A DNA stretch of 64,000 bases from positions 1 to 64,000 of the forward strand of contig JAAPAO010000034.1 of NCBI GenBank assembly GCA_013115145.1. The letters are read 5' to 3'. The DNA is from Perkinsus chesapeaki ATCC PRA-425 (Eukaryota; Protista; Perkinsozoa). The position numbers and the translations under genes are program-made. Shown one piece after another: positions 1-64,000 of the stretch (its first letter is position 1; each line of letters opens with the position of its first letter). Below the pieces are notes generated by a model. The model saw only the letters and a program-made list of their open reading frames with translations. It did not search any database and was not told the origin of the DNA.

Positions 1-761
1 TCTAGCCCCTCGACCTAGACCACTCTCCCACGGAAATAAACGGTCACAGTCGAGCGAACGCTAGTGCGTTTTAGGTTGCTAATAGGGATGTCTGATGGGA
101 GTATACCTAGATATCAAGCTCAGATGGCACTGTGGTCGATATTCGCAAGCCCGTTGTAGTTTACGGAAATCTTCTGTTCTTTTGACCAACTTGCTTTCGT
201 AGGTTTATGAGTAACGACCTATACAACATGCCACCTGGTACAAAAGAGATTCTGCAGAACAAGGAGGTCATCGCTGTCAATCAAGATCCTTTGGGGAAAA
301 TGGTCAGTTAACAGCTACCCATCAGTTGCCTTATCCAACGTCATCTTTCAGGGTTACCCCGTCTATACTGACAAGAAAGGTTTAAAACGTGTTTGGATCA
401 AAGAGCTCTCGCCACAGTCTGGCATTACTAGATGGGCGACAGTATATCAAAATTTCGACAAGAAAATTGACACCCTCAAACTTCAGACTGATAAGATCCC
501 CGGATGGACATCCCAGACGAAGTGAGCAATGTTTCTCATCTATATTACATTCTCACGGATGGAACCTCTACCCATTCCTTATTGACATGTCATCTTCCTT
601 GCTTGCTTAGGTTCAAGGTGAGAGATTTGTTCCTTCACAAAGATGTCGGAGATATGCATGAAGCATCGTTCGAGTCGCAAGTGGAGCGCCTCAGTGTCAA
701 GATGTTCATCCTTACGGAAATAAAGAGTGGAAACCTCAGCTCGACTTCATTCCTTTCTTAG
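1..761 (+). CDS. GH27 alpha-N-acetylgalactosaminidase/alpha-galactosidase, copy 1 (3' part; 5' end outside window)
   Basis: Exons translate to [58 protein letters not shown] and [12 protein letters not shown]...[13 protein letters not shown]; stop at 759-761. Confidence 0.9.
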
Positions 762-2081
762 AGTCGTGAGATTTGATATAATTATTAGTAGCCAGCACCT
801 TCGTATCTAATACCGACCAGCGGTCGGCGAACGCTTCATCATCATTAACCTCCACATGACGTTATCGTTGGTCGTTGTGCGGTTATGAAGCCTACCTTAG
901 GGCTGGTTGTACCCTAAGTCTCGCCGTTCTTGGCAAATAAGCTTTGTCTGTCCGCGAGCAAGTCCAATGCTCTTACCTTTGGTCTTTAGAGCTGGGACTT
1001 AGTGTTGACAGTAAATCAATTAAGTAGACTGATACTTGTCCTTCTCAATGCAAATGATGTGATGCAGGTGGTCCATCACTCGTTGACCGTTCGCTAGGAG
1101 TCGAACCTCGGAGGACTAGAGTGCTTCGTTCATAACAACTAGGCTAAGGCGAGAAGGGACTCAACCAAGGCTTCTCACTGAGTTTACTCTCACAAGGATT
1201 AGCTGTGCACGCATGCACAAGGGAGTAGGCAGCAGCTTAGAATGAACGACTCTGGCAGGTAGAGCTCTTCAACAGAGCTGGAGAACACAACAAAGTGCTA
1301 CTCCAACCTGGCAGTTTTCATATTCAAAGAAGGCGTCTCTGTTTGAGGTAAGATCAACTGACAGCGTAGACGTTGCCGTGTTGTTCTCGCATCTACAGGG
1401 GCATACGTCTTATACCTGTATTTGTGGCCGTATATAGTTATTTACTCCAAGAAATGGACACCACAGCCGCTATTGTATATCGAGGTTTCTACTAACCATA
1501 CAGTAGCACCGTCATACGTGACATCGATTGCTGGGTTCATGCTGGGGAGTCGACGAATGAGCGGGAGAGGAGCTCGTTTGTCGGAGGGCTGATGTGGTAG
1601 CACTTCGTCGGGACATTAACGCATCATTCGGTGAGAGATAACGGAGTTGCAGAGCGCATTTTCCATCATGGGAGAGAGCCCCATTCTCCTCGGCTGCGAA
1701 GGAAGGTAAATTCAAAGCCAGCCGATACTGGCCCTTCCACGTGACACCGAAGATGTACGCATACGCTTTATGACTACCCATGTACAGAATAATGATAATA
1801 AAGCATATGATGAAAGCAAGTGGTTGGTAGCGGACAACTTATTGTACTGCATCTAGCGGTGAAGATGATACTAAAAGGGCTGTGATTGTCAGTGGGCGGC
1901 TTGCCGAATAGCAACCCGCAATATATGTTTACTAAACACTGTTTAGGCTTAAAACCTTTGGCTAATATTTCAGATCTGTTTCCTGTATCGAGGAGTATTC
2001 CGCTAGTTTACAGAGTGCTTGAGTTCTTACCGTGCAGTTGATGCATACGTCGATTTCTGAAAGGGAGTTGTTAGAGATCCA

Positions 2082-3940
2082 ATGTCGGCGTCTTCGTTTT
2101 ATCGTTTCACCATGTGGATGATGCTACTTTATCGAATCACTGAAGGTCTCGATAATGGCCTTGGTTTAACCCCTCCGATGGGCTGGCTTAGTTGGGAAAA
2201 GTATCGCTGTGAAACAAACTGTAAGAAGCATCCTAAGAGCTGCATCAATGAAGATCTTTATAAACGTATGGCTGATGCACTCGTCGATCAAGGATACAAG
2301 TGAGCCTGACGACCTCAGTCTATCCTCCTCCGGTTAGAATTCTCTCAGAGATGTTGGTTATGAATATGTCAATATTGATGACTGTTGGGCATTAAAAGAG
2401 CGCGATGCGAATGGCCAAATGGTTCCTGATCCAGAACGATTCCCAAACGGCATTAAAGGCGTTGCCGACTATGTTCATTCTAAAGGTCTCAAGTTAGGCC
2501 TTTACTCTGTAAGAAGCTCTACTCTTAGCTGGCCCTTCTATTGTCGATTCTTGGTACTCTTTCTCGATACTTAATGTATCTTCCTTTAGGATATTGGTAC
2601 GATGACATGTGCAGACTATCCAGGCAGTGAGGGTTATCATGACATAGACGCGCAGACCTTTGCCGAGTGGGAAATTGATTCCCTTAAAGTAGATGGTTGC
2701 TACGCTGATTACAAGGTGAGTATCTTCGCAGCGGTAGTTAGTTGTCCAACCAGGACTTCAATGTGGAATATCCATCCTTTGGTAAAGCTTTGAACAAAAC
2801 AGGAAGGCCGATTCTGTATGAGTGCAGGTGAGAGAGAAGCCAATCGTTCTTCAACCAAGCACACATTATCCGCTCTCTTTGCTGCCCCCAACTAGGCTTT
2901 TCCTATGAATATTTTGTATCCTTTCAGTTGGCCTTTATTCACGCCTGGTTACCTTCTTGCTACCGATGTTATACCTAAGGAAGTTGCACCGAACTGCAAT
3001 TATTGGCGTATGAGCTTTGACATCAGAGATGATTGGAACTCCTTGATACTCACGGTCAACCTCTTCGCGCTTCCGGAAGCCAAAACCTCCATGGTTCGTG
3101 TCTTCGTTCTCTTTCACTTGTCCTTAGTCAAGTGCACCTTCAGATACCAGCCAGCGGACCTGGTCGATTCAACGATGCCGATATGTAACTGGCATCACCT
3201 CTTCCCGCATTTCATACTGTTTTAGGTTGCTAATAGGGATGTCTGATGGGAATATATCTAGATATCAAGCTCAGATGGCACTGTGGTCGATATTCGCAAG
3301 CCCGTTGTAATTCACTCCTTGGCTTTATTCGAACCTATCATTGTACCTAGGCTCATGAGTAACGACCTATACAACATGCCACCTGGTACAAAAGAGATCC
3401 TTCAGAACAAGGAGGTCATCGCTGTCAATCAAGATCCTTTGGGGAAAATGGTCAGTTAACAGCTACCCATCAGTTGCCCTCCAGTCTCCACTGTCAGGGA
3501 TATCCGATGCACCCGGAGGATGGAACATCCGCAACACGTGTTTGGATCAAAGAGCTGCAATCGCAATCTGGCCGTTCTCGATGGGCAACCGTATTCCAGA
3601 ACTTTTTAACTGAAAATGCTACACTTAAACTTGAAGCTGCGAATATTCCTGGATGGACATCTGAAACGAAGTGGGCAACTCGAGGCTGCATTTTGATTCT
3701 TTTGCGGATTCCTCCGTACAGATGAAATTGCTGTTTAGGTTCACTGTAAGGGACTTATTCGCCCATCAGGCTATCGGTGGCAATCATACGTCGTCACTCG
3801 AAGCTGAAGTGGCTCCCCGAAGCGTTAAGATGTTCCTCTTGACCGAACAAGCTGAAAGCGCCAGCTCGGCTTCACGTCGCTTCTTTTCTGTGCCAGCTTA
3901 TCTGAACTTGATTGTCTTCCTTCTGTGTACACTCATTTAG
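2082..3940 (+). CDS. GH27 glycosidase, copy 2, multi-exon; signal peptide and hydrophobic (GPI-like) C-terminus
   Basis: [37 protein letters not shown] (nucleophile), NYWRMSFDI (acid/base), [17 protein letters not shown]; ends [27 protein letters not shown]. Confidence 0.93.
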
Positions 3941-4578
3941 CAACTTCTGGCTTACTACTCAAGCGTACCATTATGGGGATTTGTCTTTGCCGCATCCAGT
4001 TCTTGCTACACAAACGTTGTCTAGTCTTCACAGGCATTGTGTCGAAGCTTTGTCGTTCGACAGGTATCTTAACCCGTCTCAGCATTCATTTTGAGTTGTA
4101 TCCGTTGTGTTCGGAGTCAATCAGAAAAGTATATGTTGGTTTTTGCCGATTAGTAAACCGTGATTGAATTGACAGTGCCAGTACGAAGAGGAACTTTAGG
4201 TGGATGAGCCGATGCATAGTCTTACTGGAACTGAACATCATCATCGCTGGTGTTCTACGCACGGCGTTATCCTGTACTCATTCCTCTTCTCCTGTCATCC
4301 TGTACTGCACAACCTGAGTTGTGTAACATAACTCTTCTTCGTCATAGCGCGACTACAGGTATAACGCCGTTCAGCGCTGGATTGGCCATTCGGTACGCAG
4401 CAGGTCAAGGGACGATTCCGAGCCGTGTTGTTATTCTTGACTTGAATCAATGCTCGCTATCTCTACCAATTACGTATAGCTTTCCAGAGAAATAGCTTCG
4501 CGCTGGTAGTGCGTGTCTTAATCCAGCAGGTTGTGGAAGGGTGGTTCAGTCTCCCACGTGCCAGTTACTCTAGTAAAA

Positions 4579-6897
4579 ATGGCTGCGTCAGGGTCTTACT
4601 TCGGTAACACAGAATTAGAAGACAGTGATGAGGAGTTCTCCTCTAGTGAGGCGTTCGCCGGTAGACCGATTACCATTCCCCATTTTCAGAGTTTGCTAGT
4701 CCTAGCACGCGAGTCGTGGAGAACAGACCGTACGATGAAGTGTTTGATGTCCTACAGGGAGATCAGCCGATTGAGGATGAAGAGGAGTCCGAGGTCGACT
4801 CGGACGATGAACAGCGGGCTGATACTAAAGCGAATGTCCTTGAAGATTCCGTGCATTCATCTGGTATCACCGTCTTTGATCAGTAGTTTCGCAATGGCTT
4901 TTCAGACAACGATGATGCCCCAACGACCCTAGTGGGCAGCGGCGAAGCGAGGCTCAGGTTGGATCAAGGCCGCGATACTGGAGGCGATGCTCGGCTACAA
5001 CGGGTGCCCTCGCTTCCGAAGAAACGTCCGTCTCCACCAGGAAGCGTCAAGCCGGAAAGATCCCTTGGAGAGTCCTTGAAGTCTCCCAGAGCTACACAAG
5101 TGGGTTAGCGCTTCTTGTCTCAGACAGGCTGTCTGCATAATCCAAACAGTTTGGCATGCTTGCTCTTTCTTGGAGGGTTCTTGCAGATTGAAAAACCGAG
5201 CCTCACCTTATACGGGCATCGTGATGGTGGAAGTAAACCAGGACCGAGACCCACAAGCAGCAGCAGCAGCTCCTCCTCTTCATCTGGGTAGACGGTACAA
5301 ACAGATCGCGCTTTCGAAAGCCACTGAACTCTACCTTCCTATTGCCTACGCGTGTTGCTGGAAGAGCATAGGTCCATTGGTTTAGATCAGCTTCATCAGC
5401 TAGCGGCTCATCTCCCGACAATGGCAACAGGGAGAAGCCATCTGGGTCACACAGGCTCATCAGAGGGAATGCAGCCCCACCTGCAGCTCGAGGGTAATCG
5501 AAGTTATCCGATGAGTTTTCTCAGAAGACAGACAAAATGGCTTGATGACAGAGAACAGAGTAACATCCATAATAGGTACCGCGCCGAGGACTTCGCGAAT
5601 CTCGACGTCTCGGATGAAATCAAAGACCTGTTCGGTTACATTGGACGGTATAACCCGCATACGGTTGAGCTGGAGACAAGGCTCAAGCCTTTCATCCCGG
5701 ACTTGGTGCCTGCGGTCGGAGAAGTAAGCTTCAAGTAGGGGTATCTCTGGATGCAGTCTCTCTCTGGTCAGGTCGATGCTATGATAAAAATATCACCGCC
5801 AAGTACTGGTCTGACAGACGGTTCAGTTTCGACAGGAGATGGCCCGCCCTCACAGATAGGAGTATCGGATGTTATGAAAAAGGTTTGACGAACTCCGTGG
5901 CTACGGCGGCAGTTCCAACGTGCCATTTATTATTCAGTTGAATGGGCTAGGTCTGGTCGAACTGGACGAGCCCAGCCTAACCCAGAGCGACCCAGCCGTT
6001 GTGCAATTAGTAATCCCTCTATGAGCTATAAGGCTCGGGCTGGGGCACCATTTTGTCAGAAACTGCGCTCTTCTACCCATACGTCGAACCCTGGACACCT
6101 CAGAATTCGTAGAATAGCTCGTCCTGAGACTACCAACCAACAAGAGGCAACATGCTATGTCGTCCAATGCCGTAGCCTTCCCGATCTAGGTGCAGAATTG
6201 GATAGAGCAAATCGAGCAGCTCCATGAGGAGAGAAGCTCCTCTTCACATGTGACATATTCTCATAAAATGCCATCCTTGGATCGCCTGATGCAGGTGAGG
6301 TTTATTACTATTCCTATCGACTATAAGGGTTGCCATGTAGGCCTGGCCACCAGAGATGCTTGACCATTTCACTTCTTCTACAGCGCTCCCAGATCCCCAT
6401 CCAGACTTGGACGTCGACCTTGTTACTTACATTCGGTGAGCTATGACCTCCTTACTGGCCGCCACTGTCGGTTGATACAATGATCGTCCTTCTAACTCCA
6501 CACTTTGCTGCGGGCTCCCTTTATTCTTCTTTCAAGGCTAAATTTTGTCCGGAGCGGGCCGCCCTATCATGTGTTTTGCATTTAAGGCCATGTCGTGATA
6601 CCGATTATCTATAATATATGTTGCTGCGACACTATTGTTTCAGTATGATATGCGCCATGCTGGATATTCCCATATACGATGACAGTCCTAGAAGCATCAT
6701 CGAGGCATTGCACGTCCTATTCTCCCTCTATCTCGGTATGCAATTAATTCCCCACCAGAGATAGCCCATGCTGTGCCTCAGAGTTTGCTACCAACCCTCA
6801 CTTCGCCGCTTCATCTGGTGGTGCGAAGAAGGAGGATGAATCTACTGGACCGGTCTACGACGGTTCCGATGACAACTCTACGATGCTTATTAGTTGA
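4579..6897 (+). CDS. IFT46: Intraflagellar transport protein 46, multi-exon
   Basis: Acidic N-terminus; YRAEDFANLDVSDEIKDLFGYIGRYNPHTVELETRLKPFIPDLVPAVGEV, LGLVELDEPSLTQSDPAV, MICAMLDIPIY...IIEALHVLFSLY are IFT46 hallmarks; last exon EFATNPHF...MLIS*. Confidence 0.9.
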
Positions 6898-7972
6898 AGA
6901 TGCCTGCCCTCCCAACTCCCTTAGCATTGCGTATTTCCAGCACTCTGTAGGAGTTGTCCTCGACTTGACAACCACATGGTCATTTCCGTGTTGTGATATA
7001 CATTTCGATTACTTCGATTTGATCTTTGGTTCGACACTGCACCTTGATGGCCGTACGCGGCGTCCCGCTTGGCATGCTGAACACGTCTCTTACAAGGTAG
7101 GCAAATAGCTTAAATTGAGTTGTGTTCATCTATAGGCAGTATTGATATCCTAAACTTCTGCATTGTACATAGCTTATATAGTAAAAGACAAGGAAATATC
7201 GGCCAATTGTCTTTGGCTTACACTGATTTACTTAGCCTAAGTCGCAGAAACGAAACACACTCCATCTTGGGAATGTGCCGACCTTACGAAGTCGCCACTG
7301 TTAACCGCGTTAGTTAATTCCTACATATTCCATCGGGATCTGATTCATCATGGCCGACTACTCCACAACCTTATCACGGCCTGTCGCCGCAACTTCGCCC
7401 GTAATGGTCGACCCTGCCGTCTATGTTCCGAACGTGGTCCCGGTTACGTCAGTGCAAGTTTCAAAGCCTTCCTTCTCCAATTGAACATACAGCAGCGCCT
7501 GGTTCTTCGTTCGAGCCCAAGATATGGGGCAAGTGGGAACGCAGCCATGGGCCTCTAAACCAGAATATTCTGTGCGCTACTCGGCTTTTTAATGACTGGC
7601 GTACTCTGGTGCCCGAGGCTGTAGGTTTGCGCTGTGGTTCGCATATTCATTGCGATAAGAACATCTAGTTTTTCACAAGAGTTCTCTCCATCTCATTTTC
7701 CCTCGCTGCGTTGGTTAATTGTCACAGGAAGATTAGTTAAAAGACTTGTTATAGTCGACGAGGGAGGAACTTATAGAAGATATCATAACTGATCATCTTA
7801 GTAGTTAGCAGAGTTGTGGAACATGTCCTCGAGTGCCTGAAGACCAAGACTAGAGCAGGACATTCGGTCTCCACCCGCAGTCCTCTCATGCTCGTCCGAA
7901 TCCATGTTCTCTTTCTGAGCTTTCTATCGCTTGCTGTTAGTTGGTCTCAGCTTAGAGGTTTGTGCGTAATCT

Positions 7973-9923
7973 ATGTTCGGCGATCTGCCTGTCTTCCACT
8001 TCTTAATGTCGGTGCCACTATGTTATGCGCTTGACAACGGTCTAGCATTAAAACCGCCTATGGGGTGGCTTAGCTGGGAGAGATTTGGTTGTGAAACTGA
8101 TTGCAAGACCCATCCTGATACTTGTATTAGTGAAAAACTTTATACCGATATGGCGGATATACTTATCGAAGAGGGATACAGGTAGGAGGGTGGATGATGA
8201 CATTTATAGTGATGGTATCTTTTTAGGGATTTGGGATATGAATATGTTAATATTGATGATTGTTGGTCTACTATGGAAAGAGATCCTCAAACTGGTGAAA
8301 TGGTACCCGACCCTGAGAGATTCCCCCACGGTATCAAATGGCTCGCCGACTACATGCATGAAAGAGGCCTCAAACTAGGGCTCTATGCAGTAAGCCGGAA
8401 GCAGCATCGCTTTGTATAAAGCATAGTGATTCTCTTCTGTGTAGGATATTGGTAGCTACACTTGTGGAGGCTATCCGGGGTTAGAAGGCCATTTCGAGCA
8501 GGACGTTGCTACCTTTGCTGGGTGGGAGATCGATTCCTTGAAGGTCGATGGCTGCTATGCTGATACCGCGGTAAGTCTCTCCGAGAGCTGGGTAGCTGAT
8601 CAATGTCCTATCTATTAGACTTTTGGGGAAACGTATCCCAGGCTCGGTCAGCTCCTCAACGAGACCCAGCGACCCATTCTATATTCCTGCAGGTGAGGGA
8701 TTCACTTGACCATAAGTCAGTCTTTATTTTCAGCTGGCCGGCCTATCTGGATGATAGCGGTGAGGGAAATGATGTTCTTGTTAATGAAATCGCCCCAGCT
8801 TGTAATCTATGGCGAAACTACAACGACATCGAAGACAGTTGGGCATCGGTTAGCGCGATTGTAGACTTTTGGGCAAGGAATAGTACGGATAACGCCCTGG
8901 TGAGTCAACGGGTACGGACAGTTGCCGAGCTCGCTCGCTTGTCACTCAATATCTCATATAATGTATATGCTCCACCTTTAGCACCGTTAACTGCGCATCT
9001 TGAGATGATGTTCGTTTTTATAACCTACAGCTAGGGTGCCAAATTTTCGGTTCCAGCAAAAACAGGCTATCATTGTACCCTAAGATAGGCCGGGAAACCG
9101 TTAGGATTTGACGAAGGATTCATGTAGGTGCGAGCCGCGGGCCCGGGCCACTGGAATGACCCAGATATGTAAGCTCCCGCCGACACCGAACTTCGCCGTA
9201 TCTATGCCTGTAGGGTTTTGGTCGGTAACCACGGCCTCACTCAGAGCCAACAGGAATCGCATTTTGCACTTTGGGCGATGTTCGCTGCTCCTCTGTAAGT
9301 GGATCCGCAGAATGGAATGGAGAACTCGAGTCAGCCGGCTCTTAGGTACTTGAGCGCAGATTTGCGCACTATGCCATCGTGGATGAAAGACATAGCCCAG
9401 AATAAGGAAGTCTTGGCGATAAATCAGGATCCCCTAGGCAAACAGGTCGGGATGGAGGGAAGCTCATAAGTGTCTGAAGCAGTTCGTATAACCAGCGTAT
9501 CTTTAGGGAATCGCCGCATGGTCAGAAAATGGTCTTCGAATTTGGACAAGAGAACTCAAGGGCACTAATCAGTCTGGGGATACCTGGGCGGTGGTCCTGC
9601 AGAACGGCAATGCGATCTTCAATAAGAAGCACATTATTTTGCGGGTACACGAGTTTATTCCTGGTTGGGATACTTTGACAGTGTAAGCCCGCAGCCCAAG
9701 CCATTTTCCAAATGGCTATACTGAGCTTGGGGTGACCGTGGGCCTTACCAGGTTCACAGTAAGAGACCTCTTCAAGCACCGCGACGTGGGCCAGTTTACG
9801 GGAGAATACTCGTTTGACGTGGACACTTCATCTGTTCACTTCTTCACCATCCTCAAGCAATATCCTATGGAAGGTGGAGTTCTGCACTCGATGTCTCCGG
9901 ACTCGGATACGGTTATTATTTGA
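7973..9923 (+). CDS. NAGA: GH27 alpha-N-acetylgalactosaminidase, copy 3, multi-exon
   Basis: [43 protein letters not shown] across a splice, [30 protein letters not shown]. Confidence 0.92.
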
Positions 9924-10761
9924 TAGCATATCATGTCGACACAATTGGCACATGGGTGCTCGAGATGCTGCTTTTTGAGCATCCTGCGATGGTTATTAAT
10001 GGTATAAGACTATATTGGAAGAATAATCAGCTTTCGCGACTCTCGTTGAGCTGCCCTATCAGCGTCATTTGTTGCTTGAGTCTCTAAAATGAACTCTTAC
10101 CGCCAGAGTCTTGCGTTCTATAAGTAACATAGTTCTCTGGTGCAAGAGTACTGAACACACTGCTTATACTCTTCCACCAGTGGAGTTTACCAGATAGTAC
10201 TACCTGCATAGCTCCACCTCGATACCTATTGCTTGCCCATAAGCTTACTGAATGCTATATAAGCAGAAGTATTTGGTAAAGAGCCAAGAACTTGCACTGA
10301 GGGTGCTCAGAGTCGGAGGTCCAGAACTATTCAGAATTACCTCACAGGAGCCTTTCGCCTTTTGTCTTCAAGCCACCTTGGCAGATTATTCAGTTAAAGA
10401 GAAGGATATCTTTCCCCTTCAGTGGACCGAGTCTAGAACTTAAAAGTTTGTCGGAGTCTCAATTCATTTTCTAAGAACCGTTAACGGCCACTAACGTGGG
10501 AAACTTCATCTCTCAGGGGTTTCATAGCCTTCCATGGCGTAATCACCGGCTTCACGCAGGCTTCTACGGACTATTTCGGAGTTAGCTTCCGAGAGAGCAA
10601 AGCGTCGGGCCCAAACTATTTTACAGTTTGTCGCTGGGGATGCGCTCAATTCCAGGCTACCGCAAGTCGTCTAACGCTTTTCCGACGGACCCGCGCGACA
10701 GAAAACACTTCCAAGCTGTCATCTTGCCGATGTCAACCTGCTGTTATCTCAGTTGTTATTG

Positions 10762-12656
10762 ATGGCCGCTGTGATATATTTGCTACTTTTCTTCGTCTCA
10801 TTTCAACTATGTTATGCGCTTGACAACGGTCTAGCATTAACACCGCCTATGGGGTGGCTTAGCTGGGAGAGATTTGGTTGTGAGACTGATTGCAAGACCC
10901 ATCCTGATACTTGTATTAGTGAAAAACTTTATACCGATATGGCGGATATACTTATCGAAGAGGGATACAAGTAGGAGGGTGGATGAAGACCTTTATAGTG
11001 ATGGTATCTTTTTAGGGATTTGGGATATGAATATGTTAATATTGATGATTGTTGGTCTACTATGGAAAGAGATCCTCAAACTGGTGAAATGGTACCCGAC
11101 CCTGAGAGATTCCCCCACGGTATCAAATGGCTCGCCGACTACATGCATGAAAGAGGCCTCAAACTAGGGCTCTATGCAGTAAGCCGGAAGCAGCATCGTT
11201 CCCCATCAGCCTCACATTCAGGATATCGGCAGCTGTACTTGTGCCGGATATCCAGGATTGGAAGGCTTTTTCGAGCAAGACGTCAAGACCTTCGCTGAGT
11301 GGGGAATTGACGGCCTTAAAGTGGATGGCTGCAATGCCGATATAGGAGTAGGTCCAGAATAATGCTCGACCAACTTCACGCCACTTATTCAGGACTACGG
11401 CAGGACTTATCCTTTGCTCGGACAGCTACTCAACTTGACCGGTCGGCCGATACTGTACTCGTGCAGGTAGGAATCCTTCTGTATACTGCTACCTGCATGC
11501 GCAGAGCTAACAATAGCATTTAGTTGGCCAGCCTATCTCGAGGACCATGGAGAAGCCGATGACATTATTGGATCAGCCATGGCTCCGGCATGCAATCTTT
11601 GGAGGAATTATAATGATCTTGAGGATAGCTGGTCGGCTGTAATGGCTGTTATGGAATTCTGGGCCAGAGGAGGCCCCGACGACACTATGGTATGATCATT
11701 AGGTGAAATGGTCGCCATAGCTCCAATTGTACAGGTTCAAGCAGCTGGCCCCGGACACTGGAATGATCCTGATATGTGAGTGATCCATGAATCTTGATGC
11801 AACCTCTTTCGCGAAGCGATGTGCGATGCCGGATGAGCTGCTGCTATAGAGCTAATGGTTGCTAATGGTCGACTTTTGTTGCCGGATACGCCGAACCCCT
11901 TCATGAGACTGTGCTCTACGATACATAACGAGCTCTCTGAATTCAGGTTGATGGTGGGCAACAATGGTCTCAGCGAGAGCCAGCAACGTTCACAGTTTGC
12001 ACTGTGGGCTATGTTATCAGCTCCATTGTATGCCATCCGTATAGGTGTGTCATCACTGATGGTCCTCAGATACTTGACAGCTGATCTGCGAAAGATGCCA
12101 GATTGGGCGAAGGAAATAGCCCAGAATGAAGAGGTTATTGAAGTGAACCAAGATCCTCTAGGAAAACAGGTAGGCTCCAGGAGAGTTCCCCTTGAAGCAC
12201 TCATATTCGTATCGATGGACAAAACGATGTCCTCAGGGCTACGTGGCATGGGAGCAGGAAGGCTTACGTATATGGGTCAAGGAGCTTGCATCTGACATTC
12301 CCGGAGACTACTGGGCTGTGGTGCTTCAGAACACCAATGCCATATTTCATATGCGTCTTATAGAGTTAGATGTAGCACAACACATCCCTGGCTGGGATGC
12401 TTCTACAAGGTAGCTTTATCTGCGCATTTTTGACCAGTACAAACTTCCGGATTTTGATCATGTCAGGTTTGCCGTGAGAGCTTTGTTCGAGAGGGTGGAT
12501 CTTGGTGTGTACCAGGGAACATTCGCAGCCGATGTTGACACTTCAAGTGTTTGTGCCATAACAATAAGGAAAGAGACCGTATCTCAAGATCAAGGACAAA
12601 TAGGTTCCATCACGTTCCACAGCATGTCCATTTCTGTCTCTACCATGGTGCTTTAG
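10762..12656 (+). CDS. NAGA: GH27 alpha-N-acetylgalactosaminidase, copy 4, multi-exon
   Basis: Signal peptide [81 protein letters not shown]. Confidence 0.92.
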
Positions 12657-13415
12657 ACATTTCACTTTTTACTTCTCATTCTCTAGGTGTTTTTAAGATG
12701 TCAGTGTCCATCTTTCTGGTCTTGTGTTATGTTCAACCGGCCAACCCGGTCATCCACGTGTGTTGCCGTACACTAGCAGCAATGCCGGAAAGCATCGGAC
12801 AAGACTCGCCTTCACAGTGGAAGGAATTTGACTTTCGCACATCGTAACGATTACAATTGACGCCACAACTTGGTTAACGCGACTATTTTCTTGTTAGGAA
12901 TTATCCAAATTAGCGTTAGGGTGACAGCTAAAGCCCAACTCAGATCGATTGTAATTCACCAGCCAGTAACCCCTACGCCACAATGAGGCACTGGCACCTA
13001 TCGAGTTCACACAGACCCATTGGCAAGGACGAAATCGATCAGAATGGCGTGCGCTAAATCAATTAGACTTTTTCAGGCACTTCTCTGCATTCTATCCACT
13101 CTGTGCAGTTGGCGGGACATTGTAGAATGCTACCTGCGTGGTACACTTAGGTGAATGATACTTTGAGTCTTGTGGTGGTTTGGTTTGTACAACTATGCAG
13201 CTCGATAATCCAACATTTAGTGTCTGGACTTGACGCCAGCTATTCACCAGCATGTCCTTGGGAAATGCTAAGGAAACGTTAGTGAGCCGAAAGGACATAG
13301 AATGAAGGGCATTTTGTGTACCACTAACTGATAGTATAGGAAAGATGAGTGGATGTGTCGGTTTTTGGGAGATAGTATTTTAAAAGGATTGTTTCAGTTG
13401 ATTGCTGTACACACT

Positions 13416-14903
13416 ATGGCCGCCGCTGCAACACCGGCTGGCACTACTGCTGATGTTGCTACCGATCGACCCTCAAGTGGAGGCACTAGTATAGCAGCCG
13501 ATTCTTCTATTTCTGTTAGCAGTAGCCCCGTGGCTTCATCATCATCGACAAGAGGAGATCTCAAGGCAGGAGGCGCCTCTGACTACACTCTAGATGCCAA
13601 GCCAGTACAGGAAAAGTCTTTCTTTGCTAGAATGACTCAGCTGAATATTCTTGCCCCTGATGGACGGTTCAGTGCAGTTTTCAATCTTGCTGCTGCTACT
13701 CTAGGTGCTGGTGCCTTAGCAGTTCCTGTATCTATATTAGATGCCGGAATTGTTGGTGGTGTTATATTATTGTTCGTTATGGGTGTATTGTCGCTCCTAT
13801 CGATTATAATGATAGCCAAGGCATGTTACATTACAGGGAAGCCTTCCTATGAGGAGCTGTTGGAGCATCTTTTCGGCAAGGGTGTGTGTTACGGTTTCGA
13901 CGTGGTAATGATTCTATTCTGTTTCGGAACATGTGTTACTTATCTTATTACGATATTTGATATTCTTTATCCGGTTTTCGTCCACTTCATCGGACCTGAT
14001 CCCAGCAACTGGTTCCTTAAAATCTGGGTTAATCGCATACCATTCACAGCAGTTATCGCTATCATTGTGTTGCTTCCCCTATCCTTGAGAAGCCACATCA
14101 GCGAGATCCGATATGTCACATTTTTAGGAGTACTTGGTGTTTTATTCCTGGCCATCACTTCTATTTATGTCCTTTGCCGATATGGTGTATCGGATCATCT
14201 ACCAACTGATATGGTATCTCCAGTTAATGGTTGGACCAGTATGTTAGCAGCTATAAATACATACACCTTTGCATATTGTAATCAACCTAATGTGCCGGAG
14301 ATCTACATCCAAGTCAGAGATCCGACCCCGAAGAGGTTCATCCCTGTTGTGGTATGGACAATCGCAGTGTGTTTCATCGTCTATGTTACGGTTGGTATAA
14401 TGAACTTTTTAGCTTTTGGTATGGATGTGCAATCATCAGTTATCATCAACTTGGGACAGTTTATATCTCAAGGTGATGTTATGGTGTGCATTTCATTCGC
14501 TTTGGAGTGCATTACTATTATTGGTGCCTTCCCATTAGTTGTGTATCCTCAACGAAGTTCTATAGTTCACTTTGTATCGGCATGTTTGCCGCCTAGGAAT
14601 GAGTGGTGGAAAAGGGTTTATGGTTGGATAGTAGTAGTAATAATTATTGGCCTATCATATGCAGTAGCTATTGCATTACCTGATGTAAATGTTATGTTGG
14701 GATTAGTAGGATCATTAACTGGTTCAATTGTTACATTTTATTCACCAGCTGCATTCATATTGAAGATATCTAAGAAGCCACTGTTAACCTTAGACCTTGA
14801 ACATTTAATCTGTTATGTACAAATAGCTGTTGGAACGTTCGCGTTTGTTTTGGGTACCTACGCTTCAGTTCTTGGTGTCATTGACTACTACTCTTCACAG
14901 TAG
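13416..14903 (+). CDS. Amino acid transporter, AAAP/Aa_trans (SLC38-like), intronless, copy 1
   Basis: Single ORF with AVFNLAAATLGAGALAVP, YTFAYCNQPNVPEI, LVGSLTGSIVTFYSPA and many hydrophobic segments; ATG at 13416 follows a tttcag acceptor-like site. Confidence 0.93.
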   Translation: MAAAATPAGTTADVATDRPSSGGTSIAADSSISVSSSPVASSSSTRGDLKAGGASDYTLDAKPVQEKSFFARMTQLNILAPDGRFSAVFNLAAATLGAGALAVPVSILDAGIVGGVILLFVMGVLSLLSIIMIAKACYITGKPSYEELLEHLFGKGVCYGFDVVMILFCFGTCVTYLITIFDILYPVFVHFIGPDPSNWFLKIWVNRIPFTAVIAIIVLLPLSLRSHISEIRYVTFLGVLGVLFLAITSIYVLCRYGVSDHLPTDMVSPVNGWTSMLAAINTYTFAYCNQPNVPEIYIQVRDPTPKRFIPVVVWTIAVCFIVYVTVGIMNFLAFGMDVQSSVIINLGQFISQGDVMVCISFALECITIIGAFPLVVYPQRSSIVHFVSACLPPRNEWWKRVYGWIVVVIIIGLSYAVAIALPDVNVMLGLVGSLTGSIVTFYSPAAFILKISKKPLLTLDLEHLICYVQIAVGTFAFVLGTYASVLGVIDYYSSQ

Positions 14904-16073
14904 TAGTCTTATATAGTATGGATCAACGTTGCGGTATTCTTTGGCGAGTTTTTACTCAGTATCATCACCTTTACACAGTTTTGCCCTACTGGTTGAGCCT
15001 CGCCAATTCGACTGCATTCCCATATTCAGTGGTTGCTTGATGGCCAGACCGCGCTTGCGTGCTGCTAGCCCGGCGGCCTGTGTCTTCTTTCATCGCCGCC
15101 GTTACTGCTACCCTACTTTATTATTTTGGCATCTTATTTCTGACGTTTAGGCATCTGTTCGTTTGAATAGACGAGAATCGTTTTCGTGATTTCAAAGTAG
15201 CCTGTTGTTCCCCGCAACAGCACTGTGATTATCATCATCACCACGTTAAGTTGTTCCATATAAATTCTGCATAGACTGGTCGACATCGACTAAATCATTG
15301 TTGTCCAGTTACTCCTCCTGTTTCCTGACTAGAACACGTTCCTTCTACTTGTATTCGATGTGGTTCACTAGAACATGCGCTATTGGTGCGGTTCTTTACT
15401 GTACATCATCGAGTAGCTCATACGGTCCAGCCCCTCATAACGACATTACCAATGGTATAGTATTCTGCTGCCTGTTTAGCTCTTGGTACTGCCGTTAAGG
15501 GCAAATTCTGAAATCCAGATGATAACGCTATCGTTGTTATCTTCCGAGGCAAATGCTACTGTATAACCCTCAATGTCTCCTTGCTGGTTGTTGTTGTTAA
15601 CTCTATTCATTATACAGCATTAAAGCTTGCTCCTCGGATCATGCCCGATATAGGGGTGCTGCTATTACCGTCTGTGTTACTATTAAATTATCTATGTCTG
15701 CATATTCCTCTATGTCAGACATGTGTTCCTCAATAAGTTACAGTATCCTCATCAATATGTGGACATCGGTCAGACACAGTTATCATCATTAACCTAGCAT
15801 AGTTGCGTTAAAGATCTTGTTCTCTCTTTATAGCATTTTGTATACGAAATTATTTCATCGGTTTGGTGTGCAATGAACGCACTTTGGGGCTTTTATTTCT
15901 AATTCAAGAGAGATTCGAGGGTTCATTAGGGGCATTTTTGGAGAGTAGGAAGTTATGCAAGAATCGTGCTAGCTTAAGATAACGCTAGTGGTTGAGTGGT
16001 GGTGGCAGAACGATAGGAAGTTGTACTGTTAAAAGAGCTCATTTTATTTTCCAGCTTTTCCACTACCTCCGTC

Positions 16074-17465
16074 ATGCCTTCCAATGAGATGGGCTCAATC
16101 GAGATGTCTGAAATGAATGATAAAGTTGACTCAGATTGTATGAGTAACGGGCCGGCTTCAACCGAGTCCAAACCACCTGAGTCGACTTTGCGCCGTATAT
16201 TCCGTACTGGCCAAATTATTGCTCCCGATGGACGGTTTAGTGCCGTTTTTAACCTCGCGGCAGCAACCCTAGGTGCAGGTGCTCTGGCTGTTCCTATTTC
16301 AATTCTGAATGCTGGAATAGTCGGTGGATTATTGTTGTTGCTTTGTATGGGTTCATTGTCACTTCTGTCTATTTGGATGATTACTGTAGCATGCGATGCA
16401 ACTGATAAGCCGACATACGAGGATTTATTGGACTTCCTTTATGGCAAACGTATCGGTTATGTATTTGATCTGGTTATGGTATTATTTTGCTTTGGTACCT
16501 GCGTAACTTACATGATAACACTATTCGACATCCTATCGCCGGTGCTAGTGCATATCATTGGCCCAGATCCAAGCAACTGGTTCTTGGCTCTCTGGGTGCA
16601 TCGCATACCCTTCACAGCTATATTAGCTGTCGTTGTACTGTTACCTCTCTCGCTTAGAGAACACATCAGTGAGATCCGTTATGTAACCTTCCTAGGCGTC
16701 CTTGGTGTCTGCTTCCTGGCCATGACGTCTGTCTATGTCCTTGCTAGATATGGTGCATCGGATAATCTACCAACTGATATGGTATCTCCAGTTAATGGTT
16801 GGACAAGTATGTTAGCAGCTATTAATACATACACCTTTGCATATTGTAATCAACCTAATGTGCCTGAGGTTTATATTCAAGTCAGGAACGTTTCCCCTAA
16901 ACATTTCCTACCTGTTGTTGCTTGGACCATATTTATATGTTTTTCCGTCTATGCTACCATAGGTATTATGTGCTTCTTTGCCTTCGGTGTGGACCTAGAA
17001 TCGTCGGTCATTGTTAATATGGGCCAATATATCTCTCACGGTGATGTCATGGTATGCATGGCTTTCGCTCTAATGTGTATTACAGTGGTTGGAGCATTCC
17101 CTCTAGTGGTCTACCCTCAGAGGAGTTCGCTTGTCCATGCAATATCGGCATTTTCCCCACCAAAGACGGCCTTTAGAAGGCGTGTTTATGGTTGGATAGT
17201 AGTAGTAATAATTATTGGCCTATCATATGCAGTAGCTATTGCATTACCTGATGTTAATGTTATGTTGGGATTAGTAGGATCATTAACTGGTTCAATTGTT
17301 ACATTTTATTCACCAGCTGCATTCATATTGAAGATATCTAAGAAGCCATTGTTAACCTTAGACCCATTACATATCGTTTGCTATGTATTAATAGCTGTCG
17401 GAACTTTGGCGTTTTTACTAGGCACCTACGCCTCCATTCAAGGTGTCATTGATTACTACAACTAG
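16074..17465 (+). CDS. Amino acid transporter, AAAP/Aa_trans, intronless, copy 2
   Basis: 463-aa ORF paralogous to copy 1 with the same motifs. Confidence 0.93.
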   Translation: MPSNEMGSIEMSEMNDKVDSDCMSNGPASTESKPPESTLRRIFRTGQIIAPDGRFSAVFNLAAATLGAGALAVPISILNAGIVGGLLLLLCMGSLSLLSIWMITVACDATDKPTYEDLLDFLYGKRIGYVFDLVMVLFCFGTCVTYMITLFDILSPVLVHIIGPDPSNWFLALWVHRIPFTAILAVVVLLPLSLREHISEIRYVTFLGVLGVCFLAMTSVYVLARYGASDNLPTDMVSPVNGWTSMLAAINTYTFAYCNQPNVPEVYIQVRNVSPKHFLPVVAWTIFICFSVYATIGIMCFFAFGVDLESSVIVNMGQYISHGDVMVCMAFALMCITVVGAFPLVVYPQRSSLVHAISAFSPPKTAFRRRVYGWIVVVIIIGLSYAVAIALPDVNVMLGLVGSLTGSIVTFYSPAAFILKISKKPLLTLDPLHIVCYVLIAVGTLAFLLGTYASIQGVIDYYN

Positions 17466-17909
17466 GTCTATCTCTAGTAGGCCTAGAAAGGTGGAAATTT
17501 TGCACTTCTACCTGTCCGAATCATCCCCGGAGACGGTGGACCACGGTTTGTATTCTATGAAGCTCACTGACTTACCGCTACTACTATCACAGTATTAGAT
17601 GGTGTGGGTTAAGTCAGCGGGTGTTTTACCAATTTCTGTTCGAGGGGTTGGAGGGGCTAGGGGACAGCTAGAACTCAAGCTCACCTCTAATGTTGTTATG
17701 GTCATCACAGTCTCTGGTTTTTATTCAGTTAGTGTTGTGTTACCGCATAGTAGAGGTATGTGATAGGATGACTCCGTTCGGTGCCCGTATTTTGGTGCCA
17801 TTCGTTTGAATGTACACCGAAGTAGGAAGCGCAGGATACATTCATCTGGGCTGCTGTACGATGAGAACTGCAAGTTGTAGCCTTCTTTAATTGAATTCCT
17901 CGGCAGTTC

Positions 17910-19692
17910 ATGGCTCAAGGTTACGATAGTGTGAGATCGAAAGCATCATCTAACGTGCGTGCTGATAAGAAGGGCCCGTGCACCTGGGCCGACTTGGCTG
18001 GATACATCGGACTTCTTGCCTTCTCCCACTCTATAGTAAATGACGCTTGAAGTTTGCCCTATATACTCGACAAGGGTGGGTCAGGTGCTTTACTTGGCCA
18101 CGTCCATTCGTCTATACAGCGGACATGTCTTCAATCCAATGAGTCTGTGGATTGACGGTGGTTTAAGTACTTTAGCGAACGATGTCAAAAATAACTTCCT
18201 CGAGGCTTCCATCTGGTAGCCGTATTTCCTGTATTACTGTTTTGGTATTTAGTTATTCAGGTATGCTACCTTTATCGGTTACGAGATGTTTCTGGCCTTA
18301 GTGCTTCCGGGTGTAAAGGTTAAGGGGTTAGCTTTAGATAATGGTGACCATTTAATGTATAATTGTAATGCACTGGCCGCATGGTAATTTATATTTTCCT
18401 ATGGTAAATGAGTGATTGGCGCAATCAGGTATGTTACACTAGCTACTGTAGCAGTTTTACAGTTGACTGGAATTTGGTCCATCACCCGCTTGACAGGTTA
18501 CTACTATTCTCTGGTATTGGTAACGATGTTAGCTGCCGACCTAACTGCCATTTATATGTGGCTCACAGGGTAAGCCGAAACTTGCAGCTTGCAGCAATAA
18601 CATCTCGATCAGTTGGCTTGCGGGTAAATCCAGTGGAGAAGGTCAACTTGCCGACTTCGTCATGGGCACTTGGTTGAACCCCAGGCTTTTTGGCGGTCGC
18701 TTGGACCTCAAGATGTTCTTCGAGGTACGTCTCGTTTTTGATCGATCACATTATGCCATCAGGTCCGCGTCTCGTGGATACTCCTTTTCTTGCTCACTTT
18801 GGCGTGCGCTGTTGAGCGGGGCCTCACAGGCGGCATGATCGTTATCGTCACTGCCCATTTTCTGTACGCCAATTCCTGTGAGCTTTCCCCAGTTGCATTG
18901 TCTGGTCATCAATAACTTGGTTTCAGGCGTAAAGGGCGAAGAGTGCATCCCGACAACCTGGGATATATTTAAGGAAAAGTATGGCTTATTTTTCTCAATG
19001 GGCAACTGTGTCCCTTCAGATGGGGCTGGATGCTGATTTATTGGAACCTTTGCGGAGTACCATTCGTTTATTGCTTTTCAAGCTGGTTCATACTGGACAA
19101 TCCGGACATTACCCTTAAGCCCTGGCAAACAGGCATGCTCCTTGGCATACTCTTCTGCGCGTAGAATTCACATTAGTGTTTCTAGTGCCATAACTTTTCT
19201 ACTTCTAGTTACTATGTATTTGATACGGCAAATGCGCAGAAGAGTCATTTTCGCAATCCCAATCTGCCAGAACGGAAGGCTGCCTTCCCTCAATTCAGCT
19301 ACGGTAGATTGGAGAACCCGAAGGTCTTGAAGACCAAGTGTGGCTCTGAGCTTCTTATTGATGGATGGTGAGGAGCTCTTTTTGCATCTTGCTCTTTTTC
19401 ATGTTCTAACCAGGTATAAATACGCCCGTAAGATTCATTACGCGGCTGATTGGACAATGGCTGGTGTATGGGCGCTATCTTGTGGGACTTTCTCCAACTT
19501 GCTGCCCTTCGTACATTGGATATTTTTTACGTGCATGATTATCCAACGGTACTTCAGAGATAACACCCGTTGCAAAGCGTAAGGATTCAGTTCTCTGTAT
19601 GGAGATGAGGTCCGATCCTCAGGAAATACGGAAAGGACTGGGATCACTACTGCCAAGTCGTACCCTATGTCTTCATCCCGGGTCTAATCTAA
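17910..19692 (+). CDS. ERG4: ERG4-type sterol C-24(28) reductase (ERG4/ERG24 family), multi-exon
   Basis: Spliced exons give LVLPGVKVKG...YNCNALAAW, LNPRLFGGRLDLKMFFEVR, KGEECIPTTWDIFKEK, WMLIYWNLCGVPF, YKYARKIHYAAD...ALSCG, KYGKDWDHYCQVVPYVFIPGLI*, closest to the yeast ERG4 pattern. Confidence 0.88.
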
Positions 19693-20192
19693 AACCGACT
19701 CTAGTCCACGCTTGGTGGACAGCAGCTACATTGAATAGGTTTGTTGATGATAATGATGAATTGAAGCCACCACCACCTTACAGATTACTCGCTGGGTCCA
19801 AGTGTTGCGTTACAATCAGTGTGATTGTTACCATCCATGAACGACCCTCAATGTTAAGCGTGTGAATACACCACGGTCACAAACTACATTGCTAGTACAC
19901 GAGTATCATTCCGAGAGGAAATGATGAAATTGTAGATACCGAAAAAGAAATCGCAGAAAAACCGTTCTTGCTAGAGTTATTTTGCGCACTGTATGGCCTC
20001 AAGGAGGGCTAGTCCACCAGGATGGAGACAACCGCCAAAGTTATCTGTCGTATAGTACTATGCTTATTCCAGCATAAAGTCCCACCTTGCCTTCCCCTCT
20101 TGGTCATACACCAAACGCACTGAGGTAACACAAGTCATCATTCCAGTTGGAGACCACCACAATCTTTATTCATTCATGGCTGAAGGAATATT

Positions 20193-22005
20193 TCACTTTT
20201 TCTTGGTCTTGTTGCCGGCTGATGTCAGCGCCTCAAACTCTGTCTTCTCGTCGAGCCTATCCTCATAACCGCTGTCGACATGAAGGATTCTCCAGTCGCA
20301 CCTGTTTAGTCTCTAAAAGACATCCACACGTCGCTCCTACGTTGATCCATCGACAGCATCCTTATTGATATTAATGAAGTCGATGTATCCTTCTATGGGA
20401 ACCGTGCTGGCTCCTTGAGGATCGGGATAAGTTACAGCCACGCGTAGCACCTGTAATCTAAATACGAATATCGGCTTACGGAGATCTACCTGATGGGCTA
20501 TGCAATGCTGAGGTGAATTGACACGCCCGCAAACATCGCTATCGTTCAGTACAGTACAGGCTTTTGGGGCATCCTTCCCTTCGGACTGGCCATCTTGTTT
20601 AGCGGGCTACGGGTGTGGATTACTGGATGAAACGAGACCATCTTACTTCTAGTGAGGTGGCAACGGCTCCTATCAACTTTGCACGTACCAATAACCCGCG
20701 AACAGTCGGTAGAGCCCCCCTTGCAGTCACACAAGCCGGTGCTTCGACCGACCCTTCTGGGTTAAGCGTCCACCTGCCAAATGTTCTGTCGGTGATAGAG
20801 TGTCCTCCACGCACACATCTTCCTCGTCACTTCCCTCTTCACCAGTAGCTCGCTCACAGCACTTCATAAGTAGCTTAGTCGCCAAGTCGGTACGTGCTGG
20901 ACTCTCAGGGTTCAGACCTGGTAAGATGCTAGTACCATCAAGTCTACCAGGCCGCCCATAAGCCGCTGCACCTTCTCCAATGAGCATATTAATATTCTCG
21001 TTCAAATTAAGCGCTGCTTTGGCCACTCCAGGCTCGAGGAGGTTCCTATACCAGTGCATGTATTCGGTGACGGTTGTTTGATCTTGTCTGTCTATCCCAG
21101 AGTCGAACGACCCTGATTAGCCCATTACTCTGTGGTGGTTCAACAAGGGCTACCATGGAGGGACACCCCTTGAAAGGTCTTGCAGTTAACGCCTTCAACA
21201 AAGTGAGAATACGTTCCAAAGCCATGCATCTTCCCGTCATGCCACATACCCTCGTATCTGAGATATGACGGCTCGATCGGCAGTGGCCTTGGATCCCCAC
21301 GATTGTTCTCTTTGATGTCGGCCTCGAGGCATGGACCATGTGTACGTGCCATGGCCCTGATAGCGGTGGGTCTCTGGTGAGCTTTGCTCATCTACTTGGA
21401 CAGTATCCAAAGCAACAGCTTATGTGCTCTAACCTGTCCCTCGAGTGTGGTTGAAGTAGCCGGTGTAAGTGTCACCATTTTTGAACGTCTGTGTTCCACG
21501 TAATCGGCGGCCCCTCTGCCATGTGCCCTTGAAGTGACTGCCTATGAAGGACATACTCATTTCGGGAGTATTGCCATATAGCCAGCTACGACGGGAGAAT
21601 TGAAGATAGCGTAGACCTTCCGCCCATTGGCTCATTCACGGGAGGAGAAATCGGTATGAAATGCTGGCGAATTTGTGTTGTTGTATGGGTGCATCTGGGA
21701 GCTCCCCATTATCCAGACTTTGGATAGCTCCCCACGAGACCCTCACCGTGTATTCTGTATTCTCCTTTGCCATGTATGACTTTGCGGTACTCGACTGCGC
21801 CAGTGTCGGGAGCTGTTTCATCACCCTCACCAGGCTGTGATCTGCCTACTTGTTCCAGGATGTATCTGTTAACTCTCAGTTCTCTTATCGACAGTCACTC
21901 CTATGCCTACTCGCCACAATAGAGGCCGCCATTGGGGAACAGAAACGTCCCGTGACGAAGTCCTTCGGGGTTCTCGACTACTTCAGGGATTCCAGATTCA
22001 GACAT
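20193..22005 (-). CDS. MORN-repeat protein, multi-exon (3' end approximate)
   Basis: MSESGIPE...GTFLFPNGGLYCGEY, FKGTWQRGRRLRGTQTFKNGDTYTGYF, YQGHGTYTW, YEGMWHDGKMHGFGTY. Confidence 0.75.
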
Positions 22006-22054
22006 TGTGAACAGGCCACAGAACTGATTCATGTAACGCAAGATCAGCAAGGTG

Positions 22055-23497
22055 TCAGAGCTCGACCTGTCGGCTACTAGAAGGTTGTTCGTCCCGGAGG
22101 AACTGTTGCGGCCAACCTTGTGGCTTGAAGTGTATAAACACATTGGCAACTTCTCCACCTTCACCAAGCCTTCCAACTCTGCCGTGTGGAGATGAGGCGC
22201 TCTCATACAGCAGCAGTTCGCCCTCCTCCAGGACGATGTCTGCAAACTCATCATCAAAGCCTTGGATTGTAAGGGCCCATTGAGGCCCTTTAGAGTGCAC
22301 GTTAAGTATGCAGCTAAGCACATGCGTCATAGGCCTGTCAGTGTGCACGTGCAGCATGCTTCCCGCGCGGTACACCCTAACACCGTAAAGTGCGGTGAAC
22401 TCGAGAACGTGCGATCGTCTGGTCCATTTATACAACTGTTTCATACACTCTTGACGGACCCGGTCATGGAGCTCCTCCGGCAGCGTAAGCATCCAAGTGT
22501 CGCTTTCTGCCGAGGCCACACCTCCGCTCACCAATGGCATCTCCTCAGGCCTCGCTGTGGTGCGGGCCGATGAGTACCAGGCTGCGAGGGCTCCTCGTAG
22601 CCCGGTGGAGATCCGACTGCGCTTGTGACCTTGTGGAGTGAACCTCGGATACTTGAGATGAGCCTCTCGGCTATCAGCAAGGGCACCGTCGATGATCTGC
22701 TGCTGTGTAGGAGACCAAACAGATTCGTTCAAGGCGAGCTTGGCCATGACGAAGTTCCTGTCTGGGCGGGCACAAGCAAAGTTGTCGTCCACGCAGGTCT
22801 CTTGCCACTTCTTCACCTGAAATGCTGAGAGATGATACAGATGTCGCTCATAGAGGGCCACCTTCTCGGAGAGGTCGTCCACATTAAACTGTGTCCGAAA
22901 GAGTTGATCGCTGTGGTCTGTGTTACCAATGACTGTAGCCGCGGTACCGTTCAGATGCCACCATTGGAGCACCTCCTTAGTATCGGTATCCATGATGTCC
23001 TAACATGACCATGAGTCACCAGCCTCCTCAACGAGCGGCACCATACGTGTTTGCCGATAGCTAAGCTGAGGGTCGCTGGGGTGAGGCGAATGTCTCTGTG
23101 CTTTGGGGAGTACTCCACTACTGTTGCGTTATTTGTGTTATGGACGTTATCCCAGAGGGACTGTACCCTCAGCAAGGCCGATGCCGGCAGGGTGTATCTG
23201 ATGCCAACTTCCTACTTTCGATGGTATTGTGCAGCGTTACGAAGCGAACCGCTGTTGTTGTATTTTGCCAAGCCACTGCCAGGATGCATCTGAGGGGAAT
23301 TGAGTCTGATGATGCGGCTGACTGTTAGTCTGCTGCTGGGCATCACCGGTCATGAGGTCCTCCTCAGGGAGCATAACGAATACCTCCGCACTAGGCACTT
23401 GCTCTGTGACAAGTATGTTCACTCGAACGGTCTTAGAGGACCGCTCACTGTTCACTACAGTAGTGAGGCATATCAGAAGCGATGGATGAAAGCGCAT
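22055..23497 (-). CDS. Secreted 2OG-Fe(II) oxygenase-fold protein (prolyl-hydroxylase-like)
   Basis: 312-aa last exon with YGVRVYRAGSMLHVHTD (HxD), LLLYESASSPHGR (distal His) and NVFIHF; upstream exon starts with signal peptide MRFHPSLLICLTTVVNS; first intron not precisely resolved. Confidence 0.72.
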
Positions 23498-23699
23498 CCG
23501 ATTCCCTGAAGCCGACTGACTTCACTGAGTGGCCAGCATACCGACCATGTATTAATTAACAACTCCATTTCCAAGGTGTCAGAAACATGTAATAGGACGT
23601 AGCATTATATTAGCTTTATTCCTGACAGAATAACAGTGACATTATACGAATGCGGAAAACGGGAAGCTGCTACAACTATGAGGAAACTATACGTCAAGA

Positions 23700-24313
23700 A
23701 AAGACGGAGAACAACCAGCATCTATCGTAGCTTACATCTCTGGTCTTGCCCGTTAATCCGCAAATACGTTTGAGACCGTTACGCTTTATACCCAGTTTGG
23801 TGGACCTATCATCAGCTTCTGTCTGGTGTTCCAACAGCCTTACCGTCGCATCCTATTGAGCCGTTGGAAAAAGCCAGGACGCTTCGGTGGCCTGTAGTAG
23901 TTCTCTGCCCTGATCTTTCGGACCTTATCGTATCTGGTAGAAGCCTCTGCCTCACCGAAACCAGCGATACTTTGTCCACTTTTCCTTCTGTAGCAGTTGC
24001 ATTGCGAAGGTACACGTTTTAAAATGAAGCTTGGCGCTCTTCTGGTAGATCTCGTCGACTGTGGCGTCCAATAGGTTACTCGGGAAATTCCTCACCGGAA
24101 ATGTCGAGGATTTGAACTTCGTGATGACCTCCCTGTTACCAACACTTATCACTTATTACAGCGGTCAGCCTACCTTGCCGTCATACCAATGTAGCGGTGG
24201 TCATAGGGCCACGGCTCGTAAGGCAACTTAGTTGTTATTGGCTGACCGTATGGTCGCATCACGTTTACTTGCATCAGCAATGGGCCTGACGCCCGCCTCA
24301 CCAGGCCAAGCAT
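23700..24313 (-). CDS. Small basic multi-exon protein with possible mitochondrial presequence (uncharacterised; 3' end approximate)
   Basis: GT-AG chain gives MLGLVRRASGPLLMQ...PYDHRYIGEVITKFKSSTFP, DEIYQKSAKLHFK, KWTKYRWF, RKIRAENYYRPPKRPGFFQRLNRMRR. Confidence 0.45.
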
Positions 24314-24437
24314 GCTGCTCAACTGTTTGTCACATTACAAGGTACTCTTAACACAACAGCTAGGACGTGGACAACATAACCATTAATGGTTGTAATGATC
24401 GCCATATCATGCGACTGATGCTCATGCTTTTGAACAA

Positions 24438-24590
24438 CTACGCTTGCTTCTTCTTGCCGCCAAGCTTGCTGGCAATCTTCGAGAATATCCCCTTGCCCTT
24501 GCCTTTACGGTGTAGCTGGACTGCTTCAGTGGTGTCAGTCATGAGGGTGGCAATGAGGACCAAGGCGAGGGTGATACGAGGGAAATACAT
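24438..24590 (-). CDS. 50-aa secreted cationic peptide (not in ORF track)
   Basis: MYFPRITLALVLIATLMTDTTEA-VQLHRKGKGKGIFSKIASKLGGKKKQA*; hydrophobic signal peptide, T-E-A cleavage site, 7 of 8 Lys codons are AAG. Confidence 0.65.
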   Translation of the reverse strand: MYFPRITLALVLIATLMTDTTEAVQLHRKGKGKGIFSKIASKLGGKKKQA

Positions 24591-25125
24591 TGCTTTTAAG
24601 GGGTGTTAAAGATAACGCTGAAGTAGGGAAATGCGACCGTTGGCCGCTCAAACAACGGGAACTCAATATAGATATTAATCGAGGCACATTATACAGCGCA
24701 GTAGTAGACCGTATGGTAAGCACTCGTCGAATACAAGTGGTAAAGAGGGTAGATGAACAAGAATCTATCGGGTAGTACGCTGGAACGAGTAAGAGCAGGA
24801 ACTGTTGGAAAGTGAGTGTCTGATGATAAGCAGCATCGATGAACGGCGAGCCAATGCTAGTAGGACTTACAAAGAGGTTATCATACGTAGAAGAAGAGCT
24901 TATACAGAGTCCATAGAGTATGGGAGCCGACTGGCCTCAACGATCGCAACGCTAACGGCCGATTCTGGGCCGAATTCTGTAATTTCGCGGCGCAGGCGGA
25001 GCGAAGCGGTTTCCGTCCTTGCACTTTTGTAATATTGGGGCGGAGCGAAATTGTCGTCTCTGCGCGGAAGATATTTTCCCACACTGTTGCCTCCTCCTCC
25101 GCTTCCTTGTCGTCTCCATGTTATC

Positions 25126-26972
25126 ATGGCTTCCTCTTCGGGAACTACTAGTGTACCTCCTTTGAGGTGTGATATAGCACAATCTCAAAATGTACTGGAA
25201 TGCATGGTTACCGATATCACCGAGGAATTCATAAGGGTAGCGTATCCATATGTTGAAGCGTGCATCATCCACTATAGGGACATTTAAAAAACGATGAGGA
25301 TCTCGATAGGGTAACAGAAGTCGCTATGAAGGTAAAGCAGTCTCCTGGCGGCCACTATAGAGACCTGTTTAGTTGGATTCCGATGTTCATGATGTTAGCA
25401 GCCTAGGCGAACATCTACCGTCTCTTACTGTCCTTAAGTAAGCGTATTTGTATCCGGCCCTCGGTGAAGGGAATGTGTTAGTCTATCTGGATCTTATATA
25501 CGGGAAGCTCGCAGTCTAGGGACAAGGTTGAGCATGCTCGTCGTCCTGAAGTAAGATACGCTTGCTCTCGCATGTTGGAGATGTCATGGGCCCTCAGTCT
25601 CTCGAGAAGCAGCCTTAGTGATCTCTCTGGGATGAGCTCGTTGCTGCCCAACTTACAGGAGCTGTGAGTTACACCTAAAGGTCCCGGGTTCTATCCCCAG
25701 TGACGTCATTTCAAGGTATATTGCATTTAATTGCCTCACTACTATGGACGGCATCGAATGGATGGACTCCCTGCAAATAGTGGACTTGGAAGGGAACTCC
25801 ATATCATCACTGAACGATCTCTCTGCCCTTGCCACGTGTAATCCTTTGCCACTCTCCTATTGCGGAGGTGTCCGTCAGGCAGTAGCATTTGGAACATATC
25901 ACTAGCTGGTAACGATGTTGTCCGTAAAGCTACACTTGGGGATATACTTAAACTAGTGCCGAGTCTGGAGGTCCTAGATGACGTCACGAGGGTTGACTGC
26001 CTATCACAGGAGGACCTTATCAGCTTTACTATGTACTTAAAGATACATTAGCATAGGCCATCGCTTGTTGGCTCAGCCATGAGCTTTATCGGGGCCGTCA
26101 GCTGAGTGGACGGAGCTCTGAGGCGTTCACCGGGAAGGGCTCGACAGCGGTGGGAAGGAAAGTTACTGCAGAGGAGATGTTGAAGGTGGGGCGCGTGACG
26201 GAAGCCGGGCTTAACTACGATGATAGATATGTCCTGACTTGGAGGACTTCACCAACCCATTAGAAATTGAAGTAGGTGGTGATTCGGTGGTTGTACGGCT
26301 ATGATCGTCCAGGGCTCCGAGGTTGGGGACGGTGGTAGCAGCTCTGAGCCGGATGAGGTATCATTGGTCCTTGAAGAGGCTAAGAGGAGGGTAGCTGGTC
26401 ACCGAAATATAATGGACACTGTAGCGCCGTAGTGGCAGCGTAAATCACAGGTCTGTCTTTCAGCTCAGTGGCTTCTATTCGGCGCGGCCTCCCTATACGG
26501 GCAGTACAGTGGCGAGCGGGGGAGATCGGCACACCAGACCGGGTAGAGGGGAATGAGGCCAGGGTCTGTCGTCGCGGAGCTACTCAATGTAAGGTACTCG
26601 GGAAGCTACCCTGAGTCGGGCTATGACTGCTAGAGGGTGTCCTGGGGTTCCTTATCCTGGAACACCGGCTTCGGTGCTTACTACTGGCGGAGAGATATTT
26701 AGTGGCAGTCCATTGAAGGCAATACGATATAGGAAAAGACAGGAAAAGATGGGGGAGGAAGAGGATAAGCAAGAGAGAAGAAGGCTTTCGGTGGATGAAG
26801 CTGGGCTAGATATTAGGCAGCTTATAGCAAAGTAAGGTATCTTAGGTTGAAGCTGGGAGGATATGTGAGAGGTTAATTCTTTTGTTGTAGGTACCGTATT
26901 GATTACGATCCTTCCTCTGAAAGTCCTTCACATTACCGACGGCGTCGGGGCTCTAGCGGGAGTTCGTCTTGA
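25126..26972 (+). CDS. LRRC56: Leucine-rich repeat protein LRRC56-like, multi-exon
   Basis: SLGEHLPSLTVL, LPNLQELYIAFNCLTTMDGIEWMDSLQIVDLEGNSISSL, SLAGN...LVPSLEVLDD; C-terminal LTTGGEIFSGSPLKAIRYRKR resembles the LRRC56 tail motif. Confidence 0.75.
25664..25715 (+). other. Intron composed of a tRNA 3' fragment (in LRRC56)
   Basis: gtgagttacacctaa-AGGTC-CCGGG-TTCTATC-CCCAG-TGACGTC-A-tttcaag; removal restores LQEL|YIAFN. Confidence 0.75.
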
Positions 26973-27111
26973 CCACGACTTGCCTCCGCATTATTGTACA
27001 TTAGAGATTTGTATCATGTCATCATTGTTGATAACGGCCTTTGTCGTTGAGGCAGCAGATGTAGTTGTGTCAACCTCCCGGGAATCTCCCCCCCCCGCAG
27101 TTTTTGTGCAC

Positions 27112-28000
27112 ATGGCAGGAGGCTCATCTACATCGGCCGTCTCTAACAGGAAGGGCCAGAGTAACAACAATAACTCATCCTCCCATAACAGAGGAAACGG
27201 TAATCGCCCTCGAGTAGAGGTCCCGCATGGTATTGAAACTCGTAAGTGCTCTTAATTATACCACATTTCCTTTTCATCGCGGAGTAGGTACGGCAAGCAA
27301 CTTGTACTCCTCTTATGAGATTATCAAGGCCGTCAACGAGTTTTTGGAGGATGTAAGCGTCGTAGTGTTACATTATTTCATACCACACTTCCTTCAAATC
27401 AGGCCCTTCCCGCCCTGGGATATATAGAGGATACAAGTCTCCCTTGGATCAGAATACTCCTGATGGCTTTGGCCTGCACGGCTGGTGTCATTGGACAGTT
27501 TTTTTTGAAATTCCCTGATGTAGCGTGGCCATTTTTTTCATACCGCTCTTTCCTCAACTTATCCTCAGGACTCCTCCACCTTGAAGCTTTGCGTCTTTGG
27601 CTATTTCCTATTCTCTGGCATCACCTGTTTGGTGGACTTTATATGGACCAGGTCGAGCGATATGCAGGTTAAGGACCGTGAGGTAGGTCTACGACGCAGG
27701 AGAGGATAGGAATGCCTTTTAGACGGGCGATAGAATCTTCATTGATGTCGAGATGCAAGGTTTTAGCTCGGAGCTGGTGCTTAGATTGAGATGCAATAAC
27801 CCAGATATGTCTGAGGTAACCTTATTTGTATCTTTGTGTGCATGCGTGCAGATTCAATGTGTGCTCAGGAGATAAAGGAAAGTATTGGCAACTTCTTCCA
27901 TGATGATGGAGAGTTAGATGGCCAGGAGCTGCTCACTCGCTTTGATGTTCTCTATCGTCGGTTTACCACTCACAGACGCAGCTCTAAGAAAGCCGAGTAG
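27112..28000 (+). CDS. SPCS2: Signal peptidase complex subunit 2 (SPC25 family), multi-exon
   Basis: NLYSSYEIIKAVNEFL, LGYIEDTSLPWIRILLMALACTAGVIGQFFLKFPD, second TM, ESIGNFFHDDGEL...SKKAE*. Confidence 0.8.
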
Positions 28001-28448
28001 AAGATGGCAATTTCGTGGCGCAGTGAAACAGAGGGCTCTTTTGTTGCCATTGTTAAGGGTGCTAGATACGAGGAAGTCATTTTCATCATGTTATGGGTAG
28101 TCGTGTTAATTACACTAGGAGGGAGCCATATGTATTCCAAAAGTAAACACGGGAGCGGTATGAGATATATTTGCACGCATGCGCACAGCTTGCATTGTGA
28201 GTATTACTGCTCTTAGTTTACTAACGGAGGGATTATTAAAAGGTGTATTTGGAATGTTTACGATTAGATAAAAAATCAGTATCTACTCAAAGTGATCATC
28301 TTTTGTGTCGCAGGCTGTCCCCTTGGCGGATTATTGTGTGGTCTTCGCTAAGGTCCCGATGGAACCCACAAAGTCTTCCTGTCCTATTCGCTAGGTAGCT
28401 GTTAACAACTTATCAAAGGTTTATTTGTTTTATAACAACCTTTTAACA

Positions 28449-28879
28449 ATGTCTAACGCAACTGTTGAGGATCTTGCTAAGGCTATCAAGGCTGGCCAAA
28501 AACTGTCTATTGTTGATGTTAGAAGTGACGATGAAGTGAAGGCTAAGCGTAAGTCCCACCTTATAGCAGTGATCGTATTATTATCCTTTCCGTTCAGCAT
28601 CCAACCCTGGCAGCATTCATATCCCTATTGGTGAGTTCAACAGCAGGTTGAGCGAAGTCCCCAAGGGTCCAGTTGTGGTGCACTGTGCCGTCGGGATGAG
28701 GGCTCGTAAGTGTTGCTAAGCTTCCCATTTGTAAGTCGGTATTATAGTTTGCTGCTGTCTCAGAGCGTGCCGGTGATGCTCTTAGAGCCGCGGGCTACTC
28801 TCCTGTGATGAATGTAGCGGACCGTGAGCAAGCCAAGGCAACTGCTGATAAGGCAGAGCAAATGGCGAAGTCGATGTAA
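28449..28879 (+). CDS. Single-domain rhodanese (PspE/GlpE-like) 1, soluble, 3 exons
   Basis: IVDVRSDDEV, PGSIHIPIGE, active-site loop VHCAVGMRA. Confidence 0.88.
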
Positions 28880-29157
28880 AGAAGACGACCACTTCCACCA
28901 GCTGGGAGCCATTCCCTATTCAACGATGCTCCTCCTATGCGCGAGTATACAACCCTTTTCATTCTCTCATATAGTAGTGTGTTACCGAGGACTGTGCTCG
29001 ATTCCCCCTGCTGCCTGCCTGTTAGGCAGTAACGGTGGTCGAATGCAAGCCTAGCCAAAAAAGCTGGCTCCACCTCTGAATACTTACAGTAGTTGTGTTA
29101 TCTCTTTTCAACTGCTGAAGGGATCCTGTAGTTATCAGTAATTCTCTCAACTAGAAA

Positions 29158-29782
29158 ATGGCTTCCTCATCTTCTTCGTCGTCAAATCTTCCCATTCTGT
29201 TTCTCGGAATTGCAATATTCCTTGGGACGTGGCTCAGTGGTGCGTCGCTGTATAAGCTATTACCGCTAGTTCTAGTGATTGGTGTTGGTATAATGGGATC
29301 AGCTATGTCAAGTGACTCGACAACTACAGCCGACCTAGCAGCTGAGGTTGCTAAGGGAAAGAAGCTATCGGTGTTGGATGTCAGAAGTGCCGGCGAGTTG
29401 GCTTCGAAGCGTAAGCCCTGCAACACTTCGTACCGCTCCTTTGTTTATTTCGTTAACTTTTCAGCTGCCCTCCCTGGTGCTATTAATATCCCTGTTGGTG
29501 ATGTAGAATCCAGGATAGCTGAGGTCCCTAAGGACGGCCCTGTGCTGGTCTACTGTGCCTCGGGCATGAGAGCTGGTGAGCTGCTGAAGTGCTCTCCATA
29601 TTGGTTGTTATTTTACTCTTTCAGGCCGCGCTGCTGGAACACTACGCAGTCATGGCTACTCCCCTGTGATGAGCACGGTTAACTGTGATAGTGCCAAGAA
29701 GATTATTGATGAAGTTAACGAGCTCGCCAAGAAGGAGACCCCCGCCTCCGCTGCTGCTGCTAGTGAAGAGAAGAAGCAGTAA
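29158..29782 (+). CDS. Rhodanese 2 with N-terminal hydrophobic segments
   Basis: LPILFLGIAIFLGTWL...LLPLVLVIGVGIMG, then VLDVRSAGEL, LPGAINIPVG, VYCASGMRA. Confidence 0.88.
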
Positions 29783-30105
29783 TTCCCATCATTCATATCA
29801 TTGGTCTTGCTTTTGCCGTCTGACGGAACTGCTTAAAAATAACGTTAATCAGCTACTGGTGTAGTGAGACCGTGCTTTACTGCTTTATAACACATTTAAT
29901 ATAATAATACCGGATTTCTAGGGAGAGTATCTGATACAGCCTCGAGTTCATCATAACCCTGCCGGAGTTGGTAACACTTGATCATCACGAAGGCATCGAC
30001 GACCGCAGAAGAAGGAGGGTTTCGGACATGATCAGATTGTAGCCCTCGCCTCGGTAGGGTTTTTGGTGTTTTATTCTTCCCCTTGTGCCTCCTGTCGGCG
30101 GCAAG

Positions 30106-30725
30106 ATGTCAACTTTCGAGGCAGTTCTGGCGAGTTGCGGCCATGCCGACTTCACAGTACTAGATGTTAGGAACGATGATGAAGTTGAAAAGGAACGTAA
30201 TAAATAATGAGTTGCGGCTGACGGGAAATAATATCTCATGCATCTCGCCGCGAGTTTATGATGTTGATGTTGTCAGCTCCTGTAAAAGGAGCGGTACACA
30301 TACCTCTGGGAGAGCTACCGAAGAGGGTCGACGAAATACCGAAGGATCGACCAGTGCTGGTCTACTGTGCCCATGGAACTCGAGCAAGTAGTAGAAATAT
30401 TGTTAAGGAAGGCATTCTATTGATGATGATCAGATCACGCTGCGAGCTTCCTAATACAGGAATGTGGTTTTAGTGCGGTGTTCCCCACTACGAATAGAGA
30501 CAGCGCTCAAGAGATAGTTCAACAGGTTAAGGCACATGCAGATGAAGATAATCGGGTAGGTTGATAGCAGTGGCTTTGAGGATATGATGGAATGATCAGG
30601 CGGCCACTAGTGCTCGAATAAAGCGAGGAGCGTTGATAGTAGGAGCCGTAGTGGTATCAGCAGCAGCAGTGGCGGCGGTGGCTTGGTGGATACCTCGGAG
30701 ACGATCCTCTCATGATAGTAAATAA
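30106..30725 (+). CDS. Rhodanese 3 with predicted C-terminal tail anchor
   Basis: VLDVRNDDEV, GAVHIPLGEL, VYCAHGTRA; phase-0 intron 30556-30599 adds AATSARIKRGALIVGAVVVSAAAVAAVAWWIPRRRSSHDSK*. Confidence 0.8.
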
Positions 30726-31138
30726 TTATACTGTATGATTTTCGGTATTGTACTAAAGCTTGTAGTAATCCTTCTCGTTCCTGCTATTTCTATAATCGTC
30801 CCTATGGCTTCTCGGCGTTATAGTTCCTCTCCCCCTCAATAGCCCACCTTGCATCTAATGATACAGTCATGTGCTTTCATCGGACAGGGGCCTGTTGTTA
30901 TTGTTGCTGTGGCTGGTGCTGCTGCCGAGTCGGTTGGTTTAGCGGCTGCTTGTTTCGTTTCCGTGCTTGTAGTGAGAATGCGTTCCCAAACCGCTGCGTT
31001 GTTGTTGTCAATCCTTGGGGGTCGGTCTACTAAGGAGTAGTATAAATAACGTAACCTAGCACTACTACTATTAGGTAGTAATAACCATTACCTCTCTGGA
31101 GTGTTCCTAGTCGGATGTTGTGTTGTTTTCTGGCCTAA

Positions 31139-33363
31139 ATGTCTACAGATAACAACAACATCAACGGCAGTAGCAGCTTAACCCCCCAGCACCGTGGAAC
31201 TCGCCGTATATCATTTGAGGTGAGCTGCTGCTGCATCATCAGCGTTCTAATGTCTCATTCTCATTACTAATCCTCTTTCAGGAGATTATAGCTGACACAC
31301 GGTCAGCTCTCCGTCGTGTGGGATCAAACCTTCAAGCTGTCGACAATCAGAGGGTTCGTATTGCCTACCTCTGCGCGTCAGCCACGGGTATCTCTGGTGT
31401 CTGTCTTATCGCATCCATATACTCCTTTGCTCAAATCGAAACGCCAGTACCTCCAAATCCGAAAGACCTTGTCGATGCTAACCCTGACTTGGTATATATT
31501 CCTCCAGAGGTTGAATATGTCTCTGATGCCTGGAGTGTGTTTGCTGCCACTGTGTACGGTCTTGTAGCTGTTGCGGCAGCCTTCATGTTGCTTAGAAGAT
31601 TCCATATGTTATTCAAAACGTTGTTTAAAGATGCCTCAGTGTCGGCAATAATCAAGAGATCCTCCTCGTTCCTGAGTAAAATGTCGAAGGATAATTTACC
31701 GAATGTTCACGATGAGGCCAATGATAGTGTTGCTGCCCAGACCACGATCGAGAACAAGACTGCTCGGCGCACGAAACGATCGACTCTGGCGCAAGCTGCC
31801 AAGACACTCATCGAAACATCGGATAAGTTCGAGATCGCTGGTGAATGGTTTTGGTATCGTCATGTTGCATCTGAGACTTTGGAGGTTACAATGCAATTGC
31901 TGCAGTTGATCAGTTTTGGTGGTTCAGCATGGTCTGTCAGTGGTGAAGACGCGAGTGTCGTGAAGCCTCCTGCGACAATTATGGCTCAGGCCTGTTTGGT
32001 AGCTTTTAACATTACCTTTGCACCTGTTATATATTTTTATCAAAATCGCCTCATCGCTTTGGCCGGTGACGTTCTATCAGATATCGGTTTTGTACTTGTA
32101 CAGCTCAGCGCTATAAGCTCAGTACAGAACCCAAGATCGTGGCATGTTCTTCGAGCAACTACATTCATAACGCTTATATCAAGTGTGTTCCCATTCGCCC
32201 AATCTCTACATGATATTCACTCAATGTGGGATTATCTAATGCTTTCCTCTTTGGAACGTGCTAGGTGTAATCAGAAGAACAGGGCCTTTAGTAAGGTCCG
32301 CATCGCCATGGCATGGTTGCTGTGTCTATCCTTCAGCATCACGTTGGTCGCTTTCACCGGCTACCAGGAGTTTGGATGGGACTGCAATTCTGAGGTGGTT
32401 AACTTTGATCAAGATTGTCATATTAAGATTCACCCACTTCTGAGCTTCCCTGCCTGTGATTGTCGTATGGTCCACCTTACTCCAGATGAAGACTGTGCTA
32501 TTCCTATTGTTGAACGTATAAAATCTTATGAAAGAGTAGAGTACTTCTCCAGTGCTCCAAGCGAATGGCTACAAAGCTGCGGAATGGAGTTTGGTCAGGC
32601 TGAGCTCACTGCGCTTGAGCAGTACGGCAATAGCCTCATCTCTGTTATGTTACCTAATACGGATGGAGTCACCGAAATAGATCTGCGAGGGTTGTCAAGC
32701 TTGCAAGTGCTCTCTGTTACTTTCGACTCAGTGAGAACTATAACGGAAGGCTTCATAAGAGATTCGCCAAAACTGAGGTTCCTTACCTTTGAGATCAACG
32801 AGATCGAAATGCTACCAGCGAACATCGGAGATTTGGAACAGCTTGAAGAGCTTGTACTTAATGTGAATCCTATATGCTCCAATGCGACGGCCTTGGAGCA
32901 GTTTACATCGGTCCCCATTGTATGTGCGGCTTCGGGAAGTGGTACTGGTGGAAGCTGTACTTCGAGAGATGGTGGGGCTGTGGATAATGCAGAATCACTT
33001 GTTATTCGGGCATGTCAACAACTCGCCACTACAGGGTACACTAATGAATGTAAACCACAGTGTCCAGCTGTGGTTCTTTCAATGGGGATTGCTGATACTA
33101 ATAGAGATGGCCTTCTCAGCCATTCAGAGCTGTTAAGTGCCTCGCAGTTGTTTGGCTTCACAACCTCTATTACTGAAGAAGAACTGAGCTGTATTCTTAA
33201 TCTTTGCCCGGCTATCAGAGCCAATGGAAGCAGTGTGTCCCCTTCTACAGACATAAGCTTTCTAGCACTGGTAAGTTGGAAAAGTTACAGGTTAGGCATT
33301 CAGTGATTCTTGTTCTTTCAGACTGGGCTCGGAGGCATCACGACATGTCGAGATTGTCGATAA
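31139..33363 (+). CDS. Multi-pass membrane protein with Cys-rich/LRR region and C-terminal EF-hand-like loop
   Basis: Three exons (31139-31219, 31282-33270, 33322-33363); about 7 hydrophobic segments, CHIKIHP...CDC, LRRs (LSSLQVLSV, LRFLTF, IEMLPANIGDLEQLEELVLNVNPIC), DTNRDGLLSHSE. Confidence 0.8.
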
Positions 33364-34432
33364 TACAAAAGTAAAAAACAATTTGGAGGACTTGTTTGGT
33401 ACGTGAAGCATGCAACCTTATTGAAATTGATGTTAACTTGTTCATTTGATGTTTTGTGTTGTGAAGTTTATTACGGACTAGTGTTAGCAAATCTGCCATT
33501 GTTAACACCATCAAACGGCAATGAGGCACATTAAGTAGCCCATCACCATTGTGTAGTAGATGATTGCTGCTGTTATCCAGGGTTAAGTCCACTCCATGAG
33601 CAATACTAAACTAGTGATGCACTAGTAAGGTACAATAAGTTTAATGGACATCAACAAAGGTCTATCCAGGCGAGTAGATATGGAATAATAAACGTTGTAA
33701 ATCAGCGTTCTCAATAGAGCACTATACGAACAAGCGATTAAGTTGGCCTACTGTAAAGTTGCTGGTGGGAATATACGGGGTGTTCAAGTCAGGGCCAAAG
33801 CGTAACAAGGTAAGGTGGCCAATCCATAGCATCCTCATTAAGTGAGGTCAGAAAAGGAAATCATCATGTAAATGATAGAACCATGAAGGAACTATCACAC
33901 CGATACAGTTAAGGGACAGAGAGGCCTTATTCACACGTGATTTGAGGGAAAAATGGTATGAACTTTAGCGGTATATTGGGATAGTGCGAGATTGCAAGTA
34001 ATATAGCTCTACCTTGTCAGCTATATTACAGTGACAGCAGTGTTGTGTATCGGCTTACCATGGCCAGTCATGTTCCTATGTTTGGTATGTCCCTGAGTAA
34101 TTAAGGACTGTTTCAATTAACGTCCCCTTCAAATTACGTGAACGTTTGGTATTCGCCGAGTTGAGTTTATGAAAATTATGAGACCTGCGCGGTTTACTGT
34201 GGTACACGGTAGACCTTAATCCTCCATGATGGCCGTAGAGTACCAGTAATAGCTTAACCGTTGTACGGTTACGGTACCGTACCTGTACGGCAATTTCCCC
34301 CGTACCACATCCTTCAATTTTGTGGCGGGGCGGATGATAATCGATTATAATGGCGTAGCGAGAAATAGGATTCTTGAGGAATATCCTATTGAGTGAGAAA
34401 TTAATTAGGCTGCAGTGTAACGTTAGTGTTGT

Positions 34433-36043
34433 ATGTCACCTTCGACGACCATGTCTAATCAGACCGGGACCGTGATTCGCCCCCCTCATCCGGGGCACTT
34501 CCTTTTCACATCCGAGTCGGTCAACGAAGGGCATCCCGATAAGATCTGTGACCAGGTCTCTGACGCTATCTTGGACGCTTGCCTCGCACAGGATCCTGAT
34601 TCCCGTGTTGCCTGCGAAACCTGCTGCAAAACGGGTATGGTGATGATTTTTGGTGAGATCACTACCCATGCTAAGGTAACTAACAACGTTTACCCGATCT
34701 GTCGCATCTTATCTTGAACATAGCCTTCCCCTCGTGAGCATGCGTGCAATGCCTTCCTTTAATATAATAGTGCATTTCCTTTAGGTTGACTATGTGCAAG
34801 TTGTTCGTGATACCTGCAAGGCCATTGGTTACGATGACGAAGCTAAGGGTCTTGATTATAGGACCATGGAGGTTCTTAACAAGCTCGAGGAGCAAAGCCC
34901 TGAGATTGGTCAATCTGTTCACGGTCTTGGCACCAAGGTAACCATAATTCCACTAGTGCTGTAGTGATTCGCCCCGGAATGTAGGCCCCTGAGGAGATTG
35001 GCGCTGGTGACCAGGGCCATATGTTTGGTTATGCCTCCAACGAGACCCCTGAACTAATGCCTTTGAGCCATAGTCTTGCCACTAAGCTGGGTCGTCAGCT
35101 TACTGTTTGCAGAAAGAACGGTACCGTTAAGTGGTTGAGACCTGATGGAAAGACCCAAGTAACTGTAGAATACACTAAAGGAACTAGTGGGGAAATGATC
35201 CCTGTAAGAGTTCACACTATTCTCATCTCCACTCAGCACAGGTAATAAACACCACATCTTCTGTAGTCATACCGCCGCTCTCTCATATTATTTTTCAGCC
35301 CCGAGGTTAGCCAGGAGCAGATTGAGTCCGATTTGATGGAATATATTATCAAGCCTATTGTCCCTAAGCAATATCTTGATGAGGATACTATCTTCCATTT
35401 GAACCCTAGCAAGTCCTTTACTATTGGTGGCCCCCACGGTGATGCTGGTCTCACTGGCCGTAAGATCATCATTGATACCTACGGTGGATGGGGAGCACAC
35501 GGTGGCGGAGCCTTCTCTGGAAAGGATTCCACCAAGGTAAAAGCAACCCTAAGTCTTCACCTCTACTTCACGTCTACCTCCAGGTTGATAGATCTGCCGC
35601 TTATGCTGCTCGATGGGCTGCCAAGTCCCTCGTTCACGCAGGCTTGTGCCAGCGTTGCTTGGTCCAAGTCAGTTATGCTATCGGTGTTGTACAGCCGTTG
35701 AGTCTCTTTGTGGATTCGTAATATAATTTAGCAGCATCGCCTCGAGTGTCATCCTTGGTCATTACAGGTATGGCTCGGCAATGCCCGGTCTTAGTGACGA
35801 GGATCTCTGCGATATTGTCAAGCGTAACTTCGATTTCAGGCCCGGATGCATCCAAAGGGACTTGGAGCTTAAAAAGCCTCAGGTAGAGGAAGATGGACGT
35901 GATTTGAGGAAAGTGTGGTATGGCAGTTCCAAGAGTTGGCTGCTTACGGCCATTTCGGACGTAACGACCTGATGCCTGCTTGGGAGGTTGTGAAGGATTT
36001 AGAGCATGAGGTGGCTGACGCGAAGAAGAAGCTGTCAAAATAG
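34433..36043 (+). CDS. MAT: S-adenosylmethionine synthetase, multi-exon
   Basis: [82 protein letters not shown]. Confidence 0.97.
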
Positions 36044-37008
36044 CTGCCAGAGGAAATAACGTGGTCACTTGTTTTATGCCAATAAGATGATTCGCTATTA
36101 TTACTATGATATCGACGTATTATATATTATTATTACCACTACTAGCCCCCCACGCCCACCATCATCATCTCTACCGTTATCTGGTCTCGCTAACAAGCAA
36201 GGGTTTTCCTATTTCGTCGACATTGATGATGATGGTGGTGGCTTCTCGAGTGCTGTTGTCGAGTAGTGGTAATATGCTCTCATGGAGATGGTTTATAAAG
36301 CGAGTTTCCAAGCGCATAAGCTCGGCACAATCGCTCACTCTGCGGTCTGTGAGGTTATCATAGTAATATTCATCATAACACTTGGTGTGGACATCTCCTG
36401 ACCATTATGGTTTTAGTAGCTATTATAGACGGTGCTAGGATTTGTGGGAAAGTTGGTATGATTGAGTGGTGGTGACTTTCGCTGTCATCGCAAGTTGACT
36501 CTGTACTATCTGCTGCTGCTGTTATATCGATTTTGCTACTAGCACTGGTACTGTCTTATTACACTTCTTCTTCTTCTTCTTCTCATTTTATCTGTGATAG
36601 TTATACAAAGCAGCTCAACTGTCTGCTTATGGTTTTGGTTTTGTTGTTGGTGTGGTACTATCTCAGATTACGTCATTCCTCCTCTCTCTGTGTGAACTAT
36701 TATTCGTTTCCCACCAGTGCCTGGTAGCCAACTACCCCTTGTTTCTGTCATCTCAACGTCTGGTGAACCCTAGGATCCTCTCGGGCCCCATTGTGGCCTG
36801 TCGCCGATAGTCCTATGGCTATCGCAAACTCTGAGTTTCTTACGTTTATCAGTTTGGTATGATCGTATTATCGGGAGGTAGTGAAGCCCTACAACAGTTG
36901 CTGATAGAGAATACACGGTGAACGTTGCCCGACGGTTGAGTTTCAGTAATAATTAAAGAGGGAATAATAATAACTAGCGTTGATTGTTACTGCTGCCGCT
37001 ATCTTATT

Positions 37009-37933
37009 ATGGTATCCTTTGTATGTGCATGTGGCGAGACCATTAGGAAGCCTAAGGTCCGTAACCATCTACAGCAACGGCATTGCGAGTAAAAGGGTGT
37101 TGCAGGGGTTGGTATCGCAGTAGGAGTGGTTGTTAGATATCTCTCGTGTGTTGACTGCAATGAGACATTCTATGGTGAGGACTATTCGACGCATAACAAG
37201 TGCATCTCCGAAGCTGAGAAGTACATGGGGAAGTTGTATAAACCGGGTACAGCTAGTACCGAAGGATCTAAGCAGGATCGATGGCAGGCTAGTGTGATGG
37301 AGGTAGTAAGAGATGGCAGAGGGACGTGGGGGAATGGGCGAGGTTTAGGTGCTGGAGAATTATCAGGGACCACTGAGAGGGTACGTCGACACTCTGGTGG
37401 GATATGATAACATACCTCGGAAGGAGAAGGCGTTCAATAACTTCATTAAGAACAGTCTTAAATTGTAGTGAAGGGGATTGTGAGAATTGTGAGGTCGAGG
37501 GTTGGCAGGCACAATCCATCGGAGATAAGGAAGCTGTGGGAGCTGGTACAGAGTGCGGCACCAGCTACGCCGGAGGGTGCATCGAAGAAGCGTTCAGCGG
37601 AGGAAGAGGCTTGGGGTGGCTGGGTGGAGGAGATTGATAGAGCTTTGAAGCGAAGAAGGACCGCTGAGAAAAGGTAATAGAAGGCAGGGGGATGAGGGGG
37701 CGGCAGTCGGTATTGATTCAGCATGCCGTGGAAGCAGCTCCGTGATGAGGTGGTGACACGGTACTTGAAGAAGGCTGGTAAGGCTGGAAGTAAGAGGGAG
37801 GATATGAATGACGTCATGTTATCTAAAGTAAGTCATGAGGAAAAGTCGGTATGAAAATGGCTGTTGTTAGATCCCAAAGGCCTACCTGAGCAAGTCTGCT
37901 AATAAGGTTTCTCTACCGTCTGATAAGCAGTAA
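37009..37933 (+). CDS. LYAR: LYAR-type C2HC zinc-finger nucleolar protein
   Basis: MVSFVCACGETIRKPKVRNH, LSCVDCNETFYGEDYSTHNKCISEAEKY. Confidence 0.9.
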
Positions 37934-38070
37934 CAATAACGTCTAGTGTTACTCACAACAATCGTTACTACTGTTTGATAGTTTCCTTACGTAATGTCCT
38001 TCGCAGTCGTGGTGTTGGATGAATTTAATGGCGCGCGGGAATTGCTCAGATTGGCTGCCTTTGTTGGTGT

Positions 38071-39101
38071 ATGTCGGTGAATAATTACTACAAGACTTTG
38101 AACATCGCACGAGATGCCAGCAAACCGGCTATAAGGAAAGCGTATCTTACCTTGGCAAAAAGATACCATCCAGACGTCAATAAGGCACCAAATGGTGAGA
38201 TGGGGTTGCGGAGGGGAGGGAAGTCGGGAGTTGTTGAATTTAGCGGACAAGCTGTTCCAGGAGATTCAGGAGGCCTACAGTGTGCTGTCTGACGATGGTC
38301 AACGCCATAAGTAGGGTTGTTGGAGGAAGTGTCGGTATGAGATTCTGTGCGACAGATACGACGAGCGATTGCGAGCAACAGAAGGAGGCACCACTGGGCC
38401 GTCGGGGGGCTCCTCGAGTTCGAGTGGCGGTAGTCAATTCTATGGCGGAGCGCGGCCTAGGGACGATGGCAGACCGTGGGGGCCTGGCAAGCAATTTTGG
38501 AGTAGGGAGGCTTATGAGGCGTATCACCAGGGTAATAGGGGACTTTGGGACGGTGGTGGTGATACGGACACTGGTAGCTGCTAATCCAACATACGGTCAA
38601 GAATGGCAGAGACGGGAGGGAGCTGGCTTCCATGGTCCTAAGGAGAGCTATGCGAGGTAGTGGGGAGCGGGGGGTAGGGTTGTAGCTTGGATGAGCCGTC
38701 TCTGAACTTCCTCGGGAAGTCGAATCGGCTTAGTCGATTGCTTGACGGCTTCATTGCATAACAAGACGAATGCCACTGTTATTGTCATCGAGCTTGCAGC
38801 ATTGTTTGGGTGCTGTCCGAGGAGCTGGTTGCTGAAACTGTTATTGTTAGATTCCATGCCCGTATGAGGGCACATGACATTGAGATGGAGTATCGCAGGC
38901 AACGGATGGAGAGGGAAAGGATGGCTTGGGGTGAACAGATGAAGGATCAGTAATAACAATACCACCACCATGGTGGTGGCGGCGGAGCGAAGCACGAGAA
39001 TTAGGTACGCCTACGACATGCACCGGATGAACCCCTTTAAGAGCTGGTTGTTTATGGTATTCCCGGCGTTCCTAATAGTGTCACTATTTACTCCAAGGTA
39101 G
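38071..39101 (+). CDS. DnaJ (J-domain) protein with C-terminal TM segment
   Basis: NYYKTLNIARDASKPAIRKAYLTLAKRYHPDVN, FQEIQEAYSVLSD, G/F-rich region; ends WLFMVFPAFLIVSLFTPR*. Confidence 0.85.
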
Positions 39102-39121
39102 AAGTGGAGTTGCTCCTATGT

Positions 39122-39349
39122 ATGGGTAATTGCTGCCGTTGTAGACGCCAAAGGGAGGAAGGTCAGGCTGACTTTGCCACTGGGGACCTTCTGTACGATT
39201 ATGAGGGACGAGCGTATGTACGAGGCCCTGATGGTCGTAACGTCCGTATCCCTCAATACGACCACGCGCCGCCGCCGCTGAGTGCGGGGCCACCACCGCA
39301 GTTGGCAGAGAGGGATTATACGTCTGTTGGACCGAACAGATATATTTGA
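39122..39349 (+). CDS. 75-aa orphan with N-myristoylation/palmitoylation motif
   Basis: MGNCCRCRRQ N-terminus, Pro-rich C-terminal half, single exon. Confidence 0.55.
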   Translation: MGNCCRCRRQREEGQADFATGDLLYDYEGRAYVRGPDGRNVRIPQYDHAPPPLSAGPPPQLAERDYTSVGPNRYI

Positions 39350-39528
39350 TTTGAGTTGATTCCAGCGTTTATTCGTATCACCATCGTACAGGGCGCTCTG
39401 GAGGGCGCTCAGGCAGTCTCGAGCCACTTGCCGCCGTCACACTTGCCGTTTCTGACTTGTCCACTGCGTTCAGTTGAGCTATCCTACCGGCCGCTGCAGA
39501 TTCACAATTGTTTGTTGTTATTATTATC

Positions 39529-40204
39529 ATGACACCGTCCCCTCTCCAACCGCCAGCTCCTCGAGAGAAAGGCTCCTTGTCGGACGGTGACCTGTTCTCA
39601 TCGGCCTTTGCTGCCGATGTTACACCAGCACAGAGTAGGCAGTTGTTCCGGCGGATGAATCCAACTAAGACAAGACCGCAACCACCACAGCACTTCCCTC
39701 CTCGTCAGCAGCAGCAGCCGTCAGTCGGCGGCACTCGAGAAAGAGTCTCCTCGACAGTATCGGCGAAGACACTTACGGAGCGCCGGCCCTCTTTGGAGTT
39801 TTTACCATTTCGGGGAGGCAACAGCTACGATGATCAACCACGGCGAGCGGGCAGCTCTTCCTCCTCCTCGGGGGGCACACTGATCGAGATAGAAGGATTA
39901 AAAGGTGGACAGCGTACTACAGCGGACGTATCTGGTGTTAAAATGATAGAAGTTAAGGCTTCGCCTTTGATGCGATCCTTGGCTCAACTTCAAAGGATGT
40001 TCCCTGAGCTGCATTCAGGGGTGAGTGCCAAAGGGGGGCTCGATCACAGCAGAGAACTATCCAAACAGATATCGATCGTCTTCTTCTTATGACGAGTTGT
40101 TTACCGCTCAGGTATCAGACCGTGTACTACTTTCATCCGGCGGTGATCTGGAGAAGGCTGTGGCGAAGGTCATTCGATACCAATCCTTACAGTCTAATAA
40201 GTGA
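39529..40204 (+). CDS. CUE (ubiquitin-binding) domain protein
   Basis: Low-complexity N-terminus; spliced C-terminus SLAQLQRMFPELHSG-VSDRVLLSSGGDLEKAVAKV has the MFP and DLEKAV CUE pattern. Confidence 0.7.
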
Positions 40205-40311
40205 TATTTACTTTAATATTTTTATCACTAACAAAACTGGTTTAGTTTTGTTGACTATTGTGGACGGATAATTTCGTGGCGCGTGAAACTTGTGTAAGTG
40301 TCGCTACGAGC

Positions 40312-43300
40312 ATGCATGCCTTGTCGTCGTTATCTTCTGTCTGGTCGCCGGCCTCAGCTGTTACCTGCGGCTGCTGGTTCTTCTTCCTCCTCTGGGGTGT
40401 CTGGGGCCAGGCCACCACCAGCAGCACCAATGAACAATACTTCCTCACCGATCCCTATGCCACATGTGCGTTCCATGACACCAACGGGTAGACCATACCA
40501 CCGGTCGGCGGCTGCCAAGGCTCATTTCCTTGTAGACTGGGTCCGGTGCGCTTTACCTTCACCACTAGTGAGTACTCCGACTACGATGACGTCGGCGTGA
40601 CAGCAGCGATGCAGGTCGGAAGTTATCCGGCGGAGGCAACTGAGCTTCCGGGGCAGATACGCGTTGTACTGGACTTTGCTTCCTTCGTGGAGTCGTCCGA
40701 CTGCGCGAGCATCATTGACGCCACCGACGGCTTTCCGGGCCTGTCGACTTGCTACTTCTCGACGAGAGGTAAAGGCGATCTTCAGATTGTTTTTTGATAG
40801 ACTGCCTTGATAGAAATGAAGGTTCAGCTGCAGAAGCGCCTGAAGCGGGGGAAGCGGTATAGCTTTACGGTGCTCATGCGAATGCCAGGAATCGAGCTGC
40901 CCGACAGCGAGGGTTCTTGCCTGCTTCCCCGCCGCTGGGAGCGCCACGGCTGCCTTGTGCTCAGGCAACTTTAATTCGTTCAGCCTCATTATCGAGTATT
41001 ATCAGCTGAGATATATCGAGCAAACTAAATCGCCTTTGGCATTGACAAAACTGGTTAAGCTGAACGCTGACACGTACGGGGCGTCGAACACTAATGGCTG
41101 GGTTACCGAGTTCACCCTACGGTCGCAGGTATTGCTGCCTCCTGGGTTTATTAAAAGTATCTTGGCACTTTAGGAATCGTATCAAGCTGGTGATATACAA
41201 TTGATGACCTTTGCCCTCAAGACGGTTGGTACCATGAACAGCGCCTACAGTATAGATATCATAGCCCACCCGACTGATAAATGGAGGCTTGGTGAGAGAG
41301 GCGAGGGAGAGTCCACTCTAGGATGTGGAGTTAGACTCGATAGTAGAAACAGAGCCTACGTCGCTCCATAAACTCGGAGAGTATAGGAATGCCGCCGGGG
41401 AAGTAGTTGTTGCTTTCCTACTCAGCATTGAGGGTCAGGTGGCGCCAATATTGGGAGAAGGCCGTCTCTTGTTCGATCCATGATCGTTCTTCTTCTTCTC
41501 TCTTGCAACTGTTGATGCCTCAGGTACTCCTGGTGCCGCCTGCCAAGGCTATACCACCAAGCGCTTTATCTCGGGCAGCAGCTGCTTGTTAAGGTCATAT
41601 CCTGGATCAGATGGTACACAGGCGAATGGCTTCCGGTTGGTTATAGACTCCCCACCAGCACAAGACCATTCCAGTGAATTCCAAGTGAGCAGTCTCATCT
41701 TCATATTCATTCTGACATTGTCACTTCCATCATTTATTAACTTCTCCTTGATCCCCCTGTACATCACGCGGCCTCGTTAAGGTGAGAATCCCGAACCCTA
41801 CCGAGGCGGTGAACATGGTATGGGTAGCGATTAGCCTTCGAGACTCTAACCTCGACGTCGACCGCTACGCCCATAGTGTCTTGCTAGATAGGCCTGTCCA
41901 TGTGGTAGGAGTGCCTACAGGGGAGATAGTTGCCTGGCAGTTTCAAGTAACAGAGCTGCTTCGCTCCGCTGAGAGTAAGGATTTCAGGCGGCAAGTTCGC
42001 AGCAGTGGGTGACTCTGGAGTTCTATCCTGGCAACACTATCCAACCATTAAGGCCGATAAGAGGAAGTGCGGTCACCTACGCGGGCAGTATAATTATAGA
42101 GCCACCGCGAGGGTTCAAGGTAGCCGCGCAAGTTCGATCCCTGGTCCCTCCAGCTATTTGTTAGATTGTGGACAGTGTTCCCCCGCAAGCCGTCGAAGGC
42201 AAGGACGCTGTGGTGGGGTTGTGGACATCGAGCGCATCTGACAACTTTTGGCAACTTAAAATAGTCCAGACGACAGCTTTTAAAGATACGCAATTCACCG
42301 TGAAGTTGATGGTTGAGAACCCAGCCGAGGCGTCCAGTGCTACTAGTTGGAAGCTAATCGTACAGGCAAGCAGCAGCAGCTGTGGTTTCCATTATGACAC
42401 AGCCGTTCGCTACTCAGGATGCCACCGAGCCTTTTCCTAATATTATTGCGGCGACAAGAGATGTCCGAGGGTTCCCGATTTACGCTGAGATGACAGCAAC
42501 TCTGGCGCACTCGAACCAAGTCCTCAGTGCAGCGAATGTTATCCGTTTCACCCTTACGCCCATGCAGTACCTTGGACATGTTGAGAACGCAAAAATGATA
42601 ATAACGGCACCGCGAGGATTCACTATACAGAAGAGATGTCCGAAGTTCAACCCTGTCGAAATGCCGGAGGTCGTGTGTAAAGGCAACGAGGGTCGGCAAA
42701 TGACTTTAACGTTTCCCCAGCCAGCCAGTGTCACCGCCGGTGAGACCATGATATTCGACGTTGAGTTCATGAACCCTTCATCGACGCCTCCCTCCTCGGA
42801 GAACCTCTGGTATGTGTACACAGTCCGGCCTGATGGCATCGGGGCTGATGTTACTAAAATACAAGGCTTTGAACTCTACCCTAAGGAATTTGCCACCTTT
42901 GCTGTGGCGCCGAAGAGCCGTTACCAAGGCAACAGGGACGTCGTCATACGCTTTTCGCCGGCAGAGACGATACCGTACGATGACTATCTTCGGATCAGAG
43001 CGCCCGAGAGCATCAACTGGTAACGGTGGTGGCACGGTAGCCTGGACGGGGTGATAAGCACTTGTCAGGTACACGGGTGATGCTACAGGTGACGCAGCGG
43101 CCATAGCAGCAGCCTTGGCGTTCTCATCGGCGGCAGCTGACACTAGCGCTGTGGGAATGTTGACAAGCGACCCTATTATGGAGCCACTCACGCCGAACGT
43201 GCTGGCCTTCAGAGTTCTCGAGCAATTGCAGGCCGGCTTTGAGTGACATTCCCTCTTGTCGGTTGGCAGCAGTCTTTTGTCAGATATGGTTTCAAGGCTG

Positions 43301-46300
43301 TGGCGACAGTTCCCTCAGAAGCACCAGTGTCGAACAGATGGTGGCTAGAGCACTATAGACTGACGGGTGATGTAGAGGAGCCCTTCTTGTATATAGCCAG
43401 TATGGGTGGCCAGGGGTTCAGAACCCAAGTGAGAGCAGCTGTGTTAGGTATAATGTAGAGATTCATATTGCCAGGTTCTGTCGGAGGTTTCCGTCACACC
43501 GTACAGCTCGGTGGAAGAGGCTTGGGAGAATCCAACAACGATAGTCTTTGAGACCTCCAGTGACGTGTCTACCATCCCGGCTCAGGGCGCAGCATCCAGT
43601 ATAATCTGGGCTCAGTGTGATGGTGTTCAAGCTGGTGATGATCAGGTCGTAGAGCAGAACTGCTGGTTCAAGGGCCACCTGGCTTCACGTTCATCTGTCC
43701 TCTTAAGAATGTTGAAATCGCTGTCGGGGACAGCATCACACAACACTTGCCGGAGGATAGGGAGTGCTCGGTGCTGCATTCAGTGGAGAGCGAGAGGAAC
43801 AAACTTCATGTGTAGGGTTTGCGATGGTAGCCCGAACGCCGCCAAGGGTCCTCGGTAGATACTTTGATAACCCAGATGCTGGCCTGAAGGCTGACACCCG
43901 ATACGCCTTTATTGTGGACATGGTTAATTCACTTTATGTGAACCCTACCAGCAACTACTTCAAGCTCTCGACAAGGATAGGTGGACAAGTTGTCGAAGAG
44001 AAGACCATTGAAGGCTTCCAGCTCACCAAACGCATGTCTGACACGCGCTACATCTCTCTGCCGACCAGAGAGGACCGCAGGGCCGGTGCCACGGACAACC
44101 TTGTCACATTCGTCATGGGGCTCACGGTTGACGCCCCTGCTGGAGGTCTGCTCGTTTTGATTGCTCCCAAAGGGTTTAGTCTGGTCCGTAATGGGTATAC
44201 GCGGAGTTGTGAGATAGAGGAAGCCTCCGGGATGGGCACACGTTACGCCGAGTTTCCAGCACTAGATGAGCTCACCTGCCGATGCCCAGTAAACGACTAC
44301 ACAGCGGAGTTGACAATACCACGAGTTCTGCCCAAAGGGGACTATGCCATCCAGGCTAGAGTATCGAACCCGTTGGTTACACCAGAGCACAACTTTTGGA
44401 ACATACTTATAAAGGACGAGGACAATCCTCGGGGCACCATTATGAGTGAGAGCTGGATTGACGGTATGGTCATCCAGGAGATTCTCAATCCTAGAATCGT
44501 CCCTTATAATGCTGCCAACGCTATTCCTGGGGAGGCGGCACCAAACCCGATAGACATCTTCTTTACTACTACGACACTCTTGCCGAACTCGAGGTCAGAT
44601 CCGAACGGCGGGCTTATCATGGTTACCGCTCCACAGGGATTCTACTTCCCGGCCGTTTGTCGATACTTCACGACGACGATACAAGTTGACGAGGCCAATG
44701 GTGGCGCCCTGCTGCCACCCGGAACCACATGTCAGGGGGACGGGGTCCGAACCGTTACTGTACGAACCCCTACGGGTACGTTCCTAGACCCAGGCACCTA
44801 CGGGTTCAGAGTCCTCATTGAGAACCCATCTGCACCTTTCGAAGACTTCAAGACGGAGGACAAGAAATGGGAATTGAAGACGTTGTTGTCGGATGGGACC
44901 ATGGTCGACTATAACGGTGCGGCTTACGGGTTTCCGGTTCGTCACCGCGCCCGGTATTTCTTCATCCAGGCCTTGAGCCAAGTCGGCCTCTACCGGACCG
45001 TTGTTAAGATATCTTTCTCCATCTACGAGACATTGCCACCCCAGGCTAATATCACCATAATAACGCCGGACACACTCACCGTGGACGCGGCCGCCGGCCT
45101 GCCGTGTGTCTATCCGACACCAGAGCAGATCGAGAACGCCATTCCTGGCACCGATCCGAACACTTTGGTGAACTCCCAGGACATCAGGGCAGATTTTGGG
45201 CAGTCACTGCTATCGGACGCGGCACAGCTGCCGGGGTACATCTCTTGCAAGGTCGTGTCTAGTAACGTAATAGTGTTAAAGAACGAAGAGGAAGCTCGGA
45301 CGGGAAGGCCACTGCTGGCTGGCCCGACCTATGAGCAGATTCTGACTAATGTCATGAACCCTCAATCTACACCGGAGCTCAATCTGTGGCGCATGGAGGC
45401 CCACACCGTTCGAGAGAATGCCCCTGAGACCTGGGCCACCACGGGATACATTATATTGCCAGAATTGGCAGATGTATCGGTCGTGAGTTCGAACCCTGCA
45501 TACGGCCTTTTCACTACATTCACCTTCTCTTTGACTCCAATCACTAGAGTAAGCGCCAACCCGTGGACCGCCTTACAACCGGCTTGCCGTAGATACCAGA
45601 ATCTGGTTCCATCCTTATCCACGCTCCGGTCGAAGGCTATTACTTCGGACCGAGACTGGTGGATCCCACAGTAGAGAGAGACTTACTTAGCACTATCCCA
45701 CCACCTGCAGGGGGGACAATGCCTCGACCTCCAGTGGACCAGGATATTGAGTGCTCGGTAAGAAGGCAACTCTGTGGTGGATTACTTAATGAGACTGTCG
45801 GAAGTCTGAGCTGTTCTCTGGTTGAATGCCCCTGAAGCCTTTCTTACAGGGTATCAATAAAAGGTGCACGTTTTTCAGGGCTAGGATAGAAATCGACCGG
45901 ACCTTCATATTAAGTCTCATGAAAATTCTGGTGAACGCCTGGTGCACCAAGCAGTCTTCATCAGTATTCCAACGCACTACTCTAACAGCGGGCTTAATTC
46001 ACCTCGGAGGGAGTAGCGGTATCGATTTTGTTTCTGAATCAGATATTAGCACCGATAGAGGCTGAGGGGGAGTGGACATGCCCCTTCTCCTTCACACCTT
46101 GCCTCAAGGTGGAGGCTATTCAGCTACAGCGATTACAAACACCCGATGTTGCTGTAGAGGACTCATCAGCGTAGACCAAAAAAGTGAGGAGAAGCTGTGA
46201 GTAACCACTCCAACAGATACCAACGAGCTTGCGATGAGCTACAACAGCTATGCGACAACGCAGACTTCCACGGTCCAACATTTCAGCTAGGAAACGACAG

Positions 46301-49300
46301 GATACTACACTGTGTGTCGAGTGGCGGGAGACTAGAGATCACACTTGGTATCACTACTCTTCTTGAAAAGGTACACAATCTTGGTCAGCAACATTGATAC
46401 CTTTCATTAGGACATCCCGCTATCGTTCTCTGTTACTGGCTATAACGCGGACTTGCCAACCTCTGGAGAGGCTCAGGCTGGTGAGACCTCTCTGTGATGT
46501 TACTTTCTCTTTGGAAACGGTTTCGCTGTATAGTCTGGACTCAAGACTCTTGAGTGTGTTTTTGAATACATGTGATCCACCAGTTTTCAAAGCTGTGTCT
46601 CTACTGTCCCTATGCAAAAGGATTATTCCTCCATGAGTGTCCTTCCCAGTATTTATTGAAACTTCTATATTTCACGGTCATTTAGCAGCTCTTGTCCGGA
46701 CTAGCTTTGATTAGTATTGCGTCCCTCAAAATTATACCCCTTTTTGTCAGCTCAAATAGACAACCTGTGGAACTTCGTGACTCGTGACTCTGACTCCTCC
46801 AAGACCATCCTTGACCGAAAGACCAGTGTTGGCTTTGACCAGCTTGGTGTTATTTATGTGGATTTAATATCACCTGACCAGACCAAGGTCAGCGTCAGCG
46901 ACAACATAGTAGAAGTTCATCTGAGGCTATCAACCCAAGTAGGGCAGGCATTCACTACACCATTGAGGACCCTCCACGGCCCAATAGGTTAATCCACCGG
47001 CACGACTGGCTATCACCTACCCCCCGGAGTTCGCCCGCGATAGTGCTACCGTTAGGGAGGTTACCACCAGTGGAGACTTCCCGAGAAAAGTTGATTGGAG
47101 GTCGTCAACTGTGTGCATCGTATCGTTGTTAAGGGGCTTCGTTGACAGGTTCAGTGGCAATCAGCTGCAAATAGACAGCAAAGACGAGCCTTTAAGAAGG
47201 GACGTTCAGCTTATCCTTCGAATGACGGTATCCAACCCACACATATCTCCGCCAGATGAATTCAACATCTGGCGGTTTGAGACCCTCTCATTGAACCCGC
47301 TGAATCTGTAAACCGAGGCCACTGAACGCATGACCACAGTATCGATTACGGAACGCAGATACAACAAATCAGATGTCAATTATGATGTTTCGGGTTTCAA
47401 GATTTACGGCAGCTTCCGTCGTGCCGAGATAGCCTCCCGGGTCAGCTCACCTGCAGTGGAAAATACCGTGGGGATCTGGTTTGTCCTGGAGTCGGACTTG
47501 CCCCGAGAAGATGTACGCACCGAGGATCGAACCGACGCTCTTAAGCCTGGCAAACCATCAGGAGAATCCAACCTCCTACTTGCGTATATGGTTCCCTCCA
47601 GGATTTGCTCCCGTAGATGCCAGCTGCGGCCTCCGAAGCTTCAACTTAGAATACCAAAGGTGTTGCTGCTGCTGCTGCTGCTCTCCGCTACTCCTCGTGA
47701 CCGGCCATAACTTTCGACAGATATGTTGGGACAGATTCCTTCTTCCCGCTGACCAAGAACTTTGTAGCCCTTCCGGCTGGCTCTCTGTGTGAGTCGGGAA
47801 TGGACACTAAGAAGAACCTTATGTACGTGGAGTTGCTGGTGGGCCCTTGATACGTCGCCAACGTGTAGCTGATATTCCCCTGAAGGTCGATAAGAATCTG
47901 GAGTATGGCTTGGACTATGGGTTCCAAGTCGGTGCCATTAACCCATCATATCTGCCCGATGATGGGAGTAACGTATTCCAGTTCGAAACTCAGATGTCGG
48001 GCGTCATCCTACATCTTATACAGGCAAGAAACGCTCTGTACTTTCGTTGGCCACTGTTCCAGCGTTCCTCAGGATGTGCCTGGGTTCGAGCTCAAGCTGC
48101 TGCACACGGCGAAGATCGATGCAGAGAAGACTAATCAGAGAGAGCCACTTAACCTCCTCACTTTTACTTTGAAAAGCATCAAGATCCTCCCTGGCAACAC
48201 CGTTGTTATGGTTGATGGTCCGCCAGTAGGCATAAGCGGTGTTCCTTTGGACATGTTCCTGGCAGGGCTTCGTTTTCACCTGCGCGTTCGTATCCTATGT
48301 AAACCTCGGGCCCACGACAACTTGTACTCCCGATGCGAACAAAGTGCAGTTCCAATTTGACGCCCTGGATCAGAAGGAGGCTAACGAAGAGTTCCAGATT
48401 AAAGTGTACGCCCGCGTTGTCGGCACCTACCCCTAGTGGCTGACAGATACGTTCGAAATCCTCAATTTACACCACAGCCCAACACTTGGGACTTCCGCCT
48501 TCTATCTCCACTCGGCCTGTTCATCGATATCCGTCTCGGCGTCCAAGGATTTGACATCACCGGATTGGTGGAGGTGCTCCTGCAGCCTTCCCCATTCCCG
48601 ACTAGCTTGTAGCTGTTTAGGTGACGATAGCTCCCGAGTTCACGTACAAGCGTCAGCGTAACAACATTGCGGTCGCCTTCCTGCCGTCCACTATCATGAA
48701 CCGTGCCGACATCGGAAACGAAATCGTCGTCACTGCGCCATCGGTACCCCATTTTATGACGGCAGAAGTTGCTATCTCCTGATTCAGGGATTCACTTTCC
48801 CTATCAACTGCTCACATTTCGATATGAAGCCCGAGGCGAGCGTCATCCCCGGGTATGAGATTCCAGAGGACTACGTGTTCCCTCCGGTCGGCACAACTGT
48901 AGGTTTCTCTCGGAGTCCAATTTTCTTTGAATTTTTCTCGTTAGTGCCGTGGTTCCGATAACGTGCTGACGATACGCTTCCCTGCTGGTGCTGGGCTGCA
49001 GCGTTATCGGTATCTTATGCGAGTCGACGTCATCAACGCCAAGTCCAATGCAAACCGATCCATCATCGATGCCGATCCTCCATTCTGGACCTTCAGGACA
49101 AGGGTACGCGAAAGCCGTGTAGATTGTCGCCCATTAGGAAATCTCTTAGGTCAACAACGAGCAAGTGTTTCGTATCGTCGATGCCAACATGACGGTCCCC
49201 GGCTTCTGGGTAACTGACTTGGTCATCCCTCAGATCGGAGCCGCTGCATCACCACCACCATCACAGCTCTCTCTATTAATGTCTTTGTCCGTCGCGATAT

Positions 49301-49314
49301 TAGCATTCATGTAG
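40312..49314 (+). CDS. Giant secreted, probably GPI-anchored protein with tandem beta-sandwich-like repeats (many exons)
   Basis: N-terminal hydrophobic signal (CWFFFLLWGVWG); recurring NPxxxPxxNxW...GF and IxIxAPxGF motifs; C-terminus GAAASPPPSQLSLLMSLSVAILAFM*; exons in 45760-46700 only partly resolved. Confidence 0.7.
42120..42164 (+). other. Intron composed of a tRNA 3' fragment (in giant repeat gene)
   Basis: gtagccgc-GCAAG-TTCGATC-CCTGG-TCCCTCC-A-gctatttgttag; phase-0 removal gives PPRGFK|IVDSV. Confidence 0.65.
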
Positions 49315-49789
49315 CATGTAGCCCCTTGGTTGTTTCCTTTCAAAGCTTCTCGTTATCCAGTTCGGAATGAGGCATTCCTTCGGGAAGGCAACGAGCTGGA
49401 GATTTAAAGCCTACTCTTCCGAGTGATGTGCCCCAGCATGGTCTGGCATTGCCATTTGATTGCGTTTCCATCGAAGCTCGTTTCGGTGCATTCTAGCTGG
49501 GGAGTCCCTCAGCCCCAAAAGGATTTAATAGTAAGCAATGGTTGTTACGGTAGGGTATCATGGCATTTGCAGTAGCGCACTCGTAACGCAAAGATGCAAA
49601 CACGAACGACAAATTATTAAGGTTCCATTATCGTGCCGACGCCGCGGAAGCGTAAGTGACACTATCATCTATCAAATCATCTCTAATTCGATAAGGTGGC
49701 CTCAGCATTCTTGGAGGTAACAGTTTACTCTCACCAGCGATGCGTTTAGTATACCTGACCAGCGCATAGACAAAAAATAGGGGCTCTTG

Positions 49790-52540
49790 TTACTTAGCCT
49801 TAGCCTCATTTTCTAACTCCCCCTCAATAACTTCGCTCGAGTGGGAATCGGAACCAGATCCGCTGCCAGAGCTACCACTACTCCCCTCTGTGGTTTGATC
49901 ATCTAAGACCCCACATGCGAGTAGTAGCGCGGAGCGATGGTACCCTCATCTGACGATGACTCTTCTTCATCGTCATCATCGCTGCCTGGAGCATTGGGGT
50001 CTACTGGCGACCTCCTCATTTTCTCTCCGGTAGCGAAATTGAAGTAATACATTATACCGGTAGAGTCGTAGAAGGGATGCCATTGAGATCCTATCGAAAA
50101 GGTAGCCCATATGATGATGCTATAAGACATCCGAGAGCCGGTATAGGTACCACCATGGCCGGCAGATGCATACTAGAACCTCGTTAGACCGGAGCTGTAT
50201 TTTACTATTTGGACATCGCTTACGCTTACGGCATGCTTCATTGGCAACAGTCGAATAACGAATCTTACCAATTATTGAGGAGGACCACGACTCCTCATCA
50301 TCTGACCTTGATGTGTTGATGGCAAGCTTCACACCAGACTTGCCATCATCTATTGTCGCCTTCTTCGTGCCGCGCATTCCCAACGTTCCAGCTTGGTACT
50401 GAGGAGGGAACTCACCATATGGCCACAGCGTCGGCACCGACTTGTCGCTCAGCAAGGGCTCCAGTTTCAGTTAGTTGGACGTCTTCGTGAGAGGTGTCGT
50501 TAAAAAGATTTGCCTTTAAAGCGACGTAGTCTATCAGGAACGGTTGCATTTCCTTTTCCGGCATGCTCAGCGTCTAAGGGCACCGTGTGGGTTCCCAGGA
50601 TCATGGCATCATCGACTAACCTGTATGTGCTTCATAGCATAGCAGTCATGACAGAAACACTTATCGGTGACTTGGCACCTGGTGAGGAGATGAGTTCCAT
50701 ACCCTCATCTCGGGCAGCTCACCTCAGCCTTGCTGGCATCAGTCCGCAAAGACTGCAGCAGACGAGCTTGAAAGGTGTGTGTCGGCTGCGATGCCCTTTC
50801 TGGTGTAGCTTGTCGTAGCAATCGTGGCATGTATGGTCCCGACACTCCAAACAGTATCTAAGTAGCTTTGCCCGCTCCTCAACCAGCCCATAGGAAGGCT
50901 TACGACAGTGCGGGTCTCTCGGCGCACTCGACACAGGTGATCTTTCCGTTTGCCAGCACAGGTACGTCTATATTGTGCGAGCCGGCATCCCCGAGCGCCT
51001 GGAAGTACACTGACCGACTTGGTGGACTTGGCCAGTTATGGTCACTTTTTTCCAGTTCTCTTTGAGGACCTCCCAACGCTCTGTTTCAGTAGTGAGAGTA
51101 TCGACGCATATGACAATTCTGAACGGGTGTTATTCTTCCTGCGATTGGGGGAAGGAGCGGTAGTACTGGTCTTTTGAGATGTCATTGTATTGCTGATATT
51201 CCTCAGCGAAGATCTTCAGGAATTTCTTTAGTGTCCTAACCTGTCGATAAAACTGTCGTCTCGAACCAGGCATGCCGGTTCGCCGCCTTACCAGATGTCC
51301 CTCTTGAGCCAGATCGACTCCAAATATCTTGCCCAGTTTTTGCAGCTGCAATGGACTAACGAGTGGCTCTAATGCGGCTCCCGGTTGGGAGTGGATGAAC
51401 TCGTAGCCCCATAATAGACGATGAACTCGAATTCTCAGAATCTAATGGCGCAGGTTCGATCCCCGACGCTGTCATTTTGTTCCCGACATCTTCCCTGTCT
51501 TCAGCTGTTCTAGAATATTCCAATAGCTGCCGGAAGTAGTCGTACATGGGATGCTGCCAAGTGGTGACCTAAATACCAATCCAACCAGTCATGCCACTAA
51601 CGCCTACTCTGGTCTCTGAGTTGGTGAAACACACTATACTGCCTATCCCTTTGTAGCTCGTCCATGGCATCGGTAGTTCAGCCTCGGAAAAGGCTTCGAC
51701 AACCCATCTAAAATGGAAAGCATTAACCTTGATCAATTGTTTTATATTATACATGTGGTCCATATCAGCCTCTGGGTCCATACAGAGATACTCCATCCAT
51801 TCTGACTCACCTATTTCAAGCAGTTATTTCGATAATAATGAATGCTGTTGCCGTGTCTTACTGGGAGTGTCTTCGGTGCACAACAGCACCACTTGTTTTT
51901 GTAAGCGTCTAAGGGCTCTTTGTGTGACTGAATCGTCAATGCCAAAGAGGATGAATGGATCTGCGTCTAAGTAGTCGAGCTCGGCCAAAGATACTGAACC
52001 CTTTTTTTCCAGGTATCTTTGATAGTAAGATATTTTTAAGCTCAACTTGCTAACCTTGCTCACCCCACAGCCCAGCTCCACGTATCATCCAGTGATGAAT
52101 TATAATCAGCAATAACATTATCAACTGTTTGCCAGCTAACTGCGTATCTGATTATATCGTGTAGTACACAGAGCTACACCGCAGCCGTACTCGGGCCCTG
52201 TTCTGCCTCGACCTTCTCTTATAGTTAGGTAGAGGTTGGCACCGGATTCAGTAGGCAATATGGAACGGAAGTTTACGGGTATCTCTCCCTCAGTGATATA
52301 CCCCTCAGAATTGCGATGCCGAAATCGGTATCTGCGGTATTCTTATGTGTACCCGTAGCGTGGCGAATGGGTTCTACAGTGACTGCTCGTCAAGAGACTT
52401 CTTGGATTCAAATAGATGCCCGAAGAGCTGAACTCGATGTCTCTTCTTAATCTGCAATGGACACTAAGATGTCTCTTATACCTATCAGTAGCTCTTGCGG
52501 CTTACCATCGTTCGAAGCTGTGAAGTTAATAATGCGGCGA
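49790..52540 (-). CDS. WW-domain/B-box zinc-finger protein, CEP164-N-terminus-like (5' end approximate)
   Basis: YLCMDPEAD...WVVEAFSEAELPMPW, HPMYDYFRQL, FGVDLAQEGHL, CVECAERP, YCLECRDHTCHDCYDKLHQKGHRSRH, WHPFYDSTGIMYYFNFATGE. Confidence 0.7.
51442..51487 (+). other. Intron of the minus-strand WW/B-box gene holding an antisense tRNA 3' fragment
   Basis: + strand ctaatgGC-GCAGG-TTCGATC-CCCGA-CGCTGTC-A-ttttgttcccgac; GT-AG on - strand, removal gives EDRED|ILRIRV in frame with the next ORF. Confidence 0.65.
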
Positions 52541-53133
52541 CTTTCCTAAAGATTGCGCAGATTACAGGTGTGTAAAAACGTCCATAAGTGTGCTAAAAAA
52601 TCCGAAATAATCGTCATGTCTATGCATGACTTTTCTTCTATGCTGTGATATGGTTAGCCCTCATATCGCATACTATCGTGTGCCATTCTCAAGTAGAGCG
52701 GTGACTTATCAATACTATTGTGAGCTCTACTCGGGCACGTAGAGCACTAGCTCCATAGTAACACAAGTTAATTACAACGCTTGAATGATGACATTCGCAC
52801 ACTAGACAGGTTGAAGGGTTATGTAGTCATAAACATATTACTTGTATGAGCATCTATAGCACATTGTATTTGCTCTTTAATAGGTCACCCTACTGACCAA
52901 TCGATGTATCATTCTTGCCTATTGGCCACCGTATTCGATACCATGTATAACTCATTGTGTGTTACTGTGTGAAGTATTCTTCGTGAAAGGGTATAACAAA
53001 GCTTGCGTTTAATAGCATTATATATTTTTGTGTGATATATTATTATGATGTGATTCACTGCATTTCCTACTAGTTTTTTCCGTTGATATCGAGCCGTTGG
53101 CGGTTGGCCTTTTTTTCTTAATCCTCCTAAAAC

Positions 53134-56100
53134 ATGCCGCTGCGTCTGGACATCAGAAAGAAAATGAATGCTCGATCTGATCGAGTGAAGTGCGTAGACT
53201 TCCATCCTAGTCCAGACCTACCCTGGGTACTAACAGCAGCACCTCACTATGGTCTTCATTGTTGCCGTATCACCAGGTGCTAAGTGCTATGTACTCCGGT
53301 AACCTTTATATCTGGGACTATAAGACCCAGGCCTTAGTGAAGCAAGTTGAGGTATCTGCACCCTTACCGGTAAGGGGGCCTATTGGGGGAGTGTTGTGAT
53401 GGCGGGTGATGAGTAGGTAAGATGCGCCAAGTTCATACCGCGGAAACAATGGATCATTGCGGGATCGGATGATATGAATCTGAGAGTTTACAATCAGAAC
53501 ACTTTGGAAAAGATAAAGGTGGGCATTTTGGTATTAAAGCAGATGAGGAGGCTGCTGACCTACTTAGACTATAGAGGCCCATGGGGACTACATTCGGTAT
53601 ATAGCAGTCCATTCGACTTTACCGTATGTACTGTCTTGTTCGGATGATATGACTATTAAGCTGTGGGATTGGGACAAAAACTGGGCCTGTACTGCCACGT
53701 TTGAGGTAGTAGGCTTCGGAGACGGCGCTGCTGGAATGAGGGATATGTAGGGTCATGCGCACTATGTTATGATGGTGCAATGGAATCCTAAGGATATTTA
53801 CATCTTCGCCTCAGCTAGTTTGGACCGCACTATCAAGGTAATTTGGGGGAAATATGGTATGAATTCCAAGTCGTATTTGGTAGGTATGGGGTGTTACTGG
53901 TGGCTCAACTACACCACATTTCTCACTTACTGGTCACACAAGAGGTGTTAATTGTGTAGAGTACAGCCCTTCTAAGGACAAACCGTAATGCTTGGGAGGG
54001 GCAGGTCACCGAGTAGCACTGCTGTACAGGTACTTGGTCTCTGGTGGAGATGATAAGACCGTTAGAGTGTGGGACTATCAGACTAGGCAATGCCTGCAGG
54101 TAGAAGCTTTGTAGGCCATATCGTTGGTATATCATCACAGGTCCTTACCGGCCACACCGCCAATATATCTTCAGTACTGTTCCACCCTTCTCTGCCTGTT
54201 ATCCTATCTGGCAGTGAGGATGGGACCTGTAGAATATGGCACTCTACTACGTAAGTGAGGAGTAGGGAAGCACATCTATTGTATAGTAGATACCGTTTGG
54301 AGACCACATTGAACTATCTATTGGAGAGGTTATGGAGCATCGCCTGCTTGCCGGGCACTAATGATGTTGCTTTGGGATTTGACGAAGGTAGGGAGGGCTC
54401 CGGTACTTGAGTCACCATATAGAGTTATACTATTATACTACTACAGTTGTGGTGTGATATAGATTAGTATTATTAGTAGTATACTAGGAGGCATTATGCC
54501 TAGTAATGATGGCATATCTTTTCTACTATATAATATTATCTCTACATCTTATACGGTTCAGCCAATCTTTTGAAGAGTGATTCATTAACCCTATACAGCG
54601 CTATTCCTATGCTGACTGGGTAAAGAAGGAGTTCTGCTTGTTGTAAAAATGTAAATGTGCTCACCTTAACATATAATGATATACTATTAGATGGTAAATA
54701 GTATATAATTGTCCTTGGGAGAAAATGTCTCCATTTGTGCAATTGTACCTTTAAAGATGGCCACCGAAGCGTGGAGTATCTTAGAGCTTCACTGTGGTGT
54801 AATCAGGTACTATGGTGATCCAGCTGGGATCCGAGGAACCAGTGGTGTCAATGCATTCGGGAGGAAAGATAGTCTGGGCGCGCGGGAATGATATCCAGAC
54901 TGCTAACCTGAGACAAGTGGATGATCATGTGTTGGGTAATAATGAGGGGATGTGGGCTAATCATACAGCGTCTGGAAATACTCGTCATTGGTATTAAAAT
55001 ATTATATAGTAGAACCTTATAGCGACTGTTGTGGTCACAGTAACAATAATGTATAGCATGAAACAACAGAGATAATACAAGAATGATATAACCTAATAGT
55101 AACAATAATGATAATAATAAAGCATTATATTATTATAAATAATACAAAGGCAATATATAGATATGCTAGGGCTAGGCTTGGAAGTGCACATCCATACGTT
55201 GGAGATGATCGGCTTGATGCTTTGCTGTGCTTTGATGAATAGTCTTCCTTGTTCTTTTCTAGATACCCTAGGTGACGGTGAAATGGTACCATTGTCTGTA
55301 AAGGATATGGGATCAACAGAAGTGTTCCCACAAACTATATCACATCATCCTAATGGTAGACTATTTGCGGTTTGTGGTGATGATGAATGGATTGTATTCA
55401 CTGCACAGGTAGCACCAGGGGTATATGGTATAATGTTCACTTAGATTTGAAAAAGTTGGTATGAGAATAGAACGACGTAGACTAAGTTGATCATCGGCCT
55501 TTGAATGTCTTTGTATAATGCTAGGGATACTTGGTACAATATTCGTGTGAATATGAAAAGTTTGGTATAAGATTAGAAACAGCCGCTGATACCGGATTGC
55601 TAGACCTGAAGGGTATGCTTAGGGCTTTCGTGGCTAGAAACAGCGAGAACGAAGGGTATATGGTAGGATTTTAGTACAAACATGGAAAGGTTGGTATGAA
55701 AATACGACCGCATACCCACGTTTTGCGTGAAGGCAGCTAAATACGGCTGAGAACTATACGTCCGTGAGGGTCTTAGAAAGTAAATAAAATGGGCTCTGCA
55801 TTACATCGTCAATACTTATATAAGCTCTGTCTTTGAGCGCCCCTATACCTTTTGCCGGCCACAAGGTTCCACCTGTAATATTTCAAAGTCCATTATATCA
55901 CTAAAACTTTAAACGTTGTTAATTGGTCATTATACTGGCGCTCATATCAGGCCCTTCGTAACAAGGCTTTTGGTAGCGGTTGTGAGTTTGTGTGGGCGGC
56001 TAGTGGTGCAGCATCGGGTACCTATTATGCCACTAGAGATGCCTCGGGTAGAATAACCATTTATAAGGACTTTGCTGAGGAGACATCCTTCAAGCCACCC

Positions 56101-59100
56101 TTCCCAGTTGATGAGATCTTCGGAGGTAGGTGTCGCGGGTTCGATCCCTGGGGACGGCATTTTTCAGGTTATTTACTCTGTGTTAAGACCTCCGACTTCG
56201 TCTGTTTCTATGACTGGAGTAGCAGCAGGCTCATCAGGCGTATCGATGTGGTGCCTACTTCTGTTATTTGGAGCGAATCTGGCGACTATGTCGTTTTGGC
56301 CACCGAAGATGACGGTGCCTTCGTAACGCCTTCCCTTGAAGCTTCACCGTTCATCTGTTTTGATAGGTCCTCCGCTACGACAGGGACTCTGTGGTAGCAG
56401 CAATAGCAGGCGGAGCTGATCTTGATGATGAAGGTCTCGAGATAGCGTTCGAGCCAACCTATGAGGTGGGTGGCGAGGTGGTATATGTGACAATAATAAT
56501 GATGCTTTTATTAGTTACCAAGTGAAAAGGTTATGTCGGGCACCTGGTGTGGCAATGATTCGTTTGTTTACATCTCATCCAATCAGAAGTTATGTTGCCT
56601 TGTCGCTGGTCAAACTGAAGTCATTGCTCACACTGATCGGTAAGGGGAAGCTAAGACTGAGTTCTTGGTGTGTTGTCTATGGTCGTCTTAATATTACTTC
56701 TTAGCATTTTTGCAGTATATAGATAGTCCATATCCATATACATGACCACGTCGATAGGTTGGTTAGGAGAAGAAAGCTCGGGATTTCCGGGCCGAAAAAC
56801 AAACCTTCACGAATTTCTTCGTATATGTACCAGATTTAAAGAGTGACCTCAACGTAGAGGGGAGGGGGGATTTCCGGCTGATAATTTGGAACCTGTTTAT
56901 AATGGTCTTTATCATTATTGAGAGCGCCTTTCGTTTGTTGGCTCACCTCAACAACAATATCGCAGTCGATACGCGGAAATAGTACTTTATTTTTATCACA
57001 CTGGCGAAGTATCGATGATGCTGTTTTCATTCAGGCCTTTGTATGTGTTGGGGTATATGCCGGAGCATGGTAAGGTTTACTGTATGGATAGAGACTATAA
57101 TGTTATCTCATTCGGGTAGGCTGTAGCTTCATACCGCTCCTTTCTCTATTCCCCGAACTTTAGATTAAGTCTCGCTTTGATTCAATACGAGAGTGCAATA
57201 GTAAGGCAGGACTTCTCCACGGCTGAACAGTGCTTTCCATGTAGCGTTATTTCTAAATCTTCCTAGTGCGGAATATCTTCCACGTTTCAGCGATCCCCAA
57301 GTCCCTATATAATAAGGTTGCTCGATTCCTAGAAAGCCAGGGCCACATCAGAGAGGCTCTTGAGATCACCACCGATAAGGACCACAAGTAGGCAAAGTTG
57401 TGATGGTCTAAGCGTAGAGTTGGCCGTGTGCTCTAGGTTGGACTTGGCGCTTAATCTTGGCGACCTTCAATTGGCTGGAGAGATAGTAGGGGAATTAACA
57501 GCACAGTTGCCGGCTGGAGCTGATAAAAGTGTTAACTATTCTAAGTGGAAGCAAGTTGGGGATCAAGCATTGAAGCAGGTAATGGGGCAGTGGGGGATGT
57601 GGAAGATACTCTTATATAAAGTAAAGTCGATGATAGCTATCGTAGATGTGGACAATAGGGTCCATCCATTTGGCACTTTGATAATGCATATAGATGCTGC
57701 TTTCTAATCTGCCATGTGGTATATAGCAAAGGTACTGACAACTATATAAAATTACAGTATATTACAGCATTTAGGGCATAACAGTATTAGGTAATAGTAA
57801 TGATATTAATAATAGGTTACCGTAGTAATAGTAATAATATTAATAATAGGGTACCGTAGTGATAGTAATAATATTAATAATAGGGTACCGTAGTAATAGT
57901 AATAATATTAATAATAGGTTACCGTAGTGATAGTAATAATAGGGTACCGTAGTCATAGTAATAATATTAATAATAGGGTACCGTAGTAATAGTAGTAATA
58001 TTAATAATAGGTTACCGTAGTAGTAGTAATAATAGGGTACCGTAGTCATAGTAATAATATTAATAATAGGTTACCGTAGTAGTAGTAATAATATTAGTTA
58101 TAGGTTACCGTAGTGATAGTAATAATATTAATAATAGGTTACCGTAGTAGTAGTAATAATAAATCCGTTGGTTTTAGGGTGACATCAATCTTGCTACTAC
58201 CTGCTACCTCCAAGGCGCAGATGTTACTGGTCTTATGTTAATAGCCCAGGCCACTGCCGACCGTGCACTACTGGGAAAGGTCGCTGCTATGGCAAAGGAA
58301 AAAGGTAACCAACAGCGGAGCGAAGCCCGAAGATGTGTCGTATTTTAGAGATGTGGAATGTGGCCTTCTCCGCTTACTTACTACTTGGTGATGCGGAGAG
58401 CTGCACTGATGTCCTTGTGGAGTCTCATCGGCTCCCAGAAGCAGTGTTCTTTGCTAGAACGTAGGAGCTGGGTCGACGCTGCGATGTGGGAGGATTGTGC
58501 ATGAAGAATTTTTGGGCTTTGATATGGGTATCTTAGGGTAGATAGATTATTATGGTTTTAATAATCAATAGTGATGCTGACACGGTTGAGATTGATAAGT
58601 ATCATACTTATGAAACACTAACTGTTCTAAATTTATATACAGTATATAATTTATTATTGGTGCTTGAATACAAACCAGTATGAATAATTATTATATAGTA
58701 ATTCACCATTTCTTTGTATTTTCTGAGGTGGACGAAGAGGACCTTTATTTATCTATCTCGTTGCTCACAGGTACTGCCCATCCAAGCTGGTGGATAAGGA
58801 CAGTAACCTATTCGAGGAATGGAGGGAAGATCTTACCAGTGTAAATGCACAGGTAGGCAGGAGGGAGGGATATAGTAGATGAGGATGGTATTGTACAGTT
58901 GGCATCGAGTTTGGCTGATCCTCGTAATGAGACTTATCAAGATAAGTTGTTTTCGGAGATGAGCACTACACTGAAGGCTGAGAGGAAGAGGTAGGTCGGA
59001 CAAAATAGTGTGTGGTGAGGAGGGGGAAGGGTTGTGTTATTTAATAGATGTATACTTACTATTTATATAATTATTAAGTATATTTATTAATAATATAGCA

Positions 59101-59721
59101 GCACCATGGCATATGAATATTAAAAAATATATGAATGGTCTCAGGGAGGGCTCCAAGGCTGCTGTGGCTGCAGTGCCGGCTGGTCGTTATAAAGAAGAGA
59201 GGAACTTATTGGATGTAGATGTTGTGACGGAGATGGCACAGAATGAGCAAGGATTCTATAGCAAGATGGGATGGTGAGTTAACCTATTTTGTATCTTGCA
59301 TGCTTAACCTTGAGATATCTTAGGTCCGGACCGTCAGCGCCATCTACTCTATTGCCCGTCAACGATAGCTCTCCTTCCGAGAGAGCTCCCTCAGCAACCC
59401 CAGAGCCCGTCGCTCCCGCTGCTCCTCATGAGGTACGCGTGGTTTCATAATCGAAAGGTCGCTGGTTCTATCCCTGCATCCCGCACTTTTGTCAGGCATC
59501 CTCGCAAAGTGTCCAGTCCGACAGTGCTGCATCCTCTTCTCCTGGCGTCGTGGATGTAAGTAGCAGTAAGCCCGGTACATCCTATCTGCTCCTCTCAGGA
59601 CGGCGTTCTAGTTGAATCGGAGCACCACGAATATCACTCGGTAAGGCCCCTCCCTCCTGTACACGTGACGATGTGCTTTCAGGACGGTACAGCATCCGCT
59701 GGACCGGGTGATCTACTTTAG
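53134..59721 (+). CDS. COPB2: Coatomer subunit beta' (SEC27), many exons
   Basis: [65 protein letters not shown]...FYDW; acidic tail ends GPGDLL*. Confidence 0.97.
54520..54640 (+). repeat. Dispersed intronic repeat, copy A (COPB2 intron 54388-54806)
   Basis: TTCATTAACCCTATACAGCGCTA (54581-54603) is the exact reverse complement of 62634-62656, with degenerate similarity on both sides. Confidence 0.75.
56126..56167 (+). other. Intron composed of a tRNA 3' fragment (in COPB2)
   Basis: gtaggtgtc-GCGGG-TTCGATC-CCTGG-GGACGGC-A-tttttcag; removal gives EIFG|GYLLCV. Confidence 0.78.
57806..58160. repeat. AT-rich minisatellite in a COPB2 intron (11 copies of a 34/25-nt unit)
   Basis: Unit TAATAATAGG(T/G)TACCGTAGT(A/G/C)(A/G)TAGTAATAATAT; short units lack 9 nt. 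Confidence 0.93.
59433..59495 (+). other. Intron composed of a degenerate tRNA-Met(CAT) 3' two-thirds (in COPB2)
   Basis: gtacgcgtggt-TTCATAA-TCGAA-AGGTC-GCTGG-TTCTATC-CCTGC-ATCCCGC-A-cttttgtcag; removal gives APHE|ASSQS. Confidence 0.8.
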
Positions 59722-59935
59722 AAGGTGTTGAAGGTATCGTCTGTATCGGTGTTATGGTGATGATACTTTCATATAGCGTTTCAATACAAAAGCTGAAGGT
59801 TGTGTTATTATCGAGTGTAATGTAAAGGCAACTCCCAATCGAACGAACCACCACATTTCCGCGACAAGGCGTTCAAGTGCTATCGAGCACCTGTAGACGA
59901 TAAATACTGCTTTAGCGGAGCGAAGTTTTTTGTGA

Positions 59936-61870
59936 ATGGTGACGACTGATGGCATTCTTGCAGCCTCAAGATGGAGGTCTCTAAGCATGAGCTTTATCCT
60001 GGTCATCCTCGCTGGTGTTGGGTATTGCTTTCCATTGTACAGCGATGCCCTTATGTCCTCATTAGAGATGAGCCCTGCCCAACTAACCATGGTAACCTGG
60101 CTCTAGGAAGTATTCAAATGGCTTAATTAGTAGGTGCCTGCCCTGCTGAATGTTGGCGGAGGGTTGGTAGCACCAGCTGGGTTGTGTATATCTAAATATG
60201 GTCTAAGAGTATCTATAGTCACTGCTGGTTGCATTATGCTTATCGGGTGAGGGAGAGTGAATTTGAGACGTCTACGTCTGACAACGGGGGTATCGGTTCT
60301 CCTATTACGGCAGATATCCGAAACCGTTTGAACTGTTATTAGATTAAAATGATCATTCATCCATTAGAGTTATATATTATCCTTTCTCGCCTAACTGTAT
60401 CCATTGGACACCTTGGGCCCCGACTCGCATAATAAGATGGAGCTGGAAATACGGAAGGGAGTTCTCCAAATTTTTTATCGCATCGGTCGGCTAATGAATC
60501 GTTAGCCGTCAGCATCATTAGTAATGATGCGTTGGAGACACCAATGCCTCCTCCTCAATCTGACATGTCTGTCGGTTTAGACTACTTGTCTGCAGATGAC
60601 GGTATGTATTAGGTACCTTGGGATGTATGCCATCAGCACCATAGAAGGCATTGGTTCAATAGTATTAGCCTATCTATTGGCCTTTATTATGGGTCAAGGA
60701 TCTGGATGGATCGATTGCATAAGCGTTACAGCCAATACGACTAACTTCTCTGAATCCAAGGGGCAAGTGACAGGCATCACGAAATGCATATTTGGCCTGG
60801 CTGCACCAACCGTTACATTACTTTACACAGCACTGCACAACCCAGAGAGATCCTCCCTAACTTTCCTACTATTGGTAGTTCTAATGGTGCTACTAGTGGT
60901 ACCTCTATCAACCTTGTTTGTATCTTTGGACCCTTCTCCCTGTCCTTCAAGTGAGGCCCTACATCCCCCCTTTGCTCGGGTCAATGCCATCGGGCTCACT
61001 TTGGCGCTCTTGCAGCTGCTTAATTTTTTCCTGGGTCTACCCAAGCTCATCAGCCTGGCTCTCGTCGTCGTGTTATTCACCATTATGGTAGCTTTACCAT
61101 TAACTGCTGCTAAACGTCACCTTGCCACGCCCTTAGGGTACACCTCGGTCGTCCCCACCAGAGCCGACACTCACCAAGGCTTCTATTATACCGGCAACAC
61201 TCCGCTAAAAAGCCCCCTCTTTTGGTTTGCCTTCGTTGGCTTGTCTGCTGCATTCGGCGGTGGTTTGGCCTTTATGAACAACCAAGCTCAATTGTTACCT
61301 CCGGAGATTCCCGATCGTCCCCGTACCGTCGGTGCCCTCCTAACAGTGGTGACAGCCTCCAGTGCAGCATCAAGGGTTATCATTGGTTGGGCAGCAGACA
61401 GAGTTAAGGTCCTTACTAGACCGGGATATATAGTGATATTGATTACCACTATGATAGTGGCATTCCTGGTATACTGTATTATTAATTTAATCGATAATAT
61501 TGTTAATGTTAGATACTGTCCAATTCACCATCAGCACCCGCCACACTCTTCATCTGTGGTCCTCTGATTGGCTTCTGTTTTGGTGGTCTATGGTCCTTAA
61601 CTCCTCCACTTTGTGCCGACCTTTTTGGTGACCATAACCTTCCACTAGTATACTCATCAATGCGTGGTACATTGCTAGTTGGTAAGCCCCCTCTGTACCC
61701 TCTTCCCTCATGCCCCGCTAGGTGCCCTTCTCATCGCCTCGGCCACTATGAGCGTTTTCTACACCCCCGCATACCGTTACTCCCGCTCCTTCGGCGCAGT
61801 GGCTGTAGTCCTGACTGTAGCCGGCCTACTACCGTGGTTGGCCATAGCCCTTAAGACCCGAGCCTGGTAG
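59936..61870 (+). CDS. MFS transporter, nodulin-like/Mch1 family, multi-exon
   Basis: RWRSLSMSFILVILAGVGYCFPLYSDAL, NTTNFSESKGQVTGITKCIFGL, FWFAF...GGGLAFMNNQAQL, SRVIIGWAAD, GFCFGGLWSLTP. Confidence 0.85.
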
Positions 61871-62262
61871 TAGTCTGCTGCTACTGCCGAGGTATCGTTA
61901 TGCTCAAATTCGATCAGGTACTCATCATAAATGTTGCCCCTGAAGCCCCTTTTGTATTATTACTGTTTGTTCTCTACCATTATAAGCATCTTGTTGCACC
62001 ACTCTTAATTGCGTTACACTCAGTGTTGAACCCGAAGACACCATCGAGGATGTCCCAACTCGCACTTTTCTAGTAACCTCTACAAATCGAGTCTAGAGCC
62101 AGACTTAAGCCCTAGTGAGATGAGACTCGTGCGGGATGGATCACTGCAGCACTCCCAGCTTGCTCTACCGGTAGCCTATCCCTCGATTGAATAACACGTT
62201 CCCAATGGTACTTTAAAAACGCAACAGTTGATGCGTCGGTCTACTAGTATTGAATAAACTCT

Positions 62263-63672
62263 TTACTCCTGCTTGACCTTCTTCTCTTCTTCACCTTTCA
62301 AGCCTTTATCGGCTATCATCTGTTTAAGCTCACCATCGCGGTACATCGAGGACTGAGAATATAGTTACTAAAATGATAATAAGGTTATGTATTACAATAA
62401 TATCATAGCCACCGAGGAACTCTCCGTCAACATACAGCTGAGGGATCGTCGGCCAATCCGAGTACTTCTTTACACCTAATAAAGGTATGCAAACACCACG
62501 CTTTACCACACTACACTGCTCATGGAGACTGATGATAGGTAGAGGTTATATAATGACATGGCTAACAATTCCTTTGTGTGTATTATACAGCATAACCAAA
62601 GAGCAATCTTACTTTGACCGGCCAGTATTGGATTAGCGCTGTATAGGGTTAATGAACTACTAGTGAAAAGCTGGGCTGAACTCTATGTAGAAGTAATGTT
62701 ATATGGCAGAAAGGATACTGTATACTTGTTATATTGTTGTGATATATAATCGAGAGCTATATTATCAATACAATTCTAAACCAACGATACCAGCTTGCCG
62801 CTAAAGTTGTTTTGTAAGTTAAGCTGCTGGCATCACAATTCATCTGCAGCATCACAGGTGGAGGAGAAAACAGTAAAGGACAGAAAACTGTATGGGAAAA
62901 AGTGGCAGTCAGACATAACTCGGAATCTTTTCGCGTTGGTATCACCACCTCACAGCCCTGTAGTAAGGTACACCACAGATACGGTATACTGTAAAGTGTT
63001 TATGAAGCCGATTAGTACCTTCCCTAACAGCATCCGATTTAAGTACATCAACATAAGTAAAGTCATTGAGCCCTTCGGCACTGAGGACGGCACACTAAGA
63101 AATAAGAATGCAAGCTATGAAAGGCCAAGAGGATCTTACCACTGCTTTGGAGAAGCCACATTTTGGGGCAGCTGGGCAGCCTTTCATAAAGAGAACAACA
63201 CGATTGTCATGGACAAGCTTGTTGATCTTATCTTGAACCTGATAAGGCAGCTGGGACTAATAGTAGAGGAGGAAGGAGCGGTACGTCCTCATCTGGCTGG
63301 ATCTTGGTCTTGGGGGCAAAATCCTGACATACATAACTACCAAACAACCTCGAATGAATCTTGCCGGAACTTACAATAAAACGTAAAAGAAAAAGAACAG
63401 AACAACTTCATATAGGAAATCTCAATATTTTTTGTTGTTGATTATTTATAAAATCTAGTAATCCGCGTAACTAGCAGATCGGTCCTTACCGGATCGCTTC
63501 CCTCGTTCGTCGCTGTGGCGAAGAACCTGTTGTACCTCGTGGTCGGTTGGAATGCTGCAAAGGTCGGTCGCTGTGATATGAACTGAGCTCTCGGAGCTGC
63601 TGTTGAGGCGGCAGCTCTCCAAAGAGCACCTGTTGCTGCGGAACGTAGGGCGAATTGAGGGACTGGAAGCAT
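62263..63672 (-). CDS. GLRX5: Mitochondrial monothiol glutaredoxin (CGFS type)
   Basis: Ala/Arg-rich presequence; [57 protein letters not shown]. Confidence 0.95.
62600..62715 (-). repeat. Dispersed intronic repeat, copy B (glutaredoxin intron 62476-63018)
   Basis: See copy A. Confidence 0.75.
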
Positions 63673-64000
63673 TGGGGCAAGGAAAACGATGTGCTGCTAT
63701 TTATTAGTGATATACCAATTTGACCGGATTGATGACTCCAGATATCTAGTGGGCTTTTTAGCCTCCTAACAGTGAAGCGGTTCGATTCTGCTCTAAAAAG
63801 GTCTTCTTATGAATCTCAAGAATGATGTTCCGAATAAGTCAGACGGGTACAGATTGAGGTACTTTTCATAGTTGTCACCCCGCAGCAGTGGATGGCACTA
63901 TGCGCATATCTGCTCTCGCCACTCGGCAGATGGGCGAGAGCAGTAGCCACGCGTTGGGCCTCAATTACCATTAATGGTATCTTTGTTACTTACTTATCGA

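What the first reader, a model, noticed from the sequence alone, without database searches (positions are those of the whole stretch)
25664..59495. Short spliceosomal introns built from 3' pieces of tRNA genes: candidate new route of intron gain
Seen: five GT-AG introns of 42-63 nt in four unrelated genes (25664-25715, 42120-42164, 51442-51487, 56126-56167, 59433-59495). Removal of each gives an in-frame join, family-conserved in LRRC56 and COPB2. Each contains, with exact tRNA spacing, 5-nt T-stem + TTC(G/T)ATC loop + 5-nt stem + 7-nt acceptor strand + discriminator A, then a T-run at or near the end. The exact 10-mer GTTCGATCCC occurs at 42132, 51454 and 56139, all inside these introns; about 0.12 copies are expected by chance over both strands (128000/4^10). 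The acceptor strands differ (TGACGTC, TCCCTCC, CGCTGTC, GGACGGC, ATCCCGC), and four are sense and one antisense to the host. Established: TTCRA T-loop/B-box, AGGTC variable loop and oligo-T Pol III terminators mark tRNA genes; mature tRNAs end in CCA. Inference: pieces of different tRNA genes, mostly ending in a terminator-like T-run rather than CCA, were captured into exons and are spliced out, the T-run supplying the polypyrimidine tract in sense copies. This would differ from a single tRNA-derived SINE or a transposon-type introner. I know of no description, but cannot search the literature.
Basis: partly seen in the sequence, partly recalled or inferred. Interest (0 to 1): 0.9.

Follow-up and report, generated by a model that had tools for sequence, protein, structure and literature searches.

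The report
tRNA-gene relics inside tiny Perkinsus introns
In this stretch of the clam and oyster parasite Perkinsus chesapeaki, six very short introns consist mostly of a worn-down tRNA gene; the same relics sit in the same introns of P. marinus, and their 11-letter tRNA promoter motif (the B box) has stayed 91% identical while the DNA around it scrambled, so it is probably still used for something.

Summary
I found a sixth, antisense, at 47513-47561. Chance predicts 0.3 such motifs in the intronic DNA (P about 1e-6).

The window is Perkinsus chesapeaki. No RNA covers the six junctions, so splicing rests on reading frames, COPB2 homology and P. marinus gene models.

- The modules are old. All six introns have P. 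marinus orthologues, and five of those keep the B box (50/55 positions identical, against 15/35 in the acceptor strand and 11/40 in the far trailer).
- They no longer fold. T-stems pair no better than chance, and ARAGORN and Rfam find no tRNA.
- One P. marinus intron holds a full-length relic with correctly spaced A and B boxes, so whole genes probably eroded rather than 3' pieces being captured.
- I could not tell whether tRNA genes created these introns or settled in existing ones.

My best reading is eroded tRNA genes whose B box survives as a DNA-level site, perhaps for TFIIIC.

The scan has already noted this phenomenon on many other pieces of this genome. I found no paper describing it.

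The parts
25664..25715 (+). Intron 1 (52 nt) of an LRR-protein gene, sense tRNA relic. Anticodon-loop-like GTTACAC at 25668-25674, AGGTC, B box at 25687-25697 (GGTTCTATCCC), 7-nt strand, A, TTT.
   Evidence: The orthologous introns in P. marinus (L003 2850-2906) and P. olseni (L004, about 765-820) carry the same Val-like loop and T arm.
42120..42164 (+). Intron 2 (45 nt) of a very large gene with no Pfam match, sense relic. B box at 42131-42141 (AGTTCGATCCC).
   Evidence: The P. marinus orthologue L001 2936-3004 shares 15 nt, GTTCGATCCCTGGTC, while the rest is scrambled.
47513..47561 (+). The relic is antisense, with its B box at 47523-47533 on the minus strand (GGTTCGATCCT). The acceptor-like strand supplies the GTACGC 5' splice site.
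   Evidence: The frame switch and conserved flanking exons (LPRED|ENPTSYLRIWFPPGF) against P. marinus are. In P. marinus (L001 7880-7955) the B box has decayed.
51442..51487 (-). Intron 3 (46 nt) of a minus-strand gene. The relic is antisense to its host, with the B box at 51453-51463 on the plus strand (GGTTCGATCCC).
   Evidence: The P. marinus orthologue L003 20522-20568 has the B box 11/11, a perfect T-stem (GCAGG/CCTGC) and a conserved T-run.
56126..56167 (+). Intron 4 (42 nt, open in frame) of COPB2 (coatomer beta'), sense relic. B box at 56138-56148, then GGACGGC, A, TTTTT, CAG.
   Evidence: The 14 codons are absent from P. marinus XP_002782665.1 and from COPB2 of other eukaryotes. The P. 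marinus orthologue L001 12694-12744 has the B box 11/11 plus AGGTC.
59433..59495 (+). Intron 5 (63 nt) in the COPB2 C-terminal region, sense relic from the anticodon loop onward. TTCATAA at 59444-59450, AGGTC, B box at 59464-59474 (GGTTCTATCCC), ATCCCGC, A, CTTTT.
   Evidence: The P. marinus orthologue L001 14922-14982 is 78% identical over the whole tRNA-like part. An exon-level match of the annotated P. marinus protein ends at about its 5' splice site.
58853..58898 (+). COPB2 intron (46 nt) without a B box. Its P. marinus orthologue (L001 14381-14481, 101 nt) is a full-length tRNA-like relic with A and B boxes.
   Evidence: In the alignment the window keeps the D-arm-like 5' part and lacks 56 nt that include the T arm.
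37089..37131 (+). Short intron (coordinates approximate) without a module. The orthologous P. olseni intron begins with a module (L004 13045-13080: AGGTC, GCTGG TTCTATT CCGCG, 7 nt, A, TTTTT).
   Evidence: Profile hit with E = 0.0035 outside the training set. Sequences.

Best explanation
These introns are largely made of relics of tRNA genes, meaning the gene body plus its RNA polymerase III terminator.

Timing and decay. The relics were already in place before P. chesapeaki and P. marinus diverged. For intron 1 they also predate P. olseni. Since then they have decayed:
- the stems no longer pair;
- the 5' part has usually been lost or overwritten by the 5' splice site;
- some copies have lost the T arm altogether.

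What has been kept. The B box, which is the internal promoter element bound by TFIIIC on real tRNA genes, has been held far above the neutral background. The T-run has been held to a lesser degree. This is true in both orientations relative to the host gene.

Mechanism. The retained unit therefore most likely works at the DNA level. The simplest candidate is a TFIIIC-binding site without a functional tRNA, like the 'extra TFIIIC' sites of yeasts. In sense copies the T-run also lies 7-12 nt ahead of the 3' splice site, where it can serve as the pyrimidine tract.

Shown here: tRNA-gene architecture, age, differential decay and excess conservation of the B box.
Inferred: TFIIIC binding and any effect on the host gene.
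Open: whether the tRNA genes created the introns or settled in existing ones.
For: Enrichment:
- Six intronic B boxes against 0.32 expected.
- Non-intronic hits in the window and the three related loci fit chance.

Architecture at tRNA spacing, in 13 copies from three species: variable-loop RRGRKC, T loop, 7-nt strand, A or G, T-run. The anticodon-loop-like UAC/GAC 7-mer is kept in three species, and CAU in two.

Full-length relic in P. marinus: its A box matches TRGCNNAGTGG at 10 of 11 positions and starts 43 nt before the B box, against 44 in a canonical tRNA.

Conservation, P. chesapeaki against P. marinus, ungapped:
- B box 50/55
- T-run 17/25
- variable loop 16/25
- acceptor 15/35
- far trailer 11/40
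- B box against acceptor plus far trailer: Fisher p = 3e-11.

Neutral background: ordinary orthologous introns are near saturation, 0.545 identity against 0.467 for non-orthologous pairs. Only 1.3% of non-orthologous pairs share a 10/11 11-mer, against 4 of 6 module introns.

DNA-level rather than RNA-level:
- The antisense copy at 51442 keeps the B box 11/11 and its T-run in P. marinus.
- T-stem complementarity is at chance level, which argues against an RNA hairpin.

Source supply: P. marinus has unusually many tRNA gene copies, more than 500 for five types (PMC3706591).
Against: - Nothing here shows TFIIIC binding, polymerase III activity or any effect on the host genes.
- Conservation is uneven. 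In intron 1 the B box differs at 3 of 11 positions between species. In the sixth intron it has decayed in P. marinus. One module each in P. marinus and P. olseni has no counterpart in the window.
- In introns 3 and 5 most of the relic is conserved, not just the B box.
- The sample is six loci and essentially two species. The window copies were picked for a good B box.
- Formal tRNA detectors find nothing, so tRNA origin rests on motifs and spacing.
- Another conserved, orientation-independent intronic motif exists (GCGGAGCGAAGC). The B box may therefore be one of several intron-borne DNA or RNA signals rather than something tied to TFIIIC.
Confidence: 0.6

Rival explanations
1. tRNA genes or their 5'-truncated copies inserted into coding exons and were spliced out from the start, so tRNA DNA acted as an intron-making element in the Perkinsus lineage. 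The relics seen today are the youngest or best-kept survivors.
For: - The introns are almost nothing but the relic. In the P. marinus full-length case the 5' splice site lies 4 nt before tRNA position 1 and the 3' splice site follows the trailer.
- The 3' end is fixed at the terminator while the 5' extent varies, as expected of 5'-truncated copies.
- Most Perkinsus COPB2 intron positions are not shared with a vertebrate, so the lineage gained many introns somehow.
- The position of intron 4 is absent from Oryzias (nearest intron 5 codons away) and from Eimeria.
Against: - I saw no clear intron presence/absence difference among about 55 compared positions, so no gain event is caught.
- There are no target-site duplications beyond those of control introns.
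- Non-module introns are just as lineage-specific, so the position test has no power.
- Deletion of non-tRNA intron sequence would give the same picture.
Confidence: 0.3
2. tRNA genes settled in introns that already existed, these being safe sites in a compact genome. Most copies then died. The apparent constraint reflects splicing needs of very short introns (T-run as pyrimidine tract, T-loop region as an RNA-level splicing signal) rather than TFIIIC.
For: - In the four sense copies the T-run lies 7-12 nt before the 3' splice site, and the T-loop A lies 22-27 nt before it.
- Sense copies outnumber antisense 6 to 2 over independent loci.
- Unchecked first-stage notes report intact tRNA genes nested in longer introns of this genome.
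Against: - The antisense copies have the same boundaries, and one has an 11/11 conserved B box and a conserved A-run. These cannot act as a pyrimidine tract.
- 6:2 is not different from 1:1 (binomial p about 0.29).
- RNA-confirmed neighbouring introns splice without any such module or clear pyrimidine tract.
- The T-stem hairpin is not maintained.
Confidence: 0.25
3. The modules are not tRNA-derived at all. A B-box-like word plus a T-run is a convergent intronic motif.
For: - Rfam's tRNA model and ARAGORN find nothing, even when only 621 bases are searched.
- The T-stems do not pair.
- A structural pattern of T-arm plus T-run is not enriched by itself, 4 against 1.7 expected.
- Other recurrent intronic motifs exist.
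Against: - AGGTC lies exactly 5 nt before the T loop in several copies.
- The anticodon-loop 7-mers sit at the right distance and are kept between species.
- A or G followed by a T-run comes exactly 8 nt after the T-stem in 11 of 13 copies.
- The A box sits 43 nt upstream in the full-length relic.
Confidence: 0.08
4. A single tRNA-derived SINE or a transposon-type introner family spread through the genes.
For: A recurrent module with a shared core occurs in unrelated genes and in both orientations.
Against: - The copies share nothing outside tRNA-universal positions.
- They end at the native terminator, with no tRNA-unrelated body or LINE-like tail.
- Two different anticodon loops are present.
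- Terminal inverted repeats and target-site duplications do not exceed those of controls.
- One caveat: decay is deep enough that a shared ancestry of some copies cannot be excluded.
Confidence: 0.07

Closest known systems
Extra-TFIIIC (ETC) sites of budding yeast, chromosome-organising clamp sites of fission yeast, and transcription-independent TFIIIC sites of C. elegans and human. Papers listed: PMC4228148, PMC6950938. The rest is from my own knowledge.
   Same: B-box-only sequences without a functional tRNA, kept between species, acting at the DNA level whatever their orientation.
   Different: Those sites are few to some hundreds, mostly intergenic or near promoters, and are not described as making up introns. 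Here the sites fill very short spliceosomal introns and still show the rest of the tRNA gene. TFIIIC occupancy is untested.
tRNA genes nested in introns of protein-coding genes, known in animals and other eukaryotes (my own knowledge).
   Same: Polymerase III genes lying inside polymerase II introns, in either orientation.
   Different: Known hosts have long introns in which the tRNA gene is a small passenger. Here the intron is 42-63 nt and is essentially the relic. The relics are dead, yet their promoter box is conserved.
Introners and introner-like elements: Micromonas, Aureococcus, fungi and Amoebophrya (PMC7789003; PMC3609843).
   Same: Recurrent sequence modules that make up spliceosomal introns in unrelated genes.
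   Different: Introners are multi-copy near-identical elements, often with direct and inverted repeats, and are strain-specific. Here there is no family consensus beyond tRNA-universal positions, no repeats at the ends, and all copies are old and shared between species.
tRNA-derived SINEs
   Same: A tRNA-related sequence with polymerase III promoter boxes, dispersed through genes.
   Different: SINEs have a tRNA-unrelated body and a LINE-type tail with target-site duplications. These end at the natural tRNA 3' end and terminator, and mostly lack the 5' half.
Dada DNA transposons of P. marinus that insert into tRNA genes (PMC3706591)
   Same: Same genus, same abundant tRNA gene pool (more than 500 copies for five types).
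   Different: Dada elements are 4.7-11 kb transposons inside tRNA genes. The passages I read do not link them to introns, and no Dada sequence flanks these modules.

Membership tests
tRNA gene or recognisable tRNA pseudogene (Rfam RF00005; ARAGORN) | Cloverleaf detectable by a covariance model or ARAGORN | tested here: not met
   No tRNA hit in the window, L003, L004 or L005. None either in a 621-base search around the two best P. marinus relics at E up to 10.
tRNA gene or recognisable tRNA pseudogene (Rfam RF00005; ARAGORN) | B box (GGTTCGANNCC) forming the T loop | tested here: met
   At most 1 mismatch to GGTTCGATCCC in six window introns and five P. marinus introns.
tRNA gene or recognisable tRNA pseudogene (Rfam RF00005; ARAGORN) | T-stem complementarity | tested here: not met
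   Outer three pairs are paired in 22/39 cells, the same as with mismatched partners (p = 0.58). Only the P. marinus copy of intron 3 pairs 5/5.
tRNA gene or recognisable tRNA pseudogene (Rfam RF00005; ARAGORN) | A box at canonical distance from the B box | tested here: inconclusive
   Present (10/11 to TRGCNNAGTGG, 43 nt upstream) only in the 101-nt P. marinus intron L001 14381-14481. Absent from all six window copies, which start at or after the anticodon arm.
tRNA gene or recognisable tRNA pseudogene (Rfam RF00005; ARAGORN) | Oligo-T polymerase III terminator just after the discriminator | tested here: met
   TTT to TTTTT within 0-5 nt of position 73 in 5 of 6 window copies and 4 of 5 alignable P. 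marinus copies.
Extra-TFIIIC-type site | B-box consensus without a functional tRNA | tested here: met
Extra-TFIIIC-type site | Conservation between species above the neutral background | tested here: met
   B box 50/55 against acceptor 15/35 and far trailer 11/40, Fisher p = 3e-11. One of six copies is decayed in P. marinus.
Extra-TFIIIC-type site | TFIIIC occupancy with little or no polymerase III | not testable with these tools
   Needs ChIP-seq or CUT&Tag in Perkinsus.
Introner / transposon-type intron | Multi-copy family with a consensus over the whole element | tested here: not met
   The anchored alignment shows similarity only at tRNA-universal positions. The profile search found no further family members.
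Introner / transposon-type intron | Target-site duplications and/or terminal inverted repeats | tested here: not met
   Longest boundary repeats are 3-4 nt and terminal inverted repeats 2-3 nt, no more than in 12 control introns.
Introner / transposon-type intron | Presence/absence differences between related genomes | tested here: not met
   All six module introns are at shared positions. I saw no clear presence/absence difference among about 55 gaps compared between P. chesapeaki and P. marinus.
tRNA-derived SINE | tRNA-related head plus an unrelated body and a LINE-like or A-rich tail | tested here: not met
   The elements stop at the tRNA's own 3' end and T-run, and the intron ends 7-25 nt later.
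Spliceosomal intron | Removed from mature mRNA | tested here: inconclusive
   Frames, GT-AG ends, protein homology and P. marinus gene models agree. The only RNA contigs available cover neighbouring introns, not these six.

The most novel reading that the evidence does not exclude
tRNA genes were the intron-making elements of the Perkinsus lineage. Polymerase III genes or their 5'-truncated copies landed in coding exons, were spliced out using their own ends (T-run as pyrimidine tract), and account for a good part of the lineage's many private introns. The relics visible today are what is left after erosion to the 40-50-nt minimum, and the B box is kept because TFIIIC bound inside genes has taken on a role there.
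Probability: 0.25. Interest if true: 0.9.

Novelty: new variant of a known kind. Interest (0 to 1): 0.7.

Why it matters
How intron-rich lineages acquired their introns is a long-standing open question. The only well-documented bulk source so far is transposon-like introners. Here a measurable share of very short introns (6 of about 73 short ones in this window) is visibly made of dead tRNA genes. That offers either a second bulk source of introns or a new fate for tRNA genes.

Separately, a polymerase III promoter box held at 91% identity inside polymerase II genes, between two Perkinsus species whose ordinary introns are near saturation and in both orientations, suggests a large set of TFIIIC-type sites inside genes. 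That would link the polymerase III machinery to gene-body function in an alveolate.

Both ideas can be tested directly in P. marinus, which can be cultured and transfected.

For this window alone the result replicates what the scan already noted elsewhere in the genome. It adds cross-species evidence, counter-examples to strict conservation, and a full-length intermediate.

Tried and rejected
- Rfam (gathering and E-value modes) and ARAGORN on the window, three related loci and a 621-base sub-region found no tRNA or other convincing RNA family.
- A structural pattern (T loop, at least 4/5 stem pairs, T-run) was not enriched, 4 against 1.7 expected. The signal lies in the sequence motif and the spacing, not in pairing.
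- B-box-like hits judged to be chance:
  - 31320 (minus strand) lies inside a conserved coding exon.
  - 45479-45506 (GTGAG TTCGAAC...) encodes SSNPAYGLF, conserved in P. marinus.
  - 42020 is exonic.
  - 41471 lies in a 232-nt intron but has 2 mismatches and profile E = 11. It is left open.
- RNA evidence: only two small RNA runs were offered. The contigs confirmed five neighbouring COPB2 introns but did not reach the claimed ones.
- Outgroup intron positions: only 1 of 11 mappable Perkinsus COPB2 introns matches an Oryzias position, so the test cannot separate gain from colonisation. My list of fish exon ends is incomplete between residues 226 and 298.
- P. olseni orthologues of introns 2-6 could not be fetched.
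- L001 was first taken for a fourth taxon but is P. marinus (100% identical to L005).
- My automatic splice-site pairing failed for about a third of the gaps. Intron counts are therefore approximate.
- Literature searches found no description of tRNA-derived introns in Perkinsus or elsewhere. The library lacks most subscription journals.
Full report
**Material**

The window is Perkinsus chesapeaki. A 695-aa ORF at 31219-33303 is 100% identical to GenBank protein FOL47_006111 of that species. Its P. olseni and P. marinus orthologues are 69% and 67% identical.

I fetched four syntenic loci.
- L001 is a Logan contig that proved to be P. marinus, 100% identical to L005. It is collinear with window 38867-59637.
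- L005 is P. marinus scaffold GG674250. It holds the large gene and COPB2.
- L003 is P. marinus scaffold GG686838. It covers window 24.5-40.2 kb plus the orthologue of the minus-strand gene at 50.0-52.5 kb.
- L004 is P. olseni and covers window 25.1-41.6 kb.

**The observation**

Removing each gives an open in-frame join. Keeping it gives a stop or a frameshift in four cases. The 42-nt one at 56126 stays open when retained.

That one is nevertheless an intron. Its 14 codons are missing from the annotated P. marinus coatomer beta' (XP_002782665.1) and from COPB2 of Oryzias, Eimeria and Cryptosporidium, where EIFGG(F/Y/Q)LL is contiguous.

RNA support is indirect. One RNA run of this species gave three contigs, 100% identical to the window. 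They splice out five other COPB2 introns (53706-53750, 53838-53883, 54251-54289, 54388-54806, 54936-55262, all GT-AG), but none reaches 56126 or 59433. Those five RNA-confirmed introns carry no tRNA-like module and no clear pyrimidine tract.

**Chance**

GGTTCRATCCC with at most one mismatch occurs 7 times against 1.66 expected. GTTCNATCC occurs 11 times against 1.95.

Six of the seven hits lie in short introns. In this sixth intron the module is antisense, and its acceptor-like strand supplies the GTACGC 5' splice site. The intron is shown by a frame switch between exons conserved with P. marinus, LPRED|ENPTSYLRIWFPPGF.

The seventh hit (31320, minus strand) is in a conserved coding exon. A weaker profile hit at 45479 encodes a conserved peptide. 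Both fit chance.

From comparative exon chains I estimate about 100 intron-like gaps, 12.2 kb in all, between 25 and 59.6 kb. About 73 of them are short. Chance then predicts 0.32 intronic hits, and six were observed (Poisson P about 1e-6).

**Are they tRNA-derived?**

Formal detectors say no. ARAGORN and Rfam's tRNA model find nothing in the window or the related loci, even when only 621 bases are searched. The T-stems pair at 3-4 of 5 positions. Their three outer pairs are paired in 22 of 39 cells, exactly as often as with mismatched partners (p = 0.58).

The architecture is nevertheless that of a tRNA gene. I aligned 13 copies from three species on the T loop.
- A variable-loop word (AGGTC, AGATC or AGAGC) sits exactly five bases before the T loop in most copies.
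- The T loop is TTC(G/T/A)ATC, flanked by GG and CC.
- Seven bases beyond the T-stem comes A (11 copies) or G (2).
- In 11 of the 13 copies a T-run follows.

Longer copies go further.
- Intron 1 has an anticodon-loop-like 7-mer at the right distance in all three species: GTTACAC, CTGACAC and TTACCAT. This is Val-like (UAC/GAC). The anticodon stem is 5/5 paired in P. marinus and P. olseni.
- Intron 5 has TTCATAA in the window and TTCATGA in P. marinus, which is Met-like CAU.
- The 101-nt P. marinus intron L001 14381-14481 carries TAGTGTAGTGG, a 10/11 match to the A box TRGCNNAGTGG. It starts 43 nt before the B box, against 44 in a canonical tRNA. tRNA position 1 falls four bases after the 5' splice site.

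I therefore accept tRNA-gene origin, with a probability of about 0.85. At least two isotypes are involved. I do not file the relics as tRNA genes or pseudogenes in the detectable sense.

**Age and decay**

All six window introns have P. marinus orthologues at the same position, and five of these keep the B box. In the sixth the P. marinus copy has decayed; CACCGA...GCGCTC is all that still aligns. The orthologue of intron 1 is also present in P. olseni.

The reverse also occurs.
- The full-length P. marinus relic corresponds to the 46-nt window intron 58853-58898. That intron aligns only with the D-arm-like part and lacks 56 nt, including the T arm.
- A P. olseni intron begins with a good module (L004 13045-13080), found by a profile outside its training set at E = 0.0035. 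The window's 42-nt orthologue at about 37089-37131 has none.

I saw no clear case of an intron present in one species and absent in the other among about 55 compared positions. One apparent case proved to be an alignment artefact.

**Constraint**

Ungapped identity between P. chesapeaki and P. marinus over the five alignable pairs:

| Segment | Identical positions |
|---|---|
| B box | 50/55 |
| First five trailer bases (the T-run) | 17/25 |
| Variable loop | 16/25 |
| Outer T-stem | 18/30 |
| Acceptor strand | 15/35 |
| Far trailer | 11/40 |

B box against acceptor plus far trailer gives Fisher p = 3e-11. B box against variable loop plus outer stem gives p = 6e-4.

Ordinary orthologous introns are near saturation. 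Their identity after global alignment is 0.545, against 0.467 for non-orthologous pairs. A 10/11 shared 11-mer occurs in 1.3% of non-orthologous pairs but in 4 of 6 module introns.

The constraint is uneven.
- Introns 2 and 4 keep little beyond the B box.
- Introns 3 and 5 keep most of the relic (about 78% identity).
- Intron 1 and the sixth intron have drifting B boxes.

The antisense intron 3 keeps the B box 11/11 and its T-run in P. marinus. Combined with the missing stem complementarity, this points to a constraint on the DNA, not on a pre-mRNA hairpin.

**Mechanism**

My best reading is that whole tRNA genes with their terminators came to occupy these introns before the genus diversified. 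They then eroded under the pressure that keeps Perkinsus introns at 40-50 nt. The B box, and partly the T-run, has been retained because it is still bound, most simply by TFIIIC as at extra-TFIIIC sites. In sense copies the T-run lies 7-12 nt before the 3' splice site and may double as the pyrimidine tract. Binding and any effect on the host gene are inferred, not shown.

I could not settle whether the tRNA DNA created the introns or colonised existing ones.
- For creation: the introns are almost nothing but the relic, and the 3' end is fixed while the 5' extent varies.
- Against, or neutral: there are no target-site duplications or terminal repeats beyond those of control introns, and no presence/absence difference was caught.
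- The outgroup test has no power. Only 1 of 11 mappable Perkinsus COPB2 introns sits at an Oryzias position, with or without a module. Intron 4 lies five codons from the nearest fish intron and is absent in Eimeria.

**Other notes from this scan**

Earlier notes of this scan on other pieces of the same genome describe the same class. They also report, unchecked, intact tRNA genes nested in longer introns. I treated these as leads only. My full-length P. marinus relic fits that series, but I could not verify intact intronic tRNA genes here.

**Literature**

Five full-text searches and three papers read in part gave no description of tRNA-derived spliceosomal introns or intronic B boxes in Perkinsus.

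Relevant background found:
- Most P. marinus introns are under 100 bp (PMC3101222).
- P. marinus has more than 500 copies of five tRNA types, and Dada transposons that target them (PMC3706591).
- The introners of the related Amoebophrya have direct and inverted repeats and are strain-specific (PMC7789003). This is a different picture.

**Caveats**

- The sample is six loci and essentially two species.
- The window copies were chosen for a good B box.
- Intron counts rest on comparative chains, with some wrong boundaries.
- No RNA covers the six junctions.
- The species' own tRNA genes were not available for comparison.

Noticed in passing
window 24996-25007, 38982-38993, 41958-41969 (minus strand), 58315-58326, 59915-59926; L001 94-105 and 14100-14111; L003 16777-16788; L004 15745-15756: A second recurrent motif, GCGGAGCGAAGC, gives 5 hits against 0.23 expected. 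At least three copies lie 10-45 nt inside short introns, one of them antisense. Two are conserved at orthologous introns of P. marinus, and one of these also in P. olseni. It contains GCGAAGC, a word known to form a very stable DNA mini-hairpin (my own knowledge). At 59915 a T-run follows directly. At 24996 it is preceded by ATTTCGCGGCGC, which resembles a motif in another note of the scan. Its origin is unknown.
   Followed up: partly
window 59274-59323; L001 14752-14818: This COPB2 intron shares an 11/11 block (about 20 nt, ACCTATTTTGTATCTTG) with its P. marinus orthologue, although it has no tRNA-like module.
   Followed up: no
window 49300-52500: The minus-strand gene holding intron 3 is missing from the otherwise collinear P. 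marinus scaffold GG674250 (L001/L005). Its orthologue lies on scaffold GG686838 (L003 19.2-21.5 kb), next to the orthologue of window position 40 kb. This is either a rearrangement or an assembly difference.
   Followed up: partly
window 54388-54806, 54936-55262, 55415-55947, 56641-57030, 57585-58177, 58462-58768: Several COPB2 introns are 300-600 nt and AT-rich in P. chesapeaki, where P. marinus has 28-131 nt at the same positions. This is lineage-specific intron expansion in one gene.
   Followed up: no
window 200-4200 and 8050-11300: Duplicated blocks: ORF fragments at 211-522 and 3359-3610 begin with the same peptide. Those at 8052-8375 and 10841-11164 are near-identical, next to an ORF fragment (11002-11295) that I guess, untested, to be glycoside-hydrolase-like.
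   Followed up: no
window 13335-14900 and 16017-17462: Two tandem intron-less paralogues of an amino-acid transporter (Pfam Aa_trans, E about 1e-48 each).
   Followed up: no
L005 16719-18633: An integrase-type gene (Pfam rve, Integrase_H2C2) lies about 3.6 kb downstream of P. marinus COPB2.
   Followed up: no
L003 2868-2887; L004 782-801: The anticodon-arm-like stems of the intron-1 relic pair 5/5 in P. marinus (TTCGG/TCGAA) and in P. olseni (TCGGG/CCGGG) with different sequences. This may be compensatory change or a one-base alignment slip. It is a single case.
   Followed up: no
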